This document shows positions 1 through 64,000 of a stretch of DNA of 64,000 nucleotides, in pieces; the first letter of the stretch is position 1; each line of letters opens with the position of its first letter. Source of the DNA: Enterobacteria phage ATK47; the sequence record NC_055708.1, one strand, 5' to 3'. The translations under genes and the position numbers were made by a program. The notes under the pieces were generated by a model. That model was not told the origin of the DNA and ran no database searches. It saw nothing but the letters and a program-made list of their open reading frames with translations.

Positions 1-2
1 AG

Positions 3-503
3 TTGGATGTTATTGAATTATTGGAAGAAGCGCTAATTTATTTGCAAAGTCAATATTTACCGATTAATAATGTTAAAGTATTATCATCGTTAGAAGGTGG
101 ATATTCGTATCTAGATATTAAACCATATGAAGCCCTGCGTGAAGCTATAAATAATATCAACGACACATGGTCAATCCGCCGTCTTATGCAAGCCCTCGGT
201 ACGGATGTTGTCGTTAATTTATTTGACCGTATGTATTGGGTTAAACTTTTTGCATTAAACTATATGGATTATATTGGAAGTGATTTCGATTACTATGTTG
301 TGACCGATACACGCCAAGTCCATGAAATGGAAACCGCTAGAGCGATGGGTGCTACAGTTATTCATGTGGTTCGCTCTGGTACGGAATCCACCGATAAACA
401 TATTACAGAAGCTGGGTTGCCTATTGAAGAAGGTGATTTAGTTATTACAAACGACGGCTCTTTAGAAGAGCTTTATTCTAAAATTGAAACAATCTTAAGG
501 TAA
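3..503 (+). CDS. 1: dNMP kinase gp1, 5'-truncated at window edge
   Basis: Translation matches remembered T4 gp1 C-terminal half (WSIRRLMQALGTD, DRMYWVKLFAL, ARAMGATVIHVVR, GDLVITNDGSLEEL). Confidence 0.8.
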   Translation: MDVIELLEEALIYLQSQYLPINNVKVLSSLEGGYSYLDIKPYEALREAINNINDTWSIRRLMQALGTDVVVNLFDRMYWVKLFALNYMDYIGSDFDYYVVTDTRQVHEMETARAMGATVIHVVRSGTESTDKHITEAGLPIEEGDLVITNDGSLEELYSKIETILR

Positions 504-507
504 TAAA

Positions 508-1193
<686 letters not shown>

Positions 1194-1204
1194 TTTTACA
1201 AAAC

Positions 1205-1244
1205 AGTTTACATAAGGATGATGGCGTGTTACTATCATCCTATC
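1205..1244 (+). promoter_or_regulatory. early promoter (GTTTAC -35, TACTAT -10) inside palindrome ggatgat/atcatcc
   Basis: -35/-10 spacing and flanking inverted repeat read directly. Confidence 0.5.
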
Positions 1245-1269
1245 AAATAAACGACCTCAAGGAAATAAA

Positions 1270-1557
1270 ATGAAAACCTATAAAGAATTTATATCACCTG
1301 ATGCTAACGTTTCTACTCTGACCGAAGCGACCCTTACTTCCGAAGTTATTAAAGCAAATAAAGGACGTGAGGGTAAACCAATGATTAGTCTGGTTGACGG
1401 CGAAGAAGTAAAAGGTACTGTTTACTTAGGGGATGGATGGTCTGCTAAGAAAGATGGCGCTACTATTGTTATCTCTCCGGCTGAAGAGACTGCACTGTTT
1501 AAAGCTAAGCATATTTCTGTAGCTCAGCTTAAAATTATTGCAAAAACCCTTCTGTAA
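1270..1557 (+). CDS. internal-protein-like (capsid-targeting N-terminus MKTYKEFI)
   Basis: N-terminus matches T4 internal protein capsid targeting sequence consensus MKTYQEFIAE; LxE sites for prohead protease. Confidence 0.6.
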   Translation: MKTYKEFISPDANVSTLTEATLTSEVIKANKGREGKPMISLVDGEEVKGTVYLGDGWSAKKDGATIVISPAEETALFKAKHISVAQLKIIAKTLL

Positions 1558-1560
1558 GTA

Positions 1561-1600
1561 GTTTACATGCTGATAGGATTATGGTATAGTAGTCCTATCA
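1561..1600 (+). promoter_or_regulatory. early promoter with -10 inside palindrome ataggatta/tagtcctat
   Basis: GTTTACA then TATAGT; inverted repeat flanks -10. Confidence 0.5.
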
Positions 1601-1620
1601 AAATTAATTAGGAAAATAAA

Positions 1621-1929
1621 ATGAAAACTTTCAAAGAATTTATCAATGAAGCGGCTGCACCAAAGACATTCGTTATTAATACTCAAGCGAGTCTTGATGA
1701 TGAGTACGCGGATGCAATTCTGAGGTCACTTGCTAAGAACGGCGTTGAAGTATCTGCATCAGACTTTAAGAAAGGGTCTTCCGAGATGTTTATTTCTATA
1801 GTTAAAGGATCTAAAGCTAAGATTAAATCATCATTCGGAGTTGCTCGTACCGATCAAATCGACAGTCATGACTTTAAACAAACCGGCGTTAAACGGCAGA
1901 ATACGATTGCATCACGCGGAATAAAATAG
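1621..1929 (+). CDS. internal-protein-like (MKTFKEFINE N-terminus)
   Basis: CTS-like N-terminus; SD AGGAAAA upstream. Confidence 0.6.
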   Translation: MKTFKEFINEAAAPKTFVINTQASLDDEYADAILRSLAKNGVEVSASDFKKGSSEMFISIVKGSKAKIKSSFGVARTDQIDSHDFKQTGVKRQNTIASRGIK

Positions 1930-1940
1930 TTTATAAAACC

Positions 1941-1980
1941 GTTTACTTTTAGATAGGGTAGTGATACTATTACCCTATCA
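1941..1980 (+). promoter_or_regulatory. early promoter with palindrome tagggta/taccctat
   Basis: GTTTAC -35, TACTAT -10, inverted repeat. Confidence 0.5.
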
Positions 1981-1998
1981 ACTACTGAGGAGAATAAA

Positions 1999-2184
1999 AT
2001 GAAACGCGCTGAACTGATTCGTAATGTTGCTGTAGTAATTGCTTCAATGGCTTTTAGTTTTTCGATGTTTGTAGGATTCATTTGTGGACTACTGACAACA
2101 ACTGAAAATTCTATCTCATTGGTAGTAGCATTTCTAATCGGTTTAATCGCTATTGTTATGGATAAAATTGCAAAAGGTGAGTAA
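1999..2184 (+). CDS. small hydrophobic membrane protein
   Basis: 61 aa ORF with SD GAGGAG; two hydrophobic segments. Confidence 0.45.
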   Translation: MKRAELIRNVAVVIASMAFSFSMFVGFICGLLTTTENSISLVVAFLIGLIAIVMDKIAKGE

Positions 2185-2185
2185 A

Positions 2186-2548
2186 ATGAAATATCACGTA
2201 TATGCGGATTTTGAAGCAAATCCTTCTAAAGACCCGGATTGTCGTTTATTCCGTAATCCGTTTGATTCAGCAGCTCAAGCATGGGCCTGGATTAAAACTT
2301 GTACTCCTTCTTACACTTTCTTTGAAGTGGTAGATGATAATGGTGTTTTGCATCCAGAACCTACAGAAACTATTAATTTCCTTCTGTTTGCTGGTTATGA
2401 CTGTTATCCTCTTGGTGGTATTGACGACCTTGTTGCTACAGGAAAAACTGTTGAAGCTCTTCGCGAAATTTATAAAAACGCAGAAGAAAATTTTGACTGG
2501 TATCATATTGTTGATGCTCATACCTTTGAAGTGGTGGAACATTCATGA
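2186..2548 (+). CDS. hypothetical protein
   Basis: ORF with SD GGTGAG before ATG at 2186; tight packing. Confidence 0.5.
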   Translation: MKYHVYADFEANPSKDPDCRLFRNPFDSAAQAWAWIKTCTPSYTFFEVVDDNGVLHPEPTETINFLLFAGYDCYPLGGIDDLVATGKTVEALREIYKNAEENFDWYHIVDAHTFEVVEHS

Positions 2549-2835
2549 TTCTTTATGCTAAGGTAAAATCCGTTGAGAATGGATATGAAAGCGATCAACG
2601 TGCAGCTAAAGCACTAGTCGATTACTATGGTATTTTGACCCACTTTGAAGTTGAAAAGGTTTACGTCGACCGTTCATCTTCACAGGTTAAATTACTTTGG
2701 GAAGACCGCAAATTTAATAGTGTGAACTTTGATTTCTTTATTGAAACAGAAAAAGGTCCTCTTGAATATGATATTTTCAAGAATCCTTTAAATCTTGAAT
2801 GTATTGAGTATAATTACATTAATATGGTACGGTGA
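2545..2835 (+). CDS. hypothetical protein
   Basis: 96 aa ORF, ATGA overlap with upstream gene. Confidence 0.5.
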   Translation: MILYAKVKSVENGYESDQRAAKALVDYYGILTHFEVEKVYVDRSSSQVKLLWEDRKFNSVNFDFFIETEKGPLEYDIFKNPLNLECIEYNYINMVR

Positions 2836-2839
2836 GTAA

Positions 2840-3355
2840 ATGAATATTTGTTTAGGCAGTACAATTCCTAAGGGTTATGTAATTGATGTCACTACCTATG
2901 AAAATGACGGGGACAACTATAAAACCAAAACATTGTTTGAAGTGGAAGAGCATGAGCTCCAACAGTTTAAATATCTCTTGAAGAAATTTAAGAGTCGTCA
3001 TTCCAGCACTAAAGCTGAACGTTACTGTGGTAATACACCATTCAGTGACTGCTCGCTTATTATCTACGAATATCTGGTTGAAGGGCTGTTCTCAGACCAA
3101 CTCCGACCAGAATTTATTAAAAAGGTCTTTGGCATCGAAGTAGACCTTGGTGATAAATCTGAAGAAGACGAAGCCCGCGTATTCGACCTGTTCTTTGTGA
3201 AAGGCGATGAGATATCTCAAGGACTTATTGATATTCTTGGCTATGCTTCTGAATACTATGATTACGATTTCTTGCGTGTAGTTGAACGTGTCGAATTTGC
3301 TTATATTGAAGAAGAAATTGTTTTGCCAACTGTTAAAATGATTGATTTGCTTTAA
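2840..3355 (+). CDS. hypothetical protein
   Basis: 171 aa ORF, SD GGTGAG upstream. Confidence 0.5.
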   Translation: MNICLGSTIPKGYVIDVTTYENDGDNYKTKTLFEVEEHELQQFKYLLKKFKSRHSSTKAERYCGNTPFSDCSLIIYEYLVEGLFSDQLRPEFIKKVFGIEVDLGDKSEEDEARVFDLFFVKGDEISQGLIDILGYASEYYDYDFLRVVERVEFAYIEEEIVLPTVKMIDLL

Positions 3356-3434
3356 GAATTATGTGTTATTATTAATTCATACCCTCTATTACCAAAGGTG
3401 CTCTAAAGTGCCTTTCATAATAGAAAGTTATTAA

Positions 3435-3509
3435 GGCCCTGTAGCTCAATGGGAGAGCTGTCAGCTCATAACTGATAGGTAGCTGGATCGAAACCAGCCA
3501 GGGTCACCA
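3435..3509 (+). tRNA. tRNA with CAU anticodon (Met or lysidine-modified Ile), includes encoded CCA
   Basis: Hand-folded cloverleaf: acceptor ggccctg/cagggtc, D stem gctc/gagc, anticodon stem gtcag/ctgat, loop CTCATAA, T stem gctgg/ccagc. Confidence 0.75.
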
Positions 3510-3512
3510 ATT

Positions 3513-3589
<77 letters not shown>

Positions 3590-3607
3590 ACTTCAAGTGA
3601 GGAAAAT

Positions 3608-3952
3608 ATGAAAGGTAATATTTATCTGGTAGTTCATGATTTAACGTTTTATTTTAACGAACAGGATACAGTTATTTCCGACCGGTTGATTAATTCATTA
3701 TATCAACACGCTGATTACGTTTATTTCCAAAATGAATTTGGCCATTGGAAGTTTCTTAAAAACCGTTCCGGGTTAACTAGTTTTGAATACTTTGACCGTA
3801 AAGACCTTTTAAACGAAATCCCATTGCAACATCGGTTCCAGAAACGCGAATCACTATACTATTGTCGCCATATACCAAATGCTGAATGTGTTTATGAAGC
3901 GATTAATCTATGGCGTCGGCGTCGAGAGCAAATTGATGATATGCCAAAATAA
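3608..3952 (+). CDS. hypothetical protein
   Basis: ORF with SD GAGGAAAA before ATG at 3608; upstream part of tracked ORF overlaps the tRNA. Confidence 0.45.
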   Translation: MKGNIYLVVHDLTFYFNEQDTVISDRLINSLYQHADYVYFQNEFGHWKFLKNRSGLTSFEYFDRKDLLNEIPLQHRFQKRESLYYCRHIPNAECVYEAINLWRRRREQIDDMPK

Positions 3953-4263
3953 GAAGCCGGGTCGCTACCGGCAAGTCGTCGGACTGATGTTCCCTGAGTA
4001 AGGACTGGTCTTAATAAATCTTTATGATTTGTTAATATCCCCTTACATCACAGCAGAAACGGCGCACAAAATTATCGATTCGAGGAAATATCTTTGCCGT
4101 AATCCGAGTAGCGTTTTTGACGGAACGTTCGGATATGGTCGAGATATGGCCTTTTAAAAATATTGAGTAGCGTCAACTGCTTAATAACCAGGTTCAAATC
4201 CCGGCGTTTCGTACAAACACTTGCCTTAGCAGGTGGAACCCCGACAAGGTTGCCGCAAGGCTT

Positions 4264-4290
4264 AGCCCCTTCCGAAAGGTTGGGGCTTTT
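4264..4290 (+). terminator. rho-independent terminator hairpin (gcccc..GAAA..ggggc + T-run), copy 1 of 3
   Basis: GC stem, tetraloop, U-run. Confidence 0.55.
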
Positions 4291-4335
4291 GGCATAATAA
4301 TAAATAGATAAGTTAATTAACTTAGGAAAAGCAAC

Positions 4336-4800
4336 ATGAAATCATACGCTGAATTTTTGACTGAACAATCTAGTTCAGATGTAAAAGCCGCTGCGATTGC
4401 AGCAATTCAAGCAGGTAAATATTCTTACAAAGACGCCTCTGATGAAGAACGTTTCCGTTTTATTAGAGATTTTAAAGCCGAAGGTTTTACTAATGCTAAT
4501 ACTGTTAGCCGAGTTTTTAAAAGCCTAGCTGCATCAGGTGAATTGTTCCAGAAAGCTACAGGTAAAGCACCTGCGCCAAAAACAGACCCTAAAGCAGCTC
4601 AAGAAAAAAATATCGCCAAAGGAATTATTTCTAAGTATGAAGCAATTCTTAAAGAGCTTTTAGTAATCAAAACAGAAGGCCAGAAACTGGCACGAGCACA
4701 TAGCTTCAAAGATAATCCTCACGCTCATAGCCTTGAGTATGTTGAAGATATCCAAAAACTTATTAAAGACCGTATCTGGTCTGCTAAACAAATTAAATAA
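4336..4800 (+). CDS. internal-protein-like (MKSYAEFLTE N-terminus)
   Basis: CTS-like N-terminus; SD AGGAAAAG. Confidence 0.55.
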   Translation: MKSYAEFLTEQSSSDVKAAAIAAIQAGKYSYKDASDEERFRFIRDFKAEGFTNANTVSRVFKSLAASGELFQKATGKAPAPKTDPKAAQEKNIAKGIISKYEAILKELLVIKTEGQKLARAHSFKDNPHAHSLEYVEDIQKLIKDRIWSAKQIK

Positions 4801-4806
4801 TAGAAT

Positions 4807-4834
4807 GCCCCTTCCTTATGGTTGGGGCCTTTTG
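4807..4834 (+). terminator. rho-independent terminator, copy 2 of conserved hairpin
   Basis: gcccc ttcc ttat gg tt ggggc followed by CTTTT. Confidence 0.55.
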
Positions 4835-4866
4835 GTATCTAGGGCATAAAAATATTTCATAAAGAT

Positions 4867-4906
4867 GTTTACTTCTTCCCTAGATGTGTTACTATAGATT
4901 TATCAA
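4867..4906 (+). promoter_or_regulatory. early promoter (GTTTAC, TACTAT)
   Basis: consensus elements upstream of 4924 gene. Confidence 0.5.
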
Positions 4907-4923
4907 CCACAGAGGAAAATATT

Positions 4924-5427
4924 ATGAGTCTTTACACTGAACTGAATAAAAAATCTGAAGAATCTGCTGAAACTATTTTTAAAAACGTGCAAAAGCGTAT
5001 TTTGGAAAAGATGTACGATGCAGCATCTAAAGGTGAAAAATCTTGCCGGTTTCCGATGAGGTGTTCTTCTGATTTATGCGCAAATACTATTGAATGGCTG
5101 GAAAGTGAAGGTCTTACGGTAGAGAAAAACCCGGCGACTTCTATTGACAGTGAATCATATATTAGTATTTCTTGGGATAAATCAAGGGTAGAAGAGAAAG
5201 ATGGTGATTGGGTTGTAGATGTTAAAACTTCTGATGGTGGACGTTCTGTTGAAGTTTCAGCTGTAGTTAAAGGTACCCACGGACAAAGGACTTGGGGTTG
5301 GGGTGGTGAAGAAAAAGAAATTGTTCTTAGTGTGATTGCAAGGTCTACTAGCAATAAAATTGCCCAGAGCATCATCTATGCTGCATGTATCGAAGCTGGA
5401 AAAATTTGCAAAATTAAAAATAAATGA
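4924..5427 (+). CDS. hypothetical protein
   Basis: 167 aa ORF with SD AGAGGAAAA; the antisense ORF 4932..5375 is treated as its shadow. Confidence 0.5.
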   Translation: MSLYTELNKKSEESAETIFKNVQKRILEKMYDAASKGEKSCRFPMRCSSDLCANTIEWLESEGLTVEKNPATSIDSESYISISWDKSRVEEKDGDWVVDVKTSDGGRSVEVSAVVKGTHGQRTWGWGGEEKEIVLSVIARSTSNKIAQSIIYAACIEAGKICKIKNK

Positions 5428-5485
5428 TGTACAAACACCATGGACGGTGTTACTATAGACCTATCAAATCAAGAGGAGAAACAAA

Positions 5486-5713
5486 ATGGCTAAAGTTAGT
5501 ATTGATGTCGTTGATTATGAATACACAGAAGAAGTTATTCGCAACCGTCACCCTGAAGTTCGTATCGATTCAGTACAAGATTCCAAGTTCTGGACAACTG
5601 AGCTTAATCTGAGTGGTCCTTATGAAGCTGTTAAGAAGTTCATGGTTGAAGAATACTGCGAAGGAATGCACCCGGAAGACGCCAAGTTTTATGTCAATTT
5701 GATTAAAAAATAA
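5486..5713 (+). CDS. hypothetical protein
   Basis: 75 aa ORF with SD AGAGGAG. Confidence 0.5.
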   Translation: MAKVSIDVVDYEYTEEVIRNRHPEVRIDSVQDSKFWTTELNLSGPYEAVKKFMVEEYCEGMHPEDAKFYVNLIKK

Positions 5714-5748
5714 TTTACAAACTCTTGAGAGCAGAGTATAATGCTCTC
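5714..5748 (+). promoter_or_regulatory. promoter cassette: TTTACAAACTCTTGAGAG..GAGTATAAT with -10 inside palindrome gagagca/tgctctc
   Basis: near-identical second copy at 36017-36052 with compensatory stem changes. Confidence 0.5.
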
Positions 5749-5783
5749 ATTGGATAATAAACCACCAATTGAAAGGTAATAAT

Positions 5784-6377
5784 ATGAACACACTGAAGAA
5801 ACTTGTTGAATTCATCCGCACTAAACTGGGTACTGCTATGGCTAAAAATCTGACTGTCGAAGAACAGTATAACGCAGCTGCAGATAAGTTGATTACCCAA
5901 ATCAAAGAACTAAAAACGGCTTCTGTTAAATCTATTAATGAAGAAAAACGTATTCGCGAACTTGTTAATGAAAAGAACAAGCAAGCCGCTTCTAAGGAAC
6001 GTGAAATTCGTAAGCTCCTGGCTGAAGGACAAGATGTTACCATGCATGCTAAGCTTGGTCTTCTGTATCGTCGAACTGCCGAACAACTTAATACAAAAGC
6101 TGACGGGTATGCCGCTATGCGAATTGAAATTGCTCGTAAGGTGGTTGAACTTGATGATGCTCGTCAGAACCTGGCAATCAAACTCGAATACATTCGTGAA
6201 ACTCGAGCAGCCAATGCCCTTGGTATCTCTACGGCTGATGATGTAATTGAAATCGCTGCACTGACTAAGGTTGATATCGAAGACACTCTGACTCGTGTTG
6301 AAACGTTCAATGGCACTCCAGCTGGTGTCGAAACCACTTCTGCTGATGTACAAGAATATATTAACTCTTTGAAATAA
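5784..6377 (+). CDS. coiled-coil protein of unknown function
   Basis: 197 aa, heptad-rich, SD AAAGGTAA. Confidence 0.5.
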
Positions 6378-6385
6378 AATAATAC

Positions 6386-6408
6386 GGAGGACTCCGGTCC
6401 TCCTTTTG
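6386..6408 (+). terminator. rho-independent terminator (ggaggac tccg gtcctcc TTTT)
   Basis: perfect 7 bp stem and T-run. Confidence 0.6.
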
Positions 6409-6426
6409 GATAATAAAGGAGTTAAC

Positions 6427-7029
6427 ATGCGAAACCAAAATAATGATATTGACTCAATGTTCGAAGAGTTCCGAGATAAGGTAAATCCACCTACGTCCTT
6501 AGTTGATTCATTACGATATGTTGCAACCGGACGTAAATGGTACTGGTCGTCTTCTTATGAGACCACCGAGAAAACGGCTAGCCATAGCAGAAAATCTTTA
6601 TTAGCCCCAGGTATTATGATTCATGATATCGGAGCTATTGCTAAACTAGTTGCAGACCATGATATTAGATTCACTGATTTCGTTGCTCCTACGTGGTCTG
6701 TTTGTTGTTTAAACACTGAATGGGAATATATCAGCGAACGCTCTGAAGATTATTATGGTTTTAGAGATAAGCTTCTGAGGTCTAATATGTTTTATATCGA
6801 TACAGAAGTTCTAGTCGATAATAAAAAATATTACTTTACGTTAATCATCGATTCTGAAACTATGTATGAAGGCAAGCCTTTGCTTAAAAGAGTTGATGCT
6901 TTAAGTGCTATTGATGCGCTTTATGAAACTATGGTTGTTAGTCCTAATTTCACTAACAATTTAATCCTTGAGCAATTTATTATGGAATGTAGAGAATATG
7001 TCAAAGCCAACCCTATACATGCCAAGTAA
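6427..7029 (+). CDS. hypothetical protein with FIMECR motif
   Basis: 200 aa ORF, SD AAAGGAG. Confidence 0.5.
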   Translation: MRNQNNDIDSMFEEFRDKVNPPTSLVDSLRYVATGRKWYWSSSYETTEKTASHSRKSLLAPGIMIHDIGAIAKLVADHDIRFTDFVAPTWSVCCLNTEWEYISERSEDYYGFRDKLLRSNMFYIDTEVLVDNKKYYFTLIIDSETMYEGKPLLKRVDALSAIDALYETMVVSPNFTNNLILEQFIMECREYVKANPIHAK

Positions 7030-7393
7030 GCCCTGGGCGTATGAATACAAGCGTAAATTAATCCCAAATGAAGTACTATTTGGCCCTATTTTAGCTTTAG
7101 CATTTTTAATCTTTATGATTATAGGAGCTGTTTTAGATTCTAGTGAAGTTATATCGTCTGATGCAGCATTTTCATTAATGTTCGTCGCACCACTTATTGT
7201 ACCGTTTTTATTAATGCCTATTAATTGGGCGGGATATTGGCACCAAGGCCGTCATCACAGAGCCCGATTAAGAGAATGGAAAGTTCAGTGCGCAAAAGCC
7301 CAAGCTCAGTATGATGAAGCTGTTAAAAAGTATGAATATGAAGAAGCTATGGAATTCGTTAAGGAAATAAGATGCAAAAGCCTCAACTCTTAA
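7019..7393 (+). CDS. membrane protein, variant C-terminal motif (EFVKEIRC)
   Basis: hydrophobic segments; start uncertain (6998 or 7019). Confidence 0.4.
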   Translation: MPSKPWAYEYKRKLIPNEVLFGPILALAFLIFMIIGAVLDSSEVISSDAAFSLMFVAPLIVPFLLMPINWAGYWHQGRHHRARLREWKVQCAKAQAQYDEAVKKYEYEEAMEFVKEIRCKSLNS

Positions 7394-7731
7394 CCGTATG
7401 GCCTTCTCTTGGTGAGAACATTCTAATTTTTATTATGAGTATTGGCATGGGATTTGCCTTTGGATTAGTTGGATTTCTTATTGACGGCGTTGTGTTAGGA
7501 TTTATAGGGAACACTGGTGGATTCACAGACCAATGGCAGGACTTACGGTATACCCAAGCCTTTGCATCCATCGCATCATTTTGTACTGTAGTCTATTTTT
7601 ACTACGATTTTATAAACCACAACAAGAAAAATAAAAAGGTTTACGCTTCTCAAATGATTAGTTATAATGAACTCCTAGCTAGACGTGAAAATGAAACAAT
7701 CGAAAACTTTATTAAGGAATGTAGAAAATGA
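7372..7731 (+). CDS. membrane protein, C-terminal NFIKECR motif family
   Basis: two TM segments; C-terminus IENFIKECRK. Confidence 0.45.
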   Translation: MQKPQLLTVWPSLGENILIFIMSIGMGFAFGLVGFLIDGVVLGFIGNTGGFTDQWQDLRYTQAFASIASFCTVVYFYYDFINHNKKNKKVYASQMISYNELLARRENETIENFIKECRK

Positions 7732-8033
7732 GTAAGATTATTGAAATTAAAGTACCAGAGTTTAATGATGCCAAATCCGCTTCAGATGCAATTTATAAAC
7801 TTCTGAATCAAGCTGAACGTATCGAAGAAGAAGCAACAAAGATCGCAGACCAATATGCCGTATCATTTTCTGTAGGTGATTATGGTAGTGGTCGTACTTA
7901 TTATCCTAAGGGTGAAATCGTATCCCAGTGGATGAAAGATGAAATTGAAAATAATGGCGGCGATGTTAAGCGTGAAGGTAATGGATACGTTATTACTGAA
8001 GGTGCTTGGGTTTCGTCTTCTGCGTTGTGCTAA
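7728..8033 (+). CDS. small protein, C-terminal GAWVSSSALC (paralog 1 of 3)
   Basis: tandem paralogs share C-terminal motif. Confidence 0.5.
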   Translation: MSKIIEIKVPEFNDAKSASDAIYKLLNQAERIEEEATKIADQYAVSFSVGDYGSGRTYYPKGEIVSQWMKDEIENNGGDVKREGNGYVITEGAWVSSSALC

Positions 8034-8042
8034 GGAATCATT

Positions 8043-8315
8043 ATGTCTAAAGAACAAACCGAACTGGCTGAAGCTGTAGCAAAAATCTATGCAGCTATTG
8101 AGGCTGCCAAAGAAATTGCTGATAAACAAAACACAACATTCGACTTGTATCCAGCTTATGGTATGGGTGGAACCTATCATTCACCAGGACATCTTAAAGC
8201 CGATCTTGAACGTTGTACAAAAAACGGTTATGCCGAATGGGCTGACGTTTACCAATACGACTACAACCTGAGCCTCGAAACTGGTGGTTGGGTCGCATCT
8301 TCTCACACTTGCTAA
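8043..8315 (+). CDS. small protein, C-terminal GGWVASSHTC (paralog 2 of 3)
   Basis: SD AAGGAA; shared motif. Confidence 0.5.
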   Translation: MSKEQTELAEAVAKIYAAIEAAKEIADKQNTTFDLYPAYGMGGTYHSPGHLKADLERCTKNGYAEWADVYQYDYNLSLETGGWVASSHTC

Positions 8316-8324
8316 GGAAACAAT

Positions 8325-8522
8325 ATGTCTCGTGAATTAGATTGTGCTGTACGTACGGCAGTAGCTGCTCTGGAAAACCTGTTCCAAATTGCAACAGAAG
8401 AACGCGAAGAAGTTACATTATGGATTGAAGATAACGCAGGTCTGAATCTCCAGGACGCGATCTCATTATCCCACAATAGTATCACTGTTCAAGGCTGGGT
8501 ATCATCTAGTTATTCTTGCTAA
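8325..8522 (+). CDS. small protein, C-terminal QGWVSSSYSC (paralog 3 of 3)
   Basis: SD AAGGAAA; shared motif. Confidence 0.5.
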   Translation: MSRELDCAVRTAVAALENLFQIATEEREEVTLWIEDNAGLNLQDAISLSHNSITVQGWVSSSYSC

Positions 8523-8526
8523 AACA

Positions 8527-8566
8527 GTTTACAACAAGATAGGGCTATGTTATAGTAGTCCTATCA
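8527..8566 (+). promoter_or_regulatory. early promoter with -10 inside palindrome
   Basis: GTTTACA, TATAGT, inverted repeat atagggcta/tagtcctat. Confidence 0.5.
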
Positions 8567-8584
8567 AAACAAATGGAGTCCACA

Positions 8585-8824
8585 ATGATTTATTACGAAA
8601 GTATCGGAACCAAAGTGGTTGGTAAAACCATTACTCGTGAAAAGTTTGCAAAGATATTCGATATGCGTTATAAAAAATCTGAACACAAAGGCATCCGATT
8701 CGAAGATGCGCACTGTACAATTTGCCCTTATAATGAAGACATAAACGGTACAATCGTTCCATTGGTAGAGGCTTCACATGATGACCTCTGGGATGAATAT
8801 AATATCGCATGTCGTGAAATTTAA
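8585..8824 (+). CDS. hypothetical protein
   Basis: SD GGAG 6 nt before ATG at 8585. Confidence 0.45.
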   Translation: MIYYESIGTKVVGKTITREKFAKIFDMRYKKSEHKGIRFEDAHCTICPYNEDINGTIVPLVEASHDDLWDEYNIACREI

Positions 8825-8852
8825 GTTAATGAATTAATCCGAGGAAAATATT

Positions 8853-9809
8853 ATGATGTTAGTTATTGGTTCTCGTGCACTTCACTATCACGGTCTTATT
8901 GATTCTAGCGCTATTAAAAATAGTGATTGGGACTTTATTGCGGACCAAGGTTCTTGGAATGTATTCAAAAATCAAATGATGGGTGTATATGTTCACCAAG
9001 ATAACCCTGATGTCCAAGTTTTCAAATGCTTCCATAACGGACGCGAAACTCATTTTGAAGCATACATCGTTCCGGCTATCACTAACGTTCGCGAACTAGT
9101 CGGTGAACTCACTCCTGAAGATTTCACGTCTTCTTATGACCTTTTAAAATACGCCAAGAAAAATTTGACTAAAGACCGTTTGAACGGGTTTTACTGGGCA
9201 ACTCCTGAGATATGTCTTGCAATTAAGATGTCTCATCGTTTCAAGAAAAATAATCCATTCTTTTTAAAGACTATGAACCATATTCAGTATCTTCGTGGTA
9301 AAGGTGTTACACTGAACGATGAACTTACTGAAATTATGCTGAAACGCCAGAAAGAAACCTTGAATTATGCTCACCCAGTTCTTGACACTTCTAAAAGTGC
9401 GTTCTTTAAAGATGACATCTATACATATGACCATGATACTATTCATGAAGCCATTGCACTAACAGACCGTCCAGCGTATACATTTTATATGAAAGATGGT
9501 TCTGAAGTCATGACCTCACGCGAGAAGTTCGAATCATTACCAGAAATGGTCAAATTGGCCGGCGTATACGAAGAATCATGTGTACTAGCGTTAGAACGTT
9601 CTCAGATTCCTAATAACTTTGAAATCCATCCACGTGATAGTTTTATGATGGCCCTTGAAAAGGTCTGCACATCAATCACATCAGGATGGTTCCGTGAGTT
9701 CGCTTGGGAAAATTATAGCAAAGTAGTAAGTATGTACCAAAGCTTAGGACACGACGATTACGTCAAGCGTTTCAAACAAAACTTTCATATGGTAAAACCT
9801 TTCAAATAA
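8853..9809 (+). CDS. hypothetical protein (318 aa)
   Basis: long ORF with SD GAGGAAAA. Confidence 0.55.
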   Translation: MMLVIGSRALHYHGLIDSSAIKNSDWDFIADQGSWNVFKNQMMGVYVHQDNPDVQVFKCFHNGRETHFEAYIVPAITNVRELVGELTPEDFTSSYDLLKYAKKNLTKDRLNGFYWATPEICLAIKMSHRFKKNNPFFLKTMNHIQYLRGKGVTLNDELTEIMLKRQKETLNYAHPVLDTSKSAFFKDDIYTYDHDTIHEAIALTDRPAYTFYMKDGSEVMTSREKFESLPEMVKLAGVYEESCVLALERSQIPNNFEIHPRDSFMMALEKVCTSITSGWFREFAWENYSKVVSMYQSLGHDDYVKRFKQNFHMVKPFK

Positions 9810-9821
9810 TTTCACAAAACA

Positions 9822-9860
9822 GTTTACAAGGTCTGTAGTTGTTGATACTATAGACCTATC
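9822..9860 (+). promoter_or_regulatory. early promoter with palindrome aggtct/agacct
   Basis: GTTTACA, TACTAT. Confidence 0.5.
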
Positions 9861-9889
9861 AAAACAAATGAGTGAATGGAGATATAAAA

Positions 9890-10090
9890 ATGACTACTTT
9901 GAATAAACGTTTCGGTAAAGCTAAACCTGGTTGTGCAGCAGAACGTCGTTATGTTTTCGCTCAGTTAGAAGATGTAGAGTATCAGATTAATCAAGTTCAC
10001 ATTACTGGTATCGAGCCTATGTGTGGCCTTGAAGCTCTTCGTGAAGTTCGTGATGGGTATCGTCGTGACATCGAAGAAATGTCAAAATAA
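9890..10090 (+). CDS. hypothetical protein
   Basis: 66 aa ORF from ATG at 9890. Confidence 0.45.
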   Translation: MTTLNKRFGKAKPGCAAERRYVFAQLEDVEYQINQVHITGIEPMCGLEALREVRDGYRRDIEEMSK

Positions 10091-10130
10091 GTGTACAAAC
10101 TGATAGGACTATGTTATAGTAGTCCTATTA
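10091..10130 (+). promoter_or_regulatory. early promoter with palindrome ataggacta/tagtcctat
   Basis: GTGTACA, TATAGT, 9 bp inverted repeat. Confidence 0.5.
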
Positions 10131-10148
10131 AAACATGAGGAGAATATT

Positions 10149-10454
10149 ATGAAATTAGGCGAAACCAACCGAATTGGTCTTTTAACAATATTTGTATCAC
10201 TTTTTTACGCAGCTCTTTCTGTTGCAGTATTACAAAAGGCTTACAGTATGGATGGTGTTCCTGGTTTTGTATTCTTATCGCCGTTTTTGCTATTCGTTGG
10301 AGCATTGTTATTATATGCCACGACTAGTTTCGACCATAACGTCTGGGTCAATTATAAATGTAAATTGTCTGAAGAAGAACACGCAGAAGCTCGTAAAAAA
10401 GCTATTGAATCTACCAATCTAGAAAATTTCATTAAAGAATGTCGAGGAAAATAA
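10149..10454 (+). CDS. membrane protein, C-terminal NFIKECR motif family
   Basis: two TM segments; C-terminus LENFIKECRGK. Confidence 0.5.
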   Translation: MKLGETNRIGLLTIFVSLFYAALSVAVLQKAYSMDGVPGFVFLSPFLLFVGALLLYATTSFDHNVWVNYKCKLSEEEHAEARKKAIESTNLENFIKECRGK

Positions 10455-10455
10455 T

Positions 10456-11142
10456 ATGAATAGTTCTAAAGTGTTTAATAGTCAAGCTCGTGCAGTAGGT
10501 GGTTTTGCTCATGCGATTAAAAATGACCAGATTAAAAACGAGCCTATGTTCTTTAATTGCGATTTGAATTTTGCTTTTGATAACGGCGGTCCAATTACTC
10601 GTAGCTTTATCCAAAATCTCCCTGACGATTGGAAAGACTCGGATGTAGTATTTGATTCACGAGTCCATATGCTGATGCCTGGTTGGTATCCTGCTATTCC
10701 TGGTTATCACCATGATGACGTACCACGCCCGGATATTCCGGTTGGTCAACATTTTATTACTGCAGGACAACCTGACTATGACAATCCTCGCTATTTGTCT
10801 GAACATATTCTTGGTCTTGTTAACGCTGATGTGTGTCCTACTCATTTTGCAACAGGAACTGCAGAGTTCAGTCAGATTCCTGATGGCGAACTTATCTATC
10901 GCCAGTGTCACAAAGAAGTCCTCGAAAAAATTGAAAAAGGTGAACTAGAGAAATGGGAAGCTCCAGATCGTACTCTTCTTCAGTTTGATTGGCAAACATG
11001 GCACACTGGTTCTCGTGCAATTAGTAATGGATGGCGTTGGTTCGGACGTGTATCTCGTAATACAGACCGAGTTAAAAAGATTACCAATGAAATTCGTGTC
11101 AATGCTCAAGTTTATCTGGAATTCCCTATGGAAGGCTGGTAA
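10456..11142 (+). CDS. hypothetical protein (228 aa)
   Basis: ORF with SD GAGGAAAA. Confidence 0.5.
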   Translation: MNSSKVFNSQARAVGGFAHAIKNDQIKNEPMFFNCDLNFAFDNGGPITRSFIQNLPDDWKDSDVVFDSRVHMLMPGWYPAIPGYHHDDVPRPDIPVGQHFITAGQPDYDNPRYLSEHILGLVNADVCPTHFATGTAEFSQIPDGELIYRQCHKEVLEKIEKGELEKWEAPDRTLLQFDWQTWHTGSRAISNGWRWFGRVSRNTDRVKKITNEIRVNAQVYLEFPMEGW

Positions 11143-11633
11143 TGATTAACAAAACATATTGGTCTAATATAGACGATGGCAACGAAGGTATTTCGTACTA
11201 TTCAGTGGATTGGACAGGATGTCCATCCTACTTAGTGAAACGTATTTGCCAAGAATTTAAAATCGACCAGCCAGCAGGTATTATCGTGAACAGATACATT
11301 AATGGATATCAACCTATCGATGAAGTAATACGAACAACTCAAGCTGAGCTTGAAAAGTTTTTCAATAAGTGCCAATGGATAACAGGATGGATTATATTTG
11401 TACCGTCGGTATGGTTTTTCAGTACTAAGGTGAGTTCTTTCGGATTTGTTGATATTATTGCTATCTTATTAGCATCTAGTATCGTAAGTGTTGTTGGTGG
11501 CATCATTGGCGGCGGTACCGCCGCCATCATTATTAATCTTATTAAAAGTAGTTTACAAGAACATAAAGACAAGATAAAAGCCAAGAATAATGAAGTTGAA
11601 CGTTTTATTACCGAATGCAGGAATTTGAGATGA
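11142..11633 (+). CDS. membrane protein, C-terminal RFITECR motif family
   Basis: hydrophobic C-terminal half; motif VERFITECRNLR. Confidence 0.5.
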   Translation: MINKTYWSNIDDGNEGISYYSVDWTGCPSYLVKRICQEFKIDQPAGIIVNRYINGYQPIDEVIRTTQAELEKFFNKCQWITGWIIFVPSVWFFSTKVSSFGFVDIIAILLASSIVSVVGGIIGGGTAAIIINLIKSSLQEHKDKIKAKNNEVERFITECRNLR

Positions 11634-11866
11634 GTATAGCAATTTACATTAAATCAGAATCATGTGATAGTTATCTGTACACATATGATAAAGATGTGTC
11701 AGAAGAAAAAATCAAAGACGACCTTAATACGGACCTTGATATGTTCTGTCCTATTGCAGATTACAAACTTGCGGTCTCTAATAGTGAAAGTCCATCTAAA
11801 GAAACGCGCATTGAAGAATTTATGTCTGAATTAATGGCCAAATCATGGGACCGAGATGATGAGTAA
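11630..11866 (+). CDS. hypothetical acidic protein
   Basis: ORF from ATG at 11630 overlapping upstream stop. Confidence 0.4.
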   Translation: MSIAIYIKSESCDSYLYTYDKDVSEEKIKDDLNTDLDMFCPIADYKLAVSNSESPSKETRIEEFMSELMAKSWDRDDE

Positions 11867-12314
11867 GAAAAATAAAGTGAAAGAGCTATCAGCCGGTATT
11901 ATTTTCCTTACCGAAGATAAAGAGTTATTCATGGGGCGTGTAACTGGTTCTCGTCCTAAAGGTGCATTAACTCATCGGTGGGATATTCCTAAAGGCCGTG
12001 TCGAACCTGGCGAATCTCCTATTGAAGCCGCTATTCGTGAATGCGAAGAAGAAACTGGGTTTACACAATATGACCCTGCCTTCCTGAAAGACCTAGGTGA
12101 ACATCATTACTCAGACAATAAGAATATTCATCTGTTCCTATATACCATCCCTGTAGAGCACGAGCAATTCAGAAACAGTGTTTGTAATTCCTATCATACA
12201 TTCCAAGACGGACGACAGATTCCTGAATTTGATGCATTCGCTTTAATTAAACCTTCTCAATGGGAATATGTAATGGGCAAATCGTTATATAAGGTGCTCA
12301 CTACCCTCCTATAA
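11856..12314 (+). CDS. nudE: Nudix hydrolase (NudE, e.1-like)
   Basis: Nudix box GRVEPGESPIEAAIRECEEETG; sits directly upstream of e as in T4. Confidence 0.75.
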   Translation: MMSKKNKVKELSAGIIFLTEDKELFMGRVTGSRPKGALTHRWDIPKGRVEPGESPIEAAIRECEEETGFTQYDPAFLKDLGEHHYSDNKNIHLFLYTIPVEHEQFRNSVCNSYHTFQDGRQIPEFDAFALIKPSQWEYVMGKSLYKVLTTLL

Positions 12315-12315
12315 G

Positions 12316-12347
12316 TAATAAATACCTCCTATAAACGTGGGAGGTAT
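12316..12347 (+). promoter_or_regulatory. late-promoter-like AATAAATA plus hairpin sequestering the lysozyme SD
   Basis: tacctcc/ggaggta stem occludes GGAGG; matches the known T4 e regulatory layout. Confidence 0.4.
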
Positions 12348-12348
12348 T

Positions 12349-12837
12349 ATGAATATATTTGAAATGCTTCGTAATGACGAAGGTCTTAGACTGACTTTAT
12401 ACAAAGACACTGAAGGCTTTTGGACGATTGGCATAGGCCATTTAGTAACAAAGAACCCGTCTTTAGCCGTAGCTAAAGCTGAACTTGACAGAATGATCGG
12501 CCGTAAATGCAACGGTACAATTACCCTTGATGAGGCTGAAAAGCTATTTAATGAAGACGTTGATAAAGCTGTCCGCGGAATCTTGGGTAATGCTAAACTT
12601 AAACCGGTATATGATTCTTTAGATGCAGTTCGTCGGTGTGCATTGGTCAATATGGTCTTCCAAATGGGTGTAGCAGGAGTCGCCGGTTTTACTAATTCTC
12701 TTCGTATGCTTAAACAGAAACGTTGGGATGAAGCGGCAGTAAATCTAGCTCAATCTAAATGGTATCGTCAGACACCTAATCGCGCGAAACGCGTAATCTC
12801 AACATTTAAAACAGGAACTTGGAAAGCGTATATATGA
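12349..12837 (+). CDS. e: endolysin (T4 lysozyme e)
   Basis: [48 protein letters not shown]; near-identical to remembered T4 lysozyme. Confidence 0.9.
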
Positions 12838-13115
12838 AAACATATAGTGAATTTTTATCAGAATCTATTCTTAACGAAGCTACTGACACATTTGCAACTA
12901 AGCTAGGTGCAGCTTTGGTTGAAGCTGAAAGTCTATTAGCACGTATTTCTGAACTTGCTAGTAAGATAGATACTCGCAAATTTGAACGTACCAGCGATAT
13001 CGCTAAGCTTGAAGCCTTGTTGCGTATGTGCGATAAACCAGAAGAAATCGCTAAGAACGGCTCGCTGATGAAACAACGTCTTGAAAAATATATTTCAGGC
13101 GCTTCAGAAAAATAG
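12834..13115 (+). CDS. internal-protein-like ([11 protein letters not shown]-terminus)
   Basis: CTS-like N-terminus; at T4 ipIII/ipII position. Confidence 0.55.
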
Positions 13116-13116
13116 T

Positions 13117-13168
13117 GTTTACTTCCTCCAAGGGTTTTGATACTATACATTCATCAACTACTTGGAGG
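13117..13168 (+). promoter_or_regulatory. early promoter with palindrome ttcctccaag/cttggaggaa
   Basis: GTTTAC, TACTAT; 10 bp inverted repeat whose 3' arm carries the SD. Confidence 0.5.
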
Positions 13169-13587
13169 AAATTATGACTCGTATCAATTTAACACTTGTT
13201 TCTGAACTGTCCGACCAACATCTTATGGCTGAGTATCGTGAATTACCACGCGTATTTGGTGCAGTCCGTAAACATGTTCAAAACGGTAAACGTGTAAAGG
13301 ATTTTAAAATCTCTCCAACATTTATCTTAGGCACAGGTCACGTAACATTCTTTTACGACAAACTCGAATTTTTACGTTTACGTCAAATCGAGCTAATCGC
13401 TGAATGTTTGAAACGTGGTTTCAAAATCAAGGACACGACAGTCCAGGATATTTCCGACATCCCTGCCGAATTTCGTAATAATTATGTCCCGTCCGAAGCG
13501 TCCATTGCGATAAGTCAAGCACGCTTAGATGAAAAAATTGCTCAACGTCCGACTTGGTACAAATACTATGGTAAATCAATTTACTAA
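13162..13587 (+). CDS. denV: endonuclease V, pyrimidine-dimer DNA glycosylase (DenV)
   Basis: [35 protein letters not shown]; near-identical to remembered T4 DenV. Confidence 0.9.
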
Positions 13588-13594
13588 GGAAAAA

Positions 13595-13924
13595 ATGAAA
13601 ACATATCAAGAGTTTATCACTGAAGTTACATTATCTGCGGAACAGAAAGCTGCTATCGAAGAAAGTAAAAATCCCAAAGTAACATATAAAGTAAATAGTA
13701 AAGGCGTTTTTGATGGCTTGGTTCAAGACCCTGAATTGAAAAAAGCTCTTTCTAAAACTAATGCGTACTTTGCTCCTAAATTTAACACAGCCGGTGTACT
13801 TATTGGATTGGATGTATTCAACTCTAAAGGTGTTCTATCTAATGCCTTTGGCTATGCCGCTAACAAAATTACCAAAGCCGCATGGGAATCCAATACCAAA
13901 CAAGCTCAAAAGCCTAGAGTATAA
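13595..13924 (+). CDS. internal-protein-like (MKTYQEFITE N-terminus)
   Basis: exact CTS-like start; SD AAGGAAAAA. Confidence 0.6.
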   Translation: MKTYQEFITEVTLSAEQKAAIEESKNPKVTYKVNSKGVFDGLVQDPELKKALSKTNAYFAPKFNTAGVLIGLDVFNSKGVLSNAFGYAANKITKAAWESNTKQAQKPRV

Positions 13925-14096
13925 TTCTTGTCTAATAAAGGGAAACGCAACCTCTCCTTATGAACGTCGAGTCCTCTGAGTGATGTACCTTTTCCAACCT
14001 GTAATAAGGTCGAGCGCAATGCGGTAATGGGTTTACATAGCGAGTCGAAGGACCTAACATGTGCCACGGAATGGCCCAAACCTTAAGAGAAATAAT

Positions 14097-14636
14097 ATGA
14101 GAACATTTTTAACTGGACCTTATCTATCCCTGATGAATGCTTTTACACACCATTCTGATGCTAGAGTAGAAGAAATTTGTAAGAACGGTTATATCCCACC
14201 ATTTGAAGACGTACTCAAGCAGTACTGTACACTTCGTTTAGACGGCGGCAGACAATCAGGTAAATCAATTGCTGTGACTAACTTTGCTGCTAATTGGCTG
14301 TACGATGGTGGAACAGTTATTATTCTTTCTAATACTTCAGCTTATGCTAAAATTTCTGCTGGCAACATTGAAAAAGAATTTTCTCGTTATTCTAGCGACA
14401 ATATTCGATTCCGTTTATTTACTGATTCTGTCCGTAGTTTTATTGGCAATGAAGGTTCTAAATTCCGTGGATTAACGCTTTCTCGTATTCTGTATATAAT
14501 TGACGAGCCTATTAAAGCTCCTGATATGGATAAGATTTACAATGTCCATATTAAAACAGTACAGTACTGCTGCAAAAGCAAATATTGCATCGGCGGTAAT
14601 TCTCGTCCTCAATTTTTTGTGATTGGAATGCAATGA
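14097..14636 (+). CDS. P-loop NTPase-like protein
   Basis: Walker A GGRQSGKS, Walker B-like IIDEP. Confidence 0.45.
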   Translation: MRTFLTGPYLSLMNAFTHHSDARVEEICKNGYIPPFEDVLKQYCTLRLDGGRQSGKSIAVTNFAANWLYDGGTVIILSNTSAYAKISAGNIEKEFSRYSSDNIRFRLFTDSVRSFIGNEGSKFRGLTLSRILYIIDEPIKAPDMDKIYNVHIKTVQYCCKSKYCIGGNSRPQFFVIGMQ

Positions 14637-14941
14637 TGACCACTATTGAAGTTTTTGAATATTGTTATAACAGCCCAGTATGCAATAAAAGGGCTCTTGT
14701 AGAAAATTATGAGATTTACCATTTTAAACCTAAACGATATCGTTTGACTAAAGGCCCGTTCGCAGGGCAGCAGGTTCTTTGTACTGCTCCTAATGCACGG
14801 TTGATGACTAGTATTCCGCATTTCAAAATGGAATTTATTGATGGGCCATTTAAGGGATTAATCACTCAAAGTTTAATGGCGTTTAATTCCGACCCATTTT
14901 TGATTAAAGAAAAATCTTGGATAAATTTATTTTCTAATTGA
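14633..14941 (+). CDS. hypothetical protein
   Basis: 102 aa ORF, ATGA overlap. Confidence 0.4.
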   Translation: MMTTIEVFEYCYNSPVCNKRALVENYEIYHFKPKRYRLTKGPFAGQQVLCTAPNARLMTSIPHFKMEFIDGPFKGLITQSLMAFNSDPFLIKEKSWINLFSN

Positions 14942-14947
14942 GGTTAT

Positions 14948-15310
14948 ATGAAAGCATATCAAATTCTTGAAGGTGAACATAAAGGCACTATTTATTTTGA
15001 AGACTGTACTCAAGCCCGGATTATTGTCTCTAAGACTTTTAAAGAAGACGCTATTGTAGATCCAGAAATTTTCTACGGTTTGAATGCTCGTGAAATTGAA
15101 ATTGAACATCAACCTAAAGTTAAAATTGAAGGTGGTCAACACCTGAACGTTAACGTTCTGCGTCGCGAAACTCTGGAAGATGCAGTTAAGCATCCAGAAA
15201 AATATCCGCAGCTGACCATCCGTGTATCCGGTTATGCAGTTCGCTTTAACTCTCTGACTCCGGAACAGCAGCGCGACGTTATCGCTCGTACCTTTACCGA
15301 GAGTCTATAA
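14948..15310 (+). CDS. grcA: autonomous glycyl-radical cofactor (GrcA/YfiD-like)
   Basis: C-terminus [59 protein letters not shown] matches enterobacterial GrcA glycyl-radical domain; host-like codon usage in 3' half. Confidence 0.8.
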
Positions 15311-15534
15311 TGGCTAAATTGATTATAGAAGGGTCTGAAGATGTTTTAAAATGTTTTGCCGCCTGGTTTAGTTGCTCAGGCGAGCAATCATTCATTGAAG
15401 CATTTAGAATGGGTGATATTACTGGAAACTATCCGACAACTGATATCACTGTACGTGGATATGGTATTAATGAGCCTATCCAATTGGTCGAATATGACCT
15501 TGCCACAGATGAGGAAATTCCTTATGTCGATTGA
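15310..15534 (+). CDS. hypothetical protein
   Basis: 74 aa ORF, TAATG overlap. Confidence 0.4.
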   Translation: MAKLIIEGSEDVLKCFAAWFSCSGEQSFIEAFRMGDITGNYPTTDITVRGYGINEPIQLVEYDLATDEEIPYVD

Positions 15535-15790
15535 AGATATTAAAGGCTACAAGCCACATACCGACGATAAAATCAGTAAAGTGAACGCTATTAAAGATGC
15601 AGAAGTCCGTCTTGGATTGATGTTTGATGCTCTGATTGAAGAAGCATATATCTTAAAAGAAAATGAAACAGAGCAACAAACCAAAGAAGATATGGATGCA
15701 GTGCAGGCTCTTAAGTATGCTAAGCAACATCTAAAAGAAGCTAGTATGTGGGCTTGTCGTGCGGTATTTCAACCAGAGGAAAAATACTAA
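15524..15790 (+). CDS. hypothetical protein
   Basis: ORF from ATG at 15524. Confidence 0.4.
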
Positions 15791-16089
15791 TGGCTCAAAT
15801 CCTATCAGGCTTTGGAACTCATTATGAAGCATCTCGACGCATAACTGAAAGCAATCCTTTTGGCCTTGTTCCGAAGCACAAGAAAATTCAAAGCCTTGAT
15901 GACTTTGAGAATCGCCTATGGGCCCTCTTTAATGAGTACAAGGCATATCTGAAAGAAGACGCTGACGATTGTCTTGAAGAAGATGAGATTGCGTATTACG
16001 AACAACGCCTTGAACAGCTCAAGAACTTCCACCAGGTTCGTGACGAAGTATCTAAAGCAGTTAAAAAGTTAATTCCTTTCAAAGAGTAG
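15789..16089 (+). CDS. hypothetical protein
   Basis: ORF from ATG at 15789. Confidence 0.4.
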
Positions 16090-16137
16090 TTTACTTCTCC
16101 TCTAGTTGTGTTACTATAGACCTGTCAACTAGAGGAG
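16089..16137 (+). promoter_or_regulatory. early promoter with 12 bp palindrome ctcctctagttg/caactagaggag
   Basis: GTTTAC, TACTAT; longest palindrome of the set. Confidence 0.55.
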
Positions 16138-16145
16138 AAATCAAA

Positions 16146-16604
16146 ATGACTATCAATTCAGACGTTTTTATCCGCCGCAATAAACTCCGTCGAATCTTTG
16201 AAACGGAGTTCCGCAAAATAAATGCCAGTATAAAAGATGCTGCAAAGTCTCTTGGACTACCAGGCTTTCATATCAAGTATTCTCAACATCTCTTAGATCG
16301 TGCCATCCAGAGAGAAATAGATGAGAATTACGTTTTTGAATTATTTCGTAAAGTAAAAAATCATGTTAAAGAAGTTGCAGAATTTTTATCAATGCCGGCA
16401 CGTCCAGATGTTGATGAAGATTTTGTCGAAGGTGTAGAATATCGCCCAGGCCGTTTAGAAATAACTGATGGAAATCTTTGGTTAGGACTTACAGTTTGTC
16501 GCGAAAATCCGGCATTCAAAATGAAGACTCTTCAATGCAGAATGGCTATTATTAACAATAAACGACTACCAGGAAAAGCTTCTAAAGCAGTGATTAAAAT
16601 CTAG
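16146..16604 (+). CDS. regB: RegB site-specific endoribonuclease
   Basis: MTINSDVFIRRNKLRR..KYSQHLLDRAIQREIDE..GVEYRPGRLEITDGNLWLG..RLPGKASKAVIK matches remembered T4 RegB. Confidence 0.85.
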   Translation: MTINSDVFIRRNKLRRIFETEFRKINASIKDAAKSLGLPGFHIKYSQHLLDRAIQREIDENYVFELFRKVKNHVKEVAEFLSMPARPDVDEDFVEGVEYRPGRLEITDGNLWLGLTVCRENPAFKMKTLQCRMAIINNKRLPGKASKAVIKI

Positions 16605-16612
16605 AGGTAAAC

Positions 16613-17155
16613 ATGAGAAAAGCACTACTCGCTGGTCTATTTGCTCTTTCATTATCAGCACATAGCTCCGAGCATACTTTTAGTAATGTCCAACTCGATA
16701 ACTTGAATTATGCTTATCAGTTTGGGGAACAGTTTTCTAAGGATGGAAAATTTAAAACGCATGAAAATATGCATAAGAAAGGACTTGGATACATAATGGC
16801 CGCAATACTATGGCAGGAATCATCTGCTGGTATTAATCTTAAAGATAAGAAAGGTCACCATGCGTATGGAATGTTCCAAAATTATCTACCAACAATGAGG
16901 GCAAGAATTAACCAGCTTGGTTATAATATGACTGATGCCCAAATTAAGAAAATGCTATCTAAGCGGTCTAATTCAACCAGATGGGCTTATATCGAATTTT
17001 CTTATTGGTTAAATATACATAATGGGGATATAAGAAAAGCTATATCCTCATACAATGCGGGATGGAAGACAAGTGCTGGAAGTAAATATGCTTCTGAAGT
17101 CCTAGAAAAGGCTAATTACCTTAAATCAAATAAACTACTGGAAATAAAAGAATGA
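16613..17155 (+). CDS. secreted lytic-transglycosylase-like protein (SLT-type motifs)
   Basis: signal peptide; QESSAG, GMFQ and SYNAG resemble family 1 lytic transglycosylase motifs. Confidence 0.5.
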   Translation: MRKALLAGLFALSLSAHSSEHTFSNVQLDNLNYAYQFGEQFSKDGKFKTHENMHKKGLGYIMAAILWQESSAGINLKDKKGHHAYGMFQNYLPTMRARINQLGYNMTDAQIKKMLSKRSNSTRWAYIEFSYWLNIHNGDIRKAISSYNAGWKTSAGSKYASEVLEKANYLKSNKLLEIKE

Positions 17156-17499
17156 CCAAAATGTTAGCTTTAATAGTTGGCTTGGTTTCATTTAACGCTC
17201 TTGCTAATACTACATATACTGATGTAACGGAGTATACAAACAGAACGGCGTCTGATTATTGTGGTAAAAGTCAAGAGTGTAAAGTAGATTTTTCACAAAA
17301 ATTGTTATATGCGTATAAAGACGGAGAAAAAGATGGGGCGTCTAGTAGGTTCAAGGCGTCTACCTTAATTAAAAGATACTATAAAAAATGGCAAATATTA
17401 GAATGCTCGGTGGCGGAACCTAAAGATAAGGCAGCATGCAATTCTATGGTGGACCGCCTAGTTGACTCTTATACTAGAGGACTTGCAGCAAGTGATTAA
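17152..17499 (+). CDS. secreted protein with signal peptide
   Basis: N-terminal MTKMLALIVGLVSFNALA. Confidence 0.45.
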   Translation: MTKMLALIVGLVSFNALANTTYTDVTEYTNRTASDYCGKSQECKVDFSQKLLYAYKDGEKDGASSRFKASTLIKRYYKKWQILECSVAEPKDKAACNSMVDRLVDSYTRGLAASD

Positions 17500-17959
17500 A
17501 AACTATATCAAGGGCGATATTGTCGCCCTGTTTTCTAAAGGTAATAATATTGCTCATGGGTGTAATTGTTTTCATACAATGGGCGCCGGTGTGGCAGGAC
17601 AATTAGCAAAGGCTTATCCAAAAATTCTGGAAGCCGATAAACTTCAAACCGAATTCGGAGACGAGTCTAAACTCGGGACTTATTCGGTTTATGAAAAATA
17701 TTTTAAGACCCATAAAGCTTATTGCTTTAATCTTTATACGCAGTTTGAGCCGGGACCTAATTTTGAGTACTCTGCTTTAATGAATTGTATAATAGAATTA
17801 AATGAATTTGGAAAGAATAAGATAACAAAGCCTGTAATTTATATGCCAAGAATTGGTGCAGGTATTGGTGGTGGAAACTGGGATGTCATCGAAGAGATTT
17901 TAGATACGTATTCCACTAAACTAGAAATTGTGATTGTTGATTGGGAACCGTTATTATGA
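17483..17959 (+). CDS. macro-domain protein (ADP-ribose binding/hydrolase fold)
   Basis: NIAHGCNCFHTMGAGVAGQL and RIGAGIGGGNWDVI resemble macro-domain glycine-rich loops; start approximate (non-ATG). Confidence 0.55.
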   Translation: MQQVIKNYIKGDIVALFSKGNNIAHGCNCFHTMGAGVAGQLAKAYPKILEADKLQTEFGDESKLGTYSVYEKYFKTHKAYCFNLYTQFEPGPNFEYSALMNCIIELNEFGKNKITKPVIYMPRIGAGIGGGNWDVIEEILDTYSTKLEIVIVDWEPLL

Positions 17960-18168
17960 ATATACATTATCCACATCCATATGATCCAAAGAATAAGGCA
18001 GTAATTATTCGTCAATGGGAACGCATTTGTCGTACTAAATGTCCAATTAATAGTCCACATGATGTAGATAAAGACTACATCGGAACATTCGTTGAATATA
18101 CCTTTATTGATAAGAAAGGCCGTAAACAACATGTAGAAGAATATTGCTTAAAGGTGACATGGCTATGA
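17956..18168 (+). CDS. hypothetical protein
   Basis: ORF from ATG at 17956. Confidence 0.4.
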   Translation: MNIHYPHPYDPKNKAVIIRQWERICRTKCPINSPHDVDKDYIGTFVEYTFIDKKGRKQHVEEYCLKVTWL

Positions 18169-18371
18169 GTCAAACAAAAATTCTTACAGGTGCTAAATGC
18201 GAAAAATGCGAATGGCCTGTAGTTTTTGCTTTATGCAATGACGAAATGGCTTGTGATTTTGATTATTGGTGTTACTGTTCGAACAAAGGTTGTAGCAATC
18301 ATAAAGGTGAAGGGTTTTACTCAGGATTTTACCCTTACCCAGATTTCGTTAAAGAAGGTGAACCTAAATGA
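18159..18371 (+). CDS. Cys-rich small protein (putative Zn-binding)
   Basis: CEKCEW...CNDEMACDFDYWCYCSNKGC. Confidence 0.45.
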   Translation: MAMSQTKILTGAKCEKCEWPVVFALCNDEMACDFDYWCYCSNKGCSNHKGEGFYSGFYPYPDFVKEGEPK

Positions 18372-18550
18372 AATTGACTAAAGAAGAGAAAACTAAACTG
18401 TTTGAACTTATCCATGACCTATTGGATGAGCAAGCAGCCACCAATGCGTATGATGAATATGCTCCTTTGACGGACGAAGAATATCAAGCATTGTTGGAAT
18501 CATTTGACAGGAAAGAACAAGAACTCATTGACTACGTGAATTCGTTATGA
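18368..18550 (+). CDS. hypothetical acidic protein
   Basis: 60 aa ORF, ATGA overlap. Confidence 0.4.
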   Translation: MKLTKEEKTKLFELIHDLLDEQAATNAYDEYAPLTDEEYQALLESFDRKEQELIDYVNSL

Positions 18551-18732
18551 TTACTCGCCAACAGAAAGAAGAAATAATTTATTTGTCTAATGAAATACGG
18601 TTAGCAGAACAAGCTTATGAATGGGAACATTCATCGTATTTCTCGTCTAAACTGGCAAAACAACTTGCAACACAAGAATTGGAAGATGCTCAAAAAGCAT
18701 TGGATGATTATTTAGAACGAATTACCGAATAA
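18547..18732 (+). CDS. hypothetical protein
   Basis: 61 aa ORF, ATGA overlap. Confidence 0.4.
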   Translation: MITRQQKEEIIYLSNEIRLAEQAYEWEHSSYFSSKLAKQLATQELEDAQKALDDYLERITE

Positions 18733-18740
18733 GGACTCTT

Positions 18741-19322
18741 ATGGCTAGTTTAATTTTTACATATGCCGCTATGAACGCTGGTAAGTCTGCTTCATTACTT
18801 ACTGCTGCACATAACTATAAAGAACGTGGCATGGGTGTATTAGTTCTTAAACCGGCTATTGATACTCGTGATTCAAAAGGTGAAATAGTCTCTCGTATTG
18901 GTATTCGTCAGGATGCCAATATAATTACAAAAGACATGGATATCTTTGAATTCTATAAATGGGCTGCAGCACAAAAGGATATTCACTGTGTATTTGTTGA
19001 CGAAGCTCAGTTCTTAACTACTGAAAAGGTGTATCAACTTAGTCGTATTGTTGACGTATACAATGTGCCGGTAATGGCATATGGACTACGAACAGATTTT
19101 AAAGGTAATCTATTTGAAGGTTCTCAAGCATTAATGGCTATTGCCGATAAGCTTGTTGAACTTAAAGGTGTCTGTCATTGCGGTAAAAAGGCCACAATGG
19201 TAGCTAGAGTCACGGAAGACGGACTTCCAATTACAGATGGCAGTCAAATTGAAATTGGTGATACCGATAGATACGTGTCATTATGCCGGAAGCATTGGAA
19301 TGATTTGACAGGGTTGTTATAA
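18741..19322 (+). CDS. tk: thymidine kinase
   Basis: P-loop YAAMNAGKS, VFVDEAQF, C-terminal Zn ribbon CHCGKKA...CRKHW; 193 aa as in T4 Tk. Confidence 0.9.
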   Translation: MASLIFTYAAMNAGKSASLLTAAHNYKERGMGVLVLKPAIDTRDSKGEIVSRIGIRQDANIITKDMDIFEFYKWAAAQKDIHCVFVDEAQFLTTEKVYQLSRIVDVYNVPVMAYGLRTDFKGNLFEGSQALMAIADKLVELKGVCHCGKKATMVARVTEDGLPITDGSQIEIGDTDRYVSLCRKHWNDLTGLL

Positions 19323-19349
19323 ATACTAATATCTAACCAAGAGGTATAT

Positions 19350-19562
19350 ATGCAGCAATTAAACGAAAGACAACTTCGTAATCTTACTGTAACCCAATTG
19401 GATGAAATCCGAAGAGAATTAGGACATTCTATTTCTCATTTAAACGAGGATATCCGTCAAACTGGTTCTAAAGCTGATTATACACGCAAGCGCAAGCTGG
19501 AAAAATACCTCGCAGATGTTAAGGCCGTCCAAAGGCGAAAAATAAATACTGGCCAAAATTAA
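19350..19562 (+). CDS. hypothetical protein
   Basis: 70 aa ORF with SD AAGAGG. Confidence 0.45.
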
Positions 19563-19574
19563 CAGGAGGCCTAT

Positions 19575-19877
19575 ATGGCCTTAAGAGCGATAGCTGTCAT
19601 GGCGATGCTGGGGTTTTTTGCAGCAACAACTCCTATCGTTGGTACTGCACATATTGACCCATATTTTGATAACTTTATGGAATCAGGGATTAAAAACGTA
19701 TATACTTTGTTTGAAATTCAAAATGTCGAGAATTCTGAAAAATTCTATAAGTATATGGCAAAGCATTACAAAAATAGCCCCTGTGATGATGCATTTGAAT
19801 GTCATGAACAAGGCATAAAAACTGCCAGACAATTTGCTGAGTTCATGAAAATAAAATTAGAGCCTACATCTATCTAA
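19575..19877 (+). CDS. secreted protein with signal peptide
   Basis: N-terminal hydrophobic signal; SD AGGAGG. Confidence 0.45.
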   Translation: MALRAIAVMAMLGFFAATTPIVGTAHIDPYFDNFMESGIKNVYTLFEIQNVENSEKFYKYMAKHYKNSPCDDAFECHEQGIKTARQFAEFMKIKLEPTSI

Positions 19878-19884
19878 TTTACTA

Positions 19885-19911
19885 GCCCCTTCCTTATGGT
19901 TGGGGCTTTTT
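19885..19911 (+). terminator. rho-independent terminator, copy 3 of conserved hairpin
   Basis: gcccc ttcc ttat gg tt ggggc + TTTTT. Confidence 0.55.
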
Positions 19912-19922
19912 GGCATTTAACA

Positions 19923-19972
19923 GTTTACTTCTCCTTGAGATGTGTTATAGTAGTCCTTACTTACTAGAGGAG
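19923..19972 (+). promoter_or_regulatory. early promoter with inverted repeat flanking -10
   Basis: GTTTAC, TATAGT, ctcct...aggag arms. Confidence 0.5.
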
Positions 19973-19977
19973 AACGT

Positions 19978-20158
19978 TATGACACGTAAAGAAAAGATTT
20001 CTAAGTTGATGTTTTTGATTGAAGAGTACGCTAATGCGGTATCTGATTGGGAAAATGCTCATGGTTGCGAAGATGGAGACATCGACATTAACAGAGCTAT
20101 GAAAAAGATGGCCGACGCTCACACCGAATTGCAAATGTATGTTAACGAGATTATGTGA
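19978..20158 (+). CDS. hypothetical protein
   Basis: ORF from ATG at 19978. Confidence 0.4.
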
Positions 20159-20165
20159 GGATATT

Positions 20166-20372
20166 ATGCTTTACGATTATACTGGAAAATCTGAAGACGG
20201 TGTGCTTGAACTTTTACCTGAAAGCGCTGAAGATGATGATATGGTGGCAATGTTTTGTAAAAATGGTCCTGGGGATAAGGGATGGATTTATCTTCGCCAA
20301 GAAAATGACCTAATTGTTTTAGACCCAAAACAAGTTGAAGAACTTTATCAACATTTAAAACACAATCGGTAG
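20166..20372 (+). CDS. hypothetical acidic protein
   Basis: ORF from ATG at 20166. Confidence 0.4.
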   Translation: MLYDYTGKSEDGVLELLPESAEDDDMVAMFCKNGPGDKGWIYLRQENDLIVLDPKQVEELYQHLKHNR

Positions 20373-20410
20373 TTTACATCTTGGTAGGACTATGTTATAG
20401 TAGTCCTACC
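20373..20410 (+). promoter_or_regulatory. early promoter with 10 bp palindrome ggtaggacta/tagtcctacc
   Basis: GTTTACA, TATAGT. Confidence 0.5.
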
Positions 20411-20535
20411 AAAACAAACGGAGAACAAAATGAAACTTTTGCTTATCGCTTATGTTGTAGTACAATACAATTATCCGATGTTTACTTATAACATGGTAAA
20501 CGGCATAGTGAATCTTATTGAAACGAGTATGGTAA

Positions 20536-20715
20536 AATGACCCGTGAACAAGCTAATAAATTGATGGACCTTATCCGTGACCTACGTGAAGCCGATTCAG
20601 ATTTGAATGATGTAGCTTATCACGCGGTAAATGATAACGGAGACTTTTATGAAAATCAGGTTGATGCGTGCCAGAATGCTTTGGTGAATTTTGTTGAAAC
20701 TTTAATTGGTGAATA
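20536..20715 (+). CDS. hypothetical small protein (59 aa, below ORF-track cutoff)
   Basis: translated by hand from ATG at 20536. Confidence 0.35.
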
Positions 20716-20717
20716 AT

Positions 20718-21248
20718 ATGAAAATTGTAATTGAAACAACCGAGTTGTTTGGTGATTTATGTATCGAAAAACGTGGTTATGCTTACGTTCTGACACAAGA
20801 AGATGATTCTGTTACTATTCTTCCTATGGAACTGGACAAGATTTTGAAACTCAATCCGCCAGGCCATGCATCTGTAATTAACATCGATGAAGACCTTCAA
20901 GTTCGTTTTTATCACGGTCTTTATAGTGGGGTTAATATCGAAACAGAAGATGAATGCCTTTCTATCAATAATTGGAAAACATTCGTCACTAAGGTGAAAG
21001 AATTAATGGAATCTGAAATAGCCAAAAAGGCCAAACTTCAATGGGCTAAATGCCGTAATGCTTTTATTACAAATCAGGACCGCCCTGACTATACAACGGT
21101 CCTAGGCGTTAATCCTTCTTATGAAGATGGCGATGTTGTAGTTATTCGTCAAATTGATGACCTTCGTCAACATATCGTTACATTAGACAAAGATGAAGCA
21201 GTTGCTCTTAAAGCTTATCTCGATTCTATTATCCCAACTTTGAAATAA
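20718..21248 (+). CDS. hypothetical protein
   Basis: ORF from ATG at 20718. Confidence 0.5.
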   Translation: MKIVIETTELFGDLCIEKRGYAYVLTQEDDSVTILPMELDKILKLNPPGHASVINIDEDLQVRFYHGLYSGVNIETEDECLSINNWKTFVTKVKELMESEIAKKAKLQWAKCRNAFITNQDRPDYTTVLGVNPSYEDGDVVVIRQIDDLRQHIVTLDKDEAVALKAYLDSIIPTLK

Positions 21249-21257
21249 GGAATTATT

Positions 21258-21731
21258 ATGATTATCAATGAAAACTCTTGGCACTTTAAAATTTATGCCG
21301 CGTTCAATAGTACATGGAATCGTCCGAAAACGTTGTGTGCTTATTTTTGGAAAACGTTAATCCCGGTATTGGCTGTTTCAATTATTGGATTTGCGATTTT
21401 AGCAGCAGTCACAATCATTGGCCAGGAAATTTTAACTAAATTCTTTGTTTTTAGCAGTCTATGGACATTAGTTCCAGCCTCAATTGGTGTAGGCATTTTA
21501 ATTGTAGCAGTCATGGCTTTTATTGCTACCGGGTTAGTAATTGGTCCGTCTTGGTTGTTAGACAAATATAACGACAGAAAATATTATAAAGAAATTGAGC
21601 TCATTGCGCAAAACCAAGAACGAATTAAAAATGGACTTGAGCCTATTGAACGTAAGAAATCATTAATAGGTGAATACCTTAAAGCTCGTAAAGAAAAAGT
21701 CTGTCCTACTCTTGAATATAAGGCTAAATGA
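21258..21731 (+). CDS. membrane protein
   Basis: multiple hydrophobic segments. Confidence 0.5.
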   Translation: MIINENSWHFKIYAAFNSTWNRPKTLCAYFWKTLIPVLAVSIIGFAILAAVTIIGQEILTKFFVFSSLWTLVPASIGVGILIVAVMAFIATGLVIGPSWLLDKYNDRKYYKEIELIAQNQERIKNGLEPIERKKSLIGEYLKARKEKVCPTLEYKAK

Positions 21732-22717
21732 TGAAAACAATTATGAAAGGCTACTTTGGTAGCCACCTTTATGGAACGTCTACTCCTGAATCTGACGTCG
21801 ATTTTAAAGAAATTTATGTCCCTCATGCTCGTGATATTTTGACCGGTAACGTTAAAGAACATATGAGCAAGAACACGAATAACACATCTTCTAAGAACAC
21901 AAAAGACGACGTAGACCATGAGTTGTATAGTCTAAAATATTTCTTTAAACTAGCTGCGGATGGTGAAACCGTCGCATTAGATATGCTTCATACTCCACCA
22001 AGTCTAGTAGTTAAATCTGATTTGCCTGATGTATGGAAGTATATTCAAGATAACAGGTCTCGTTTCTATACCACTAACATGAAATCTTATTTAGGGTACG
22101 TCCGTAAGCAAGCTTCTAAATACGGTGTCAAGGGTTCTCGACTGGCTGTTCTTCGTCAAGCCCTTAAACGTTCTAATGAATGGGGACAATACTTTGATAA
22201 TGGTGCAGTAATTCGTTTATCACATATGAAGAATGTTCTACCTGTAGGTGAATTTGCTTCATGGGTTGAAACCGAAAACGAGAAAACAGGTAAGCAAACA
22301 TTCTATAGTCTGTTAGACCGTAAATTCCAAGACACGTTAACCAATAAAGAGTTCAATGCTATCCTGGTTAAACTGGAAGAGAACTATGGTGAACGTGCTC
22401 GTAAAGCAGAAGCTAACGAAGGTATTGACTGGAAAGCATTGAGTCATGCATGTCGTGGTGGACTTCAATTATTGGAAATTTACAAAACCGGCGACCTGGT
22501 TTACCCACTTCAGGATGCTCCATTTATTCTCGATGTTAAGCTTGGTAAACATACGTTTAAAACTGTACAAGAATTCCTAGAAGATATCGTTGACCAAGTT
22601 GAACATGCGTCAGAACAAGCTGCCAAGAATGGTATGCAACAAAAAGTAGATACGAGTTTCTGGGATGATTTCCTTGAGCAAGTCTATCTCGAAAATCATA
22701 ATTCTTACTATAAATAA
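21728..22717 (+). CDS. Pol-beta-superfamily nucleotidyltransferase-fold protein
   Basis: GS-x12-DVD motif (GYFGSHLYGTSTPESDVDF). Confidence 0.5.
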   Translation: MMKTIMKGYFGSHLYGTSTPESDVDFKEIYVPHARDILTGNVKEHMSKNTNNTSSKNTKDDVDHELYSLKYFFKLAADGETVALDMLHTPPSLVVKSDLPDVWKYIQDNRSRFYTTNMKSYLGYVRKQASKYGVKGSRLAVLRQALKRSNEWGQYFDNGAVIRLSHMKNVLPVGEFASWVETENEKTGKQTFYSLLDRKFQDTLTNKEFNAILVKLEENYGERARKAEANEGIDWKALSHACRGGLQLLEIYKTGDLVYPLQDAPFILDVKLGKHTFKTVQEFLEDIVDQVEHASEQAAKNGMQQKVDTSFWDDFLEQVYLENHNSYYK

Positions 22718-22748
22718 GTAGATAAATAACCCTTAACTTGAGGTAAAT

Positions 22749-23009
22749 ATGAAAAAATTAGCAATTGGTTTATTCGCAGTAATGATGGCATTCTCTGTTG
22801 GTGCTACCACAGGAGCTGGTGGTAACCAGTCTTCTGGGCCTTCCAACGGTTCGGTAAATGCATCACATTCTCAGGGTATTGAGAATATCAAATCGAGCTA
22901 TATTAATAGCACTGCCGGACAAGCAACTGAAGCATGGTCAAAGGGTCGAGTAGTTACACGCTCCGTATTCTGTGATATGCCTAATTATGTTGCTAAGTGC
23001 GATAAGTAA
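22749..23009 (+). CDS. secreted small protein
   Basis: signal peptide MKKLAIGLFAVMMAFSVGA. Confidence 0.45.
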   Translation: MKKLAIGLFAVMMAFSVGATTGAGGNQSSGPSNGSVNASHSQGIENIKSSYINSTAGQATEAWSKGRVVTRSVFCDMPNYVAKCDK

Positions 23010-23012
23010 ATG

Positions 23013-23034
23013 TGGGGACCTTCGGGTCCCTTTA
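23013..23034 (+). terminator. rho-independent terminator (gggacc ttcg ggtccc TTT)
   Basis: UUCG tetraloop hairpin. Confidence 0.55.
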
Positions 23035-23060
23035 GGGGGTCAAAATATTTTTAAAAAGTA

Positions 23061-23098
23061 GTGTACATGCTTTTAGGATATGATACTATAGACCTATC
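23061..23098 (+). promoter_or_regulatory. early promoter
   Basis: GTGTACA, TACTAT, aggata...tagacctat. Confidence 0.45.
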
Positions 23099-23127
23099 GA
23101 AACGAAATGAGTAAATTGGAGAATAAA

Positions 23128-24108
23128 ATGTTCAACGTTCAAATCAAAAAAGGTATCTATCGTAATAACGAAATCTCTGGTTCTTATGTTGCCACAAAGA
23201 CATGGTTCCCGGCAAAGCTTAATCCTGAATGTTCCCACTTAGGTGATGGTAAAATTTTCGTTATGATTGATGGTTCTGAACGTGGAGTATGGGTCTTCAA
23301 ATCAGACATCGTAATGGAAGGAGTTGAGACGTCACCAGTTGCAGTTGTTGAAAGCACTGAAGATATGAAAACTCGTATCAACAAACGCTTTAAAGTAATG
23401 AACATGATGACGAATGGCATTATTGATGGCAAAATTCGTTCACTCATTATTTCAGGTGCAGCTGGTATTGGTAAGACGTATTCTCTGGATAAAGCACTTA
23501 ATAATGCTAATGATAATGGTTTCATCAAATACAAAAGCATTAATGGTAAAATCTCCGGTATTGGCCTTTACGAACAACTTTGGCTCAACCGTGATGAAGA
23601 CAGCGTTCTCTTAATCGATGACGTTGACGTATTCTCAGATATGGACATCCTGAACCTTCTTAAAGCAGCATTAGATACCGGAGATAAACGCAAAGTTTGT
23701 TGGAGCACTGCGTCATCTTATCTCGAGGATAAGGGTATTGATAAAGAATTTGAGTTTGAAGGTACTATCGTTTTCATTACAAACGTTGATATCGATAAAG
23801 AGTTAGAACGGGGTTCGAAACTTGCTCCACACCTTCAAGCTTTAGTATCTCGTTCAGTGTATCTCGACCTTGGAGTACACTCTAATGAAGAGATTATGGT
23901 TCGAGTTGAAGATGTAATATTATCTACTGATATGATGCAGAAACGTGGCTTGACTGATGCTGAAACGTATAAAGCATTGTCCTGGATGAAGGCTAATGTA
24001 TCTCGTCTTCGCAATGTATCATTACGTACGGCTCTTTATGTAGCAGATTTTATTTCAACCGATAAAGATGGTTGGGAGGAAATCTCCGAAGTAACTTTAC
24101 TGAAATAA
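23128..24108 (+). CDS. AAA/P-loop ATPase
   Basis: Walker A GAAGIGKT, Walker B VLLIDDVD. Confidence 0.6.
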   Translation: MFNVQIKKGIYRNNEISGSYVATKTWFPAKLNPECSHLGDGKIFVMIDGSERGVWVFKSDIVMEGVETSPVAVVESTEDMKTRINKRFKVMNMMTNGIIDGKIRSLIISGAAGIGKTYSLDKALNNANDNGFIKYKSINGKISGIGLYEQLWLNRDEDSVLLIDDVDVFSDMDILNLLKAALDTGDKRKVCWSTASSYLEDKGIDKEFEFEGTIVFITNVDIDKELERGSKLAPHLQALVSRSVYLDLGVHSNEEIMVRVEDVILSTDMMQKRGLTDAETYKALSWMKANVSRLRNVSLRTALYVADFISTDKDGWEEISEVTLLK

Positions 24109-24245
24109 GCTTATAGGAAGTTCTGAGGTAACAAAAGCCATAAAGATGAATAATCATATGGCTTACCTCAAAGAAGGACACCAGGAACCTACTGAGGGCA
24201 TAGAAATATTTAAAATAATGATGTACAAATCAAAGAGGATATGTT

Positions 24246-24533
24246 ATGGATTTTATGCAAAAAATTAAAGCCGCAGTCGAACTCTATGCTCATCGTATGG
24301 TTAGTTCTACGATGCAATATAGCGAGGAGGTTCGCCAGGACTCTTCCTTGAAAGGAAAAACTAAAGCCTTAATTACCTTAGATCGTTTGCAAAAGAATGC
24401 CATAGAGATGCTCCAGTACGACAAGGGTGTATATAAGAAAGAACAGGAAGAGAAACTTAAATCTGAAAAATTACAAAAAATCCCGAAGTCGGTTTGGTTC
24501 AGTGGAAAAAATACCGAAAAAAGTTTCTTTTAG
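24246..24533 (+). CDS. hypothetical protein
   Basis: 95 aa ORF with SD AGAGGA. Confidence 0.4.
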   Translation: MDFMQKIKAAVELYAHRMVSSTMQYSEEVRQDSSLKGKTKALITLDRLQKNAIEMLQYDKGVYKKEQEEKLKSEKLQKIPKSVWFSGKNTEKSFF

Positions 24534-24535
24534 TT

Positions 24536-24575
24536 GTTTACAAGGTCTATGGTTATGTTATTATAGACCTATCAA
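24536..24575 (+). promoter_or_regulatory. early promoter with palindrome aggtctat/atagacct
   Basis: GTTTACA, TATTAT. Confidence 0.5.
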
Positions 24576-24591
24576 CTACTGGAGGTAAAAC

Positions 24592-25119
24592 ATGAACGCT
24601 AAAGATATTTTCAACCTGGTAAATTATAACGACGGTAAATTTAAATCTGAAGCACAAAGCAAGTTCTTTAATGACGTTGCTTATGGTAACGAGATTACCG
24701 TAGATGGAGGTCAGATTTTCAAATCTCGCTGGAATTGGATTGTTATCATCGATTCAGTTGGAATTGTGGAAGTCTACAAAAACACTAACAAAAACCGTAC
24801 ATTATTCTGGTCTCGTGAAACTAACGAGCAGTACAAAAAGGATAAAGCATCTCGTTTATCCAAAGTAACCCAGGAAGATATCGAGTTTATTAAGAAAGAT
24901 ATCGAGATGTACGAAAATTTAATCGCTGAAGACCAGGCAGTACTCGATAAGTTTGATGAAATTAAAGCTTCTCGTGAAATCCCTGACTTCATGAAAGAAA
25001 CAGTAAACGAACGATACGCTCTCACTTCAGAACGTATTGCAAACTATACAAAACAGAAAGCAGAACGTATTAGTACTCTTCGGAAATTTGAAGAACGTTT
25101 AAAGACGGTTCACGCATAA
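24592..25119 (+). CDS. hypothetical protein
   Basis: 175 aa ORF with SD GGAGG. Confidence 0.5.
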   Translation: MNAKDIFNLVNYNDGKFKSEAQSKFFNDVAYGNEITVDGGQIFKSRWNWIVIIDSVGIVEVYKNTNKNRTLFWSRETNEQYKKDKASRLSKVTQEDIEFIKKDIEMYENLIAEDQAVLDKFDEIKASREIPDFMKETVNERYALTSERIANYTKQKAERISTLRKFEERLKTVHA

Positions 25120-25148
25120 ACGCTTTACCCAAGGACGGGTTATAATGG
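25119..25148 (+). promoter_or_regulatory. middle-type promoter (MotA-box-like CGCTTTA at about -30, TATAAT)
   Basis: resembles T4 middle promoter layout. Confidence 0.45.
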
Positions 25149-25181
25149 TTTTGAGTTCCAATTCAATCTGAGGAAATAGTT

Positions 25182-26177
25182 ATGAGCATTACATCTGATG
25201 CGATAAAACATGAAATTAACGGTTTATGTGCTTCACAGATTAAAGTGTGGTTTAAAGACCATAATGATCGCAGAGCGCTTAATTATGAACGAATTGCTAT
25301 CCAAGTTCATCAATTACTGGTTAGTAAATTTGATTTTCATATGCCGTCTGAAATCTATACTAATCTACCGCGAGCGCTTATTAAAGCGTGTAAAGGCTAC
25401 GGAAAATCAATGGCTGACGGAATCTTCAGCGCGCTGAATAAACTTAACGTTCTGTCGATGATTAACTCTAACAATATCCTGCGTAATCTAGGACGTACTG
25501 ATTTGTTCGGTCGTGAACAGTGTAAAATGCCTTTGAAACGGATTGTTGCTCATCTTAACGAGAACCAAACACGTTTTATGGCCGTAACAGCACGTTTACA
25601 AATGGGCCTAGATCGTCAGATGAACTTTAAAACTCATCCACGTTATTCAGGTTCAACAGACTTTTATAAATGTGAGCTTCAAAAGGTTGGTGGTAAAACT
25701 GTCTTAGTAGTTCGTGTAACGTTTGAAGGACGACGTCAAGGATATTTTGACATAATCGGCTCTGGTCTTAAACATTGTGGATTTATCGACGAAGTTGATA
25801 TCAAGCGAGACGGCATTGGATACCGTATTGGGTATGTTTGTACTCTTAAAGAAGAGATTTCAGGACCAGCTCCAGGACTAAAAGACGTTAGATATAAAGA
25901 CGAGCTCGTTGAAGAAATAAAAGAAGTTGAATATGATATCAACCAAGAAGATGCTCTTAAAGACCTTATTGATGAACTGAACCAAGATGTTATTCCTGTT
26001 CAGAAATTTGAATCAAAACATGCTGAGCAAATCAAATACTTTGAAGCTTTGATTAACGAACTTAATGTAACTATTCAACAGACTGACGATGAAATCTCAC
26101 GATTAGCAGGCTTAAACGGTAAAAATAAAACAGAACGAGCTAATCTTATTCAAGTAGTAAAACTTCTTAAGGAATGA
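25182..26177 (+). CDS. hypothetical protein with C-terminal coiled coil
   Basis: 331 aa ORF; first of three similar-sized tandem genes. Confidence 0.5.
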   Translation: MSITSDAIKHEINGLCASQIKVWFKDHNDRRALNYERIAIQVHQLLVSKFDFHMPSEIYTNLPRALIKACKGYGKSMADGIFSALNKLNVLSMINSNNILRNLGRTDLFGREQCKMPLKRIVAHLNENQTRFMAVTARLQMGLDRQMNFKTHPRYSGSTDFYKCELQKVGGKTVLVVRVTFEGRRQGYFDIIGSGLKHCGFIDEVDIKRDGIGYRIGYVCTLKEEISGPAPGLKDVRYKDELVEEIKEVEYDINQEDALKDLIDELNQDVIPVQKFESKHAEQIKYFEALINELNVTIQQTDDEISRLAGLNGKNKTERANLIQVVKLLKE

Positions 26178-26208
26178 TGTACAACCAAGGATGGTTGGAG
26201 TATAATAA
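26176..26208 (+). promoter_or_regulatory. promoter cassette AACCAAGGATGGTTGGAGTATAAT
   Basis: near-identical element at 27196-27228. Confidence 0.45.
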
Positions 26209-26232
26209 ATTTTTCAACATGAGGAATATAAA

Positions 26233-27192
26233 ATGGCTTTTATTACACGTAGAGAACTTATCAAAGAATTTACCTCGAACGCATATACTCCAGGACCTAA
26301 TCCTATCCGTATGCCTGTAAAGACTCCTGAAGAGATTGAGGAAATCTGTTCATATTATGGGATTACTTCTCGTATGTTTACCCAATTTGAATGCGTTACT
26401 AACACACCCGTTAAAGAGTTCATTAAAAATGGTGAGTTCAGCCGTTTATTGGCCAAACAGAAACTTCGTAATTTTTGTATTGGCGGTGAAGGTCAATATT
26501 TCGCTAAGCAGTTCCGGAATAACCTTAACAATCTGATGGCCATTGCTTCTCGTATTCGTCCTCAAGCAATTAACATGAAACATTTGAAATATACTTACGA
26601 TAAGTTAGAAATCATGGTTATCAGTGAGAACGAGTTCACTCTTACGTATAAACCTAAGAATGATAACGTTGCTCGTGTATTCCACCAAGCGTTGGAAGTT
26701 TTAGGTGATAATATCCACCAGATTAAAGCAATTTATTCTCGTGAGCTTAATATTATCGACCCTATCAAGAATAAGGGCCATATCGCTATCCAGGCTCGTG
26801 TATCTATTGGTAAAAAGGTTCCTGCACCATGGTGGCACAAAGACTCTGAATATTATCAAAATCTTAAAAAGGAAAATGCAACATTTGAAGCGTCAATTAC
26901 TGCAACCCCAATTGGTAATGCTGAAGTTCTAGGTTCATATTCTACTTCGGGTAAATCAATGTTTAAAGGTTTGCCAAATGTGTGCAAACTGTCTGCAGTA
27001 AAACTAAATGTTTCTAATGACCTTCTTCCGGTCGAAGATTACCATTACAATCAAATCAAGGCCACTATGGACCAACTGTCTGTTGAACTTGACAAAGCAC
27101 AAGCTAAGCTTCGTGATGCTCAAAGTGTTGTAACGAATCTCCAGTTGCAGTACTCTAAACTTTTTAACGCAATGAATGCATTAAAATCATAA
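26233..27192 (+). CDS. hypothetical protein with C-terminal coiled coil
   Basis: 319 aa ORF. Confidence 0.5.
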   Translation: MAFITRRELIKEFTSNAYTPGPNPIRMPVKTPEEIEEICSYYGITSRMFTQFECVTNTPVKEFIKNGEFSRLLAKQKLRNFCIGGEGQYFAKQFRNNLNNLMAIASRIRPQAINMKHLKYTYDKLEIMVISENEFTLTYKPKNDNVARVFHQALEVLGDNIHQIKAIYSRELNIIDPIKNKGHIAIQARVSIGKKVPAPWWHKDSEYYQNLKKENATFEASITATPIGNAEVLGSYSTSGKSMFKGLPNVCKLSAVKLNVSNDLLPVEDYHYNQIKATMDQLSVELDKAQAKLRDAQSVVTNLQLQYSKLFNAMNALKS

Positions 27193-27195
27193 AAC

Positions 27196-27228
27196 GGTTT
27201 ACAACCAAGGACGGTTGGAGTATAATGA
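27196..27228 (+). promoter_or_regulatory. promoter cassette GTTTACAACCAAGGACGGTTGGAGTATAAT
   Basis: second copy of 26176 element. Confidence 0.45.
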
Positions 27229-27254
27229 ATCTATCTTAACGAGAGGAAAATATT

Positions 27255-28205
27255 ATGACACGTTCACATTACATTGAATACTTTGCCGGGCTTATCGCTA
27301 ACGTTCATGCTCAGCGCGCTACTGGTGCACTAGGATTTGATGTTCCACACCGAGATGTAGTAAGTGGTATTCTTCGCGATTTTGGTACATACACAGGCCA
27401 AGAAAATCATATCTGTAAAGATACTCAAAATGCATATTCTCATTCATTAGGGACGCTGCTTCAATGGTTCAAACGTTCTCGTTTATTATCTTCTACTGTA
27501 GCTCGCGATAACATTAAAAACTTTATGAAGCCGAGCTTTATTAAATCTGTGACATCTAAAACCGATTTGGTTGAATTCACTATTGTTAATGATGTTAAAA
27601 AGACTCATTTGGCTGATTGGTTATCTACCATTCCTGAAACTAAATTTGCTGATAAATTTGCTTGTGAATTCAATAACCAAGTGAATATGCTTTTTAAACA
27701 TTCTCGTAAATTATTCACGGGCGGTGATGGTCGTACAAATAAAGTTCATGTTAAAGATTGGGTTACTGCAGTATTCAAACCGACCGGTAATGGTAACGCA
27801 TCATTATCAATTGATATCCAGGTTCCTTATTACTACTCACGTAATCTCGGTACCATGAAAGCCGAAGAAATTAATAAGCACAACAAAACCGTTCGTTCAT
27901 TGTCTTATAAACTTATTACATTGTTAGAGACTATGGATGTTGTTGAAACGTTCGACGAATCCGAAGATAACGGTTCAATGTTATACAGTTCTCGTACCAG
28001 AATTAAGCTGAAGAACCCTAACGAGTATAAACTTAAGACTATTAAAGAACCTAAAGTAGAAAAAGTTGACAACTTGAGCGAAGAACGTGAATACCTCAAA
28101 TCTCGTCTGAAAGAAGTCGAAGCCCAGATTAAAGAACAAACTAAATCGTTAAAAGCTCTTAATGCGAAAGCGGATGGTTTACGAAATGCCATTGAGGTTT
28201 TATAA
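27255..28205 (+). CDS. hypothetical protein with C-terminal coiled coil
   Basis: 316 aa ORF. Confidence 0.5.
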   Translation: MTRSHYIEYFAGLIANVHAQRATGALGFDVPHRDVVSGILRDFGTYTGQENHICKDTQNAYSHSLGTLLQWFKRSRLLSSTVARDNIKNFMKPSFIKSVTSKTDLVEFTIVNDVKKTHLADWLSTIPETKFADKFACEFNNQVNMLFKHSRKLFTGGDGRTNKVHVKDWVTAVFKPTGNGNASLSIDIQVPYYYSRNLGTMKAEEINKHNKTVRSLSYKLITLLETMDVVETFDESEDNGSMLYSSRTRIKLKNPNEYKLKTIKEPKVEKVDNLSEEREYLKSRLKEVEAQIKEQTKSLKALNAKADGLRNAIEVL

Positions 28206-28510
28206 TGAAACTACGTCTTTTAGAGGATATTGATATGAACACTAATCACAGCTTGGTTAAGTTTATTGACGATAGTTCAAAGATTGAATTTGTTCAGCGA
28301 GATAAAATCCACGGTGAAGAAGAGTTCGTTCCTCCAGCATGGAACGAAATCATGAAAATGGTTGAACGACGTGAAAATGCTGCCAAATCGGCAGCAAAAC
28401 ACCCATGTCCGGAATGTGGAACTATCCAAGTCCAACTGGTTAACTGGACCACTGATAACTTGAAATTGAAATGCCGTAAATGCTTCCACAATTTTGAGAG
28501 AACATTATAA
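28205..28510 (+). CDS. zinc-ribbon protein
   Basis: CPECG...CRKCFH. Confidence 0.45.
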   Translation: MKLRLLEDIDMNTNHSLVKFIDDSSKIEFVQRDKIHGEEEFVPPAWNEIMKMVERRENAAKSAAKHPCPECGTIQVQLVNWTTDNLKLKCRKCFHNFERTL

Positions 28511-28923
28511 TGAGATATAGCCTTCGTTGTTTTATCGCAGCTTTAGTTTTTGCTATTATTCCATTCATTTGGAACAGCCAGAATACTTACATGGAAACTA
28601 AAGTAATTCCTGTGGAGGTAGTGGAATTAATCTCAGGACAATCTACAGGAAAATATTCTAAATTGGAATTTATTGCAGTCTATAAAGATGAGCAAGGACG
28701 AGTTTTTGACAGGCGTGTATCGCCATCGTTTTATACGCTTCTGAATAAAGGTGATACGATAGCTATAGAAATTCGTGAGATGGATATCAAACAAACTACT
28801 AAAGATAACTTGATTTGGTTCTTTGGTACAGTGTTGTTGGTTTCTATCTGTATCACAGGTTTTATTACATGTATTGTATTTGGCGTTGCATATTTAATCG
28901 ATGAAAGGAAAAATAATGTTTAA
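28510..28923 (+). CDS. membrane protein
   Basis: N- and C-terminal TM segments. Confidence 0.45.
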   Translation: MRYSLRCFIAALVFAIIPFIWNSQNTYMETKVIPVEVVELISGQSTGKYSKLEFIAVYKDEQGRVFDRRVSPSFYTLLNKGDTIAIEIREMDIKQTTKDNLIWFFGTVLLVSICITGFITCIVFGVAYLIDERKNNV

Positions 28924-29179
28924 AGTGTACGGGTACGACTCTACTATTCATAAATGCATTTATTGCGATAATGCGAAACGATTGCTGACTGTTAAGAAAC
29001 AGCCATTCGAATTCATTAATGTTATGCCGGAAAAAGGTGTTTTTGATGATGAGAAAATTGCTGAGCTTCTGGCTAAGCTTGGACGTGAAACACATGTTGG
29101 ATTGACGATGCCTCAGGTGTTTGCTCCTGACGGAAGTCACATTGGTGGATTTGACCAACTACGAGAATATTTTAAATGA
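28916..29179 (+). CDS. nrdC: glutaredoxin/thioredoxin NrdC
   Basis: MFKVYGYDS..IHKCIYCDNAKRLL..MPQVFAPDGSHIGGFDQLREYFK matches remembered T4 NrdC; 87 aa. Confidence 0.85.
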   Translation: MFKVYGYDSTIHKCIYCDNAKRLLTVKKQPFEFINVMPEKGVFDDEKIAELLAKLGRETHVGLTMPQVFAPDGSHIGGFDQLREYFK

Positions 29180-29472
29180 GTATTGATTTAACTTTCCCTG
29201 GCCCTTATGACCAGGGTGAATTAGAAGCTTTATTATATCAAGAAATGTGCTCTCGTGCCAAGAACGATATTCAGTATGCTATCGATAATCCATGGGGCGA
29301 ATTTCGAGTAATGATGGGTAATCGAATCATCGGTGTCCAATGGCGATTCGTTGGCCTTGAGCCTGAGGACTATGAAGAAAACGAGCACGGTGACTGGATT
29401 CCCGTTGGTGAATATCACTGGGAATACGGTGGTCCTGATTTTGAAGTCTCTTGTTCATGGGTAGAACAATAA
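29176..29472 (+). CDS. hypothetical protein
   Basis: 98 aa ORF, ATGA overlap. Confidence 0.45.
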   Translation: MSIDLTFPGPYDQGELEALLYQEMCSRAKNDIQYAIDNPWGEFRVMMGNRIIGVQWRFVGLEPEDYEENEHGDWIPVGEYHWEYGGPDFEVSCSWVEQ

Positions 29473-29490
29473 CCTGCGAGAAAATTTTAA

Positions 29491-29847
29491 ATGACATATT
29501 CATTAAATCTTAAAGATTTCCAGGATGTATACGAAGTTTGTGCCAATGAACTTGGTCCTGATGCTCCAACTATTATTGAAGTTTTAAATGTGCTACCTTC
29601 AACATTAGCTTACGAAGCCAAATCATGGGGATGGAACGACACTGTCGTTCGTGATGACCTTTACATCCTGATGAACGATATGATTGTTAAAAAGGCAGAA
29701 CCGGTTGCACCAATGGTTACCATTACCGTTGAAGAATATAATCGCCTGCAAGCCATTGAAGAGCTTCTGTGGAACATTGAATGTGACCTGCCGTCAGGGC
29801 TAGAATCCTGGATTGATTATGAAGAGCTCAATAAACTCCGGGGTTAA
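29491..29847 (+). CDS. hypothetical protein
   Basis: 118 aa ORF. Confidence 0.45.
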   Translation: MTYSLNLKDFQDVYEVCANELGPDAPTIIEVLNVLPSTLAYEAKSWGWNDTVVRDDLYILMNDMIVKKAEPVAPMVTITVEEYNRLQAIEELLWNIECDLPSGLESWIDYEELNKLRG

Positions 29848-29975
29848 ACCGTGGTATTCTGCTCGATGGGAGACTGTCGAGCCAGACGTTGAAACGGTTT
29901 ACAACGACGAAGAACCATGTTATGATGAACCTTCAATAAATGAATTAATTGATATGGAAATGGGAAGAGATTATT

Positions 29976-30146
29976 ATGCAAGTTAAATTATTGTACCGTT
30001 TATTAAAAAACGGCAAACATGATTGGTATTTGCTTATTAAAACCGATCCGAATTTTTTCTCTGGACAACCATTTACAGTTCGTCCTACTAAACGTCAGCT
30101 TCGCAAAGCTAAACGTTCTCATCGTAACTTTTATAGAGAATATTGA
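29976..30146 (+). CDS. small basic protein (paralog of 30571 gene)
   Basis: shared C-terminal RPTKR..R..K..R..FY..Y pattern. Confidence 0.35.
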   Translation: MQVKLLYRLLKNGKHDWYLLIKTDPNFFSGQPFTVRPTKRQLRKAKRSHRNFYREY

Positions 30147-30147
30147 T

Positions 30148-30561
30148 ATGAATATTTCTGAAACTCGCGGTAAATGGTTCAAGATTGTTAAAGAAGATGA
30201 AGAACTACAAGTCAAGTTTCCTGAATTAAAGAAAGGAACAATCATCAAGGTAATTGGTACTACTACCGAAGATGGTTATGGCGACCATGGCATTATCGAA
30301 GTGATGTTGAACACAGGTGAGAAACTTTGCATCTATGACCGTGATACTTCTCTTTGGTGCTTCTGGGAATCCCATTCAATAGATGAACTCGAAGAAATTG
30401 ACCAAGTAGTTTGTGATGGTGGACTTGGCGAATTCGAAGGTGAACGTATTTCTTATGCTTTAGCTAAATTAGCTGGTCAAGAAAATAATGACGGTTATGA
30501 AGGTAATCTGATGCAAGCCGCAGCGGAATACATTGAATACTTAGAAAGACGTTTAAGTTAA
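30148..30561 (+). CDS. hypothetical acidic protein
   Basis: ORF from ATG at 30148. Confidence 0.45.
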   Translation: MNISETRGKWFKIVKEDEELQVKFPELKKGTIIKVIGTTTEDGYGDHGIIEVMLNTGEKLCIYDRDTSLWCFWESHSIDELEEIDQVVCDGGLGEFEGERISYALAKLAGQENNDGYEGNLMQAAAEYIEYLERRLS

Positions 30562-30570
30562 AGGTTTATT

Positions 30571-30750
30571 ATGAAAACTGAACTATTTTATGGTGAAAGA
30601 AAAAATGGGCAAAAATCCTGGAAATTTATTATGATTGGGGCCCCAAACAATCCAAATATGAGGACTTCAATTATTTCAGAAACTCGTCCTACTAAAAGAA
30701 TGATTCGTCAGTATAAGCGTTTCCATCGAGACTTTTATAACGTTTACTAA
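30571..30750 (+). CDS. small basic protein (paralog of 29976 gene; 59 aa, below ORF-track cutoff)
   Basis: translated by hand; conserved C-terminal motif. Confidence 0.35.
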   Translation: MKTELFYGERKNGQKSWKFIMIGAPNNPNMRTSIISETRPTKRMIRQYKRFHRDFYNVY

Positions 30751-30752
30751 AT

Positions 30753-30789
30753 TATAAATACCCTTATCTATTTAAGGTAAGGGTTTATC
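30753..30789 (+). promoter_or_regulatory. late promoter TATAAATA plus hairpin ccctta/taaggg before gene 49
   Basis: exact T4 late promoter consensus at 30753-30760. Confidence 0.5.
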
Positions 30790-31263
30790 ATGTTATTATC
30801 AGGCGCAAAATATAAAGAAGAAAAACAAAAATTTTATGATGCACAGAACGGTAAGTGTCCTATTTGCCACCGTGAATTAGACCCTGATGTTCAAGGTAAC
30901 CATCTTGACCATGACCACGAATTAAAAGGGCCAAAAGCCGGTAGAGTTCGTGGTTTACTATGTAACCTGTGCAATGCAGCAGAAGGTCAAATGAAGCATA
31001 AGTTCAACCGTTCCGGTTTGAAAGGTCAAAACGTTGACTACTTAGAATGGCTTGAAGCTCTTCTTGCTTATTTGAAACAAGATTATTCTGATAATAATAT
31101 CCATCCTAATTTTGTTCCGGATAAAACTAAAGAGTTCTCAAGACTAGGTAAAGAGGAAATGATGACCGAGATGCTTCAAAGAGGATTTGAATATAATGAA
31201 TCTGATACTAAAACACAATTAATAGCTTCATTCAAAAAGCAGCTTAGAAAGAGTTTAAAATGA
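30790..31263 (+). CDS. 49: endonuclease VII (Holliday junction resolvase)
   Basis: MLLSGAKYKEEKQKFYDAQNGKCPIC..HLDHDHEL..LCNLCNAAEGQ; near-identical to remembered T4 gp49; 157 aa. Confidence 0.9.
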   Translation: MLLSGAKYKEEKQKFYDAQNGKCPICHRELDPDVQGNHLDHDHELKGPKAGRVRGLLCNLCNAAEGQMKHKFNRSGLKGQNVDYLEWLEALLAYLKQDYSDNNIHPNFVPDKTKEFSRLGKEEMMTEMLQRGFEYNESDTKTQLIASFKKQLRKSLK

Positions 31264-33077
31264 AAATTGAAAAAGAAATTGAAGGATTAATTTATAAAAC
31301 TAATAAAGATCTTTTGAACGAGAATGCTAATAAAGATTCTCGTGTTTTTCCAACTCAACGGGACCTTATGGCTGGTATTGTGTCTAAGCACATTGCCAAA
31401 AATATGGTCCCGTCTTTTATTATGAATGCGCATGAAAGCGGAATCATTCATATGCATGATATTGATTATTCTCCTGCTCTTCCATTTACTAATTGCTGTT
31501 TAGTCGATTTAAAGGGGATGCTTGAGAATGGATTTAAATTAGGCAATGCTCAAATTGAAACGCCTAAATCGATTGGTGTTGCTACTGCAATTATGGCACA
31601 AATTACTGCACAAGTTGCTTCCCATCAATACGGCGGAACGACTTTTGCTAATGTAGATAAAGTACTTTCTCCTTATGTTAAACGCACCTATGCAAAACAT
31701 ATTGAGGATGCAGAAAAATGGCAAATCGCTGATGCGTTGAATTATGCTCAATCCAAAACAGAAAAAGATGTCTATGACGCATTCCAAGCTTATGAATATG
31801 AAGTAAATACTCTCTTTAGTTCAAACGGACAAACGCCTTTTGTAACAATTACATTTGGTACTGGAACTGATTGGACCGAACGAATGATTCAGAAGGCAAT
31901 TCTTAAAAACCGCATTAAAGGTCTTGGTCGTGATGGAATAACTCCTATTTTCCCTAAACTTGTTATGTTTGTCGAAGAGGGTGTTAATCTTTATAAAGAC
32001 GATCCGAACTATGATATTAAGCAACTCGCTCTAGAGTGTGCAAGCAAAAGAATGTATCCTGACATTATTTCTGTTAAGAATAATAAAGCTATTACCGGTT
32101 CTTCAGTTCCAGTTTCTCCAATGGGTTGCCGTAGTTTCTTGAGCGTATGGAAAGATTCGACCGGTAATGAAATTCTTGATGGACGTAATAATCTCGGTGT
32201 TGTAACACTGAATCTTCCTCGTATCGCATTAGATTCTTATATTGGAACACAGTTCAATGAACAGAAATTTGTTGAATTATTCAACGAACGAATGGATCTG
32301 TGCTTTGAAGCTTTGATGTGTAGAATTAGTTCCTTAAAAGGAGTTAAAGCGACTGTTGCTCCTATTCTTTACCAAGAAGGTGCATTCGGGGTTCGTCTTA
32401 AACCTGACGACGATATAATTGAGTTATTTAAAAACGGTAGAAGTTCAGTGTCTTTAGGATACATTGGTATTCATGAATTGAATATTCTTGTTGGCCGTGA
32501 TATTGGACAAGAAATTTTAACTAAGATGAATGCTCATCTTAAACAGTGGACTGAAAGAACTGGATTTGCTTTTAGCTTGTATTCTACACCTGCTGAAAAC
32601 CTTTGTTATCGTTTCTGTAAACTCGACACAGAAAAATACGGAAGTGTAAAGGATGTCACTGATAAAGGCTGGTACACTAATAGTTTCCATGTTTCAGTAG
32701 AAGAAAATATTACTCCGTTTGAAAAGATTTCTCGTGAAGCGCCATATCATTTCATTGCGACAGGTGGTCACATTTCTTATGTTGAACTTCCAGATATGAA
32801 AAACAATTTAAAGGGACTTGAGGCTGTCTGGGATTATGCTGCACAACATTTAGATTATTTTGGTGTTAATATGCCAGTAGATAAGTGTTTTACATGCGGA
32901 AGCACCCATGAAATGACTCCTACTGAAAACGGATTTGTTTGTTCAGTTTGCGGAGAAACTGATCCTAAAAAGATGAACACTATAAGAAGGACCTGCGGTT
33001 ATTTGGGAAATCCGAACGAGCGCGGATTTAATCTAGGCAAAAATAAAGAAATCATGCATAGGGTTAAACACCAATGA
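31260..33077 (+). CDS. nrdD: anaerobic ribonucleoside-triphosphate reductase NrdD
   Basis: 605 aa; C-terminal glycyl-radical motif RRTCGYLG and Zn ribbon CFTCGS..CSVCG. Confidence 0.9.
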   Translation: MKIEKEIEGLIYKTNKDLLNENANKDSRVFPTQRDLMAGIVSKHIAKNMVPSFIMNAHESGIIHMHDIDYSPALPFTNCCLVDLKGMLENGFKLGNAQIETPKSIGVATAIMAQITAQVASHQYGGTTFANVDKVLSPYVKRTYAKHIEDAEKWQIADALNYAQSKTEKDVYDAFQAYEYEVNTLFSSNGQTPFVTITFGTGTDWTERMIQKAILKNRIKGLGRDGITPIFPKLVMFVEEGVNLYKDDPNYDIKQLALECASKRMYPDIISVKNNKAITGSSVPVSPMGCRSFLSVWKDSTGNEILDGRNNLGVVTLNLPRIALDSYIGTQFNEQKFVELFNERMDLCFEALMCRISSLKGVKATVAPILYQEGAFGVRLKPDDDIIELFKNGRSSVSLGYIGIHELNILVGRDIGQEILTKMNAHLKQWTERTGFAFSLYSTPAENLCYRFCKLDTEKYGSVKDVTDKGWYTNSFHVSVEENITPFEKISREAPYHFIATGGHISYVELPDMKNNLKGLEAVWDYAAQHLDYFGVNMPVDKCFTCGSTHEMTPTENGFVCSVCGETDPKKMNTIRRTCGYLGNPNERGFNLGKNKEIMHRVKHQ

Positions 33078-33544
33078 ATTATGATAGATTTTATCCTTGC
33101 GATTTTGTGAATGGCCCTGGTTGTAGGGTCGTTCTTTTCGTTACAGGGTGTTTGCATAAATGCGAAGGGTGTTATAATAAATCAACATGGAATGCTAGAA
33201 ATGGTGTTCCATTCACTGGTGAAACACTAGAACAATTAATTGAATGTTTGAATAATGATTATATAGAAGGATTAACTATAACCGGAGGTGACCCTCTCTA
33301 TCCTGATAACCGAGATGTTATTCATTGCATTGTTCAAACAGTAAAAAATCTTTATCCTAATAAAAGCATTTGGTTGTGGACAGGATATACGTTTGAAGAT
33401 ATTAAACAACTAGAAATGCTTAAATATGTTGATGTTATTATTGATGGGAAGTATGAGAAAAATCTTCCGACCAAAAAACTGTGGCGAGGATCAGATAATC
33501 AGCGACTTTGGTCAAATACCGATGGGGTGTGGAAACATGATTAA
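33074..33544 (+). CDS. nrdG: anaerobic RNR activating protein NrdG (radical SAM)
   Basis: Cys cluster GCLHKCEGCYN; downstream of nrdD. Confidence 0.8.
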   Translation: MNYDRFYPCDFVNGPGCRVVLFVTGCLHKCEGCYNKSTWNARNGVPFTGETLEQLIECLNNDYIEGLTITGGDPLYPDNRDVIHCIVQTVKNLYPNKSIWLWTGYTFEDIKQLEMLKYVDVIIDGKYEKNLPTKKLWRGSDNQRLWSNTDGVWKHD

Positions 33545-33655
33545 ATTGAACTACATTATGGATACTATAAATGATATGATTTTTCATTTTGGTCCAGAAT
33601 TTTATTCGCAATATGGTTTGCTTATCAACGCTTGGTTAATTAATTAAGGGTAAAT

Positions 33656-33871
33656 ATGTATAAATTTCGTAAAGGTTTAGCTGATTTTCTTACAACTGTA
33701 ACATTCTTTCTGTTTATGGCAGTTGGAGCTATTTTTCTTATTCCTTTTACTGGTGTATTTTTCGTGATTAGTTTAATTTCTCCGGAAAAGGGTTTATCCT
33801 CCAGCGAATTCAATGAACGTTTGGATAAAATTACTAACAAACTGAATTCTGTTCTTGATAAAAAGGCTTAA
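33656..33871 (+). CDS. small membrane protein
   Basis: two TM segments. Confidence 0.4.
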   Translation: MYKFRKGLADFLTTVTFFLFMAVGAIFLIPFTGVFFVISLISPEKGLSSSEFNERLDKITNKLNSVLDKKA

Positions 33872-33873
33872 TT

Positions 33874-34185
33874 ATGATTAGTTTTGAGCGGTACGTGGTA
33901 GAGAGTTGGAAGGGTTTTGACATGTTCGGTAATGACTATTATTTCTATGAATGTAGTCTGAACCCAAGCTTCTGGGCTGGACGTGAACAAGACCTCGAAG
34001 AAATCAACGCTCGTGCCGATTTGTTAGGTGAACTGCCTACTACTTATTTCACCTTTGATGAATCCGGCTTCGTTATCCAGGTTTATTTCCCTGAAGAAAA
34101 TTCTGGTGATGATTCTGTTAATCCTCCTTATTGGGCTTACCAAGGAATTATTTCTCGTGGAACAAAACTCGAACTTAAAGAATAA
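33874..34185 (+). CDS. hypothetical protein
   Basis: 103 aa ORF. Confidence 0.45.
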   Translation: MISFERYVVESWKGFDMFGNDYYFYECSLNPSFWAGREQDLEEINARADLLGELPTTYFTFDESGFVIQVYFPEENSGDDSVNPPYWAYQGIISRGTKLELKE

Positions 34186-34186
34186 G

Positions 34187-34480
34187 ATTGAAGTCTATGG
34201 CATCCCTGAAGAAGTTGGACGTTGTCCAGGATGTTATACCGTTACAAAACTTTTAAAGGAGCTCAATGCTCCTTATACATTTTATAAAGTCCTCACTAAT
34301 AATGGTAAGATTGAATATGATCGTCCTTTAATCGTATCTCTTGCTAAACGTGCAGGATTCACTTCACTTAATATTCGTTATCCTGTCATATTTTTAAATG
34401 ATAAGAAACAAAAGAATATTGCAGAGTTTAAAAAGTCCTTGATTTCATTAGGATACGACTCTGATATCATAGAAGATTGA
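34187..34480 (+). CDS. glutaredoxin-like protein (CPGC active site), start codon unresolved (possible ATT)
   Basis: KIEVYGIPEEVGRCPGCY is a thioredoxin-fold active site; no in-frame ATG/GTG/TTG between upstream stop and the conserved N-terminus. Confidence 0.45.
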   Translation: MEVYGIPEEVGRCPGCYTVTKLLKELNAPYTFYKVLTNNGKIEYDRPLIVSLAKRAGFTSLNIRYPVIFLNDKKQKNIAEFKKSLISLGYDSDIIED

Positions 34481-34503
34481 CCAGGTGCCGCCTGGTCTTC
34501 TTT
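34479..34503 (+). terminator. rho-independent terminator (gaccagg tgccg cctggtc TTCTTT)
   Basis: 7 bp stem + T-rich tail. Confidence 0.55.
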
Positions 34504-34588
34504 ATCCTATTTCTAATATAATCCATTAGAATCTTCACTTCACTATCTCCTTGTGCCCCTCTCAAATCAAAAATATTTTCATAAAACA

Positions 34589-34640
34589 GTTTACATCCTC
34601 AATAGATGTGTTAAGATTAAACCATCTGCTATAGAGGAAA
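34589..34640 (+). promoter_or_regulatory. early promoter with inverted repeat
   Basis: GTTTACA; cctc...gagg arms. Confidence 0.4.
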
Positions 34641-34645
34641 ACAAA

Positions 34646-34828
34646 ATGAAAATTGAAGATAAAGAAATTAAGGTTGACCAGTATTATTCTGTCAATGGTA
34701 ATGCAGTACGGATAACCAGAATTTCAAGCCTGGATGTTTGGTATCGTTCAATCAAATATCCAGAAATTGGTGAAATGCTTTGTGACCGTAGTATCTTCTG
34801 TTCAATTGCGAAGGAAATTAAGCCATGA
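34646..34828 (+). CDS. hypothetical protein
   Basis: ORF from ATG at 34646. Confidence 0.4.
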   Translation: MKIEDKEIKVDQYYSVNGNAVRITRISSLDVWYRSIKYPEIGEMLCDRSIFCSIAKEIKP

Positions 34829-35073
34829 TTAGTTTGGATTCAAAGAAGGTTGTTCTAACCCTTAAAGTTAATGATGAGCGACCGGTATTCGTTACCATTT
34901 CAGATTTGCATGTTGAAATTGCTAATGGCGTTCGTACTTATCAAACGTCTAAAACTCAATGGGACTATATCCCAATGTTGACGCTTACTCAGCGTTTAGA
35001 ATCAATCGGTCTTAAAGACCTTTCAGTAAGTGAAGTGAATTTTATCAAACGCATTGTATCAATCAACCTCTGA
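34825..35073 (+). CDS. hypothetical protein
   Basis: 82 aa ORF. Confidence 0.4.
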   Translation: MISLDSKKVVLTLKVNDERPVFVTISDLHVEIANGVRTYQTSKTQWDYIPMLTLTQRLESIGLKDLSVSEVNFIKRIVSINL

Positions 35074-35080
35074 GGTACTT

Positions 35081-35374
35081 ATGGGTAAAACATATCGTCG
35101 TAAAGATTTGAAAGTTCGCGATTACGACTATTTTGGTAAGCGTAAAGCTCCTGACGGTGTTAGCCACAAAGACATGGTTGAAAACATCTTCCGCTCAGAT
35201 AAATGGAAACGTATGAAAGGTGTTGATTCTGAAGTCAAGAATGAAATGAATCGACAACTCCGCAAAGAGGTTCGTAAGTTGAAAAAAGATGTTTACAGTA
35301 AAGAAGAGTATGATTATAATACTTCTCATACTGAAGCCAAACGTAAAGCTAACGAATGTTATCGTTACAGTTGA
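35081..35374 (+). CDS. basic hypothetical protein
   Basis: ORF from ATG at 35081. Confidence 0.4.
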   Translation: MGKTYRRKDLKVRDYDYFGKRKAPDGVSHKDMVENIFRSDKWKRMKGVDSEVKNEMNRQLRKEVRKLKKDVYSKEEYDYNTSHTEAKRKANECYRYS

Positions 35375-35512
35375 GGAAATTATGAATATTAAACGAATGC
35401 TTTTTAAGCAAGGATTATATACTTTAAATGTTAATCCAAAGGGTGATACAACTAAATGGTCTGTAAATGACTGGATTAAGTTCATCGATGAAAATGGGGC
35501 GTGGAATACAAA

Positions 35513-35713
35513 ATGAATCCTGAATCTATGTTATCGCAAAAGCTTCGTGAAGAACGTGCCGAATTCTTTGCCAATATGAAACTCAACGGCGTTGAGGATG
35601 AAGACTTCTTACGCTGGTTCTGGATTTACAAATACAAAGAATGCCAGCACGCTGTACTATTGACTTGTGCAGCTATGTACGAAGGCTGGAAAGGCGCTAA
35701 AAAGTTCGGTTAA
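35513..35713 (+). CDS. hypothetical protein
   Basis: ORF from ATG at 35513. Confidence 0.4.
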   Translation: MNPESMLSQKLREERAEFFANMKLNGVEDEDFLRWFWIYKYKECQHAVLLTCAAMYEGWKGAKKFG

Positions 35714-35776
35714 CAATGTACAACGATAGGAAGACATGTTATTATCTTCCTATCGTCTTAAAATGAGGAAAATATC

Positions 35777-36016
35777 ATGGCCCAAGAATTAGATTTTATC
35801 AAATTCAAAAAACACCTCGACGTTAAAATTGGGGATTCAATTGTTAGGATTGAGTATGACATTTTAACAGATGCTATTACTGTTAGTTGTGATGGAAATA
35901 GTTTCAGCTTCGATACAACCGAAAACAAATACCCAATCTATAAAGGTATCTTTGATATGGGTGTTGATATTACTCCACGTGATACAAATTACTTACTTTT
36001 CATGCTTAAAAAATAA
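35777..36016 (+). CDS. hypothetical protein
   Basis: 79 aa ORF with SD GAGGAAAA. Confidence 0.4.
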   Translation: MAQELDFIKFKKHLDVKIGDSIVRIEYDILTDAITVSCDGNSFSFDTTENKYPIYKGIFDMGVDITPRDTNYLLFMLKK

Positions 36017-36052
36017 TATACAAACTCTTGAGAGATGAGTATAATTCTCTCA
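36017..36052 (+). promoter_or_regulatory. second copy of TACAAACTCTTGAGAG..GAGTATAAT cassette, palindrome gagaga/tctctc
   Basis: direct comparison with 5714-5748. Confidence 0.5.
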
Positions 36053-36082
36053 TCGGATAATAAAATAACCGAGGAAAATAAT

Positions 36083-36415
36083 ATGTCTACTAAAATCAAA
36101 AACGTAGTTAATTCTTTCGCTTTCGATAAAGTTGTTGCTCTTCTGGAATCCGGCAATATTGTTACTCCTCAAGTTCTTGACGCATGGGAATTCCGTCTTT
36201 ATGAAATCATGCAAAAACACGACCAGAAAATTGGACGTAATTCTATTCGTGAAATTCTAGTGCAATATATTCTTTCTGAATTTGACGTTGCTGCATTTGG
36301 TGTTGAATCTAAAGCTTATCAGAAACATGAAATCTCTGAAAAGACTATCCGTCGTATGAAAAATCAACGTAAGAAAAAATTCGTTGACCTGAAAATTGTT
36401 AAGGCGGTAAAATGA
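36083..36415 (+). CDS. hypothetical protein
   Basis: ORF from ATG at 36083. Confidence 0.45.
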   Translation: MSTKIKNVVNSFAFDKVVALLESGNIVTPQVLDAWEFRLYEIMQKHDQKIGRNSIREILVQYILSEFDVAAFGVESKAYQKHEISEKTIRRMKNQRKKKFVDLKIVKAVK

Positions 36416-36639
36416 GCGTATTAACAGAAACTTTGATTAATGACCTGCGTCTAGCTGGTTACGAAGTTGGTACAAATAGTCTAGGTCTTCCTCAGATTGA
36501 AGGGCCTGGATTTATCCTAGAATATGAATTCAAACAATGGTGGTTATATGCTACGGTTGACGATGCGTTGAATATTGATTTCGTTGACCAATTTGATTCG
36601 TTGGATGCTGCTCTTGAAGCAGCAAAGGAACTAGAATGA
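36412..36639 (+). CDS. hypothetical acidic protein
   Basis: 75 aa ORF. Confidence 0.4.
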   Translation: MSVLTETLINDLRLAGYEVGTNSLGLPQIEGPGFILEYEFKQWWLYATVDDALNIDFVDQFDSLDAALEAAKELE

Positions 36640-36905
36640 AATTAACTCGAATCAGTATAACTGAAGAAAAGCTGGGCGAATTTTACATCGACAACTTTAT
36701 GAAAGTCACGTATTTTCCATTCGTTAAAGGTGTTGGTTTTTGGGAAACTCATGTATCTCAATTAAACGAAGGCGACTATAACGAAACACATGAGAACTTT
36801 TTAGATTTTCTTTATAACGCCGGTCTTACTGAGCTTTATATCGATATCCATGAGTTCAAACGTTTAATGGAAAAAGTGTTTCAGGCTTATTGTTTGCTCC
36901 GATAG
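36636..36905 (+). CDS. hypothetical protein
   Basis: 89 aa ORF. Confidence 0.4.
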   Translation: MKLTRISITEEKLGEFYIDNFMKVTYFPFVKGVGFWETHVSQLNEGDYNETHENFLDFLYNAGLTELYIDIHEFKRLMEKVFQAYCLLR

Positions 36906-36911
36906 TATCTC

Positions 36912-36957
36912 GTGCTTTAAGATAGGTCTCTAAATATTATGATATAATAGACCTATG
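36912..36957 (+). promoter_or_regulatory. promoter before gene 55 (GCTTTAA box, TATAAT inside palindrome ataggtct/agacctat)
   Basis: motifs read directly. Confidence 0.45.
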
Positions 36958-36977
36958 AATTGAGCCAAGAGGTACTT

Positions 36978-37535
36978 ATGACTGAACAAAAACCTAAAAA
37001 TAACTATGTGAATAATAAAGAGCTTCTCGCTGCTATAATCGAGTGGAAAAAGGAGCTCTTAAATAATAAAGACCCAAACAAAATTATTCGTCAGAATGAT
37101 ACCATCGGTTTAGCAATTATGCTTATCGCCGAAGGCCTGTCCAAACGTTTCAACTTTTCAGGATATACCCAGTCTTGGAAGCAGGAGATGATTGCAGATG
37201 GGATTGAAGCCTCTATTAAGGGACTTCATAATTTCGACGAAACTAAGTACAATAACCCACATGCATACATAACTCGAGCTTGTTTTAATGCTTTTGTCCA
37301 ACGTATCAAAAAAGAACGTAAGGAAGTTGCAAAGAAATATAGTTACTTCGTTCATAACGTCTACGACAGTCATGACGATGATATGGTAGCGTTGGTAGAT
37401 GAAACGTTTATTCAAGACATCTACGATAAAATGACGCATTATGAAGAATCCGCTTATAAAGCTCCTGGGGCTGAAAAGAAGGAAGTTGTTAGCGATTCGC
37501 CTAGTTTGGATTTTTTATATGAGGATGACAATTGA
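36978..37535 (+). CDS. 55: late-transcription sigma factor gp55
   Basis: [70 protein letters not shown]; near-identical to remembered T4 gp55; 185 aa from ATG at 36978. Confidence 0.9.
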
Positions 37536-37734
37536 TATCTCTAACTACTTAGAAGAACCTTTTGACGAAGCAATCCCTTATTTGGTAAAACTGTTGGGCC
37601 GAGAATTTAAAATTAATTTTGACATCGACCCTTTGAACCCACATGACGTGTCATTTTCGATAAATGGGACTCCAGTTGAGTACGAGTTCTGTATTGAAGA
37701 GGACGGACGTTTTTATTTTAATTTAATGAGATAA
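37523..37734 (+). CDS. hypothetical protein
   Basis: ORF overlapping the gp55 stop. Confidence 0.35.
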
Positions 37735-37735
37735 T

Positions 37736-38059
37736 ATGACTACCGAGATTATTGAAAATAAAGAAGCAGAAGATGCAGTAGCTAAAATGCTACAAGAAAT
37801 CCAAAAGAAAAACGAAGCTGAAGCACGTAAAAAATCCGAAAAGATTCTTAAAAAGAATCGTTTTGAACTAAACCGTCTTTATGCTCATGCTCAAGAAGCA
37901 GCAATTCAAAACAACTTCGAAGCTTACGAATACGCTATTAAGAAATCTCGGGATATTCTACGACAACCATATAATGACAAGTTAATTAAAATCCAGTGGG
38001 TTACTACTCGTCAGGCTATTGAGGACATCATTAATGGCGCTAGTTCAAACAAAGTTTAA
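37736..38059 (+). CDS. hypothetical protein
   Basis: 107 aa ORF. Confidence 0.45.
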   Translation: MTTEIIENKEAEDAVAKMLQEIQKKNEAEARKKSEKILKKNRFELNRLYAHAQEAAIQNNFEAYEYAIKKSRDILRQPYNDKLIKIQWVTTRQAIEDIINGASSNKV

Positions 38060-38240
38060 ACGTCTGAAGCTGAACGCAGGGTTCACCGTTAAATTGGGTG
38101 GTCCTCTTTGTGTTAAAATTTCTGAAAAGGAATATCACGACGGTTCTATTACAGAAATTTGTCCGCCTATTGTAAAGGCAGACCCAAAACAACTCGTGTG
38201 GGTTGATTCATTTCAAGTTAAGAAATGGTGGAAACGATGA
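38034..38240 (+). CDS. hypothetical protein
   Basis: ORF from ATG at 38034. Confidence 0.35.
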   Translation: MALVQTKFKRLKLNAGFTVKLGGPLCVKISEKEYHDGSITEICPPIVKADPKQLVWVDSFQVKKWWKR

Positions 38241-38279
38241 GAGAAATCGATTTAGGCATTTTCCGAGAGGTGCTTATGC

Positions 38280-38453
38280 ATGATGAACATCCCGACTTCT
38301 GAAAATTTCGATAAAATCCGTAAAGGCAAAGCAGAAAGAATGAGACGTTTTAAAGAGTCTTATGATAAAGCTAAAGCCGAAGGAACTATTACGTACAAGC
38401 CCATTCGATTTAAAAGTCCAAATGAGCCTCTGTACGGTGTACTATGTGGATAG
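38280..38453 (+). CDS. hypothetical small protein (57 aa, below ORF-track cutoff)
   Basis: translated by hand; followed by terminator. Confidence 0.3.
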   Translation: MMNIPTSENFDKIRKGKAERMRRFKESYDKAKAEGTITYKPIRFKSPNEPLYGVLCG

Positions 38454-38476
38454 GAACTCTTCGGAGTTCCTTTTTT
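38453..38476 (+). terminator. rho-independent terminator (ggaactc ttcg gagttcc TTTTTT)
   Basis: UUCG hairpin + T6. Confidence 0.6.
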
Positions 38477-38522
38477 GCTTTATAAACGGATGATAGAATG
38501 AATTAACTAATGAGGAAATAAT

Positions 38523-39542
38523 ATGAAAATTTTGCACTTAGGAGACTTCCATATCGGAGTCAAACAAGATGACCCATGGGTTCAAGATATTCAACGTGAT
38601 GGTATTCGTCAAGCAATTGAATACTCTAAGAAACACGGGATTAAAACTTGGATTCAGTACGGTGATTGGTTCGACGTCCGTAAAGCAATAACACATCGTA
38701 CAATGGAATTCAATCGTGAAATCGTTGATATGATTTCTAAAGCAGGCATTCACGTTCATGTCACGATAGGAAACCATGACATGGCGTTTAAGAATACAAT
38801 AACACCTAACACTGTTTCTGAATTGTTAACTCAATTTGAAAACTTTACTATTTACGAACATCCAACTACTGTAGATTTTGATGGATGTCTGATTGATATC
38901 GTTCCATGGATGTGTGAAGAAAATACAGGTGAAATCTTAGAGCATATCAAGACTTCTTCTGCTGCGTATTGTGTTGGGCACTGGGAACTGAATGGCTTTT
39001 ATTTCTATAAAGGAATGAAGTCTCATGGGCTTGAACCTGATTTCTTAAAGACCTATAAACAAGTCTGGTCCGGCCACTTCCACACAATCTCTGAAGCTGC
39101 TAACGTCAAATATATTGGGACACCATGGACCCTTACTGCAGGTGACGAGAACGACCCACGTGGATTCTGGGTATTTGACACTGATGTTGAACGTATGGAA
39201 TTTATTCCTAATGAAACGACATGGCATCGACGAATCACTTATCCATTTAAAGGCAAAATCAATTATTCTGATTATACTAATCTAGCCGTACGTGTTATAG
39301 TATCAGAAATTGATTCAGAGTTGACTAAGTTTGAATCTGAACTTGAAAAAGTAGTTCACTCTCTTCGTATGGTTTCTAAAGTTGATAACAGTGTTGAATC
39401 TGATGACGACCAGGAAATCGAGATTAAATCACTTCAAGATATCATTAAAGAATATATTGACGCGATTCCAGATATCTCAGACGAAGACAGAGAAGCGCTG
39501 GTCAAATATTCCAACGAACTTTATATTGAGGCAACACAATGA
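38523..39542 (+). CDS. 47: recombination nuclease subunit gp47 (Mre11/SbcD-like)
   Basis: phosphoesterase motifs LGDFHIG, GDWFD, GNHD; 339 aa as T4 gp47. Confidence 0.9.
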   Translation: MKILHLGDFHIGVKQDDPWVQDIQRDGIRQAIEYSKKHGIKTWIQYGDWFDVRKAITHRTMEFNREIVDMISKAGIHVHVTIGNHDMAFKNTITPNTVSELLTQFENFTIYEHPTTVDFDGCLIDIVPWMCEENTGEILEHIKTSSAAYCVGHWELNGFYFYKGMKSHGLEPDFLKTYKQVWSGHFHTISEAANVKYIGTPWTLTAGDENDPRGFWVFDTDVERMEFIPNETTWHRRITYPFKGKINYSDYTNLAVRVIVSEIDSELTKFESELEKVVHSLRMVSKVDNSVESDDDQEIEIKSLQDIIKEYIDAIPDISDEDREALVKYSNELYIEATQ

Positions 39543-39796
39543 CTTTAGATGAATTTAACAATGCTGGGCTTGGGCTTGAAGTTGAAATAGACGTTAAAGA
39601 TGATGATGGATTCGAGAACACTATCAAGTATTGGATTGAGCCATTACGCGTTGAAGGCAATGAAGTTAAAGCCGTTCATGTCTGTACCGACTGGGCTATT
39701 GAATTTAGCTTTAATATAATGGACAACGATACTCCTGGCTCTATTCTTAAAATGGCTGAAGCGTGTATTGAGGATGCGTATAATGACGAAGACTGA
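39539..39796 (+). CDS. hypothetical acidic protein
   Basis: 85 aa ORF between 47 and 46. Confidence 0.45.
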   Translation: MTLDEFNNAGLGLEVEIDVKDDDGFENTIKYWIEPLRVEGNEVKAVHVCTDWAIEFSFNIMDNDTPGSILKMAEACIEDAYNDED

Positions 39797-40022
39797 CTAT
39801 GAAATCCATCGTCACGAATTTAGTATTGGTGACGGTTATATTGGTATCGTTGAATGGACTGAGAATTACGAGGAATCAACTCCTCGTTTCTTTGGAACAA
39901 TGTATGTTACCTGTGAGTACGCACCAGGTGTTGTTATGTATGCAGAACTAGATGAATATTTTGCTGATAGGGATGACATGTTAAAATATGTAGAGGACTT
40001 CATTCGAAGAGAATACATATGA
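39780..40022 (+). CDS. hypothetical protein
   Basis: ORF from ATG at 39780. Confidence 0.4.
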   Translation: MMTKTDYEIHRHEFSIGDGYIGIVEWTENYEESTPRFFGTMYVTCEYAPGVVMYAELDEYFADRDDMLKYVEDFIRREYI

Positions 40023-41707
40023 AATCATTTAAATTAAATCGTGTTCGTTATCAAAACATCATGTCGGTAGGTGGGAATCCTATTGATATCCAATTAGATA
40101 AAGTCCAAAAGACATTAATCACTGGTAAAAATGGTGGTGGTAAATCTACGATGTTAGAAGCCATTACTTTCGGACTTTTCGGTAAACCATTTCGTGATGT
40201 TAAGAAAGGACAAATCATTAATAGCACGAACAAGAAAGAGCTCTTAGTTGAGCTTTGGATGGAATTCGATGATAAAAAATACTTCATTAAACGAGGCCAA
40301 AAGCCCAATATTTTCGAAATCTCCGTTGACGGTGTTCGTCTTGATGAATCTGCCAGCAGTCGTGACTTCCAAGAAGAATTTGAACGTAGCATCGGAATGT
40401 CATACGCGTCTTTTAAACAGATCGTTGTGCTTGGGACGGCAGGGTATACCCCTTTCATGGCTCTTAGCACCCCTGCTCGCAGAAAGCTTGTTGAAGACTT
40501 ATTAGAAGTTGGAACACTAGCTGAAATGGATAAAATCAATAAGTCTCAAGTTCGAGAACTTAATTCCCAGGGACAAGTTCTCGATGCCAAGAAAGATGGT
40601 ATTATCCAACAAATTAAGATTTATAACGAGAATATCGAACGTCAAAAGAAATTATCTGGCGATAATGTAGCGCGTCTACAGAATATGTATGACGACCTAG
40701 CCAAAGAAGCTCGTTCATTAAAAGCAGAAATTGAAGAAGCTAACGAGCGTCTACTTAATATCGTTCTTGACGAAGACCCTACTGAGGCATTCAACAAGAT
40801 CGGACAAGAAGCATTCTTGATTAAATCTAAAATTGACTCATATAACAAAGTTATTAAGATGTATCATGATGGCGGTACATGTCCTACTTGCGCATCACAG
40901 TTGCACCAGGGTGACCCTATTGTCTCTAAGATTACCGATAAGCTTCATGAATGTAATCACTCATTCGAGCAACTTACCTGCCACAGAGATAATCTGAGTG
41001 TCCTAGTGGACGAATATCGAGCTAATGTTAAGACTAAACAGGACCTTGCATCCGATATCCGTACCAAGAAACAAGCAATGATTGCCACTATTGATAAAGC
41101 TAAGAAAGTTAAAGCTGCAATAGAGCAAGCCTCGGCGGAATTTATCGACCATGCCGATGAGATAGCTTTGCTTCAAAAAGAACTTGATAAAATCATTAAA
41201 ACAAAATCAGATATCGTTCTTGAAAAATACCATCGTGGTATTATCACAGATATGTTAAAAGATTCTGGTATTAAAGGTGCTATCATTAAAAAATATGTGC
41301 CTCTGTTCAACAAGCAGATTAACCATTATCTTAAAATCATGGAAGCCGATTACGTGTTTTCTATTGATGAAGAATTCAATGAATCTATAAAATCACGTGG
41401 TCGTGAAGATTTTAGTTATGCTTCATTTAGTCAAGGTGAAAAGGCACGTATCGATATCGCATTGTTGTTTACATGGCGAGATATTGCTGAAAAGGTCTCT
41501 GGTGTTAGAATCAATACATTAATTATGGACGAAGTCATGGATTCCGCGACTGATTCTGAAGGTATTAAAGCTATTTCAACAATTCTTAACTCTCTAACCG
41601 ATGCAAACGTGTTTATAATTAGTCACAGAGACCATGACCCACAAGCTTATGGACAACATCTTCAGATGAGTAAAGTTGGACGATTTACTGTAATGTCTGT
41701 TTCATAA
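40019..41707 (+). CDS. 46: recombination nuclease ATPase subunit gp46 (Rad50/SbcC-like)
   Basis: Walker A GKNGGGKST, long coiled coil with Zn hook CPTC, C-terminal signature/Walker B LIMDEV; 562 aa. Confidence 0.9.
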   Translation: MKSFKLNRVRYQNIMSVGGNPIDIQLDKVQKTLITGKNGGGKSTMLEAITFGLFGKPFRDVKKGQIINSTNKKELLVELWMEFDDKKYFIKRGQKPNIFEISVDGVRLDESASSRDFQEEFERSIGMSYASFKQIVVLGTAGYTPFMALSTPARRKLVEDLLEVGTLAEMDKINKSQVRELNSQGQVLDAKKDGIIQQIKIYNENIERQKKLSGDNVARLQNMYDDLAKEARSLKAEIEEANERLLNIVLDEDPTEAFNKIGQEAFLIKSKIDSYNKVIKMYHDGGTCPTCASQLHQGDPIVSKITDKLHECNHSFEQLTCHRDNLSVLVDEYRANVKTKQDLASDIRTKKQAMIATIDKAKKVKAAIEQASAEFIDHADEIALLQKELDKIIKTKSDIVLEKYHRGIITDMLKDSGIKGAIIKKYVPLFNKQINHYLKIMEADYVFSIDEEFNESIKSRGREDFSYASFSQGEKARIDIALLFTWRDIAEKVSGVRINTLIMDEVMDSATDSEGIKAISTILNSLTDANVFIISHRDHDPQAYGQHLQMSKVGRFTVMSVS

Positions 41708-41748
41708 ACGCTTTAACACGATGTGGTTATAATGACCACATCAAATTA
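41708..41748 (+). promoter_or_regulatory. middle-type promoter (GCTTTA box, TATAAT inside palindrome gatgtggt/accacatc)
   Basis: motifs read directly. Confidence 0.45.
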
Positions 41749-41761
41749 AATGGAGAACAAC

Positions 41762-41950
41762 ATGGAGTATTCAACCGGTCAACATCTTCTCGTTGTCCCT
41801 GAAATTAAAAAATATGTTTTGACCAATACGTTTTCAGGTGAAGAACATATTGTTACTGAACAAATGCTCAAATCTGCTTTTAAAGATGAGTATAATAAAA
41901 TAATGTCTAATCGCAATTCCGCATGGACAGTTACTGACTTCTACGAATAA
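41762..41950 (+). CDS. hypothetical protein
   Basis: ORF from ATG at 41762 after SD GGAG. Confidence 0.4.
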   Translation: MEYSTGQHLLVVPEIKKYVLTNTFSGEEHIVTEQMLKSAFKDEYNKIMSNRNSAWTVTDFYE

Positions 41951-41962
41951 GAGAGAAATAAT

Positions 41963-42379
41963 ATGTTTACTACTGCTAAAGGTTTCACTGCTGCTGATCT
42001 GAAAGTTACTTCTATCCGTACTGACGCTAACCCACATAACCATAATCGTGTTCGTAAAGCATGGGTCCTGCATTGTGATGACGCAAGTGCTAAAAAGCTT
42101 CAATCTTTGCCACAAGAAACTCGTTTTATGATTTATGGTTTTATTGATAACGATGTATCTGATATGTGGATTCATCTGATGCGTAAGCACTATAAAGATT
42201 CTATTGAAGCTGGTGGAAAAATCGTTCTTGATAAAGATGGTTCTGAGCGTCTGGAAGATTTCTACTGTGTTGATGCCGACGAACAATTAATTGCAGCCGG
42301 CGAAATTGTTGCTTCTAAAATTCCAGAATATATTGAATCGCTGCCTGAAGCTATTAAAAAGCAGATGGTTGCTGCGTAA
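41963..42379 (+). CDS. hypothetical protein at T4 rpbA position
   Basis: 138 aa ORF between 46 and 45; synteny only. Confidence 0.45.
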   Translation: MFTTAKGFTAADLKVTSIRTDANPHNHNRVRKAWVLHCDDASAKKLQSLPQETRFMIYGFIDNDVSDMWIHLMRKHYKDSIEAGGKIVLDKDGSERLEDFYCVDADEQLIAAGEIVASKIPEYIESLPEAIKKQMVAA

Positions 42380-42419
42380 TAAATTTGTTATACTTTGAAT
42401 TGTCTTGAAAGGAAATAAA

Positions 42420-43106
42420 ATGAAACTGTCTAAAGATACTATCGCTATTCTGAAAAACTTTGCCTCTATTAACTCCGGTATTCTGCTGAGTCAAGGTAAA
42501 TTTATTATGACCCGTGCAGTTAATGGCACCACTTATGCGGAAGCAAATATCTCTGATGAAATTGATTTTGACGTAGCACTTTATGATTTGAATAGCTTCT
42601 TAAGCATTTTGAGTCTAGTGTCTGATGATGCTGAAATTTCAATGCACACTGATGGCAATATTAAAATTGCAGATACACGTTCCACAGTTTATTGGCCTGC
42701 TGCCGACAAGAGCACCATTGTTTTTCCTAATAAGCCAATTCAATTCCCAGTGGCTTCTGTGATTACTGAAATTAAAGCTGAAGACCTTCAACAATTGCTT
42801 CGAGTTTCACGTGGTCTCCAGATTGATACAATTGCTATTACAAATAAAGATGGTAAAATTGTTATCAATGGTTACAATAAAGTTGAAGATTCTGGCTTGA
42901 CTCGTCCTAAGTATTCTTTGACTCTTACCGATTATGATGGTTCTAACAACTTTAACTTCGTAATCAATATGGCTAATATGAAAATCCAGCCAGGTAACTA
43001 TAAAGTAATGTTGTGGGGAGCTGGTGATAAAGTTGCAGCCAAGTTTGAAAGCTCTCAAGTAAGTTATGTTATTGCAATGGAAGCCGATTCTACTCACGAC
43101 TTCTAA
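42420..43106 (+). CDS. 45: sliding clamp gp45
   Basis: 228 aa; MKLSKDTIAILKNFASINSGILL...; synteny with 44/62. Confidence 0.9.
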   Translation: MKLSKDTIAILKNFASINSGILLSQGKFIMTRAVNGTTYAEANISDEIDFDVALYDLNSFLSILSLVSDDAEISMHTDGNIKIADTRSTVYWPAADKSTIVFPNKPIQFPVASVITEIKAEDLQQLLRVSRGLQIDTIAITNKDGKIVINGYNKVEDSGLTRPKYSLTLTDYDGSNNFNFVINMANMKIQPGNYKVMLWGAGDKVAAKFESSQVSYVIAMEADSTHDF

Positions 43107-43181
43107 GTCAAAGCTTTACGTTTAATGTAGTACGATTATGGAGGAGAAATCCTCCAGATTAATGATAATGAGGAAAATTAC

Positions 43182-44144
43182 ATGATTACTATCAATTCCA
43201 AAGAACACATTCTAGAACAGAAATATCGTCCTTCTTCCATCGACGAATGTATTCTGCCTGCGTATGACCATGAAACATTCAAGTCTTTAGTATCTAAAGG
43301 AAAACTTCCTCATATTATTTTGCACTCTCCTTCTCCTGGTACAGGTAAAACAACCGTAGCAAAAGCATTATGTAATGATATCAATGCCGAAATGATGTTC
43401 GTCAACGGTTCTGATTGTAAGATTGATTTTGTGCGTGGTCCGTTAACTGCATTCGCTCGTTCAGTCTCAATGGAAGGCAAGCCTAAAGTTATTGTTATTG
43501 ATGAATTTGACCGTAGTGGCCTCGCCGAATCACAACGTCACCTTCGTACGTTTATGGAAGAATTCTCTAGTAACTGCTCTATTATTATCACTGCTAACAA
43601 TATTGATGGAATTATTGAACCATTACGTAGTCGTTGTCGAGTTATCGAATTCGGTCGTCCGACTGAAGAAGATAAAATCTCGATGATGAAGAAAATGATT
43701 CATCGTATGGTTGAAATCTGTAAGAACGAAAATATCGAAATCGCTGATATGAAAGTTGTTGCAGCTCTGGTTAAAAAGAACTTCCCAGACTTTCGTCGTA
43801 CAATTGGCCAATTAGACCAGTACTCGTCTAAAGGTGTTCTTGATGCAGGTATTCTGTCTATCGTAACTAATGACCGTGGCACAGTCTCTGATGTTATCGA
43901 AGCAATGAAGAACAAAGATATCAAACAACTTCGTGCATTAGCTCCAAAATATGCTGCAGATTATTCATGGTTCATCGATAAATTAGTTTCAGAATGTTAC
44001 GACCAAGTTGCACCTGGTAAAAGTATTATTTCGCTTTACGAAATTGCAGGCGAAAATAATAAGTTTCATGGACTAGCAAGTAATATTGAATTACATGTTA
44101 TGTATATGCTTCTTCAACTGACCTGTGAACTGACTTGGAAATAA
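43182..44144 (+). CDS. 44: clamp loader large subunit gp44 (AAA+)
   Basis: Walker [10 protein letters not shown], Walker [12 protein letters not shown]-like motif. Confidence 0.9.
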
Positions 44145-44145
44145 T

Positions 44146-44709
44146 ATGAACTTATTCGATGATGACGTCCAGCTTAACGAGCACCAAATTGCATGGAAGT
44201 CTAATGACGCTGATGCGATTCAAAAATGTGCTGATATGTTTAAAGAAAAACCTGAGAATGAATTCTTTAAAATCATTAATGCTATTAATGAAAAGAAATC
44301 TATGTCAATTGCTCAGGTCGACTACTCAAAATTTATGGTTGAGAACTCATTATCCCAGTTCCCAGAATGTATGCCAGCCGTTTACATGATGAACTTAGTC
44401 GGTTCTGAATTAAGTGATGAAGCGCACTTCAACTATATGATGGCGGCAATTCCACGTGGTCGTCGATTCTCTAAATGGGCTAAACTAGTCGAAGACACTT
44501 CAGAGTTACTAGTTATCAAACTGTTGATGAAACATTACACAATCAACATGAACGATGCTACCGAGTATAAGCGGCTCCTTGAAAAAAATAACAAGTTGCC
44601 AATAGTCCTTAAAGAACTGAAGGCCATGGTCACTGATGAATTTCTCAAAGAAGTTACTAAAAACGTAAAAGAACAAAAACAATTTAAAAAATTAGCATTG
44701 GAATGGTAA
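44146..44709 (+). CDS. 62: clamp loader small subunit gp62
   Basis: 187 aa immediately after gp44; synteny. Confidence 0.8.
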
Positions 44710-44711
44710 AA

Positions 44712-45080
44712 ATGATTGAAATTAAATTGAAGAACCCTGAAGATTTTCTTAAAGTCAAAGAGACTTTGACCCGTATGGGCATCGCTAATAACAAAGATAA
44801 AGTCCTTTACCAGTCTTGTCATATCCTCCAAAAGCAAGGTAAGTACTATATTGTCCACTTTAAAGAAATGTTGCGTATGGACGGACGTCAGGTTGATATT
44901 GATGGTGAAGACTATCAGCGACGTGATTCGATTGCTCAGTTGCTTGAAGACTGGGGATTGATTGTTATTGAAGACTCTGCTCGTGAAGATCTGTTTGGCC
45001 TGACTAATAACTTCCGTGTTATCTCTTTTAAACAGAAAGATGACTGGACTTTGAAAGCAAAATATACAATTGGTAATTAA
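44712..45080 (+). CDS. regA: translational repressor RegA
   Basis: MIEIKLKNPEDFLKVKETLTRMGIANNKDKVLYQSCHILQK; near-identical to remembered T4 RegA; 122 aa. Confidence 0.9.
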   Translation: MIEIKLKNPEDFLKVKETLTRMGIANNKDKVLYQSCHILQKQGKYYIVHFKEMLRMDGRQVDIDGEDYQRRDSIAQLLEDWGLIVIEDSAREDLFGLTNNFRVISFKQKDDWTLKAKYTIGN

Positions 45081-45085
45081 AGCAA

Positions 45086-45104
45086 TGGGACTTCGGTCCC
45101 ATTT
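45086..45104 (+). terminator. hairpin tgggac ttcg gtccca + TTT (terminator/operator before gene 43)
   Basis: UUCG hairpin. Confidence 0.5.
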
Positions 45105-45161
45105 GGAGTATAATAAGTTCATCAACAAACAAAAGACAATAACTCGTCTAAAGGAAATTAA

Positions 45162-47873
45162 ATGAAAGAATTTTACTTAACGGTTGAACAGATTGGTGAT
45201 TCAATTTTTGAACGTTACATCGATTCTAATGGCCGTGAACGTACTCGTGAAGTAGAATATAAACCATCACTGTTTGCTCATTGTCCAGAAAGTCAGGCTA
45301 CTAAATATTTCGATATCTACGGTAAACCTTGTACTCGTAAGTTGTTCGCTAATATGCGTGATGCCTCCCAATGGATTAAACGCATGGAAGATATCGGACT
45401 TGAAGCACTTGGCATGGACGATTTCAAATTGGCGTATTTGTCTGACACTTATAACTATGAAATCAAATATGACCATACAAAAATTCGTGTGGCTAACTTC
45501 GACATCGAAGTAACATCCCCGGATGGGTTCCCTGAGCCGTCACAAGCAAAACATCCGATTGATGCTATCACCCATTATGACTCAATTGACGACAGGTTCT
45601 ACGTATTTGATCTATTGAATTCTCCATATGGCAATGTAGAAGAATGGTCTATCGAAATTGCGGCTAAGCTTCAAGAACAAGGTGGTGATGAAGTTCCATC
45701 TGAAATTATCGATAAAATCATTTATATGCCGTTTGATAATGAAAAAGAATTATTGATGGAATATCTCAACTTCTGGCAACAGAAAACTCCTGTCATTTTG
45801 ACTGGATGGAACGTTGAGTCATTTGATATTCCATATGTGTATAATCGAATCAAGAATATTTTTGGTGAATCCACAGCAAAACGGTTGTCGCCACATCGTA
45901 AAACTCGTGTTAAAGTTATCGAAAACATGTATGGTTCTCGTGAAATCATTACATTGTTCGGTATCTCTGTTCTTGATTACATTGACCTTTACAAAAAATT
46001 CTCTTTCACAAACCAACCGTCGTATTCTCTGGATTACATTTCAGAATTTGAATTGAACGTTGGTAAACTGAAATATGACGGCCCTATTTCTAAGCTTCGT
46101 GAAAGCAATCACCAACGATATATTTCTTATAACATTATCGACGTATATCGTGTATTGCAAATTGATGCTAAACGCCAGTTCATTAACTTGAGCTTGGACA
46201 TGGGTTATTATGCTAAGATACAGATTCAATCTGTGTTTAGCCCAATTAAAACATGGGATGCTATTATTTTTAATAGCCTTAAAGAGCAGAACAAGGTGAT
46301 TCCACAAGGTCGTTCTCACCCGGTTCAACCTTATCCTGGCGCTTTTGTTAAGGAACCTATTCCAAATCGATACAAATATGTAATGAGTTTCGACCTTACA
46401 TCTCTGTATCCAAGTATTATTCGCCAAGTGAATATTAGCCCAGAAACAATAGCAGGAACGTTTAAAGTAGCTCCATTGCATGATTATATTAACGCAATCG
46501 CTGAACGTCCTTCAGATGTGTACAGTTGCTCTCCTAACGGCATGATGTATTATAAAGACCGTGACGGTGTAGTTCCAACTGAAATCACTAAGGTCTTTAA
46601 TCAACGTAAAGAACATAAAGGTTATATGCTTGCGGCTCAACGTAATGGTGAAATAATTAAAGAGGCGTTGCATAATCCTAATCTTTCTGTTGACGAACCA
46701 TTAGATGTTGATTATCGTTTCGACTTCACTGACGAGATTAAAGAAAAGATTAAAAAGTTGTCTGCTAAATCTCTTAATGAAATGTTGTTTAGAGCTCAAC
46801 GTACTGAAGTTGCAGGTATGACTGCACAAATTAACCGTAAATTGCTTATCAACTCGCTTTATGGTGCACTTGGTAACGTATGGTTCCGTTATTACGATTT
46901 GCGTAATGCTACTGCAATCACAACATTCGGGCAAATGGCTTTACAGTGGATTGAACGTAAAGTTAATGAATATCTGAATGAAGTTTGTGGTACAGAAGGT
47001 GAAGCTTTCGTTCTTTATGGTGATACAGACTCTATTTACGTATCTGCTGATAAAATTATCGATAAGGTTGGTGAATCTAAATTCCGTGATACCAACCATT
47101 GGGTAGACTTCTTAGATAAGTTTGCACGTGAACGTATGGAACCAGCTATTGATAAAGGTTTCCGTGAAATGTGTGAATACATGAACAATAAACAACACTT
47201 AATGTTCATGGACCGAGAAGCTATCGCTGGTCCTCCGCTCGGTTCTAAAGGTATTGGTGGATTCTGGACCGGTAAGAAACGTTATGCATTAAACGTGTGG
47301 GATATGGAAGGAACTAGATACGCTGAGCCTAAACTCAAAATCATGGGTCTCGAAACACAGAAATCTTCGACCCCTAAAGCAGTACAGAAAGCTCTTAAAG
47401 AATGTATTCGTCGTATGCTTCAAGAAGGTGAAGAATCATTACAAGAATATTTTAAAGAGTTTGAAAAAGAATTCCGTCAATTGAATTATATTAGCATCGC
47501 GTCAGTATCTTCTGCGAATAACATTGCTAAATATGACGTTGGTGGATTCCCTGGTCCTAAATGCCCGTTCCATATTCGTGGAATTCTGACATATAACAGA
47601 GCTATCAAAGGTAATATTGATGCTCCACAAGTTGTAGAAGGTGAAAAAGTATATGTTCTGCCTTTACGTGAAGGAAACCCATTCGGTGATAAATGTATCG
47701 CATGGCCTTCTGGTACTGAAATCACAGATTTAATTAAAGACGACGTACTTCATTGGATGGACTACACTGTTCTCCTTGAGAAGACATTTATTAAACCACT
47801 TGAAGGATTCACATCAGCAGCGAAACTCGATTACGAGAAGAAAGCATCTCTGTTCGATATGTTCGATTTTTGA
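45162..47873 (+). CDS. 43: DNA polymerase gp43 (family B, with 3'-5' exonuclease)
   Basis: 903 aa; exo motif FDIEV; polymerase motifs SLYPSII, YGDTDS. Confidence 0.95.
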   Translation: MKEFYLTVEQIGDSIFERYIDSNGRERTREVEYKPSLFAHCPESQATKYFDIYGKPCTRKLFANMRDASQWIKRMEDIGLEALGMDDFKLAYLSDTYNYEIKYDHTKIRVANFDIEVTSPDGFPEPSQAKHPIDAITHYDSIDDRFYVFDLLNSPYGNVEEWSIEIAAKLQEQGGDEVPSEIIDKIIYMPFDNEKELLMEYLNFWQQKTPVILTGWNVESFDIPYVYNRIKNIFGESTAKRLSPHRKTRVKVIENMYGSREIITLFGISVLDYIDLYKKFSFTNQPSYSLDYISEFELNVGKLKYDGPISKLRESNHQRYISYNIIDVYRVLQIDAKRQFINLSLDMGYYAKIQIQSVFSPIKTWDAIIFNSLKEQNKVIPQGRSHPVQPYPGAFVKEPIPNRYKYVMSFDLTSLYPSIIRQVNISPETIAGTFKVAPLHDYINAIAERPSDVYSCSPNGMMYYKDRDGVVPTEITKVFNQRKEHKGYMLAAQRNGEIIKEALHNPNLSVDEPLDVDYRFDFTDEIKEKIKKLSAKSLNEMLFRAQRTEVAGMTAQINRKLLINSLYGALGNVWFRYYDLRNATAITTFGQMALQWIERKVNEYLNEVCGTEGEAFVLYGDTDSIYVSADKIIDKVGESKFRDTNHWVDFLDKFARERMEPAIDKGFREMCEYMNNKQHLMFMDREAIAGPPLGSKGIGGFWTGKKRYALNVWDMEGTRYAEPKLKIMGLETQKSSTPKAVQKALKECIRRMLQEGEESLQEYFKEFEKEFRQLNYISIASVSSANNIAKYDVGGFPGPKCPFHIRGILTYNRAIKGNIDAPQVVEGEKVYVLPLREGNPFGDKCIAWPSGTEITDLIKDDVLHWMDYTVLLEKTFIKPLEGFTSAAKLDYEKKASLFDMFDF

Positions 47874-47913
47874 TATAATGCCATGGACGGTAAACTAATT
47901 AAATGAGAGAAAT

Positions 47914-48549
47914 ATGAAAACTACACCAATCACTATCGCTATTGACGCAATCGTAAAACAAGCTTCTTCTTTGGCTACTATGGCCAAAGTAATTAGTCAA
48001 AACCCTGCTCGTTATAATGCTATTCTAGAAACTCTTCGACGCCCAGGACTTAGTAATTATGAAAGCCGAGTAATTATTACAGGTGTTGGTAAGAATGCTA
48101 ATATTGCAACTAAAGCTTCTGAGACATTTGCTTCACTCGGTATCCCAAGTATGTACTTGAACACCGGGCATTATTCTCACGGTGATGCAGGATTCATTGC
48201 GCCTAATGATGTGTTGATTCATATTAGTCGTTCTGGTAAGACTGAAGAAATGATAGGTGTTGCTAAACATCTTCGTATGATTCGTCCTCAGGTTAAACAG
48301 ATTCTGTTACATTGTAACCCTGACATTCCACAAGAATACGAAGCTCTTTTTGATTATACGTTCTGTACCGGTATCGCGGTAGAAGTTGACGAGAACTCTT
48401 TAGCTCCGACAATGTCCACTACATTGTTGTTAGCGCTTATCGATACGTTCGCTATCAACCTTTCGTCTGAACGCGGATTTACCTCTAATGACTTCCTTAA
48501 GTTCCACCCTGGTGGTGCACTAGGTGCCATGTTACGAGGCGAGCAATGA
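47914..48549 (+). CDS. SIS-domain sugar-phosphate isomerase (KdsD/GutQ arabinose-5-phosphate isomerase-like, no CBS domains)
   Basis: ITGVGKNANIATK, HGDAGFI, ISRSGKTEE, LAPTMSTT and FHPGGALG match SIS-domain isomerase motifs. Confidence 0.7.
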   Translation: MKTTPITIAIDAIVKQASSLATMAKVISQNPARYNAILETLRRPGLSNYESRVIITGVGKNANIATKASETFASLGIPSMYLNTGHYSHGDAGFIAPNDVLIHISRSGKTEEMIGVAKHLRMIRPQVKQILLHCNPDIPQEYEALFDYTFCTGIAVEVDENSLAPTMSTTLLLALIDTFAINLSSERGFTSNDFLKFHPGGALGAMLRGEQ

Positions 48550-48689
48550 AAGCAATAACAATAGGACTTTTACTATTGATGCTTGTCATGACTATCTACT
48601 GGAGCTTAACGGCTCCAGTAATGATTCCGACTCTTATAATCGGATGGATTATGATTGGACTACAAGCAAAGTATGAATGCTTTAACTAG
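48546..48689 (+). CDS. small hydrophobic protein (47 aa, below ORF-track cutoff)
   Basis: translated by hand; ATGA overlap with upstream stop. Confidence 0.3.
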   Translation: MKAITIGLLLLMLVMTIYWSLTAPVMIPTLIIGWIMIGLQAKYECFN

Positions 48690-48730
48690 AATAGTGTACA
48701 ATACACCTACTTACCAATGAGGACCACAAC

Positions 48731-50416
48731 ATGAAAAAAGCTGTTATTCTTGGTGCTGGACTGGCAACTCGTTTGTATCCAATAACGCATCATATTCCTA
48801 AGGTGCTTGTTAACTATAAACAAGACACTATTCTGAGCAATTTGTATACAATTTATTCTGACCTTGGCGCAGATGAAATTATTGTAGTAGTTCATTCAAA
48901 ATTTGCTGAAACTGTTCGAGCTTATTGCGAGCAAGAAGGGTTCAATGCGACTATTCGTACAGTTGATGAAGCGTATGGTTCTGCTTATGCTCTTGCTAAA
49001 TTATACAAAGATTTAGATGGCCATAATGTAATTGTTAACTGGTGTGATATTATTCCTGATTTTGGTTCATGGTCTTGGAATGTTAACGCAATCTATGTTA
49101 AGGGTGATGAATGTCGATATAATTTCGATGGTGAAAATATCACTAACGTAGGTTCAACAGGCGGTAATGTTGTAGGAATTTATCAGTTCAAAGACTGGGA
49201 ATTCTACATGGGTTCTACTGATGAGGAAATTCACGAATACTGCAAAGGACGTGATTTCGTAGAATTCCTTTACGGCAGTGCATTCAATAAATCAGAGCTT
49301 ATGAATCTAATTGATTTAGGTGATATGCCTAAACTTGAAAAAGCTCATGAAGTTCGTGAACTTAATCGTAGTTTTAATGCAGTTGAAATTGGCGAAGAAA
49401 CTGTAACTAAATTCGCGTTAACCGAACAAGGTCGAGCTCTTCAGAAAGATGAGATTTCATGGTATTTGAAAGTGAAATCAGATTCAGTCCCTCAGTTAGT
49501 TTCTGTTAATGAAAATAACTTTGAAATGGAACGTATTAAAGGTAAGCCGGCATTTGAATATATTAAATCCAAATCAAGTCTTGCTCGTCCACAAATTGTT
49601 GATGCAATTTTAGATGCACTGAAATTCAGCACAGACACTTATTTTGTAAGTCCTGAAACTGTTCGCCGTGATTTCACTAAAGAGTTCTATACGAAAGTTA
49701 TTGATCGTTGTGAAAGCATTCAGCCATTGATTGATTCATTTGGTAAAATCACACACGTGAACTACACTAAGATTGGACGTCTGAAGCCAATGTTGAAACA
49801 AGCTTTAGAACATCTTATTCGTTATCATAACCGTTCTCAGGGACAGTACTCTGTTATTCACGGTGATCCGAACTTCAGTAATACTATGATTACTGATAAC
49901 GGCGAAGTCAAGTTTATCGACCCTCGTGGATATTTTGGTGAAACCAAGATTTACGGACCAAAATTGTATGATGAAGCTAAAGTGCTTTATGCTGTTTCAG
50001 GTTATGATGAATTCAACGCTAATCCGACCTGGGGCCAGTTTATTATTGATGAAACAACTTGTAATGTGACTATTAACATCAATCCATTAGTTTACAAATA
50101 TGGAAAGATGAGTTCGTTTAACGAGTATCATCATTTGGCAGTAGCAATTATCTGGATTGCATTAGGTGGTTATTTCAAGAATAATCCACTTAAAGCGGTA
50201 GCCGCATATTATAAAGGTATGGAACTTCTGACTAAGCAATTACGTAACATGGGCCGTGTACTTCAAGATGGCTCTATTAGTTATGACGTAGCAGAACCTG
50301 TAACGGCTACTCTGATTACAAAAAATCCTGGTAAATGGGTACTAACTGATAAAGAAACTGGTGTTTCCTATCGTCCAATCGGTGGCGATATCACTCATCA
50401 ATGGGAACGAATCTAA
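48731..50416 (+). CDS. bifunctional sugar-1-phosphate nucleotidyltransferase (N-terminal) / anomeric sugar kinase (C-terminal)
   Basis: N-terminal AVILGAGLATRL as in LicC/RmlA-type nucleotidyltransferases; C-terminal HGDPNFSNTMI...FIDPRG as in choline/aminoglycoside/AmgK kinases. Confidence 0.7.
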   Translation: MKKAVILGAGLATRLYPITHHIPKVLVNYKQDTILSNLYTIYSDLGADEIIVVVHSKFAETVRAYCEQEGFNATIRTVDEAYGSAYALAKLYKDLDGHNVIVNWCDIIPDFGSWSWNVNAIYVKGDECRYNFDGENITNVGSTGGNVVGIYQFKDWEFYMGSTDEEIHEYCKGRDFVEFLYGSAFNKSELMNLIDLGDMPKLEKAHEVRELNRSFNAVEIGEETVTKFALTEQGRALQKDEISWYLKVKSDSVPQLVSVNENNFEMERIKGKPAFEYIKSKSSLARPQIVDAILDALKFSTDTYFVSPETVRRDFTKEFYTKVIDRCESIQPLIDSFGKITHVNYTKIGRLKPMLKQALEHLIRYHNRSQGQYSVIHGDPNFSNTMITDNGEVKFIDPRGYFGETKIYGPKLYDEAKVLYAVSGYDEFNANPTWGQFIIDETTCNVTININPLVYKYGKMSSFNEYHHLAVAIIWIALGGYFKNNPLKAVAAYYKGMELLTKQLRNMGRVLQDGSISYDVAEPVTATLITKNPGKWVLTDKETGVSYRPIGGDITHQWERI

Positions 50417-50802
50417 TGCACCGTGTAGAAAACATGCTTAATCTTTGTTTTGATGTCGATGATTGTATAACAGAGTGGAATAACAATCGTGATTATGTGA
50501 ACTTCAAACCAGACGTCGAAATGGTGACCGCCATTAATGCCCTGTATGATGCAGGGCATACCATAACGCTTTACACTGCTCGTGGTATGAAGTCGGTAGG
50601 TCCTGGTCGTATAGCAATTGACATTCTCCCAAGTCTGATTCAGAACTTGGAAAACATTGGTTTGAAGTACCATAATTTGCTAACACATAAACCAGTATAT
50701 GATTGGATTATCGACGACAAAGCTATGCGTCCTGACGAATTCAAAGCTCTTATGAATAAAGGCGAATTCGAAACATTTAAATCGTATAAACCGAATCTAT
50801 AA
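50416..50802 (+). CDS. HAD-superfamily phosphatase
   Basis: motif I FDVDDCIT; small cap-less HAD architecture; TAATG overlap with upstream gene. Confidence 0.55.
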   Translation: MHRVENMLNLCFDVDDCITEWNNNRDYVNFKPDVEMVTAINALYDAGHTITLYTARGMKSVGPGRIAIDILPSLIQNLENIGLKYHNLLTHKPVYDWIIDDKAMRPDEFKALMNKGEFETFKSYKPNL

Positions 50803-50853
50803 TAATTTAAGTAAGACCTGCAAAAAAAAACCCATCGCATCAATTAACGCGAG

Positions 50854-52023
50854 ATGCAAAAAATGAATACTTTTAAAATCGGAACGAATTTTGATTTAGC
50901 TCTTCTTGATAAAATCGTAGAGCTCAATAAAACTTATCCTAATAGCTTGATAAATGAAGTATACGGCTCTACAAGAGAAATGGCTTTTGTAGCAGCCAGA
51001 CCTGATTTTAGGCTTCCTGACGTTGACAAAAAGATGTTAGAAGACTACGTTAAACGTTGTAACGAATTAGGTATTTGCTTTAACTATACACTCAACACGA
51101 TAAATCCTGGTTCAAAAAGAGAACTAGTTGAGTGGAAGAAGAAAGCTATTCAGGATTATGTTCAGTATCTTTGGTCAATAGGCGTATGGCGTATTACTAT
51201 CGCTAACCCTGTTGTTATGGAAATTGTTCGTGAAGTCAATAAAGACATTGAGATTGAAGTTTCAACAATTCTACATGTTGATGCTGTAACTCAAATCAAA
51301 TACTTGCACGACCAATATAACATCAAAAAAGTCTGTTGCGGAATTCATAAGAACCGTTCAGTTTCTTTCCTGAAGCGTGCAGCAGAGTTTTGCAATAAGA
51401 ACAATATAATATTTGAAGTTCTTGTAAATGAGTTCTGTTCTAATGCTGGTAAAGGGTATACAACACATTGTAGCTATCGTGACTCTTGCTATATTTTCCA
51501 TAGTACTGATGTTACCGCTGATGATGCTAAATCCTTAAATGGATATCCTATGCAGCACTGTATTAAAGCTCGTGATACAGACCCATTTAACTGGCTGAGA
51601 ACTCGTTTTGTTCGTCCTCAAGATTTGAAACTTTATAATGATATTGGTATCACTCAATTCAAAGTTTCAGGACGTACAGGTAGCACAGACTACATTTTGA
51701 AAGTTCTTGAAGCATACGCTTCTGAAAAGTTTGAAGGTAATTTGTTAGAACTGTGGAAGCCTTTAGAGACTATTTTCACTCTTGAAAATGAGACTGAGTT
51801 TTCACATACAGTAAATATTGAAACCTCATTGTTAGACGGTTTTTTAGAAAAAAGGTGGTTCAGACATCCAGATTTCGATTGTGCTAATGAAATCTGCGGG
51901 ACGACGTGTACATATTGTGAAAGATATTATAAACGTCAGTTATCTAAAAATGGGTTATCAGAAAACTCTATATCTATTATTGATATAACTAACTCTGATG
52001 ACGCTTTGAGGTACCCGGAATGA
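50854..52023 (+). CDS. hypothetical protein, Cys-rich C-terminus (candidate sugar-modifying or transferase enzyme)
   Basis: 389 aa ORF inside the island; CANEICGTTCTYC cluster; function not recognisable. Confidence 0.45.
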   Translation: MQKMNTFKIGTNFDLALLDKIVELNKTYPNSLINEVYGSTREMAFVAARPDFRLPDVDKKMLEDYVKRCNELGICFNYTLNTINPGSKRELVEWKKKAIQDYVQYLWSIGVWRITIANPVVMEIVREVNKDIEIEVSTILHVDAVTQIKYLHDQYNIKKVCCGIHKNRSVSFLKRAAEFCNKNNIIFEVLVNEFCSNAGKGYTTHCSYRDSCYIFHSTDVTADDAKSLNGYPMQHCIKARDTDPFNWLRTRFVRPQDLKLYNDIGITQFKVSGRTGSTDYILKVLEAYASEKFEGNLLELWKPLETIFTLENETEFSHTVNIETSLLDGFLEKRWFRHPDFDCANEICGTTCTYCERYYKRQLSKNGLSENSISIIDITNSDDALRYPE

Positions 52024-52259
52024 TTTCTAGAAAAACTTTTAACCACCAACTTAATGAAGAGATTTTGACTATAAAACTGAACACTAACGAACAAATTCTT
52101 AAAAAGGCCCTTATGGGCCTGTTTGAAACCAAAGCGGCTAAAGTGATTAAAGAACCTGTTCAATTGGAATACTACACTGATGCATTCCTTCATAGTGTTC
52201 TTGGAAGTATAGATTCTGAAGCTTTACGTTATATCAACATTGCCAAGAAATTCAAATAA
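52020..52259 (+). CDS. hypothetical protein
   Basis: 79 aa ORF, ATGA overlap. Confidence 0.4.
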   Translation: MISRKTFNHQLNEEILTIKLNTNEQILKKALMGLFETKAAKVIKEPVQLEYYTDAFLHSVLGSIDSEALRYINIAKKFK

Positions 52260-52301
52260 GCTTTACGAATTGAGTATATAATAAATTGTATTGAGGTAAA
52301 C

Positions 52302-53018
52302 ATGGGAAAACATAACACAATGAAATATATCAAAGCCGCAGATTTTCAAGCCGCATTTAAAGCAGTCAATCGTGAAATTTTAGAAAATCCTGAATTCGTA
52401 ACTGATTCTCGTATTGGACGTTGTAATGAAATCGGGTCCATGACAGTAGTTGTTGACAATCCATCATCATTCAAAATGACCGACCCACGTATTAACCGCA
52501 TCTCTTATGAATATGCCGAAGACTTCTGGAAGTTTATGATTTCTGGTGGTACTGATGCAGAAGAAGCGTTTAAGGCATATCCTAATGTCGCTAAATTTAT
52601 TTCTAAACCTAAATCAGACGCTTTGCCGGCGAACTTCAACACTTTCTATGGTCCTCGCATTGCGGCCCAATTACCAGCTCTTCTAAAAGAACTTAAAGAG
52701 AAACCTAACTCTCGAAGAGTTGTGTTCCAAATTCTAGAAAGTTCTGATCAGGCTTTGCTTGATTCGGACGAAACACTTGAATATCCATGTACTGACTCAG
52801 TGACTTATTATATTCGCGATGGTAAGCTTTATACCCACTGTCATATGCGTTCTCAGAACTGTGCTGTTGTTATGCAGTTGGATTTTTATCTCCAAGGAAA
52901 ATTACTTCATTATATCGCTAACGAATGCGGCGTAGAAGTTGGTGATTATACTCATACCATGGTAAGTGCCCATGTGTTTGAACGTGATTTTGATTATGTT
53001 AAAGGATTCCTTGACTAA
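52302..53018 (+). CDS. thymidylate-synthase-family deoxypyrimidylate hydroxymethylase (gp42-like, divergent)
   Basis: KPNSRRVVF, nucleophile motif YPCTDSVTYYIRD, MRSQN...QLDFY align to remembered T4 dCMP hydroxymethylase NPDSRR / MCTNTVQYLIRD / MRSND...RNDY. Confidence 0.7.
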   Translation: MGKHNTMKYIKAADFQAAFKAVNREILENPEFVTDSRIGRCNEIGSMTVVVDNPSSFKMTDPRINRISYEYAEDFWKFMISGGTDAEEAFKAYPNVAKFISKPKSDALPANFNTFYGPRIAAQLPALLKELKEKPNSRRVVFQILESSDQALLDSDETLEYPCTDSVTYYIRDGKLYTHCHMRSQNCAVVMQLDFYLQGKLLHYIANECGVEVGDYTHTMVSAHVFERDFDYVKGFLD

Positions 53019-53917
53019 TGGCTATTTTCCGCGTACCAATCTTGAGTATGCGGTCTTATGAAACTGGACAGTATGCTATCCTTAAGGATGGCAACTTCCA
53101 ACTTCATTTGCACCGTGCTAATCCAGGTGATGTGATTACATATCCACGTAATGCATCTGATATTAAAGAATGTGAACGTCTTTTCCCGGAATTTAAGTTT
53201 GTTCCATTATGGTATAAAGATAACGCGTATAACACTCGTAAATATTTCTGGTCTGAAAATGAATTTGTGGTTGATTCATTAATTGCTTATTATGATTGTG
53301 ATTTTCTAATAACAGATATCACTGGATATGACGGCGCTTTTGATGTAGAATTCAATTTCAATATCACTGCAGACCCTAATAAACCACGTTTTTATATTGA
53401 TGAATTCTTAAAAACCGATATGTTGTCGGTTAATCGTTCACTTCAAACTACTGTGTTGAATGAACGTCAAAAAGAAGTGCTGGTTAACGCCGGTGCAGAT
53501 GGTAATAAGATTATCGTAACGCAGAAAGTTATACGTCCTTCCATCATGCAGCGTCTTGTAGGTGATTTGGCTCCTATTCATGTAGATGGTATTTTTCATC
53601 CATTTCGAATTAGTGATCCGTGTTATCATTTTGAACAAGTGGTTGAATGTGCAATTCAATTAGGTCAACCGCTTTATATAACTGATCCAAATAATAGCTT
53701 TGACAGAAATAAGTATCCTGAAGAAGCGCTGATTCGAATTTTTAAACCAACTAAAACTGAGTACTATCAAATTCTTAAAGGACGTCCGAAGATTCAATAT
53801 TTCGAAAATCCTGAAGAAGTATTCCATCCAGGTCTTGGTGAGTTCATCTACTTTAATGCTTTAATTTCTTCGCCGTATAATATACCTAAATACGAAGATG
53901 TCGTAATCGAGGAATAA
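53018..53917 (+). CDS. hypothetical protein at T4 beta-gt position (candidate DNA glycosyltransferase)
   Basis: 299 aa ORF, position only; no motif recognised. Confidence 0.4.
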   Translation: MAIFRVPILSMRSYETGQYAILKDGNFQLHLHRANPGDVITYPRNASDIKECERLFPEFKFVPLWYKDNAYNTRKYFWSENEFVVDSLIAYYDCDFLITDITGYDGAFDVEFNFNITADPNKPRFYIDEFLKTDMLSVNRSLQTTVLNERQKEVLVNAGADGNKIIVTQKVIRPSIMQRLVGDLAPIHVDGIFHPFRISDPCYHFEQVVECAIQLGQPLYITDPNNSFDRNKYPEEALIRIFKPTKTEYYQILKGRPKIQYFENPEEVFHPGLGEFIYFNALISSPYNIPKYEDVVIEE

Positions 53918-53918
53918 A

Positions 53919-54467
53919 ATGGCTAAAATTATTTTAGTAGATGGCCCAGATAATGCTGGTAAAACAACTTTCATTAATGACATAATGGAAATTAGTGAAA
54001 GATATGTAAAGATTGATTTCCCTAAACGAACAGTTGATGGACGTTTCGATGTTAAGTCTCGAAATGAAGTTGGCTGTTTCGAAACGATGTTGAATTATTT
54101 AGACCCTACTAAGATTTATCTGTTAGACCGTGGATATATTAGTAACTGGGTTTATGGACGTATTCGACAAGATGCGGACTCGGTTCTTGACGTTTATGAA
54201 CAGGACTATGTTCGTCTTTGCCAAAACCATGATGTGTTCACAATTATTTTAACACGTAACGAAATGACTGAAAGTTTTGAAGACGACCTTATTACTTTGT
54301 CTTCATTCGGTTTTAATACAGTCATTTCACATTTTGAAGAGTTTGCAATTCATAACAAAATCCAAACGTATCAATTACTTAATCATGATGGTGCTAACAA
54401 AGTTATAGGATTTAATGCAAGCGAACGTAATTATTTGATTACAGAAATTATCAAATGGGCTCGTTAA
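53919..54467 (+). CDS. thymidylate-kinase-like P-loop nucleotide kinase
   Basis: P-loop VDGPDNAGKTT and LDRGYISNWVYG (DRY-type motif) resemble dTMP kinase family. Confidence 0.55.
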   Translation: MAKIILVDGPDNAGKTTFINDIMEISERYVKIDFPKRTVDGRFDVKSRNEVGCFETMLNYLDPTKIYLLDRGYISNWVYGRIRQDADSVLDVYEQDYVRLCQNHDVFTIILTRNEMTESFEDDLITLSSFGFNTVISHFEEFAIHNKIQTYQLLNHDGANKVIGFNASERNYLITEIIKWAR

Positions 54468-54565
54468 GAGCCATTTAAAGTTTTAAATGCTGTATAACCA
54501 TTAGTATATAATTGTCTTATCTTTTAAACATGAGTAAAATATAATGATGCCTATGGAAAAATACA

Positions 54566-55738
54566 ATGTCTGATTTAAAATCTCGTCTGATTAAAGCTTC
54601 TACTTCTAAAATGACTGCCGACTTGACCAAGTCTAAGCTCTTTAATAATCGTGATGAAGTCCCTACTCGTATTCCGATGTTGAATATTGCACTAGGTGGT
54701 GCTCTGAATGCAGGATTGCAATCAGGCTTGACTATTTTTGCTGCACCTTCTAAACACTTTAAAACATTGTTTGGGCTGACTATGGTTGCAGCGTATATGA
54801 AGAAATATAAAGATGCAATCTGTTTGTTTTATGACTCGGAATTTGGTGCTTCAGAATCTTATTTTCGTTCAATGGGTGTTGATTTAGACCGTGTAGTTCA
54901 CACACCAATTCAGTCCGTCGAACAACTTAAAGTTGATATGACTAATCAGCTTGACGCTATTGAACGCGGTGATAAAGTTATTATCTTTATCGATTCAATC
55001 GGTAATACTGCATCTAAGAAAGAAACCGAAGATGCATTGAACGAGAAAGTTGTAGGTGATATGTCTCGTGCTAAGGCACTTAAATCTCTGTTCCGTATTG
55101 TGACTCCTTATCTGACTATTAAAGATATTCCGTGTGTTGCAATCAACCATACAGCAATGGAAATCGGCGGACTATATCCTAAAGAGATTATGGGCGGTGG
55201 TACAGGTATTCTTTACTCTGCTAACACTGTATTCTTTATCTCTAAACGTCAGGTTAAAGAAGGTACAGAATTGACAGGTTATGACTTCACGTTGAAAGCA
55301 GAAAAATCTCGTACTGTTAAAGAAAAATCTACTTTCCCGATCACGGTTAATTTTGATGGCGGTATTGATCCATTCAGTGGCTTGTTAGAAATGGCAACTG
55401 AAATTGGATTTGTTGTTAAGCCTAAAGCTGGTTGGTATGCTCGTGAATTCCTTGACGAAGAAACAGGCGAAATGATTCGTGAAGAAAAATCATGGCGTGC
55501 TAAAGCTACTGATTGTGTAGAATTCTGGGGGCCGTTGTTTAAACACAAACCTTTCCGAGATGCAATTGAAACTAAATATAAACTAGGTGCTATCTCTTCT
55601 ATTAAAGAAGTTGATGACGCTGTTAACGACCTTATTAATTGCAAAGCAACAACTAAAGTTCCGGTTAAAGCTTCTGATGCTCCGTCTGCAGCAGATATAG
55701 AAAACGACCTTGACGAAATGGAAGATTTCGATGAATAA
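54566..55738 (+). CDS. uvsX: recombinase UvsX (RecA-like)
   Basis: 390 aa; MSDLKSRLIKAS...; Walker A FAAPSKHFKT; near-identical to remembered T4 UvsX. Confidence 0.95.
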   Translation: MSDLKSRLIKASTSKMTADLTKSKLFNNRDEVPTRIPMLNIALGGALNAGLQSGLTIFAAPSKHFKTLFGLTMVAAYMKKYKDAICLFYDSEFGASESYFRSMGVDLDRVVHTPIQSVEQLKVDMTNQLDAIERGDKVIIFIDSIGNTASKKETEDALNEKVVGDMSRAKALKSLFRIVTPYLTIKDIPCVAINHTAMEIGGLYPKEIMGGGTGILYSANTVFFISKRQVKEGTELTGYDFTLKAEKSRTVKEKSTFPITVNFDGGIDPFSGLLEMATEIGFVVKPKAGWYAREFLDEETGEMIREEKSWRAKATDCVEFWGPLFKHKPFRDAIETKYKLGAISSIKEVDDAVNDLINCKATTKVPVKASDAPSAADIENDLDEMEDFDE

Positions 55739-56072
55739 TCTTGATGATTTAAATCTAGAAATCGTTGATGAATCCCCTTCTTCGGAAGGGGAAGACATTC
55801 GCAAAGAACGAGTGTTTAATGAATCTCTTAAAATTATCCGTTCAGCAATGGAAAATGTCATTCAAGAGATTCTGATTACACTTGAAGACGGTTCTCATCA
55901 TATAGTCTATATTACAAAACTAGACTGGGTTGATGGTAAAATCGTAATGGACTTTGCAGTTCTTGACCAGGACAGAAAAGCAGAACTTGCACCGCATGTT
56001 GAAAAATGTGTTACAATGCAGGTACAACAAGCTTTTAATGAACGAACCAAGAAAAAATTTAAATTCTTTTAA
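55731..56072 (+). CDS. 40: gp40 head vertex assembly chaperone
   Basis: 113 aa ORF between uvsX and 41; synteny. Confidence 0.6.
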   Translation: MNNLDDLNLEIVDESPSSEGEDIRKERVFNESLKIIRSAMENVIQEILITLEDGSHHIVYITKLDWVDGKIVMDFAVLDQDRKAELAPHVEKCVTMQVQQAFNERTKKKFKFF

Positions 56073-56081
56073 GGAGTTATC

Positions 56082-57524
56082 GTGGTAGAAATTATTTTGT
56101 CTCATCTAGTATATGACCAGGCTTATTTTTCTAAGGTCTGGCCTTATATGGATTCTGAGTATTTTGAGCGTGGACCGGCAAAAAACGTCTTTAAAATTAT
56201 AAAGAACCACGTTAACGAATATAATGCAATGCCATCTATCAATGCATTAAAGGTGGCTTTAGATAACAGTTCTTTAACTGAAGCCGAATATAAAGGAACT
56301 TCAGACCTAATTGAAAAATTGGCTGACACTCCTGAAGACCACGAATGGTTGGTTAAAGAAACTGAGAAATATGTCCAGCAAAAAGCGATGTATAATGCTA
56401 CGTCCAAAATCATTGAGATTCAGACTAATGCTGAACTACCTCCAGAACAACGTAACAAGAAAATGCCTGACGTAGGAGCTATTCCTGATATTATGCGTCA
56501 AGCACTTTCAATTTCGTTTGATAGTTATGTTGGTCATGACTGGATGGAAGACTATGAAGCACGCTGGCTTTCTTATCTAAATAAAGCACGTAAGGTCCCG
56601 TTCAAATTAAACATTCTGAATAAAATCACCAAAGGTGGTGCAGAAACAGGTACACTGAACGTTTTAATGGCCGGTGTTAACGTTGGTAAATCTTTAGGCC
56701 TTTGTTCACTTGCTGCAGATTATCTTCAAACAGGACATAATGTTCTTTATATTTCCATGGAAATGGCTGAAGAAGTTTGTGCTAAGCGTATAGACGCAAA
56801 CATGCTTGACGTATCACTCGATGATATCGACGATGGTAACGTATCTTATGCTGAATATAAAGCCAAGATGGAAAAATGGCGTTCAAAAACAACATTAGGA
56901 CGTTTAGTAGTTAAACAGTATCCTACTGGTGGAGCTAATGCTAATACATTTCGTGCATTGCTTAATGAGTTAAAACTTAAGAAGAACTTTGTGCCATCTG
57001 TAATCATGGTTGATTACTTAGGTATTTGTGGGTCTTGTCGTATCAGAGTTTACACTGAAAATAGCTACACATTAGTTAAAGCTATCGCAGAAGAACTTCG
57101 TGCATTAGCAGTAGAATCTGAAACAGTTCTATGGACTGCAGCTCAAGTAGGACGTGCAGCCTGGGATGCTTCAGACATGAACATGAGTGATATCGCAGAA
57201 TCAGCAGGTTTACCAGCAACAGCAGATTTCATGTTGGCCGTAATTGAAACCGAAGAACTTGCACAAGCTGAACAACAACTTATCAAACAAATCAAATCAC
57301 GATACGGTGATAAGAATAAGTGGAATAAATTCCTGATGGGTGTACGTAAAGGCAATCAGAAATGGGTTGAGATTGAGCAAGAAGGCATGAACACACCTAA
57401 CACAGTAAATGAAAACGCAGGTGCTCAGATGCGTCAGGCAGAGGTGAATCGCACGGAACGCGTAGGTAAAGCCAAAGCAACACGTGCTGACCTAGATAGC
57501 TTAGCCAATGAGTTAAAATTTTAA
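56082..57524 (+). CDS. 41: replicative DNA helicase gp41 (DnaB-like), GTG start
   Basis: MVEIILSHL...; Walker A GVNVGKSLG; near-identical to remembered T4 gp41. Confidence 0.95.
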   Translation: MVEIILSHLVYDQAYFSKVWPYMDSEYFERGPAKNVFKIIKNHVNEYNAMPSINALKVALDNSSLTEAEYKGTSDLIEKLADTPEDHEWLVKETEKYVQQKAMYNATSKIIEIQTNAELPPEQRNKKMPDVGAIPDIMRQALSISFDSYVGHDWMEDYEARWLSYLNKARKVPFKLNILNKITKGGAETGTLNVLMAGVNVGKSLGLCSLAADYLQTGHNVLYISMEMAEEVCAKRIDANMLDVSLDDIDDGNVSYAEYKAKMEKWRSKTTLGRLVVKQYPTGGANANTFRALLNELKLKKNFVPSVIMVDYLGICGSCRIRVYTENSYTLVKAIAEELRALAVESETVLWTAAQVGRAAWDASDMNMSDIAESAGLPATADFMLAVIETEELAQAEQQLIKQIKSRYGDKNKWNKFLMGVRKGNQKWVEIEQEGMNTPNTVNENAGAQMRQAEVNRTERVGKAKATRADLDSLANELKF

Positions 57525-57531
57525 TAAAAAA

Positions 57532-57550
57532 GGAGACTTCGGTCTCCTTT
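57532..57550 (+). terminator. rho-independent terminator (ggagac ttcg gtctcc TTT)
   Basis: UUCG hairpin after gene 41. Confidence 0.6.
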
Positions 57551-57554
57551 CGGG

Positions 57555-57590
57555 GTTTACATCTTCCTCTAGGCATGATATGATGTACTT
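57555..57590 (+). promoter_or_regulatory. early promoter (GTTTACA, TATGAT)
   Basis: consensus elements. Confidence 0.45.
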
Positions 57591-57613
57591 ACACCAACCA
57601 AGAGGAAAACATT

Positions 57614-57988
57614 ATGAATATGTCTCAAGCAATTTTTACTGCAATCACCGAAAACACAACTGTTGAAGTAGTTTCTCCGCTGGCAACCTACGTTATTCTT
57701 GCTCCTAAATCTATTGTATCTCGTATGGAAAACATGGGCAAACGTATCGTACAAATCGTTGGAGCCGGAAATCAAAAACTTGATTATCTGCGAACCATCA
57801 AAGCTTATGAACATTTCCAACTCGAAAAAGGTTCTCCTATCCAGGTAGAACTCGTAAATGGTGATATCGTTCGAGCAATGTTCCATCATTTCTATGCATT
57901 GAATGACCCATCTAAAGCGGTTCGTTTAATTGCATACGACGCAAACCAAAACGAAATCAACGCAGATATATCTAAATTACGTTTTTAA
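57614..57988 (+). CDS. hypothetical protein
   Basis: 124 aa ORF with SD AAGAGGAAAA. Confidence 0.45.
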   Translation: MNMSQAIFTAITENTTVEVVSPLATYVILAPKSIVSRMENMGKRIVQIVGAGNQKLDYLRTIKAYEHFQLEKGSPIQVELVNGDIVRAMFHHFYALNDPSKAVRLIAYDANQNEINADISKLRF

Positions 57989-58038
57989 GTTTACTTCTCC
58001 AGTAGTTGTGTTATTATAGACCTATCAACTACTGGAGA
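57989..58038 (+). promoter_or_regulatory. early promoter with 10 bp palindrome ccagtagttg/caactactgg
   Basis: GTTTAC, TATTAT. Confidence 0.5.
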
Positions 58039-58043
58039 ACAAA

Positions 58044-58361
58044 ATGAAAACCATCGATTGTAAAGCAGAATTTAAGATTTTTTATCACGGTTCAAGTAGT
58101 TCAGCTAACATCGAAAACATGCTTTGTCCTCCTGAAGAAACAGGAGTTCTGTCTGAAACTGGACGTAAGAAAAACTTGAATCGTGTATTCTTTACTGAAG
58201 ATATCGGTTTAGCAAAGATTTATGCAGGACGAGCAGCACGCTCTTATGGAGGTGAACCACGTCTCTATCGAGTAATTTCTCCGGTAGACGTAGTTCAAAT
58301 GAATAATACTAAAGGTGCTACAGTTTATCACGCTGAATGGGCATTTTGCGAGGAAATATGA
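58044..58361 (+). CDS. hypothetical protein with YHGSS motif (possible NAD-binding/ADP-ribosyltransferase-like fold)
   Basis: motif-level resemblance only. Confidence 0.4.
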   Translation: MKTIDCKAEFKIFYHGSSSSANIENMLCPPEETGVLSETGRKKNLNRVFFTEDIGLAKIYAGRAARSYGGEPRLYRVISPVDVVQMNNTKGATVYHAEWAFCEEI

Positions 58362-58546
58362 GCAAATTAACTAAAGTTACTTTTATCGGTTGGTTTAAAA
58401 GCGGCGAGATGTTCACTAAAGATATCATGCTATCAGGTGATCGCGAAGAAATCGAGTGGGTTACGGTACAACTTGCTGAAGTGAACAATGCATTAGTTAA
58501 AGCATTTATTAATGACGAGAAAGTTTTCGAAGCAGATTTTCGATAA
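58358..58546 (+). CDS. dmd: Dmd-like antitoxin (discriminator of mRNA degradation)
   Basis: VTFIGWFKSGEMFTKDIM...AEVNNALVKAFINDEKVFEADFR resembles remembered T4 Dmd; located next to gene 41. Confidence 0.65.
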   Translation: MSKLTKVTFIGWFKSGEMFTKDIMLSGDREEIEWVTVQLAEVNNALVKAFINDEKVFEADFR

Positions 58547-58559
58547 TTTTAAAATAACT

Positions 58560-58600
58560 GTTTACAAGCACCACATACTGTGTTACTATCTTTCTATCAA
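58560..58600 (+). promoter_or_regulatory. early promoter
   Basis: GTTTACA, TGTTACTAT. Confidence 0.45.
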
Positions 58601-58617
58601 CTACAGAGGAAATTGAA

Positions 58618-58986
58618 ATGAAAAAATTAATCGCTTTAGCAATGGTATTTGGATTAACCGGATGTGGTGCCCATGGCTTTATCCCTAATAACGTCGGCCA
58701 ATTGATTTACAATCCGAATGTTAAACAGTACGACCAACCTAAAGTTGAAGTGGAAGACCCGGTTACTGTAGGTAATCGAATGATTCAAGCTGATGCCCAT
58801 GCTCAACGTTATCGTGATTCTGATACTGTAGCATTGTCAAAAGAACAACGCGTTAAAGAACATTGCTTACAGGCTACTGAAATCGCATTCATTCGCTATG
58901 TTGAAACAACTGGTAAAGAGCCTTCCCAGAAACAAATCGCGAATAACTACGTCCAGTGTATTGAACGTTTAAACAAATTTAATTAA
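58618..58986 (+). CDS. lipoprotein (lipobox LTGC)
   Basis: signal peptide MKKLIALAMVFGLTGC. Confidence 0.5.
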   Translation: MKKLIALAMVFGLTGCGAHGFIPNNVGQLIYNPNVKQYDQPKVEVEDPVTVGNRMIQADAHAQRYRDSDTVALSKEQRVKEHCLQATEIAFIRYVETTGKEPSQKQIANNYVQCIERLNKFN

Positions 58987-58989
58987 TTG

Positions 58990-59025
58990 GTTTACACCAA
59001 AGTTAAAATAAGATACTATAAACAT
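58990..59025 (+). promoter_or_regulatory. early promoter
   Basis: GTTTACA, GATACTAT. Confidence 0.45.
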
Positions 59026-59047
59026 AACAAATCAAGAGGAAATTAAC

Positions 59048-59296
59048 ATGGAATTATTCGTAGCTAGTTCAGTAGCAGTTTTAATCGCAGGTATTGGTTC
59101 AATCATCATTTACATGTTGCCTTGGGTAATCGCACTTATTCGTGGCACAAAAAGCACAACAGCAATCTTCTTTGTATCTTTGCTCTTTAACTGGACGATG
59201 GTTGGTTGGATTGGAACTTTAATTTGGTCTATCGTTGCCGAAAAGAAATCTGCTCAGCAGCCTCAACAAGTAATTATTATTCGCGAAAAAGAATAA
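59048..59296 (+). CDS. imm: superinfection-immunity (Imm)-like membrane protein
   Basis: two TM segments; PWVIALIRGTKSTTAIFFVSLLFNWTMVGWIGTLIWS resembles the Imm family pattern. Confidence 0.5.
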   Translation: MELFVASSVAVLIAGIGSIIIYMLPWVIALIRGTKSTTAIFFVSLLFNWTMVGWIGTLIWSIVAEKKSAQQPQQVIIIREKE

Positions 59297-59300
59297 ACTT

Positions 59301-59340
59301 GTTTACATTATAGATGGACTATAGTATAGTAGTCCTATCA
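59301..59340 (+). promoter_or_regulatory. early promoter with palindrome ggacta/tagtcc
   Basis: GTTTACA, TATAGT. Confidence 0.5.
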
Positions 59341-59359
59341 AATCAACTAAGGAGTTAAA

Positions 59360-59653
59360 ATGAAAAAGTTATCATTGGCAGCAATCTTACTCGCAGTATC
59401 ATGTGCACCAGCTCCAGTTACAGCAGGTTATGATAAAGACCTCTGTGAGTGGTCAATGACTGCAAATCAAGAAGATGTTGAACATCAAATCTTCGCTGAT
59501 ATCATGAACATTACTAAACGAGACCGTCCTAATATGGTTAATAAAGTTGTTGAACAACTTAAGTCTGGCGGTATCATGCAGTACAACTATGTTTTGTATT
59601 GTGACCCTAATTTCGATAACAAAGATATCGTAACCGAAATCACAGGTGAATAA
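59360..59653 (+). CDS. sp: Spackle (periplasmic inhibitor of gp5 lysozyme, superinfection exclusion)
   Basis: 97 aa with signal peptide; GYDKDLCEWSMTA...SGGIMQYNYVLYCD matches remembered T4 Sp. Confidence 0.7.
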   Translation: MKKLSLAAILLAVSCAPAPVTAGYDKDLCEWSMTANQEDVEHQIFADIMNITKRDRPNMVNKVVEQLKSGGIMQYNYVLYCDPNFDNKDIVTEITGE

Positions 59654-59654
59654 T

Positions 59655-60305
59655 ATGATTTATTACATGCACAAAAACGCGCCATTTAAATATGGTAAAT
59701 TTCCTAATGCACAATGTTATAATATAACGCCGAATGAAAATAATAATGGATACCATATTGGTGTAATTTTTGTAATTGTTAAAGATAACGAAATCGTTGC
59801 ATGGGCAGATTTTAAAGGTACAACGTATGACGTTAATCCAGTTCCGTTCACATATTATAATTTAATGGATTTAGCATACGACTATAATTGGTTTACTCAT
59901 GATACTCTAGCACATGTTGAAGGCGTAGGATTTGACATCTCTTATTCTAGTTATTCATTATGTCCTATGAGCCGAGCTCACGGTAAAGATGTATCATATC
60001 TTTCAATTCGGAAACGTGTAAACTTTAAACGTAGTACAGAGTATGTTGGTGGACTCTTTGTTAAAGATAATAAAATAACTCGTATTAGTTATCCTTTAAG
60101 TGTAGGTCAAAAAGATGTTGATGTTGATTTAGACTTAACTGAAAGTAACATTAATCGTATTGCTTCTGTATATTTTGATATCGATGAAAAAATTGTAGTG
60201 TGTGGATACGAATTACCACCTGAAGAAAAGGCTGAAACAATTGAAGTCGAATTAGAAATTTCTGTTGATGACCAAATATTTAATGCATTTATGAATCGAG
60301 GTTAA
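59655..60305 (+). CDS. hypothetical protein
   Basis: 216 aa ORF from ATG at 59655. Confidence 0.5.
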   Translation: MIYYMHKNAPFKYGKFPNAQCYNITPNENNNGYHIGVIFVIVKDNEIVAWADFKGTTYDVNPVPFTYYNLMDLAYDYNWFTHDTLAHVEGVGFDISYSSYSLCPMSRAHGKDVSYLSIRKRVNFKRSTEYVGGLFVKDNKITRISYPLSVGQKDVDVDLDLTESNINRIASVYFDIDEKIVVCGYELPPEEKAETIEVELEISVDDQIFNAFMNRG

Positions 60306-60306
60306 A

Positions 60307-60504
60307 ATGACTACTGCAATTTGCACTGGTTCTAAAATTAGTGTTTTTACAAGTTTTGAAGATTATGAAGTTGTTTCAAAACACCAATGCCATATTAGCG
60401 TAAAAGCTAATGATGGCGTAATTTGGAATATTCCACACTATGAAGACACTACATATGAAGTCACAGATGCGAACGGTGATAAAGCGATCTTTGTGATTGA
60501 TTAA
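60307..60504 (+). CDS. hypothetical protein
   Basis: 65 aa ORF. Confidence 0.4.
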   Translation: MTTAICTGSKISVFTSFEDYEVVSKHQCHISVKANDGVIWNIPHYEDTTYEVTDANGDKAIFVID

Positions 60505-60523
60505 ATATACTCAGGAGGTACCT

Positions 60524-60991
60524 ATGGGTATTATTAACACTGCAATAGATTCAGTTTATGCATATAAGTTTATTCGACTAATGCAAAAACCTTTTACCGA
60601 ATGGAAAGCGTACGAAGCCAAAATCATCGACGAACGTGGAAGTGTTCTTAAACGTCCTTCCACTCCTGAAGAGAAAGCGGCTTATACACCTTTTCATGCT
60701 TCAGTTCGTTCAATGAAGCGAATGATGAGCACTGTTCCGGGTCTTAATGGAATGGCCTCAATGATGTCTGCCTGGAGTGCTGTAGCATCCCGCTATAACA
60801 TTACAGAAGAACAACAGAAAGAAATATTTAAAGAACTCCCTTTATTTGAGGATATGGTTGCTGGTGATTCAGGTGGCAGCCCTCAAGCTATTGCATCAGG
60901 AACAACTACAGGTGCAGTCGTAAATAAAGGTCCAGAACAAATTCCTTCCAAGAAAAGAAAGCGAATTAAAGTAAATATTAATAAGTTGTGA
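60524..60991 (+). CDS. hypothetical protein
   Basis: ORF from ATG at 60524 after SD AGGAGG. Confidence 0.45.
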   Translation: MGIINTAIDSVYAYKFIRLMQKPFTEWKAYEAKIIDERGSVLKRPSTPEEKAAYTPFHASVRSMKRMMSTVPGLNGMASMMSAWSAVASRYNITEEQQKEIFKELPLFEDMVAGDSGGSPQAIASGTTTGAVVNKGPEQIPSKKRKRIKVNINKL

Positions 60992-61030
60992 TATGATGGC
61001 CTTATTAATTTAAGGCCTCTGGAGAATACT

Positions 61031-62053
61031 ATGGCTGAATGGATAGATAATGAATTTGCTTATCGTGCGTTTTCTCACCTCCCTCGTTTTAGACAAATCA
61101 ATAATTCAAGCACATTTAAATTAACGTTTCGTTGTCCAGTTTGTGGCGACTCTCAGACAGATGCAATGAAAGCCCGCGGATGGTATTATGGTGGTACTCC
61201 AGGTAATGTGCATTGCTATAACTGTCAGTATCATAATACAATTTCCGGATACTTAAAAGAGTATGATGAAGAGCTTTATCGCGAGTATCTAATGGAAGTT
61301 CGTAAAGAAAAAGTTAGAATGGAACCAAAGATTGAAAAGGTTCCTGAACATAAACCAGAACCGGAGAAAAAGACTATAAATTCTTTGCCGTCTTGTTCTC
61401 GTCTGGACAAGCTGCCTGAAGAGCATCCTATTGTGAAATATGTTAAGTCTCGGTGTATTCCTAAAGAATCGTGGAACAGATTATGGTTCACATTAGAATG
61501 GCCTAAATTGGTCAACAAGATTCAACCTGGTACGTATAAGAAAGAGATTCCCGAGCCACGTTTAGTGATTCCTATTTTTAATAAAGATGGGAAGGCCGAG
61601 TCATTCCAAGGACGTGCACTTCGTAAAGATGCTCCTCAGAAATATATCACTATTAAAGCGTTTGAGTCTGCAACAAAAATTTATGGTGTTGAACGTGTTA
61701 AGGAAGGAGACGTCTGGGTAATGGAAGGCCCTATTGATAGTTTATTCATACCCAATGCAATCGCTATTACAGGCGGCTCAATAGATTTAGATGTGGTACC
61801 ATTTAAAGAACGTCGGGTATGGGTAATGGATAATGAACCTAGGCATCCAGATACTATAGCTCGCATGAAGCGATTAGTTGATGCAGGCGAACGTGTCATG
61901 TTCTGGGACCGAGCTCCGTGGAGTTCAAAGGATGTGAATGATATGGTAATGAAAGAAAATGCAACACCACAAGAAATTTTAGAATATATGAAACAGAATA
62001 TTTCAAGTGGGTTGCATGCTAAAATGAGATTATCTCGTTATTCGAAGATTTAA
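61031..62053 (+). CDS. 61: DNA primase gp61
   Basis: Zn ribbon CPVCGDS...CYNC; TOPRIM-like region; near-identical N-terminus to remembered T4 gp61. Confidence 0.9.
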   Translation: MAEWIDNEFAYRAFSHLPRFRQINNSSTFKLTFRCPVCGDSQTDAMKARGWYYGGTPGNVHCYNCQYHNTISGYLKEYDEELYREYLMEVRKEKVRMEPKIEKVPEHKPEPEKKTINSLPSCSRLDKLPEEHPIVKYVKSRCIPKESWNRLWFTLEWPKLVNKIQPGTYKKEIPEPRLVIPIFNKDGKAESFQGRALRKDAPQKYITIKAFESATKIYGVERVKEGDVWVMEGPIDSLFIPNAIAITGGSIDLDVVPFKERRVWVMDNEPRHPDTIARMKRLVDAGERVMFWDRAPWSSKDVNDMVMKENATPQEILEYMKQNISSGLHAKMRLSRYSKI

Positions 62054-62247
62054 ACAAGCCCTATAATAGCAAAGGCCAAATCAACTACAGTATCCAACGG
62101 AACAGAAGGAACTATAATACCATGGGCAACTAACAACGGTGCAATCCCGAAGTTCCATGAAATAATGCCACCTACAACTATTGCGGCGATAGCAGTTTTC
62201 TTTTTATTGCCTTTAATAGCGTTGATTAACGATGGAAGTTTAAACAT
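62050..62247 (-). CDS. small two-TM membrane protein on opposite strand
   Basis: minus-strand ORF with strong SD (AAGGAGAT) 7 nt before ATG; AATAAATA late-promoter-like element upstream. Confidence 0.4.
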   Translation of the reverse strand: MFKLPSLINAIKGNKKKTAIAAIVVGGIISWNFGIAPLLVAHGIIVPSVPLDTVVDLAFAIIGLV

Positions 62248-62335
62248 AATATCTCCTTGGTTACCTATTATTTATTACGCTTTATAAAATTAATGTTAGA
62301 ATTAACTCTCTTATACTGAATTGAAAGGAAAAATA

Positions 62336-62857
62336 ATGGCACACTTTAATGAATGTTCACAACTTATTTCTGGTGTTGATAAAGCAGAAGAAGCTTATTT
62401 TAATGCTCTGATTCACGAAGATAAAGACCCACTGCAGGTAATGCTTGATATGCAGAAATCTTTACAGGTTCGTCTGGCAAATGACAAGCCTGAACATAAC
62501 AAACATCCTGATGAATTGGCCACTGCTGGTGATGTTGTTGATTGGCTGCGTAATCAGAAAGATTATATTGATGATGAATTCCGTGAACTGTTGACTTCAC
62601 TTGGTGGTATGAGCAATGGTGAAAAAGCCGCCAGCAGTGTATGGAAGCCATGGAAAGCACAACATGCTGAATATCGAAATCGTCGTATCGATGAACTGTC
62701 TCCTGAAGACCAGCTTGAAATTAAATTTGAAATGATTGATATTCTGCATTTCGTTCTAAATATGTTCCAAGGTCTAGGTCTTTCGGCTGAAGAAATCTTT
62801 AAACTTTACTACTTGAAAAACCAACACAACTTTGAACGTCAGGATAATGGTTACTAA
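62336..62857 (+). CDS. 56: dCTPase/dCDPase gp56 (MazG-like)
   Basis: MAHFNECSQLI...; 173 aa; position next to 61 as in T4. Confidence 0.8.
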   Translation: MAHFNECSQLISGVDKAEEAYFNALIHEDKDPLQVMLDMQKSLQVRLANDKPEHNKHPDELATAGDVVDWLRNQKDYIDDEFRELLTSLGGMSNGEKAASSVWKPWKAQHAEYRNRRIDELSPEDQLEIKFEMIDILHFVLNMFQGLGLSAEEIFKLYYLKNQHNFERQDNGY

Positions 62858-62863
62858 TTAAGT

Positions 62864-62871
62864 TATAAATA
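62864..62871 (+). promoter_or_regulatory. late promoter TATAAATA upstream of soc
   Basis: exact T4 late promoter consensus. Confidence 0.55.
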
Positions 62872-62902
62872 CACCTGTAATTAAACAACAAAGGAGTTAA
62901 TT

Positions 62903-63139
62903 ATGGGTGGTTATGTAAACATCAAAACCTTTACGCATCCTGCTGGTGAAGGCAAAGAAGTTAAAGGTATGGAAGTTTCTGTTCCGTTTGAGATTTATTC
63001 AAACGAACATCGGATTGCAGATTCTCATTACCAAATCTTTCCATCAGAAAAGGCAGCTTATTCTGATGTCGTTTCTGATGCAGCAACTTGGAAAACTAAG
63101 AACGCTGCAATGTTTACCCCTACGCCAGTAAGTGGTTAA
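62903..63139 (+). CDS. soc: small outer capsid protein Soc
   Basis: GYVNIKTF...HYQIFPSEKAAYS matches remembered T4 Soc. Confidence 0.8.
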   Translation: MGGYVNIKTFTHPAGEGKEVKGMEVSVPFEIYSNEHRIADSHYQIFPSEKAAYSDVVSDAATWKTKNAAMFTPTPVSG

Positions 63140-63148
63140 ATAATTTAA

Positions 63149-63172
63149 GGAATCCTTCGGGATTCCTTTTTT
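63149..63172 (+). terminator. rho-independent terminator (ggaatcc ttcg ggattcc TTTTTT)
   Basis: UUCG hairpin + T6. Confidence 0.6.
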
Positions 63173-63183
63173 CGTTTCTAGAG

Positions 63184-63225
63184 TTTACATCCACTAAAAA
63201 CTATGTTAAGATATTCTTACTTACT
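63184..63225 (+). promoter_or_regulatory. early promoter
   Basis: GTTTACA, TATGTTAAGAT. Confidence 0.4.
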
Positions 63226-63240
63226 CAAGAGGAGAACAAT

Positions 63241-63468
63241 ATGTTAAATCGTTGGATTAAACCTAATAACACATTAGGTGCTTTGATTGCTCAAGAAGTT
63301 TCGTTGAAATACGGTCTTGGATATTACGATGATGTAGTCGTACACTCATTCATGATGGATGGTGAAGACGTCAAATTTAATGCCGAAATCCGCTGGGATG
63401 ATGGTGGCGTTCGTTTTGTTCGAGGAACAATTAATGCTTACGATGCTAAAGAAGTTATTTGCTGTTAA
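63241..63468 (+). CDS. hypothetical protein
   Basis: 75 aa ORF with SD AAGAGGAG. Confidence 0.4.
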   Translation: MLNRWIKPNNTLGALIAQEVSLKYGLGYYDDVVVHSFMMDGEDVKFNAEIRWDDGGVRFVRGTINAYDAKEVICC

Positions 63469-63481
63469 ACCAGGCGAAGGT

Positions 63482-63682
63482 ATGATGCCTATTCCTGATA
63501 CACACGAAAAAAGTTGGGAATATATCGGTGACGGAATGATGGAAGAAGTTGTTCGTCCAAAAACAAAACAGGTTAATGCTTCAAGCTCTTCAAGTTATAA
63601 TCATTCATACGTATCGTCTTGGCCTGGTGATTCCGGGTCAAGTTATTCTGATTGTGGTTCAAGCTCAGGGAGCTGCGAATGA
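63482..63682 (+). CDS. hypothetical protein with Ser-rich C-terminus
   Basis: ORF from ATG at 63482. Confidence 0.35.
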   Translation: MMPIPDTHEKSWEYIGDGMMEEVVRPKTKQVNASSSSSYNHSYVSSWPGDSGSSYSDCGSSSGSCE

Positions 63683-63858
63683 ACAAGATAGTTAAATGGT
63701 TTAAAAGCTGGGACGATGGTGTCGGTCCAGAAGATTGGCTGGATGTTCTTGAAGAGAATATGGCTAAAGAATTCCAGAAACATGAAGAAAAGCTCGTCGA
63801 AGATGAAGGCGAACGTATTGTAAAACTTTATATGGGTGAACCATCGAGGAAATTATAA
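63679..63858 (+). CDS. hypothetical protein
   Basis: ORF from ATG at 63679. Confidence 0.35.
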   Translation: MNKIVKWFKSWDDGVGPEDWLDVLEENMAKEFQKHEEKLVEDEGERIVKLYMGEPSRKL

Positions 63859-64000
63859 TGGATGCTATGTTATTTAAAATGTATTTGCTTGAAGCCAAGT
63901 CATTTAAACATATACCAGTAGAAGATAAGACTCCACTAGAAATAGCTATTCTCATTAACAAAAGTCTAAATAATCCGCAATATATCGTAGAAGAATTCTG
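63858..64000 (+). CDS. hypothetical protein, 3'-truncated at window edge
   Basis: open frame from ATG at 63858 to window end. Confidence 0.35.
   Translation, partial: MDAMLFKMYLLEAKSFKHIPVEDKTPLEIAILINKSLNNPQYIVEEF

Follow-up and report, generated by a model that had tools for sequence, protein, structure and literature searches.

Early-promoter cassettes with palindromes around the -10 element in an RB69-like phage, and predicted masking of the ribosome site by a subset of them

The 64,000 nucleotides of Enterobacteria phage ATK47 analyzed here (NC_055708.1; "the window" below) come from an RB69-like Mosigvirus, a T4-like phage, match Enterobacteria phage ATK48 at 100%, and raise the question of why so many of its early promoters should carry their -10 element inside an inverted repeat. 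An initial annotation of this DNA described more than twenty such promoters whose -10 element is looped out by a repeat of 8-12 bp, likened them to PeSLs, and proposed that they act as operator sites, as RNA hairpins that mask the next ribosome binding site in read-through transcripts, or as recombination modules. As detailed below, the underlying observation is real, but it was overstated. We scanned both strands of the window for GTTTAC-N15-19-TAnnnT and obtained 25 strict + strand matches and 2 on the opposite strand, from which context filtering left 23 credible early promoters; two further promoters, at 35713 and 36016, whose -35 boxes are degenerate, were found later. The phage thus has about 25 T4-type early promoters (GTTTAC-N17/18-TAnnnT), which bears out the count of more than twenty, and the four promoters originally cited as examples (16089, 20373, 57989 and 10091) are all present as described. 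The credible cassette promoters all lie on the + strand and, as had been noted, within accessory regions; the scan gave none in the stretch from 36.1 to 57.5 kb, which holds the replication genes. The start site is the seventh nucleotide past the -10 element, like that of T4 promoter Pe133295.

As a measure of the palindrome, we took the best Watson-Crick stem bracketing the -10 element with at most one mismatch. At 13 of the 23 promoters this stem is 8 bp or longer, compared to a mean of 1.5 (maximum 5) over 300 shuffles of the flanks, an approximately ninefold enrichment that disposes of the possibility that such repeats are no commoner here than in shuffled sequence. Only 6.6% of 1,488 other TAnnnT sites reach 8 bp, and stems of at least 9 bp are found at 10 promoters against 0.5 expected. 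The same count shows that the repeat does not extend to more than twenty promoters, and about half of the early promoters are without a palindrome. Thirteen cassettes fold with z <= -2.7 (range -2.7 to -6.1) and energies of -12.9 to -21.7 kcal/mol, into AT-rich hairpins 10-15 bp long with loops of 6 to 28 nt; for six of the remaining 12, the predicted folds are no better than those of shuffled sequences, and those left unfolded have stems of at most 6 bp. On the scale of the whole 64 kb, 8 of the 28 strongest local inverted repeats sit at cassette promoters, among them the two longest (15 and 14 bp) and one of the two 13-bp repeats.

The cassettes fall into two classes (Table 1). In class A, comprising four strong copies (13117, 16089, 34589 and 57989, upstream of denV, regB, an ORF from the ATG at 34646 and the ORF at 58044, respectively), the 5' arm lies in the promoter spacer and consists of an anti-Shine-Dalgarno sequence, TTCTCC or TCCTCC, which pairs with the downstream Shine-Dalgarno sequence (SD), such that the 3' arm is the SD of the gene itself. 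In class B, which with nine copies is the majority, the spacer instead pairs with the -7 to +5 region, leaving the SD free and the hairpin 15-35 nt upstream of the start codon; several of these copies share the core TAGGACTATGTTATAGTAGTCCTA. The proposal that the SD is often part of the 3' arm is accurate for the four strong copies and for three weak ones (4867, 19923 and 57555), but these are a minority, and "often" does not describe them.

Table 1. Early-promoter cassettes of the window, with the gene e hairpin for reference
Feature	Coordinates	Strand	Folding	Details
Class A cassette, upstream of regB	16089..16148	+	-21.6 kcal/mol, z -3.9	-35 at 16089-16094; -10 TACTAT in loop; arms 16093-16108/16126-16141, 15/16 bp; SD AGGAG inside 3' arm
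Class A cassette, upstream of denV	13117..13176	+	-19.1 kcal/mol, z -4.5	arms 13121-13132/13161-13172, 11/12 bp; SD GGAGG inside 3' arm
Class A cassette, upstream of ORF 58044-58361	57989..58046	+	-21.7 kcal/mol, z -5.3	arms 57995-58008/58026-58039, 14/14 bp; SD GGAG inside 3' arm
Class A cassette, moderate strength	34589..34648	+	-12.9 kcal/mol, z -2.7	arms 34596-34605/34629-34638, 9/10 bp; SD GAGGA inside 3' arm; predicted terminator ~80 nt upstream
Class B cassette	20372..20432	+	-20.9 kcal/mol, z -6.1	arms 20379-20391/20402-20414, 12-13 bp; -10 TATAGT spans loop and beginning of 3' arm; SD downstream, unpaired
Class B cassette	10091..10151	+	-17.8 kcal/mol, z -4.0	-35 GTGTAC; stem 10101-10130
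Class B cassette	9822..9892	+	-16.6 kcal/mol, z -2.8	AGGTCTGTAGT...ACTATAGACCT at 9829-9857
Three class B cassettes, internal-protein locus	1206..2001	+	z -2.7, -3.4, -2.9	-35 at 1206, 1561, 1941; stems 1215-1241, 1571-1600, 1950-1981
Class B cassette	5713..5786	+	-15.6 kcal/mol, z -2.9	-35 ATTTAC; arms TGAGAGCA (5726-5733) and TGCTCTCA (5742-5749) around TATAAT
Class B cassette	8527..8587	+	-16.1 kcal/mol, z -3.5	stem 8538-8565
Two class B cassettes, degenerate -35 boxes	35713..36085	+		flank ORF 35777-36016; -35 ATGTAC at 35714, stem 35723-35756, 13/14 bp; -35 ATATAC at 36016, weak stem, 6-7 bp
Early promoter, weak anti-SD/SD pairing	4867..4926	+	z +0.4, no better than shuffled	5/6 bp
Weak class A copy	19923..19981	+	z -0.5	7-bp TTCTCCT/AGGAGAA, 32-nt loop
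Weak class A copy	57555..57616	+	z -1.0	TTCCTCTAGG/CCAAGAGGAA, 9/10 bp; annotated terminator directly upstream
Weak class B copy	24536..24594	+	z -1.9	AGGTCTAT...ATAGACCT
Weak class B copy, upstream of sp	59301..59362	+	z -1.4	GGACTA...TAGTCC
Early promoter, no bracketing stem	23061..23130	+		GTGTAC; UUCG-loop terminator upstream, 23012-23030
Early promoter-like site, no significant stem	7639..7731	+		promoter and stem scan
Early promoter, no significant stem	27197..27257	+		promoter and stem scan
Two early promoters, no significant stems	58560..59050	+		58560; 58990 upstream of imm; promoter and stem scan
Early promoter, no significant stem	63183..63243	+		promoter and stem scan
Gene e (lysozyme) RBS-sequestering hairpin; not a cassette	12321..12348	+	-16.3 kcal/mol, z -4.5	class A logic, but the gene it precedes is late

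The papers that defined PeSLs proposed that their stem-loops are transcription terminators or attenuators isolating each cassette from upstream transcription, and one RB49 stem-loop indeed reduced downstream lacZ about as much as rrnB T1 (PMC2839356). Conventional terminators also lie just upstream of some cassettes in the window (23012-23030, and the annotated 34479-34505 and 57531-57551), and in a distant regB leader, as well as in the denV leaders of jumbo phages, G/C-rich hairpins with a T-run behind them are located at the -35 box or ahead of it. The hairpins that bracket the -10 element, however, are AT-rich, with loops of up to 28 nt, and precede A-rich sequence rather than a T-run; none of them is among the T-tailed terminator-like sites found by a terminator scan of positions 1-20000. 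As termination would furthermore leave unexplained both the identity of the class A 3' arm with the SD and the conservation of this pairing among orthologues, we consider this role unlikely for the bracketing hairpins.

The mismatches within the helices bear on whether the pairing takes place in RNA or in DNA. G-U outnumbers A-C by 11 to 2 (p = 0.026, from 13 mismatches in total, some of them from related cassettes), although a cruder test of the same contrast was not significant (p = 0.14). This excess favors pairing in the sense-strand RNA over pairing in DNA, and thus argues against the palindromes being operators or structure-dependent DNA elements of the promoter, acting for example in the shut-off of early promoters minutes after infection. 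The centering of the palindrome on the -10 element and the core common to several class B copies would suit such a role, and the shut-off mechanism in T4 is still unknown (PMC2988021, PMC3014915). Against this, the arms vary widely among copies and phages (AATTGTGA, GACAAGATTA, GATGAGGTA, GGTAGAG, TTCTCCTCTAGTTG and others), so that there is no single sequence-specific binding site, the loop length is far from constant, and a palindrome is missing from half of the early promoters. The operator sites initially proposed hence fare poorly, as the divergence of the arms among copies, and from those of T4, is too great for recognition by one sequence-specific protein, and we regard this possibility as very remote.

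What the class A arrangement could do is suggested by the computed accessibility of the SD, which at these copies is unpaired with a probability of 0.00-0.31 in read-through RNA versus 0.58-0.79 in RNA from the embedded promoter (0.00 versus 0.58 at denV, and 0.01 versus 0.58 at the 57989 cassette). Across 61 promoters of this phage and T4, the corresponding values are 0.60 in the own transcript and 0.42 in read-through RNA (p = 2e-7), and anti-SD 4-mers occur in 21 of the 61 spacers compared to 10 of 142 control windows (p = 2.5e-6). Over all promoters, however, the masking equals that obtained with dinucleotide-shuffled spacers (0.42 vs 0.42), and it is thus a property of a subset and not of the whole cassette family. 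The masking of the ribosome binding site that the initial annotation proposed can therefore be retained for class A, where the SD is paired in read-through RNA and the pairing is kept at regB and denV, but not for class B, where the SD is open. On the basis of these predicted structures, we lean slightly towards class A masking the ribosome site in read-through RNA, for which the anti-SD insulators of sigma-54 promoters provide a precedent (10.1101/086108); that the hairpin forms in vivo and blocks translation is what we infer from this. We note that no more than 3-6 nt separate the 5' arm of the strong class A copies from the stop codon upstream, such that terminating ribosomes could open the helix, which would result in coupling rather than silencing.

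The same structures are found at orthologous promoters in T4, where the regB, denV and nrdC.8 promoters each carry a class A hairpin with differing arm sequences. In regB leaders from five lineages, the spacer pairs with the SD; both partners change in 4 of 12 pairs, and pairing holds in 93% of cells, compared to 50-59% when the partner is slid, a count that leans towards structure as the arms were hand-anchored on 6 sequences; in one distant regB leader (L142), this stem is absent. Among 31 distinct orthologous denV leaders, the SD is unpaired at 0.24 in read-through RNA, compared to 0.54 in the own transcript (p = 3e-8) and 0.38 when the upstream part is shuffled (p = 1e-4). The denV 5' arm shifts between the spacer and the -10/discriminator region, always staying entirely or mostly on the upstream side of the start site, and this predicted masking by differently placed arms indicates convergence of the lineages on the same outcome. 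Stems also differ between close relatives, as at the 58560 cassette, which is without a stem here while its Shf125875 orthologue has a 7-bp class B stem.

These comparisons also speak to whether the complementarity could be a mere by-product of a few ancestral palindromic cassettes having been copied by recombination, with no selection on structure. Class B copies are clearly related in sequence (the arms GATAGGnCT and AGTCCTATC recur), and cassettes are exchanged between sites, as such copying would entail. Yet the observation that the arms differ but stay complementary holds up both among the copies in the window and among orthologues, with changes on both sides, and neither this, nor the enrichment over shuffles, nor the different positions from which the denV SD is masked in each lineage is expected of passive copying, making it a highly improbable account.

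The exchange itself was followed by comparing the window with two close relatives, mogra and Shf125875, which yielded 17 indels. Four of these run from one cassette to another, and of the 34 indel boundaries 10 are located within a cassette, where 4.5% would be expected. The ORF at 9890-10090, between the 9822 and 10091 cassettes, is absent from both relatives, the 9828/10091 indel having its left end in the former and its right end in the latter cassette; mogra lacks ORF 35777-36016 and has a single chimeric cassette in its place, and has different ORFs between the cassettes of the internal-protein locus (1206..2001); and in Shf125875 the 23061 cassette is present twice, flanking an additional ORF. 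Two of the cassette-to-cassette indels leave clearly chimeric single cassettes. Both the cassette-bounded indels and the chimeric junctions support the view that the cassettes mark sites of small-gene exchange, and the suggestion of recombination modules is upheld to this extent.

It does not follow that the palindromes are there to promote recombination as DNA, through hairpins or cruciforms cut by gp46/47 (an SbcCD-like palindrome-specific endonuclease) or endonuclease VII, with the breaks seeding exchange and the repeats selected as hot spots rather than for expression. [quoted passage not shown] However, the crossovers mapped for 9822/10091 and 35713/36016 are outside the stems, in or close to the -35 box. 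Plain homology from cassette to cassette would suffice for the exchange, and 13 of the 17 indels are not cassette-to-cassette. As the G-U excess points to RNA, and the class A arm that matches the SD would again be left unexplained, we doubt that recombination is what maintains the palindromes.

Taking these considerations together, the elements are very probably early-promoter cassettes of the PeSL type in a T4-like (RB69-like) phage, and we consider it reasonably probable that the full account, combining PeSL cassettes with class A masking and exchange through homology patches, is correct. In this account, each cassette places a strong sigma-70 promoter directly before one small early gene, and about half of the cassettes carry the 5' arm of an inverted repeat in the -35/-10 spacer. 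Because this arm lies upstream of the transcription start, the hairpin is possible only in read-through RNA and never in RNA from the cassette's own promoter. At class A, the ribosome site of the read-through RNA would be locked in a helix of -13 to -22 kcal/mol, and this RNA would be silent, or translatable only once the helix is opened by a ribosome that terminates 3-6 nt ahead of it, whereas the own transcript begins between the arms and would be freely translated, thus tying translation to the gene's own immediate-early promoter. The class B hairpin may be a barrier at RNA 3' ends, an attenuator or an aid to recombination, and the shared promoter sequence would, independently of the hairpins, provide the homology patch for insertion, deletion and exchange of ORFans.

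PeSLs have been described in RB49 and phi1 by Arbiol et al. 2010 (PMC2839356) and in T4/PST and KVP40/nt-1 by Comeau et al. 2014 (PMC4122927), RB69-type phages not being among those covered. At the level of sequence, the initial likening to PeSLs is apt: the cassettes share with them an early sigma-70-type promoter (TTTACW-N17-TAYWAT in T4 and PST), an AT-rich upstream region, a stem-loop, a downstream SD and ATG, repetition in many copies, clustering in hyperplastic regions beside ORFans, and indel boundaries arising through cassette-to-cassette recombination. The published stem-loops, however, are compact, G/C-rich in RB49, located "just upstream of the promoter" in PST/T4, and read as terminators or attenuators, whereas the arms here bracket the -10 element over loops of 6-28 nt with no U-tail, and in class A the SD itself forms the 3' arm. 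The 2010 paper makes no mention of translation, ribosomes or read-through (PMC2839356), and SD masking combined with an early promoter goes beyond the description of PeSLs given there, with an effect that would confine translation to the earliest transcripts. The closest parallel in T4 is provided by the hairpins of e, soc, 49 and I-TevI, with the SD/AUG in the 3' arm and a promoter embedded in the 5' arm (PMC3014915), such that the own transcript lacks the 5' arm and is translatable while folding silences the longer transcripts from upstream; the gene e hairpin of the window is of the same design as class A and of similar stability, the three strongest class A helices being more stable. The T4 promoters, however, are late (TATAAATA, gp55-dependent) and delay expression to late infection, whereas the cassettes use an immediate-early sigma-70 promoter and their effect is predicted from sequence. 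In E. coli, the sigma-54 anti-SD insulators of Levy et al. (10.1101/086108) similarly silence read-through translation through a CT-rich anti-SD in a promoter upstream of the start, but these are bacterial and of 3-5 nt, compared to 10-16 bp at the sigma-70 promoters of many genes in this phage. Finally, the cassettes resemble the morons of lambdoid phages in that small accessory genes with their own expression signals are gained and lost as units, but a moron (a gene with its own promoter and terminator) has no conserved repeated cassette at its borders that itself mediates exchange, a distinction that Arbiol et al. likewise draw for PeSLs (PMC2839356).

A strict scan of the window for GTTTAC-N15-19-TAnnnT returned 25 sites on the + strand, which is the strand of the early genes, and 2 on the − strand. 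Allowing at most one mismatch in the -35 element and requiring a Shine-Dalgarno sequence (SD) and an ATG downstream, we obtained 23 credible early promoters, to which the inverted-repeat scan and an indel junction added two with a degenerate -35 (ATGTAC at 35714 and ATATAC at 36016). The promoter elements of PeSLs (promoter-early stem-loop cassettes), namely GTTTAC or TTTACW, a 17–18 nt spacer, and TAYWAT, are present at 25 + strand sites, and the cassettes, named here by their -35 positions, are intergenic: the preceding gene stops in an AT-rich region, and an SD and ATG stand at the 3' end. As in PeSLs, they are concentrated in hyperplastic regions next to ORFans, all copies falling within ip, e.x, vs, tk, nrdC.x, 55.x, and dmd-imm-sp. 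The initial annotation, which had described these sites as PeSL-like, was therefore correct as to their identity, in promoter, stem-loop, intergenic setting, hyperplastic location, and association with indels.

Positions 15000–22000 match phage ATK48 (KT184310.1; Mosigvirus, the RB69-like genus of the Tevenvirinae) at 100% and 154 other phage records at 95–99%, and the window corresponds to positions 24505–88504 of the ATK48 record. From gene 1 it extends across the ip, e, denV, vs/regB, tk, nrdC, 49, nrdD, and 55 regions and the replication genes (47 to 41) to the dmd/imm/sp/61/56/soc region. We found no early-promoter cassette between 36.1 and 57.5 kb, and this cassette-free 21-kb block (36100–57500) holds the replication and recombination genes 47, 46, 45, 44, 62, regA, 43, 42, uvsX, and 41. 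A Pfam search of the cassette-bounded ORFs gave no match. We note that the ORFs at 1621–1929, 2840–3355, 4336–4800, 4924–5427, 9890–10090, and 20430–20530 are absent from the ATK48 annotation; all have good SDs, several have an early promoter upstream, and homologues are annotated in relatives (for example, Ip7 and RB69ORF151c in the close relative Shf125875). The "thioredoxin" label on many nrdC.x genes of the same record looks like label carry-over.

Taking the best ungapped Watson-Crick stem that brackets the -10 with at most one mismatch, 13 of the 23 promoters have a stem of at least 8 bp and 10 have at least 9 bp, compared to means of 1.5 and 0.5 after dinucleotide shuffling of the spacer and downstream flank. 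The largest number of promoters with at least 8 bp in any of 300 shuffles was 5, and such stems occur at 6.6% of 1,488 other TAnnnT sites. The two longest local inverted repeats of the window (15 and 14 bp), one of the two 13-bp repeats, and in total 8 of the 28 strongest lie at these promoters. Thirteen cassettes fold at −12.9 to −21.7 kcal mol–1 (z −2.7 to −6.1), while six (4867, 19923, 57555, 24536, 59301, and 36016) fold at the level of their shuffles; another six with stems of 6 bp or less (7639, 23061, 27197, 58560, 58990, and 63183) were left out of the folding. A PeSL stem-loop is thus found in 13 of the 25 cassettes, the other 12 being plain early promoters, and an Rfam scan of the window at gathering score returned two tRNAs only, with no family match for the cassettes. 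The four example cassettes of the initial annotation are present exactly as described, and its count of more than twenty early promoters stands; its count of more than twenty palindromic copies does not. The inverted repeats are real and far above chance, but limited to about half of the promoters.

The hairpins fall into two classes, distinguished by the partner of the arm in the spacer, which is the SD in class A and positions -7 to +5 in class B, the majority class.

Positions and layout of the class A and class B cassettes (by -35 position) and of the gene e hairpin in the window
Feature	Position	Arms	Loop	SD or start codon
Class A, strong copies	13117 (denV); 16089 (regB); 34589; 57989 (ORF at 58044)	5' arm right after -35, anti-SD (TTCTCC or TCCTCC)	17–28 nt, contains -10	SD ends 3' arm
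Class A, weak copies	4867; 19923; 57555	class A layout		
Class B copies	1206; 1561; 1941; 5713; 8527; 9822; 10091; 20372; 35713	5' arm in spacer; 3' arm from last -10 bases to about +5, typically AGTCCTATC or AGACCT	6–13 nt	SD 8–25 nt further downstream, unpaired
Gene e hairpin	12321–12348	AATACCTCCTA and TGGGAGGTATT, no T-tail	TAAACG	lysozyme ATG follows directly

The T4 promoter Pe133295 starts at the seventh base after its -10, within the 3' arm of a class B palindrome; this 7-nt rule was checked on the name of that promoter, the T4 GenBank/RefSeq records carrying no promoter features. Transcription is accordingly predicted to start in the loop or at the edge of the 3' arm in class A, and within or after the 3' arm in class B. 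Because the predicted start falls past the 5' arm, the complete hairpin could form only in RNA from an upstream promoter (read-through RNA), as opposed to the cassette's own transcript. With the exception of 34589, the strong cassettes adjoin the upstream ORF, whose stop codon precedes the 5' arm by 3–21 nt, with no terminator in the gap, and read-through RNA is therefore expected. For Pe133295 itself, a RefSeq note on T4 (NC_000866, 133300–133313, between cd.2 and cd.3; locus L126) records 14 nt as the inverted complement of the earlier reported sequence. These are exactly the -10-bearing loop between the class B arms GGTAGAG and CTCTACC, and the discrepancy reflects either true flipping between inverted repeats or an old sequencing error caused by the hairpin.

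Three functions had been proposed for the palindromes: operator sites, RNA hairpins that mask the ribosome binding site (RBS), and recombination modules. The first is not supported, as the arms are too diverse among copies. Internal mismatches within fixed Watson-Crick helices (50 distinct arm pairs) comprise 11 G-U and 2 A-C, where a composition control predicts 53% G-U (p = 0.026); this excess, from a sample that is small and not fully independent, is only suggestive of pairing in sense-strand RNA, and a cruder test, which compared the stem lengths obtained when either G-U or A-C pairs were permitted, did not reach significance (p = 0.14).

We also rejected a reading of the -10-bracketing stems as intrinsic terminators, because they have no U-tail. 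The stems are AT-rich and followed by A-rich sequence, a scan of positions 1–20000 for T-tailed terminator-like sites returned no cassette hairpin, and by this sequence proxy (no T-tail, AT-rich) they do not look like transcription terminators or attenuators, the role ascribed to PeSL stem-loops. Conventional terminators do lie just upstream of three cassettes, two of them annotated and the third at 23012–23030, where a GGGACC-UUCG-GGUCCC tetraloop hairpin with a T-run stands ~30 nt upstream of the 23061 promoter, a layout like the stem-loop just upstream of the promoter in PST and T4, which here coexists with the -10-bracketing stems. Elsewhere, denV loci on jumbo-phage contigs of 345–378 kb (L166, L168, L172, and L174) carry a TTGAC -35 inside a G/C-rich hairpin followed by a T-run (AAAAGGGTTGACTTCGGTCAGCCCTTTTT), an architecture unlike that of ATK48 and T4 that resembles the terminator-plus-promoter PeSL of RB49.

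Over 61 promoters of ATK48 and T4, the SD is unpaired at 0.42 in read-through RNA compared to 0.60 in the own transcript (p = 2e-7). Accessibility over all 61 is, however, no lower than with shuffled spacers, because its distribution is bimodal, with the SD unpaired at 0.00–0.31 in class A copies and class B more open than its own shuffles; masking as a general property was dropped on this comparison. Anti-SD 4-mers occur in 21 of the 61 spacers, compared to 10 of 142 control windows (p = 2.5e-6), and only in class A (13117, 16089, 57989, and 34589), not in class B, does the 3' arm of a stable helix take up the SD. The sequence evidence therefore supports RBS masking in read-through RNA for class A, and does not extend to class B, where the SD is unpaired.

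T4 has class A structures at the orthologous promoters of regB, denV, and nrdC.8, and class B structures at ipI, ipII, ipIII, dmd, mobD.2, and cd.3; 14 of its 35 promoters have a stem of at least 8 bp, with arm sequences unlike those of ATK48. A scan of the upstream consensus TTTCAYAAARNNGTTTAC against IMG/VR gave, among the matches listed, mostly unrelated contigs, and regB and denV loci were taken by protein-anchored retrieval. The regB leaders in IMG/VR form five lineages, all of which pair the spacer with the SD. Four of them have different inner helices, CTAGTTG/CAACTAG, CTTGACTG/CAGTTAAG, CTTTATG/CATAAAG, and TGTAAG/CTTACA, and in the fifth (L139 and L140) a weaker outer anti-SD/SD pairing encloses a stacked, GC-rich inner helix, GGGCCAT/ATGGCCC; in a sixth leader, which is distant, a terminator upstream takes the place of this pairing. 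Both partners change in four of 12 pairs, and 93% of cells are paired, compared to 50–59% in slid controls, a count that comes from six sequences with arms anchored by hand, and so open to bias, since MAFFT lost the helix register. We consider this compensatory pairing supportive rather than decisive. Taken with the arm differences between T4 and ATK48, the two-sided changes confirm the earlier observation that arm sequences differ yet stay complementary. At ~60 nt ahead of locus position 1501 in three regB leaders (L137, L138, and L141), ATCTCCTGTAAGAT as 5' arm can pair with either of two 3' partners that exclude each other, ATCTTA just after the -10 (class B-like) or CTTACAGGAGA, which includes the SD (class A), and this alternative pairing could act as a structural switch.

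The denV leaders carry more weight: in 31 distinct ones, the SD is unpaired at 0.24 in read-through RNA, 0.54 in the own transcript (p = 3e-8), and 0.38 when the sequence upstream of the start is shuffled (p = 1e-4); values below 0.2 are reached by 12 leaders but by no own transcript and no per-leader shuffle mean. Lineages differ in the placing of the 5' arm, which either sits in the spacer or, as in gene e, overlaps the -10 and discriminator, and is wholly or largely upstream of the start site in every leader. Because this outcome is conserved at denV and the architecture is not, we argue for selection on masking itself.

The third proposal, that the cassettes are recombination modules, is supported by comparison of ATK48 with its relatives mogra and Shf125875 (both 96–98% identical), which by blastn gave 17 distinct indels or replacements. 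Both ends lie in cassettes in four of these, affecting two internal-protein genes (1292–1556 and 1644–1989), the ORF at 9890–10090, with boundaries that coincide with the -35 boxes of cassettes 9822 and 10091, and the ORF at 35777–36016; the remaining 13 are cassette-free at one or both ends. At 9822/10091 and at 35713/36016, mogra has a single, chimeric cassette that agrees with the left ATK48 cassette in its upstream half and with the right one in its downstream half, and in Shf125875 two copies of the 23061 cassette flank an additional ORF. Boundaries fall in cassettes at 10 of 34 ends, compared to 4.5% expected by length (p = 2e-6), although the true excess is smaller because the length null ignores the preference of indels for intergenic DNA. 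In nine of the 17 events, an ORF-sized segment is deleted or inserted and both ends lie outside cassettes, so a second, cassette-independent route of gene gain and loss is at work. We note also that the 58560 cassette (58560–58620) and its Shf125875 orthologue (L224, 16722–16782) differ wholly in the spacer and -10-proximal region, the latter having a 7-bp class B stem and the former none, while the flanks and downstream gene are conserved and the phages are 97% identical, which suggests cassette replacement or gene conversion.

As a type, the cassettes are established biology. Stem-loops before ipII, ipIII, denV, and tk were reportedly already described in a 1986 NAR paper on the 58–65 kb region of T4. 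The definition of PeSLs comes from RB49 and phi1, where the stem-loops of the early promoters take five positions, most commonly between the -35 and -10 or overlapping the -10, and the same study assayed one stem-loop as a terminator and found mini-circles from cassette recombination (PMC2839356); a 2014 paper extends them to T4/PST and KVP40/nt-1, with stem-loops placed immediately before the promoter (PMC4122927). For RB69, the genome paper gives 57 early promoters and nowhere mentions stem-loops or palindromes (PMC1524935). PeSL cassettes in one more RB69-like phage thus add little, and recombination between them is already published, although the clean cassette-to-cassette indels, from a third genus, independently support the shuffling of genes by PeSLs. 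Some novelty attaches only to RBS masking by class A, which is apparently absent from the PeSL literature; translation, ribosomes, and read-through are nowhere mentioned in the 2010 paper (PMC2839356).

Class A is the subset that may matter: the conserved, compensated pairing of spacer and SD at regB and denV in several T4-like lineages suggests that translation of some early genes is tied to one particular promoter. A broader proposal, which we put forward tentatively and with more doubt than confidence, is that early-promoter anti-SD hairpins provide a conserved means of translational insulation throughout the T4-like phages, with genes such as regB and denV translated only from their own immediate-early transcripts. 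T4 RegB cuts its own SD, and the GGAG of T4 denV resists it. The nuclease cleaves the GGAG of early SDs, and RNA structure inhibits it (PMC1702504; PMC3014915), from which we infer that it would reach the exposed SD of short transcripts and not that of folded long ones. Under such insulation, the exposed GGAG of immediate-early regB and denV transcripts may be open to RegB, and folding would keep read-through and middle-period transcripts both silent and shielded from the nuclease. The mechanism of early-gene shut-off is still called unknown in T4 reviews (PMC2988021; PMC3014915). If the proposal is true, insulation would make a simple cis-acting contribution to it, in part explaining how early protein synthesis is rapidly shut off; some of the "terminator" effect of PeSL stem-loops would be post-transcriptional, revising the terminator reading; and the cassettes would offer a compact natural part combining promoter and translational insulator.

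Late-gene hairpins are a known parallel to this arrangement. In T4, the long transcripts of e, soc, 49, and I-TevI are kept silent by hairpins, and translatable RNA comes from a promoter embedded in the structure (PMC3014915). The annotated "putative terminator (ARNold)" of ATK48 at 12323–12359 is the counterpart of the T4 gene e RBS-sequestering hairpin; it folds at −16.3 kcal mol–1, and the class A hairpins at regB, denV, and 57989 are stronger (−19 to −22 kcal mol–1). Class A resembles this family in that its own transcript is predicted to start downstream of the 5' arm, and differs in its embedded promoter, which is of the early sigma-70 type rather than late (TATAAATA). By analogy, class A would work like the e/soc/49/I-TevI family while standing outside it, and tying translation to a promoter would be the known late-gene design of these phages, used in the opposite temporal direction. 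A bacterial analogue is found in sigma-54 promoters, whose anti-SD motifs silence read-through translation (10.1101/086108).

Follow-up and report, generated by a model that had tools for sequence, protein, structure and literature searches.

Five open reading frames on the plus strand of the 64 kb stretch of DNA analyzed here (the window) begin with a similar short peptide. Do they encode internal proteins of the T4 type and, if so, against what might their cargos act? The window was 100% identical to the corresponding DNA of phage ATK48, an RB69-like Mosigvirus.

Shared leaders and gene starts

Six-frame translation of the window gave five matches to MK[TS][YF]xEF[ILV], each at the start of an ORF. 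The same pattern gave 0 matches in 200 shuffles of the window; a relaxed version produced 0.04 matches per shuffle, and a still looser one revealed no extra site within the window. The genes, all on the plus strand, are g1270 (1270–1557; 95 aa; leader MKTYKEFISPDANVSTLTE, then A), g1621 (1621–1929; 102 aa; leader MKTFKEFINE at 1621–1650, then A; basic cargo of 92 aa), g4336 (4336–4800; 154 aa; leader MKSYAEFLTE at 4336–4365, then Q; basic cargo of 144 aa), g12834 (12834–13115; 93 aa; leader with two sites, the second after SILNE and followed by A), and g13595 (13595–13924; 109 aa; leader MKTYQEFITE at 13595–13624, then V; basic cargo of 99 aa).

According to Mullaney & Black (1996), as cited in PMC9026906, an aromatic residue 4 and Phe 7 of the capsid-targeting sequence (CTS) determine targeting, and residues 8 and 10 determine processing. 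The targeting determinants, placed after Met-Lys, were present in all five leaders. The earlier note had given the shared consensus as MK(T/S)(Y/F)xEF(I/L)(S/N/T)E; its first part, MK[TS][YF]xEF, was common to all five genes, but g1270 deviated at positions 9–10 (reading ISP). Protease sites of the LxE type, claimed in the same note, were borne out as predicted cleavage sites of the form (L/I)-x-E in 5/5 leaders. They lie at residues 8–10 in g1621 (INE), g4336 (LTE), g12834 (LSE), and g13595 (ITE), with an additional LNE site at residue 15 of g12834. The sole [LIV]-x-E site of g1270 is LTE at residues 17–19, equivalent to ITE 17–19 of T4 IPI.

Mechanical ORF calls started further upstream for g12834 (TTG at 12819) and g13595 (ATG at 13529). 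The MKTY starts of both genes are nevertheless supported because a GGA-containing ribosome-binding site, AAGGAAAAA, precedes that of g13595, the ATG of g12834 overlaps the stop codon of e (ATGA), and the upstream extension of the mechanical ORF was not conserved in the homologue P0011. The absence of annotation for two of the five genes in the source GenBank record (KT184310) might suggest that the ORFs are not real genes, or that their shared N-termini arose by chance or from composition. This reading, to which we assign almost no weight, was refuted by conservation and by the shuffle statistics: all five ORFs were kept at full length in 89–510 phage records. In addition, each gene had a significant PHROG family match, and GGA-containing RBS-like sequences stood before 4/5 starts, with g12834 overlapping the e stop instead.

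Family assignments and the nature of the cargos

Gene g1270 is an orthologue of T4 IPI, as judged from its alignments. It matched Pfam PF11634 (IPI_T4) with an E-value of 1.4e-50 and 169.6 bits (cut-off 25), residues 20–95 covering profile positions 1–76 of 76. The same residues aligned with residues 1–76 of PDB 2JUB (mature IPI*) with 72/76 identities (E 6e-42), the alignment beginning exactly at the known IPI cleavage site. With cleavage predicted after LTE19, this ipI gene would comprise a propeptide of 19 aa (1270–1326, plus strand) and a mature IPI* of 76 aa (1327–1554). The mature part was identical to that of RB69 IPI, reported to protect RB69 from GmrSD (PMC6024577), and GmrSD inhibition by the g1270 product is predicted through this identity. 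The g1270 allele may not block every GmrSD variant, since Thomas 2018 notes sensitivity of RB69 to the enzyme of UTI89.

Similarity searches placed g1621 as a member of the named Ip7 internal head protein family. It matched phrog_2667 (E 3.8e-41) and was, over its full length, 92% identical to "internal head protein 7" of T2, 92% identical to ip7 of CC31, and 66% identical to RB69p156. No CDS was annotated where g1621 lies in the ATK48 record (KT184310). The T2 Ip7 gene also sits in the ipI locus; the ATK48 allele resembles the T2 and CC31 alleles more than that of RB69, and the ipI/ip7 order of the window is inverted relative to RB69. Among the ip4–10 genes tested on GmrSD variants, ip7 gave no reproducible inhibition.

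By its matches, g12834 is an internal head protein of the RB69p127 type and a distant relative of Ip5. It matched phrog_3499 (E 2.1e-46) and was 47–51% identical to Ip5 of T2, PP01, and wV7, and 47.6% identical to bas37_0261 (Ip5-type, phage Bas37). The CTS and length are common to g12834 and Ip5, but Ip5 is located in the ipI locus and g12834 in the e–denV locus. The Bas37 gene of the Ip5 type, with 48% identity to g12834, was 4-fold depleted on CFT073 and neutral on CFE299. Gene g13595, of the RB69ORF123c type, matched phrog_3966 (unknown function) and, relative to the classical ipII/ipIII site, is located beyond denV. Its family was found in 89 records, with 95–100% identity in 75 of them; the matches listed were "hypothetical" or unannotated except for two with other labels, and none of them was labelled as an internal protein.

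As the earlier note had stated, the five mature domains are mutually unrelated: with the leaders removed, the best pairwise BLASTP E-value was 0.14. The PF11634 profile found no match in g1621, g4336, g12834, or g13595. Pfam and structure searches of these four cargos revealed no recognizable domain, fold, or solved relative; they therefore give no pointer to mechanism. Outside the leader, none of the five cargos resembled T4 IPII, IPIII, or Bas37_0260, and the targets of Ip2, Ip3, and Bas37_0260 consequently cannot be transferred by homology. Structure prediction of the mature domains, suggested in the note as a check, succeeded in part: the g4336 model contained a confident three-helix N-domain, but the g13595 model was unusable (pLDDT 48).

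All five mature domains were basic (pI 8.1–9.7, K+R > D+E), as are T4 IPII and IPIII. The four uncharacterized proteins could accordingly be generic, lysine-rich DNA-associated fillers that offset DNA charge and aid packaging or ejection, their diversity arising from weak constraint with no host target. Their lack of recognizable domains would fit this explanation, as would the approximately 1000 internal protein molecules in the T4 head, with lysines touching DNA phosphates (PMC3012670), and the lack so far of a defence-related phenotype for ip7 and for the g4336 homologue. Against it, all three T4 internal proteins, long candidates for such a role, proved to be specific GmrSD inhibitors. Basicity is not a requirement of the class either, because the CTS cargos p124 (pI 6.2) and p125 (pI 4.9) of RB69 are acidic. 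Conservation within families (74–99% for g4336; 95–100% in 75 records for g13595), together with the three-helix N-domain predicted in the g4336 model, argues for a folded, selected cargo domain. We therefore regard the filler explanation as unlikely.

Promoters, cassettes, and the rnaC-proximal site

The two classical ip loci lie beside 57B and between e and denV (Silas 2025). Genes g1270, g1621, and g12834 were found in these loci and g13595 just past denV; g4336 is located near rnaC, outside both. Predicted PeSL elements on the plus strand, among others those at 1207, 1562, 1942, and 13118, fit the consensus published for T4/PST (TTTACW-N17-TAYWAT followed by an AGNA-loop-TCNT stem-loop; PMC4122927), and ipI and ip7 each had a PeSL on both flanks. 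The element before ipI (1207–1250) consists of an early sigma70-type promoter, TTTACA-N17-TACTAT, and the stem-loop AGGATGAT...ATCATCCT; the one between ipI and ip7 (1562–1605) has TTTACA-N17-TATAGT and a hairpin of -15.4 kcal/mol. Both promoter and stem-loop also matched in the element closing the ip7 cassette (1942–1985) and in that directly after g12834, before denV (13118–13160). A variant late promoter, AATAAATA (12317–12324, plus strand), lies 5' of the lysozyme gene e and, from its position, is the probable source of late e and g12834 transcripts.

Strong sigma70-type PeSL promoters directly 5' of g1270 and g1621, with no canonical TATAAATA within 200 nt of either gene, mean that late expression of these two genes is an assumption; read-through from TATAAATA at 146 would be one possible route. 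This arrangement might indicate that some of the genes, notably these two, encode mainly early cytoplasmic proteins with an inherited CTS-like N-terminus unused for packaging here; IPIII lacking its CTS does still function when made in the host cytoplasm (PMC9391042). We consider this quite improbable. Across unrelated cargos, and also among remote members of a single family, the leader is the part conserved best, a pattern hard to account for in an unused sequence. According to the literature, T4 IPI is packaged and injected, and the alignment of g1270 starts at the N-terminus of mature IPI*. Moreover, a restriction inhibitor made only after DNA entry would come too late.

Gene g4336 starts about 120 nt downstream of rnaC in a replaceable cassette. 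Its left joint is a terminator-like hairpin, CCCCTTCCGAAAGGTTGGGGCTTTT (4266–4290, plus strand), approximately 55 nt downstream of rnaC, and homology with Mizar and RB69 stops exactly at 4290. It is followed by a late-promoter-like AATAAATA (4299–4306, plus strand), one mismatch from T4 TATAAATA and 37 nt before the g4336 ATG; Bas37 and Mizar carry the exact TATAAATA at the equivalent position. A second copy of the hairpin (4808–4833, plus strand) closes the cassette, and a PeSL-like promoter comes next, at 4868. Hairpins of the CCCCTTCCGAAAGGTTGGGGCTTTT type recur at 4808 and 19886 and also flank the CTS genes that Bas37 carries in tandem. Three different CTS cargos, unrelated or barely related to one another, interchange at the g4336 site among phages 92–97% identical in the adjacent DNA: those of the g4336 type, those of the RB69p149/Bas37_0243 type, and that of Mizar gp137. 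The breakpoints lie at 4290 and 4861/4912.

The g4336 product matched phrog_2280 (unknown function), and its family was represented in 510 phage records; the 40 matches listed were all "hypothetical", "none", or unannotated, and no record examined carried an internal-protein annotation. Full-length homologues found were 74–99% identical. Divergent members of the family retain the leader (MLKFNEFLAE, MLEYSEFLKE, MKFKEFLIE, MISFNEFV..LITE), and Tequatrovirus alleles have a double site, FLNE-xVL(N/T)E. In Bas37 the homologue of g4336 is dispensable, with the same fitness on CFT073 and CFE299 (two clinical hosts) as on K-12. In Bas37, however, an allele at the same site is scored as essential, and certain CTS proteins may thus have roles beyond countering defences. 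We tentatively suggest, as a possibility rather than an expectation, that the g4336 site is an unrecognized third internal-protein locus and that the g4336 (~500 phages) and g13595/RB69ORF123c families are injected inhibitors of defences not yet matched to any Ip.

Proposed action and relation to known systems

The assignment to the T4-type internal protein class, made in the earlier note, held: one gene is an IPI orthologue, two belong to named internal head protein families, and the leader determinants were found in 5/5. The genome of ATK48 also encodes gp21, gp22, gp67, gp68, inh, and alt; the first four are annotated at 164.9–167.1 kb of the ATK48 record, outside the window. A literature search found no virion proteomics covering these families. 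The five genes probably encode internal proteins of a Mosigvirus phage that are packaged, cut by gp21, injected, and directed against defences, and that are carried in exchangeable cassettes. The analysis documents the sequence features, the families, the cassette limits, and the encoded processing machinery; packaging, cleavage, and injection, and all functions other than that of IPI, we infer.

The N-terminal CTS of approximately 10–19 residues of each precursor would bind the prohead scaffolding core, and the prohead protease gp21 would cut after the Glu of the (L/I)-x-E site. The small basic mature domain would then stay beside the packaged DNA inside the head and be injected along with it. 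Once processed to IPI*, the g1270 product would inhibit a modification-dependent (type IV) restriction enzyme of the GmrSD type. Each of the other four most likely neutralizes a different "first-response" host defence, the leading candidate targets being other type IV enzymes that attack arabinosylated cytosine DNA. Repeated PeSL or terminator elements delimit the cassettes of these genes, which can be exchanged one by one, and this would explain why closely related phages differ in their gene sets.

The proposal that these cargos are candidate anti-defence effectors agrees with the evidence for Ip1, Ip2, Ip3, and Bas37_0260, and for four of the five we infer it. The T4 proteins Ip1, Ip2, and Ip3 block different GmrSD enzymes, one each (PMC12373910), and McrBC is inhibited by Bas37_0260, likewise a CTS protein (HIDEN-SEQ preprint 2025); in the literature examined, these are the CTS proteins with an identified target, all of them type IV restriction inhibitors. 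Reasonable as this interpretation is, it repeats a hypothesis already in print: diverse cargos behind a conserved CTS were proposed to be injected anti-defence proteins in 1994–2010 (Rao & Black 2010, citing Repoila 1994; also Silas 2025). The current understanding of internal protein action is unchanged by these results, and the additions to it are small: two unrecognized families, an rnaC-proximal cassette site with a late promoter, and cassette boundaries at repeated promoter or terminator elements.

Internal proteins, injected before any phage gene is expressed, decide whether phages with modified DNA survive type IV restriction, and for this reason they matter for host range and for the choice of therapeutic phages. 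ATK48 combines one known inhibitor with four orphan cargos; phages of its genus have arabinosylated cytosines in their DNA, which enzymes of the GmrSD family cut. Treating the g4336 and g13595 families as probable internal proteins supplies concrete candidates to screen against orphan variants of GmrSD, BrxU, or McrBC and closes a gap in the annotation of hundreds of genomes.

The PeSL shuffling cassettes described earlier (Arbiol 2010; Comeau 2014) coincide here with gene-order and allele differences between relatives. The g4336 cassette differs from them in that copies of a terminator-like hairpin, with a late promoter after the hairpin, form its boundaries, a combination for which we found no description as a shuffling joint in the literature. 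With T4 IPI, g1270 shares the length of 95 aa, the site next to 57B, and a 19-residue propeptide ending in (I/L)TE; it differs from T4 IPI* by four substitutions in the mature part, and T4 DNA contains glucosyl-hydroxymethyl cytosine, in contrast to the arabinosyl cytosine reported for this genus. T4 Ip2 and Ip3 (Silas et al. 2025) and Bas37_0260 resemble the proteins described here in the leader, the small size, the same or neighboring loci, and the proposed logic of an injected inhibitor, but their cargos have no detectable sequence similarity to those of ATK48. Within the Ip4–Ip10 series of T-even phage internal head proteins (Repoila et al. 1994), g1621 and g12834 are nearest to Ip7 and Ip5, respectively.

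Five internal-protein-like genes and their families

Five open reading frames were found on the plus strand of the window at 1270, 1621, 4336, 12834, and 13595 (named g1270, g1621, g4336, g12834, and g13595 by their start coordinates), as the earlier note had reported. A six-frame scan of the 64 kb with the pattern MK[TS][YF]xEF[ILV], representing the N-terminal capsid-targeting sequence (CTS), gave exactly five matches, all on the plus strand and all at ORF starts (93–154 codons). No match occurred in 200 shuffles, and relaxed patterns brought no extra matches in the window. The five-gene observation is real, with far more matches than chance would give. The mature domains following the predicted gp21 cleavage were mutually unrelated, again as claimed: after removal of the leaders, the best pairwise E-value was 0.14, obtained in a tiny database.

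Positions 1200–14000 of the window were 100% identical to phage ATK48 (KT184310; Straboviridae, Tevenvirinae, Mosigvirus, RB69 group; host E. coli O26:H11) and 96–99% identical to many other Mosigvirus genomes. The gene order was that of the reversed T4 map: gene 1, 57A, and 57B, followed by tRNA/rnaC, e.8–e.2, nudE, e, and denV, and then vs.8. The ATK48 deposit is sparsely annotated here, with no CDS at window positions 1621–1929, 4336–4800, and 4924–5427; the first two of these are conserved in hundreds of phages.

Gene g1270 was identified as ipI (Pfam IPI_T4, E-value 1.4e-50). Its residues 20–95 spanned the whole of mature T4 internal protein I (IPI*, 76 residues; PDB 2JUB) in an alignment with 72 of the 76 positions identical, and its mature part was identical to RB69 IPI, which has been reported to stop GmrSD-type restriction of RB69 (Thomas 2018, PMC6024577). 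Gene g1621 encoded Ip7 (phrog_2667): T2 "internal head protein 7" and CC31 ip7 were each 92% identical to it, and the RB69 copy 66%. Gene g12834, which fell in phrog_3499 ("internal head protein"), was an RB69p127-type gene and had 47–51% identity with Ip5 of T2, PP01, and wV7 and 47.6% with bas37_0261 of phage Bas37. Of these three, g1270 is a known inhibitor; g1621 and g12834 are members of internal-protein families that already have names but no known targets.

The two remaining genes belonged to PHROGs of unknown function. Homologues of g4336 were present in 510 phage records and absent from T4; some genomes of Mosigvirus or Dhakavirus type carried copies with 95–100% identity, and the copies in many Tequatrovirus genomes had about 73%. 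In 40 records sampled across the ranking, the gene was labelled "hypothetical protein", had no feature, or lay in a record without annotation. Gene g13595 (RB69ORF123c) was found in 89 records; among the matches listed, it was "hypothetical" or unlabelled, except for two rows with other labels, and "internal protein" was used in none. A literature search by name for RB69 ORF123c, 127c, or 149c gave nothing useful. Neither the g4336 nor the g13595 family seems to have been recognised as internal proteins so far.

Cassette boundaries and probable exchange

Promoter-early stem-loop (PeSL) cassettes on the plus strand at 1207, 1562, and 1942 individually bracketed ipI and ip7, and another at 13118 directly followed g12834; all four fit the published T4-type consensus (TTTACW-N17-TAYWAT with an AGNA...TCNT stem-loop). 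In the variable regions of the window, the plus-strand family further included copies at 8528, 9823, 16090, 20373, 24537, 57990, and 59302. Its general form was an early promoter, TTTACW-N16-18-TAYWRT, with a stable stem-loop of −11 to −21 kcal/mol and, in most copies, ..TATCAA.. and a ribosome-binding site; 20 of the 21 promoter-pattern matches in the window lay on the plus strand.

The order was 57B-ipI-ip7 in ATK48 (window 1270–1929) versus 57B-ip7-ipI in RB69 (record L004, 13950–14610), and ATK48 ip7 was closer to the alleles of T2 (Tequatrovirus) and CC31 (Enterobacter phage) than to that of RB69. The inverted order together with the T2/CC31-like ip7 points to an exchange of cassettes with phages that are not members of the RB69 group. 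The gene directly upstream of ipI (738–1193), a 57B homologue, is labelled an Acb1-like anti-CBASS protein in the Mizar phage record, so that the ipI locus adjoins a second counter-defence gene. Near denV, RB69 carried two extra CTS genes (p124 and p125), both absent from ATK48, and Bas37 had no CTS genes between e and denV.

Another exchange site was located near rnaC, outside the "two Ip loci" cited in recent literature. The homology of ATK48 to Mizar and RB69 ended at 4290; it restarted at 4861 for Mizar and at 4912 for RB69. The swapped cassette contained, as its CTS protein, g4336, Mizar gp137 (MYTFNEFLAE...), or RB69p149 (MKTYAEFLTE...). The left joint, which was the exact left breakpoint of the replacement, was a terminator-like hairpin, CCCCTTCCGAAAGGTTGGGGCTTTT. 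Three copies of this hairpin, GCCCCTTCC(GAAA/TTAT)GGTTGGGGC(C)TTTT, were found at 4266–4290, 4808–4833 (after g4336), and 19886–19912, and two copies in Bas37 surrounded the tandem CTS genes bas37_0244 and bas37_0243. Recombination through the CTS-coding DNA itself was rejected for this site because the breakpoint sits at the hairpin, 46 nt upstream of the g4336 ATG.

The gene bas37_0243 (record L006, MZ501089, 9029–9592) encodes a 187-aa CTS protein (MKTYAEFLTE...); it adjoins the g4336 homologue in Bas37 and is absent from ATK48. In RB69, a frameshift divides this gene into ORF149c and ORF148c (L004, 10929–11491). With 1 of 48 TA sites hit, bas37_0243 scores as "Essential" in the reference library of HIDEN-SEQ, a result that the authors do not discuss; an essential "internal protein" would be unexpected.

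Cargo domains and proposed anti-defence function

No significant match to Pfam, NCBIfam, or PDB sequences was obtained for the four orphan cargos (mature domains). Deep homologue searches yielded very small families of 9, 2, and 5 clusters and no non-phage or CTS-less relatives hinting at the origin of the cargos; a profile search with g4336 retrieved 12 representatives among 1.84 billion. Of the structure predictions, which the earlier note had proposed for the mature domains, the g13595 model was unusable, and the AlphaFold model of g4336 was of moderate confidence (pLDDT 74). In the latter, a three-helix N-terminal domain (13–67, pLDDT 78–89) was joined by a linker rich in Pro and Lys to a helical hairpin at the C-terminus. 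Structure searches with this model matched nothing in BFVD beyond its own family, and the PDB matches were all generic helical hairpins.

IPIII is required on ECOR17 (Srikant 2022), and Ip1, Ip2, and Ip3 each inhibit a distinct GmrSD (Silas 2025). The latter study proposed that all genes of the Ip loci are aimed at GmrSD variants; its assays of ip4–10, including ip7, gave no reproducible hits. The HIDEN-SEQ preprint describes the CTS protein Bas37_0260 as an inhibitor of McrBC; its homology to any cargo of the window was rejected by sequence comparison. In the same data set, the Ip5-type bas37_0261 showed a 4-fold depletion on CFT073, for which the adjusted p is given as 0, and was neutral on CFE299; the g4336 homologue bas37_0244 was non-essential and neutral on both strains. 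Mosigvirus DNA contains 5-hydroxycytosine in mono- and di-arabinosylated form, and enzymes of the GmrSD family, e.g., BrxU, cut it; type IV enzymes are therefore obvious candidate targets of the internal proteins encoded here.

Two uncharacterised genes of the window also had homologues in these data: e.6 (5784–6377; bas37_0240, 88% identity) and e.5 (6421–7029; bas37_0239, 45%). On uropathogenic CFT073 versus K-12, bas37_0240 and bas37_0239 were strongly depleted, with log2FC of −6.49 and −3.62, respectively, and no depletion occurred on CFE299. This suggests a host-specific role, possibly in counter-defence.

The anti-defence reading of the five genes, put forward in the earlier note, is already the accepted hypothesis for the CTS class and no discovery. 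What the present analysis adds is the two seemingly unrecognised families, a map of the cassette boundaries, and the exchange site near rnaC, with a late promoter and hairpin joints that recur.

Predicted leader function and class assignment

In T4 IPIII, positions 4 and 7 determine targeting and positions 8 and 10 processing (Mullaney & Black 1996, as relayed in PMC9026906); these determinants were found in all five genes. The proposed leader consensus with an L-x-E protease site held for four genes, which had (I/L)-x-E at residues 8–10, and failed for g1270 (MKTYKEFISP). Its sole site, LTE at 17–19, reproduces the T4 IPI arrangement (MKTFKEFTSTTTPVSTITE|ATLTSE), so the consensus was slightly over-strict for this gene. 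In RB69ORF123c (L004, 950–1279), the leader reads MKTYQEFIAA, with Ala10 replacing the cleavage Glu; the ATK48 allele (window 13595–13924) reads MKTYQEFITE. If the role of position 10 is that seen in T4 IPIII, packaging without processing at this position would be expected for the RB69 protein.

Regarding expression, early sigma70-type promoters preceded g1270 and g1621, and we failed to find a canonical late promoter within 200 nt upstream of any of the five genes; both facts count against leader function. A one-mismatch late-promoter variant, AATAAATA, was present upstream of g4336 (4299) and of e (12317), the stop codon of which overlaps the start of g12834; a promoter at 146 is a candidate source of late ipI and ip7 transcripts. 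In Bas37 and Mizar, the canonical T4 late promoter TATAAATA lay upstream of the cassette at the g4336 site, consistent with leader function. The same applies to the g4336 family, in which the leader was kept where the cargo had strongly diverged (MLKFNEFLAE, MLEYSEFLKE, MKFKEFLIE, MISFNEFV...LITE); in its Tequatrovirus alleles, a 5-residue insertion created a second L-x-E site. The phage also encoded the prohead protease gp21, the scaffolding-core proteins gp22, gp67, and gp68, and inh and alt, again in line with leader function. On the opposing side, a literature search found no proteomic study of Mosigvirus or other T4-like virions that included these families. The class assignment as T4-type internal proteins is sound. 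All five mature domains were small and basic (pI 8.1–9.7), which further agrees with leader function, and in their basic character they resemble T4 IPII and IPIII.

Follow-up and report, generated by a model that had tools for sequence, protein, structure and literature searches.

Predicted structures of the T4-type small stable RNAs D and C in phage ATK47, with a tRNA-like half in RNA C

Introduction

The closest described systems are two small stable RNAs of bacteriophage T4, RNA C (rnaC, species 1) and RNA D (rnaD, species 2). Work in the Abelson, McClain and Apirion laboratories reportedly identified RNAs of ~140 nt (species 1) and ~120 nt (species 2), together with a dimeric precursor that is processed by RNase P and RNase E. 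Deletions of the T4 tRNA region are likewise said to be viable on laboratory strains, so that any function of rnaC or rnaD would be dispensable there. RNA C and RNA D, both abundant, have been known since the 1970s and, to our knowledge, no function has been assigned to either in about fifty years.

Domains that resemble tRNA occur in several other RNAs, among them tmRNA, YrlA, the 3′ tRNA-like structures of plant viruses, mascRNA and the tRNA-like RNAs of gammaherpesvirus 68. In these domains an acceptor/T-arm half that is recognised by tRNA-processing enzymes is joined to a non-decoding part.

During T4 infection, RNAC and RNAD are stable transcripts classed as late RNAs, and RNAC has been seen by Northern blot as a discrete RNA of about 140 nt (PMC9697503). 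The function of both is given as unknown (PMC9697503, PMC3014915), and was still so in 2025 (PMC12685909). When a T4-like phage was evolved on a semi-permissive host, the same rnaD SNP arose in every line (PMC12685909), a recurrence that hints at a host-specific role.

The DNA analyzed here, referred to as the window, is a stretch of 64,000 nt from Enterobacteria phage ATK47 (NC_055708.1). An initial annotation, made from the sequence without database searches, had marked positions 3953-4335 next to the tRNA genes as a candidate small stable RNA locus and considered an equivalent of the T4 small stable RNAs plausible. Our comparative analysis yielded covariation-supported structures for rnaC and rnaD, including a predicted tRNA-like half in rnaC, and these structural models may help with the long-standing question of the role of the two RNAs.

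Results and Discussion

Identity of the locus

The locus comprises the following features, in which R1 and R2 denote covariance models purpose-built for rnaC and rnaD, respectively:

3435-3509, + strand: tRNA-Met(CAU), from ARAGORN
3513-3589, + strand: tRNA-Arg(UCU), from ARAGORN
3608-3952, + strand: 114-aa open reading frame (ORF), phrog_3355, function unknown, between tRNA-Arg and rnaD
~3949-4069, + strand: rnaD (species 2), from the RB3 annotation (L002 1497-1617), R2, covariation and fold
4070-4075, + strand: spacer AAUUAU, 6 nt, from rnaD to the first base of the rnaC acceptor stem
4076-4215, + strand: rnaC (species 1), about 140 nt, from the GenBank annotation of ATK48 (equal to 4075-4213), R1, covariation and fold
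4218-4261, + strand: 3′ trailer, with hairpins at 4218-4235, 4237-4251 and 4252-4261 (GCAA loop)
4265-4290, + strand: terminator-like hairpin GCCCCUUCC-GAAA-GGUUGGGGC followed by UUUU, from fold and the G4507 annotation

Matches to the 383-base stretch were recovered from 800 phage records, 678 of them extending over at least 80% of the query. The window comes from a T4-like phage. Over the 1.6 kb compared, positions 3300-4900 match Enterobacteria phage ATK48 (Mosigvirus) with 100% identity, and the GenBank record of ATK48 carries “rnaC, small stable RNA; species 1 RNA” at the position equal to 4075-4213 of the window. The locus is thus already known: it is the classical T4 rnaD/rnaC pair, annotated in the identical ATK48 record. 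The homologous bases of RB3 are annotated as rnaD (species II RNA) and then rnaC, and the homologous stretch of T4 strain 147 is annotated as rnaC. Compared with T4, positions 3953-4290 show about 93% identity, with 135 of 140 aligned positions identical in rnaC and 101 of 114 in rnaD; R1 scores the window at 164.6 bits (match at 4073-4218) and T4 itself at 171.6 bits. Judged from homology and synteny, the stretch is a pair of orthologues of T4 RNA D (~121 nt) and RNA C (~140 nt), so the equivalence that the initial annotation had considered plausible takes the direct form of orthology.

The rnaC of the window is as long as T4 rnaC and is sited as in T4: it follows rnaD on the strand of the tRNAs and closes the tRNA cluster at its distal end. 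Five substitutions distinguish the two; one of them creates an A.C mismatch in the T stem, and another turns the T loop, UUCGAAU in T4, into UUCAAAU. The rnaD of the window shares with that of T4 the place just upstream of rnaC and the invariant 5′ and 3′ cores, with AAGUCGUCGG, CCCUG and ACGGCGC all present. It differs from T4 rnaD in the diverged tip of hairpin P3, and from T4 and RB3 in the 114-aa ORF that intervenes after tRNA-Arg. Alignment and annotations place rnaD straight after tRNA-Arg in T4 and RB3, starting one or two bases past the tRNA, and the ORF is not at this place in either phage, whereas in the window its stop codon abuts the start of rnaD. G4507 resembles the window in having a small ORF between tRNA-Arg and rnaD. 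The Rfam tRNA model scores the tRNA-Met and tRNA-Arg genes of the window at 59 and 71 bits.

The features described at the outset were borne out. ORFs that overlap 3953-4335 are at most 40-44 aa long, none reaching 60 aa, and the region is indeed richer in GC (0.439, or 0.468 for 3953-4292) than the whole window (0.372) and the flanking 1 kb on each side (0.379 and 0.373). The short hairpin quoted as an example (GCCGG GTCGCTA CCGGC) was located at 3956-3972. The boundaries required adjustment: the functional unit runs through the terminator and ends at ~4290, and positions 4291-4335 form the A/T-rich leader of the gene that follows on the same strand at 4336-4800. The presence of two separate RNAs with a conserved trailer, and the tRNA shape of rnaC, had escaped the first reading.

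Structure of rnaD

The elements of rnaD used in the comparison are:

3956-3972, + strand: 5′ hairpin P1
3973-3982, + strand: invariant AAGUCGUCGG
3977-3981 with 4059-4063, + strand: closing helix P2, CGUCG with CGGCG
3986-3991 with 4052-4057, + strand: helix P2b, GAUGUU with AGCAGA, tandem G.A/A.G at its start
3992-3996, + strand: invariant CCCUG
3998-4002 with 4042-4046, + strand: base of variable hairpin P3, GUAAG with CUUAC

R2 matched the window at 3945-4072 with 146.5 bits. The predicted fold of 3951-4070 has a free energy of -39.3 kcal/mol (z = -3.8), and none of 200 shuffled sequences folded as well. Covariation was examined for three helices on 18 sequences. The closing helix is invariant as CGUCG/CGGCG in these 18; the copy in PEi20 has CGUCC/GGGCG, a swap of a G-C for a C-G pair. 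Helix P2b covaries. In the T4 type it places GAUGUU opposite AGCAGA, and pair 45:116 changes from U-A to A-U within this type; Karamvirus has UUUAAU/AUUAAA, Jiaodavirus AGAAUU/AUUUCU and the Marfavirus type CUAAAU/AUUUAG. Four of the five pairs at the base of P3 covary as well, and P1 is kept with other sequence in Karamvirus (UCAGAA GACG UUCUGA) and in W70.

Both AAGUCGUCGG and CCCUG are nearly invariant across genera though largely unpaired. Such conservation of unpaired motifs in the alignment fits sequence-specific recognition, which would most simply be by a protein. A standard K-turn was considered for the tandem G.A and rejected, the strand geometry being unsuitable, with two extra A placed between the GA and the closing stem; the region is left as an internal loop of unspecified type.

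Structure of rnaC

Homologues of rnaC were drawn from GenBank phages, IMG/VR and metagenomes. R1 aligns 29 copies, 27 of them distinct, from Tequatro-, Mosig-, Dhaka-, Karam-, Teguna-, Gelderland-, Kanagawa- and Marfavirus. The following elements are predicted in the window:

4076-4082 with 4205-4211, + strand: acceptor-like stem of 7 bp, CGAUUCG with CGUUUCG, including two U.U
4083-4085 with 4150-4152, + strand: D-like stem of 3 bp, AGG with CCU, bearing a long irregular hairpin
4117-4122, + strand: hexaloop UUGACG at the tip of the long hairpin
4161-4186, + strand: 10-bp arm with tip hexaloop CGUCAA at 4171-4176
4188-4204, + strand: T arm with loop UUCAAAU
4212-4215, + strand: 3′ end, U4212 followed by ACA (4213-4215)
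4117-4122 with 4171-4176, + strand: candidate intramolecular kissing contact, UUGACG with CGUCAA, from covariation

An A-rich linker separates the D-like hairpin from the 10-bp arm. The fold of 4076-4216 reaches -46.6 kcal/mol (z = -4.5), again with no shuffle out of 200 as good, and for both RNAs the folding proposed as a check in the initial annotation thus bears out the hairpins that it had seen. Over the 27 distinct sequences, 92.6% of the cells in the 52 pairs are standard and 31 of the 52 pairs show changes in both partners. None of 500 shuffles attained these values, partners slid by 1-3 columns gave 37-45%, and an independent MAFFT alignment returned the same pairing picture. The many positions with G.U pairs mean that the structures fit the + strand alone.

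Within the acceptor stem, pair 3:70 covaries, being A-U in 14 and G-C in 13 of the 27 sequences. Pairs 4:69 and 5:68 are U.U in 25 of the 27 and are replaced by U-A and C-G in Tegunavirus, where the stem is wholly Watson-Crick or G.U. The T arm is canonical, of the GGUUCGAAUCC type; two pairs of its stem covary and G53-C61 is invariant. None of the other sequences among the 27 has a non-standard cell at 4190/4202, where the A.C mismatch of the window may weaken recognition by tRNA enzymes. At the 3′ end, the triplet is ACA in the window, UCA in Tegunavirus and CCA in Marfavirus, in which U-CCA is encoded. On the evidence of the alignment, rnaC is a tRNA-shaped four-way junction, with a predicted 7-bp acceptor stem, a T arm and a U-NCA end and without an anticodon loop.

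The two hexaloops of rnaC are exact complements, and in each of the 27 distinct sequences every one of the six pairs between them is standard. At two of these loop-loop positions both sides change, giving UUGAUG/CAUCAA in Tegunavirus and UUGGCG/CGCCAA in Marfavirus; the covariation thus amounts to two independent compensatory events, in two lineages only. Since R1 contains no inter-loop pairs, nothing in the model could have drawn the alignment towards this complementarity. The pattern indicates that the hexaloops form a 6-bp intramolecular kissing contact, which would lock the two long arms together. We know of no arm pair locked by a kissing loop in tmRNA, YrlA, viral tRNA-like structures, mascRNA or the gammaherpesvirus 68 RNAs.

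Comparison of rnaC with tRNA and tRNA-like molecules

Several features of rnaC are those of a tRNA (RF00005): the acceptor stem has 7 bp and the T stem 5 bp, the T loop fits UUCRAAU, NCA or CCA comes after a discriminator base, and rnaC takes up a slot in tRNA arrays. In both PG7 and Melville the neighbours of rnaC are tRNA-Trp and tRNA-Gly, at short distances (spacers of 6 and 3 nt in PG7), and R1 aligns genuine tRNAs end to end with 12-27 bits. Unlike a tRNA, rnaC is about 140 nt long and has a hairpin of ~65 nt in the D region. The arm that corresponds to the anticodon arm consists of 10 bp and a 6-nt loop, where a tRNA has an anticodon stem of 5 bp and an anticodon loop of 7 nt. The two-base linker between the acceptor and D stems (U8 and position 9) is absent, and the acceptor stem contains a tandem U.U. 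The U.U at 4:69 and 5:68 were counted against tRNA likeness. rnaC also differs from tmRNA in having no tag reading frame, and from YrlA in having no Ro-binding stem.

The Rfam tRNA model had no match within 3953-4335 at E up to 10, and ARAGORN, run on the window, reported the tRNAs at 3435-3589 alone and none in rnaC. Neither ARAGORN nor Rfam found a tmRNA in the stretch. The Rfam YrlA model gave one match (16 bits, E = 4.8), which lies outside the stretch over the true tRNAs at 3476-3540. At E up to 10, the only Rfam match within the stretch was a chance one to isrK on the minus strand (E = 6.3). A covariance-model search, the other check proposed in the initial annotation, thus found no Rfam family in the stretch, and it is the purpose-built R1 and R2 that match it. 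By blastn at E up to 1, E. coli genomes had no match to the stretch, which is thus without a visible copy of any host RNA.

Spacer, trailer and terminator

The spacer between rnaD and rnaC recurs in PG7, where AAUUAU likewise stands between the 3′ CCA end of a tRNA and rnaC; related phages have AAUAAU or AACAAU. Downstream of rnaC, the trailer is exactly the RB3 sequence and one base off that of T4, and folds with z = -2.3. Most likely it forms part of the primary transcript, at the 3′ end. The strong terminator that had been described at the end of the region is present as a G+C-rich hairpin with a GAAA loop and UUUU at 4265-4290, and G4507 carries a terminator annotation at the homologous site. 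It is somewhat weaker than had been implied: the T4 hairpin has a perfect 9 bp, whereas the copy in the window has two U.U mismatches and four U. A simple terminator scan did not list it because of the run of only four U.

Modularity and spread among phages

The two RNAs occur apart from each other. IME08 (Dhakavirus) has kept rnaD and the trailer, the latter within a match to bases 264-377 of the 383-base query, and is missing rnaC; in PG7 (Karamvirus) an rnaD-like element lies between tRNA-Asn and tRNA-Asp, away from rnaC, and rnaD of Jiaodavirus is placed as in PG7. Outside this group, an rnaD-like element is present in two phages of an unrelated subfamily, Vequintavirinae: W70, where it directly follows tRNA-Met, and A73. 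Weaker rnaD-like copies were found in a Marfavirus-type contig and in PEi20. These positions show that rnaC and rnaD are independent modules occupying tRNA-like slots in phage tRNA arrays. They appear separately mobile over many T4-like genera, and in the case of rnaD in Vequintavirinae too.

A tRNA is followed directly by rnaD in T4, RB3, Karamvirus, Jiaodavirus and W70. It is not in the window, where the ORF at 3608-3952 intervenes. As G4507 has the same arrangement as the window, adjacency to a tRNA varies with context and is not a feature of rnaD itself.

A pattern scan of metagenomes gave 18 matches, with seven loci matching by chance, and found the Marfavirus-type copy (L049). Among the 80 listed of at least 120 core-pattern matches in genome contigs, R2 recognised no bacterial homologue of rnaD; nearly all of those listed come from G+C-rich genomes, and the best scored 18.5 bits (E = 0.075).

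Proposed biogenesis

We propose that tRNA-Met, tRNA-Arg, the 114-aa ORF, rnaD and rnaC are co-transcribed on one transcript. Transcription would start upstream of tRNA-Met, possibly at a middle-promoter-like site near 3346, where a MotA-box-like TTTGCTTTA is located; no match to the late-promoter consensus was found between 2500 and 5600. The transcript would likely end at the terminator at 4265-4290. RNase P would then cleave at C4076, the 5′ end of the rnaC acceptor stem, and the same cut would define the 3′ end of rnaD. Host tRNA 3′-maturation enzymes would trim the 3′ end of rnaC and possibly repair it to CCA; the Marfavirus copies that encode CCA suggest that the mature end may be CCA-like. 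In the T4 type, the 5′ end of rnaD would be set by 3′ processing of the preceding tRNA. In the window rnaD follows an ORF, and its 5′ end cannot arise in this way. Taken jointly, the identity of the two RNAs with T4 rnaD and rnaC, their structures and a biogenesis by an RNase P cut at the 5′ end and tRNA-type maturation at the 3′ end of rnaC are, in our judgment, very probably right.

Possible functions and alternative explanations

For the function of the two RNAs we favor, tentatively and as a possibility still some way from probable, a reading in which rnaC acts in trans as a non-decoding tRNA mimic for a tRNA-recognising protein and rnaD is a separate protein-binding RNA. rnaC would present the ‘top half’ of a tRNA, with its NCA or CCA end, mounted on two arms that are clamped by the kissing loop. 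The partner of this acceptor/T-arm half could be a phage enzyme or a host factor of defence or processing, and rnaC would never enter translation. Protein binding by rnaD would be built around the invariant core of AAGUCGUCGG, CCCUG and ACGGCG. A bolder version is more doubtful still: that rnaC represents a new class of phage tRNA mimic, serving as a decoy or cofactor for a host tRNA-recognising protein, and that rnaD is an independently mobile, protein-binding RNA that influences host range.

The two RNAs could instead be stable by-products with a role in cis only, as operon spacers, as sites for RNase P and RNase E or as protection of the 3′ end, an explanation that we regard as unlikely and still take seriously. 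It is consistent with the constant location of rnaD and rnaC within or at the end of tRNA arrays, with the conservation of trailer and terminator even where rnaC is missing (IME08), and with the lack of a function found up to 2025 (PMC3014915, PMC9697503, PMC12685909). However, AAGUCGUCGG, CCCUG and the GG of the GGCC motif are invariant across genera though unpaired or in loops, and the kissing hexaloops change solely by complementary substitutions, which a mere spacer does not need. The persistence of rnaC and rnaD as separate modules at different array positions, the move of rnaD into an unrelated phage subfamily, and the rnaD SNP shared by all lines evolved on a semi-permissive host (PMC12685909) also argue against a role confined to cis.

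Three further explanations bear on what the stretch encodes. As a structured region upstream of a same-strand gene, it might be a cis-regulatory leader (riboswitch or attenuator) of the gene at 4336-4800. This is very improbable: the terminator hairpin stands between the two, the downstream neighbour varies (e.8 in T4 and RB3, a tRNA in PG7), and no Rfam cis-regulatory family was matched. Small proteins seem less credible again, even with ORFs of 40-44 aa in the stretch and ‘hypothetical protein’ CDSs annotated there in Marfa, EI, Clarke and several Escherichia phages. Substitutions keep base pairs and not reading frames, small insertions and deletions fall in loops, the ORFs are not conserved between lineages, and T4 makes discrete non-coding RNAs from the region (PMC9697503). 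We give equally little credence to the suggestion that part of rnaC is a decoding tRNA of 94-95 nt, annotated as tRNA-Lys(ttt) in G4507 (L005 1664-1757) and as tRNA-Met in PG7 (L004 1552-1646). A canonical T arm is present in rnaC, as this would demand, but ARAGORN and the Rfam tRNA model are silent there (E up to 10). The alternative acceptor helix that such a tRNA apparently needs has zero changes on both sides and scores under every shuffle, whereas the acceptor stem of full-length rnaC covaries and is all Watson-Crick or G.U in Tegunavirus. The supposed ‘anticodon’ loop, moreover, is one of the two complementary hexaloops. Lacking covariation, the alternative helix behind these annotations was dropped.

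The annotated 94-95-nt tRNAs begin some 44 nt into rnaC. Mis-annotation of the region, either as hypothetical proteins or as tRNAs of this length, occurs in many GenBank phage records.

Organization of the tRNA region

Only two tRNA genes were found across all 64 kb of the window (3435-3589), versus eight in T4 and ten in RB3. A homolog of the first, tRNA-Met(CAU), is labeled tRNA-Ile in another record, and the window gene may for this reason be a lysidine-modified tRNA-Ile. Two further features accompany these genes:

3346-3375, ahead of tRNA-Met: MotA-box-like TTTGCTTTA with a TATTAT-like -10
3608-3952 (+): 114-aa ORF, phrog_3355

The -10 element lies ~12 bp downstream of the MotA-box-like motif; transcription of the tRNA-rnaD-rnaC operon may start here, from a putative middle promoter of the T4 type. 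The ORF exactly occupies the interval between tRNA-Arg and rnaD, its stop codon directly abutting the rnaD start. No ORF is present at this position in T4 or RB3, and the same insertion was observed in the Tequatrovirus G4507. The gene appears to be mobile or optional within the tRNA region, like segB in T4.

Variation and loss of rnaC

In the window rnaC, the T stem (CCAGG...CCCGG) carries an A.C mismatch at 4190/4202, the sole non-standard combination at this pair among the 27 distinct rnaC homologs aligned, and the T loop reads UUCAAAU, not UUCGAAU. Within Dhakavirus, phage MN04 has rnaC and phage IME08 lacks it, despite retaining both rnaD and the conserved 3′ trailer; rnaC can therefore be lost separately, without rnaD or the trailer.

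Distribution and annotation in other phages

An rnaD-like element is present in Escherichia phage W70 (1492-1600 of locus L006; 105 bits with our rnaD covariance model, R2), where it is immediately preceded by a tRNA-Met, and another occurs in phage A73. W70 belongs to the Vequintavirinae, a subfamily unrelated to T4, which implies horizontal transfer of the RNA module. In Karamvirus and Jiaodavirus, a non-coding stretch of ~130 nt separates the rnaD-like element from tRNA-Asp:

L029, 785-919
L030, 785-906
L004 (phage PG7), 510-645

The stretch contains hairpins (e.g., CCGAAAG UUUA CUUUCGG), is near-identical in the three Karamvirus copies, and may represent a further small RNA.

Many GenBank phage records wrongly annotate rnaC or rnaD, either as a tRNA-Lys or tRNA-Met of 94-95 nt or as short hypothetical-protein CDSs with ribosome-binding sites. 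Loci affected include:

L005 (phage G4507), 1664-1757
L004 (phage PG7), 1552-1646
L057, L058 and L059

Repeated elements downstream

Two kinds of repeated element were observed downstream:

4806-4836, after the next gene: terminator hairpin in a second copy, GCCCCUUCC...GGUUGGGGCC UUUU
4886-4900 and 5447-5461, upstream of two consecutive ORFs: repeated motif GTGTTACTATAGA

The second hairpin shares ~84% identity with that at 4265-4290. Both copies of the repeated motif are followed by TATCAA and then a Shine-Dalgarno sequence, with the ORFs starting at 4924 and 5486; the repeat is probably a promoter or leader element common to both.
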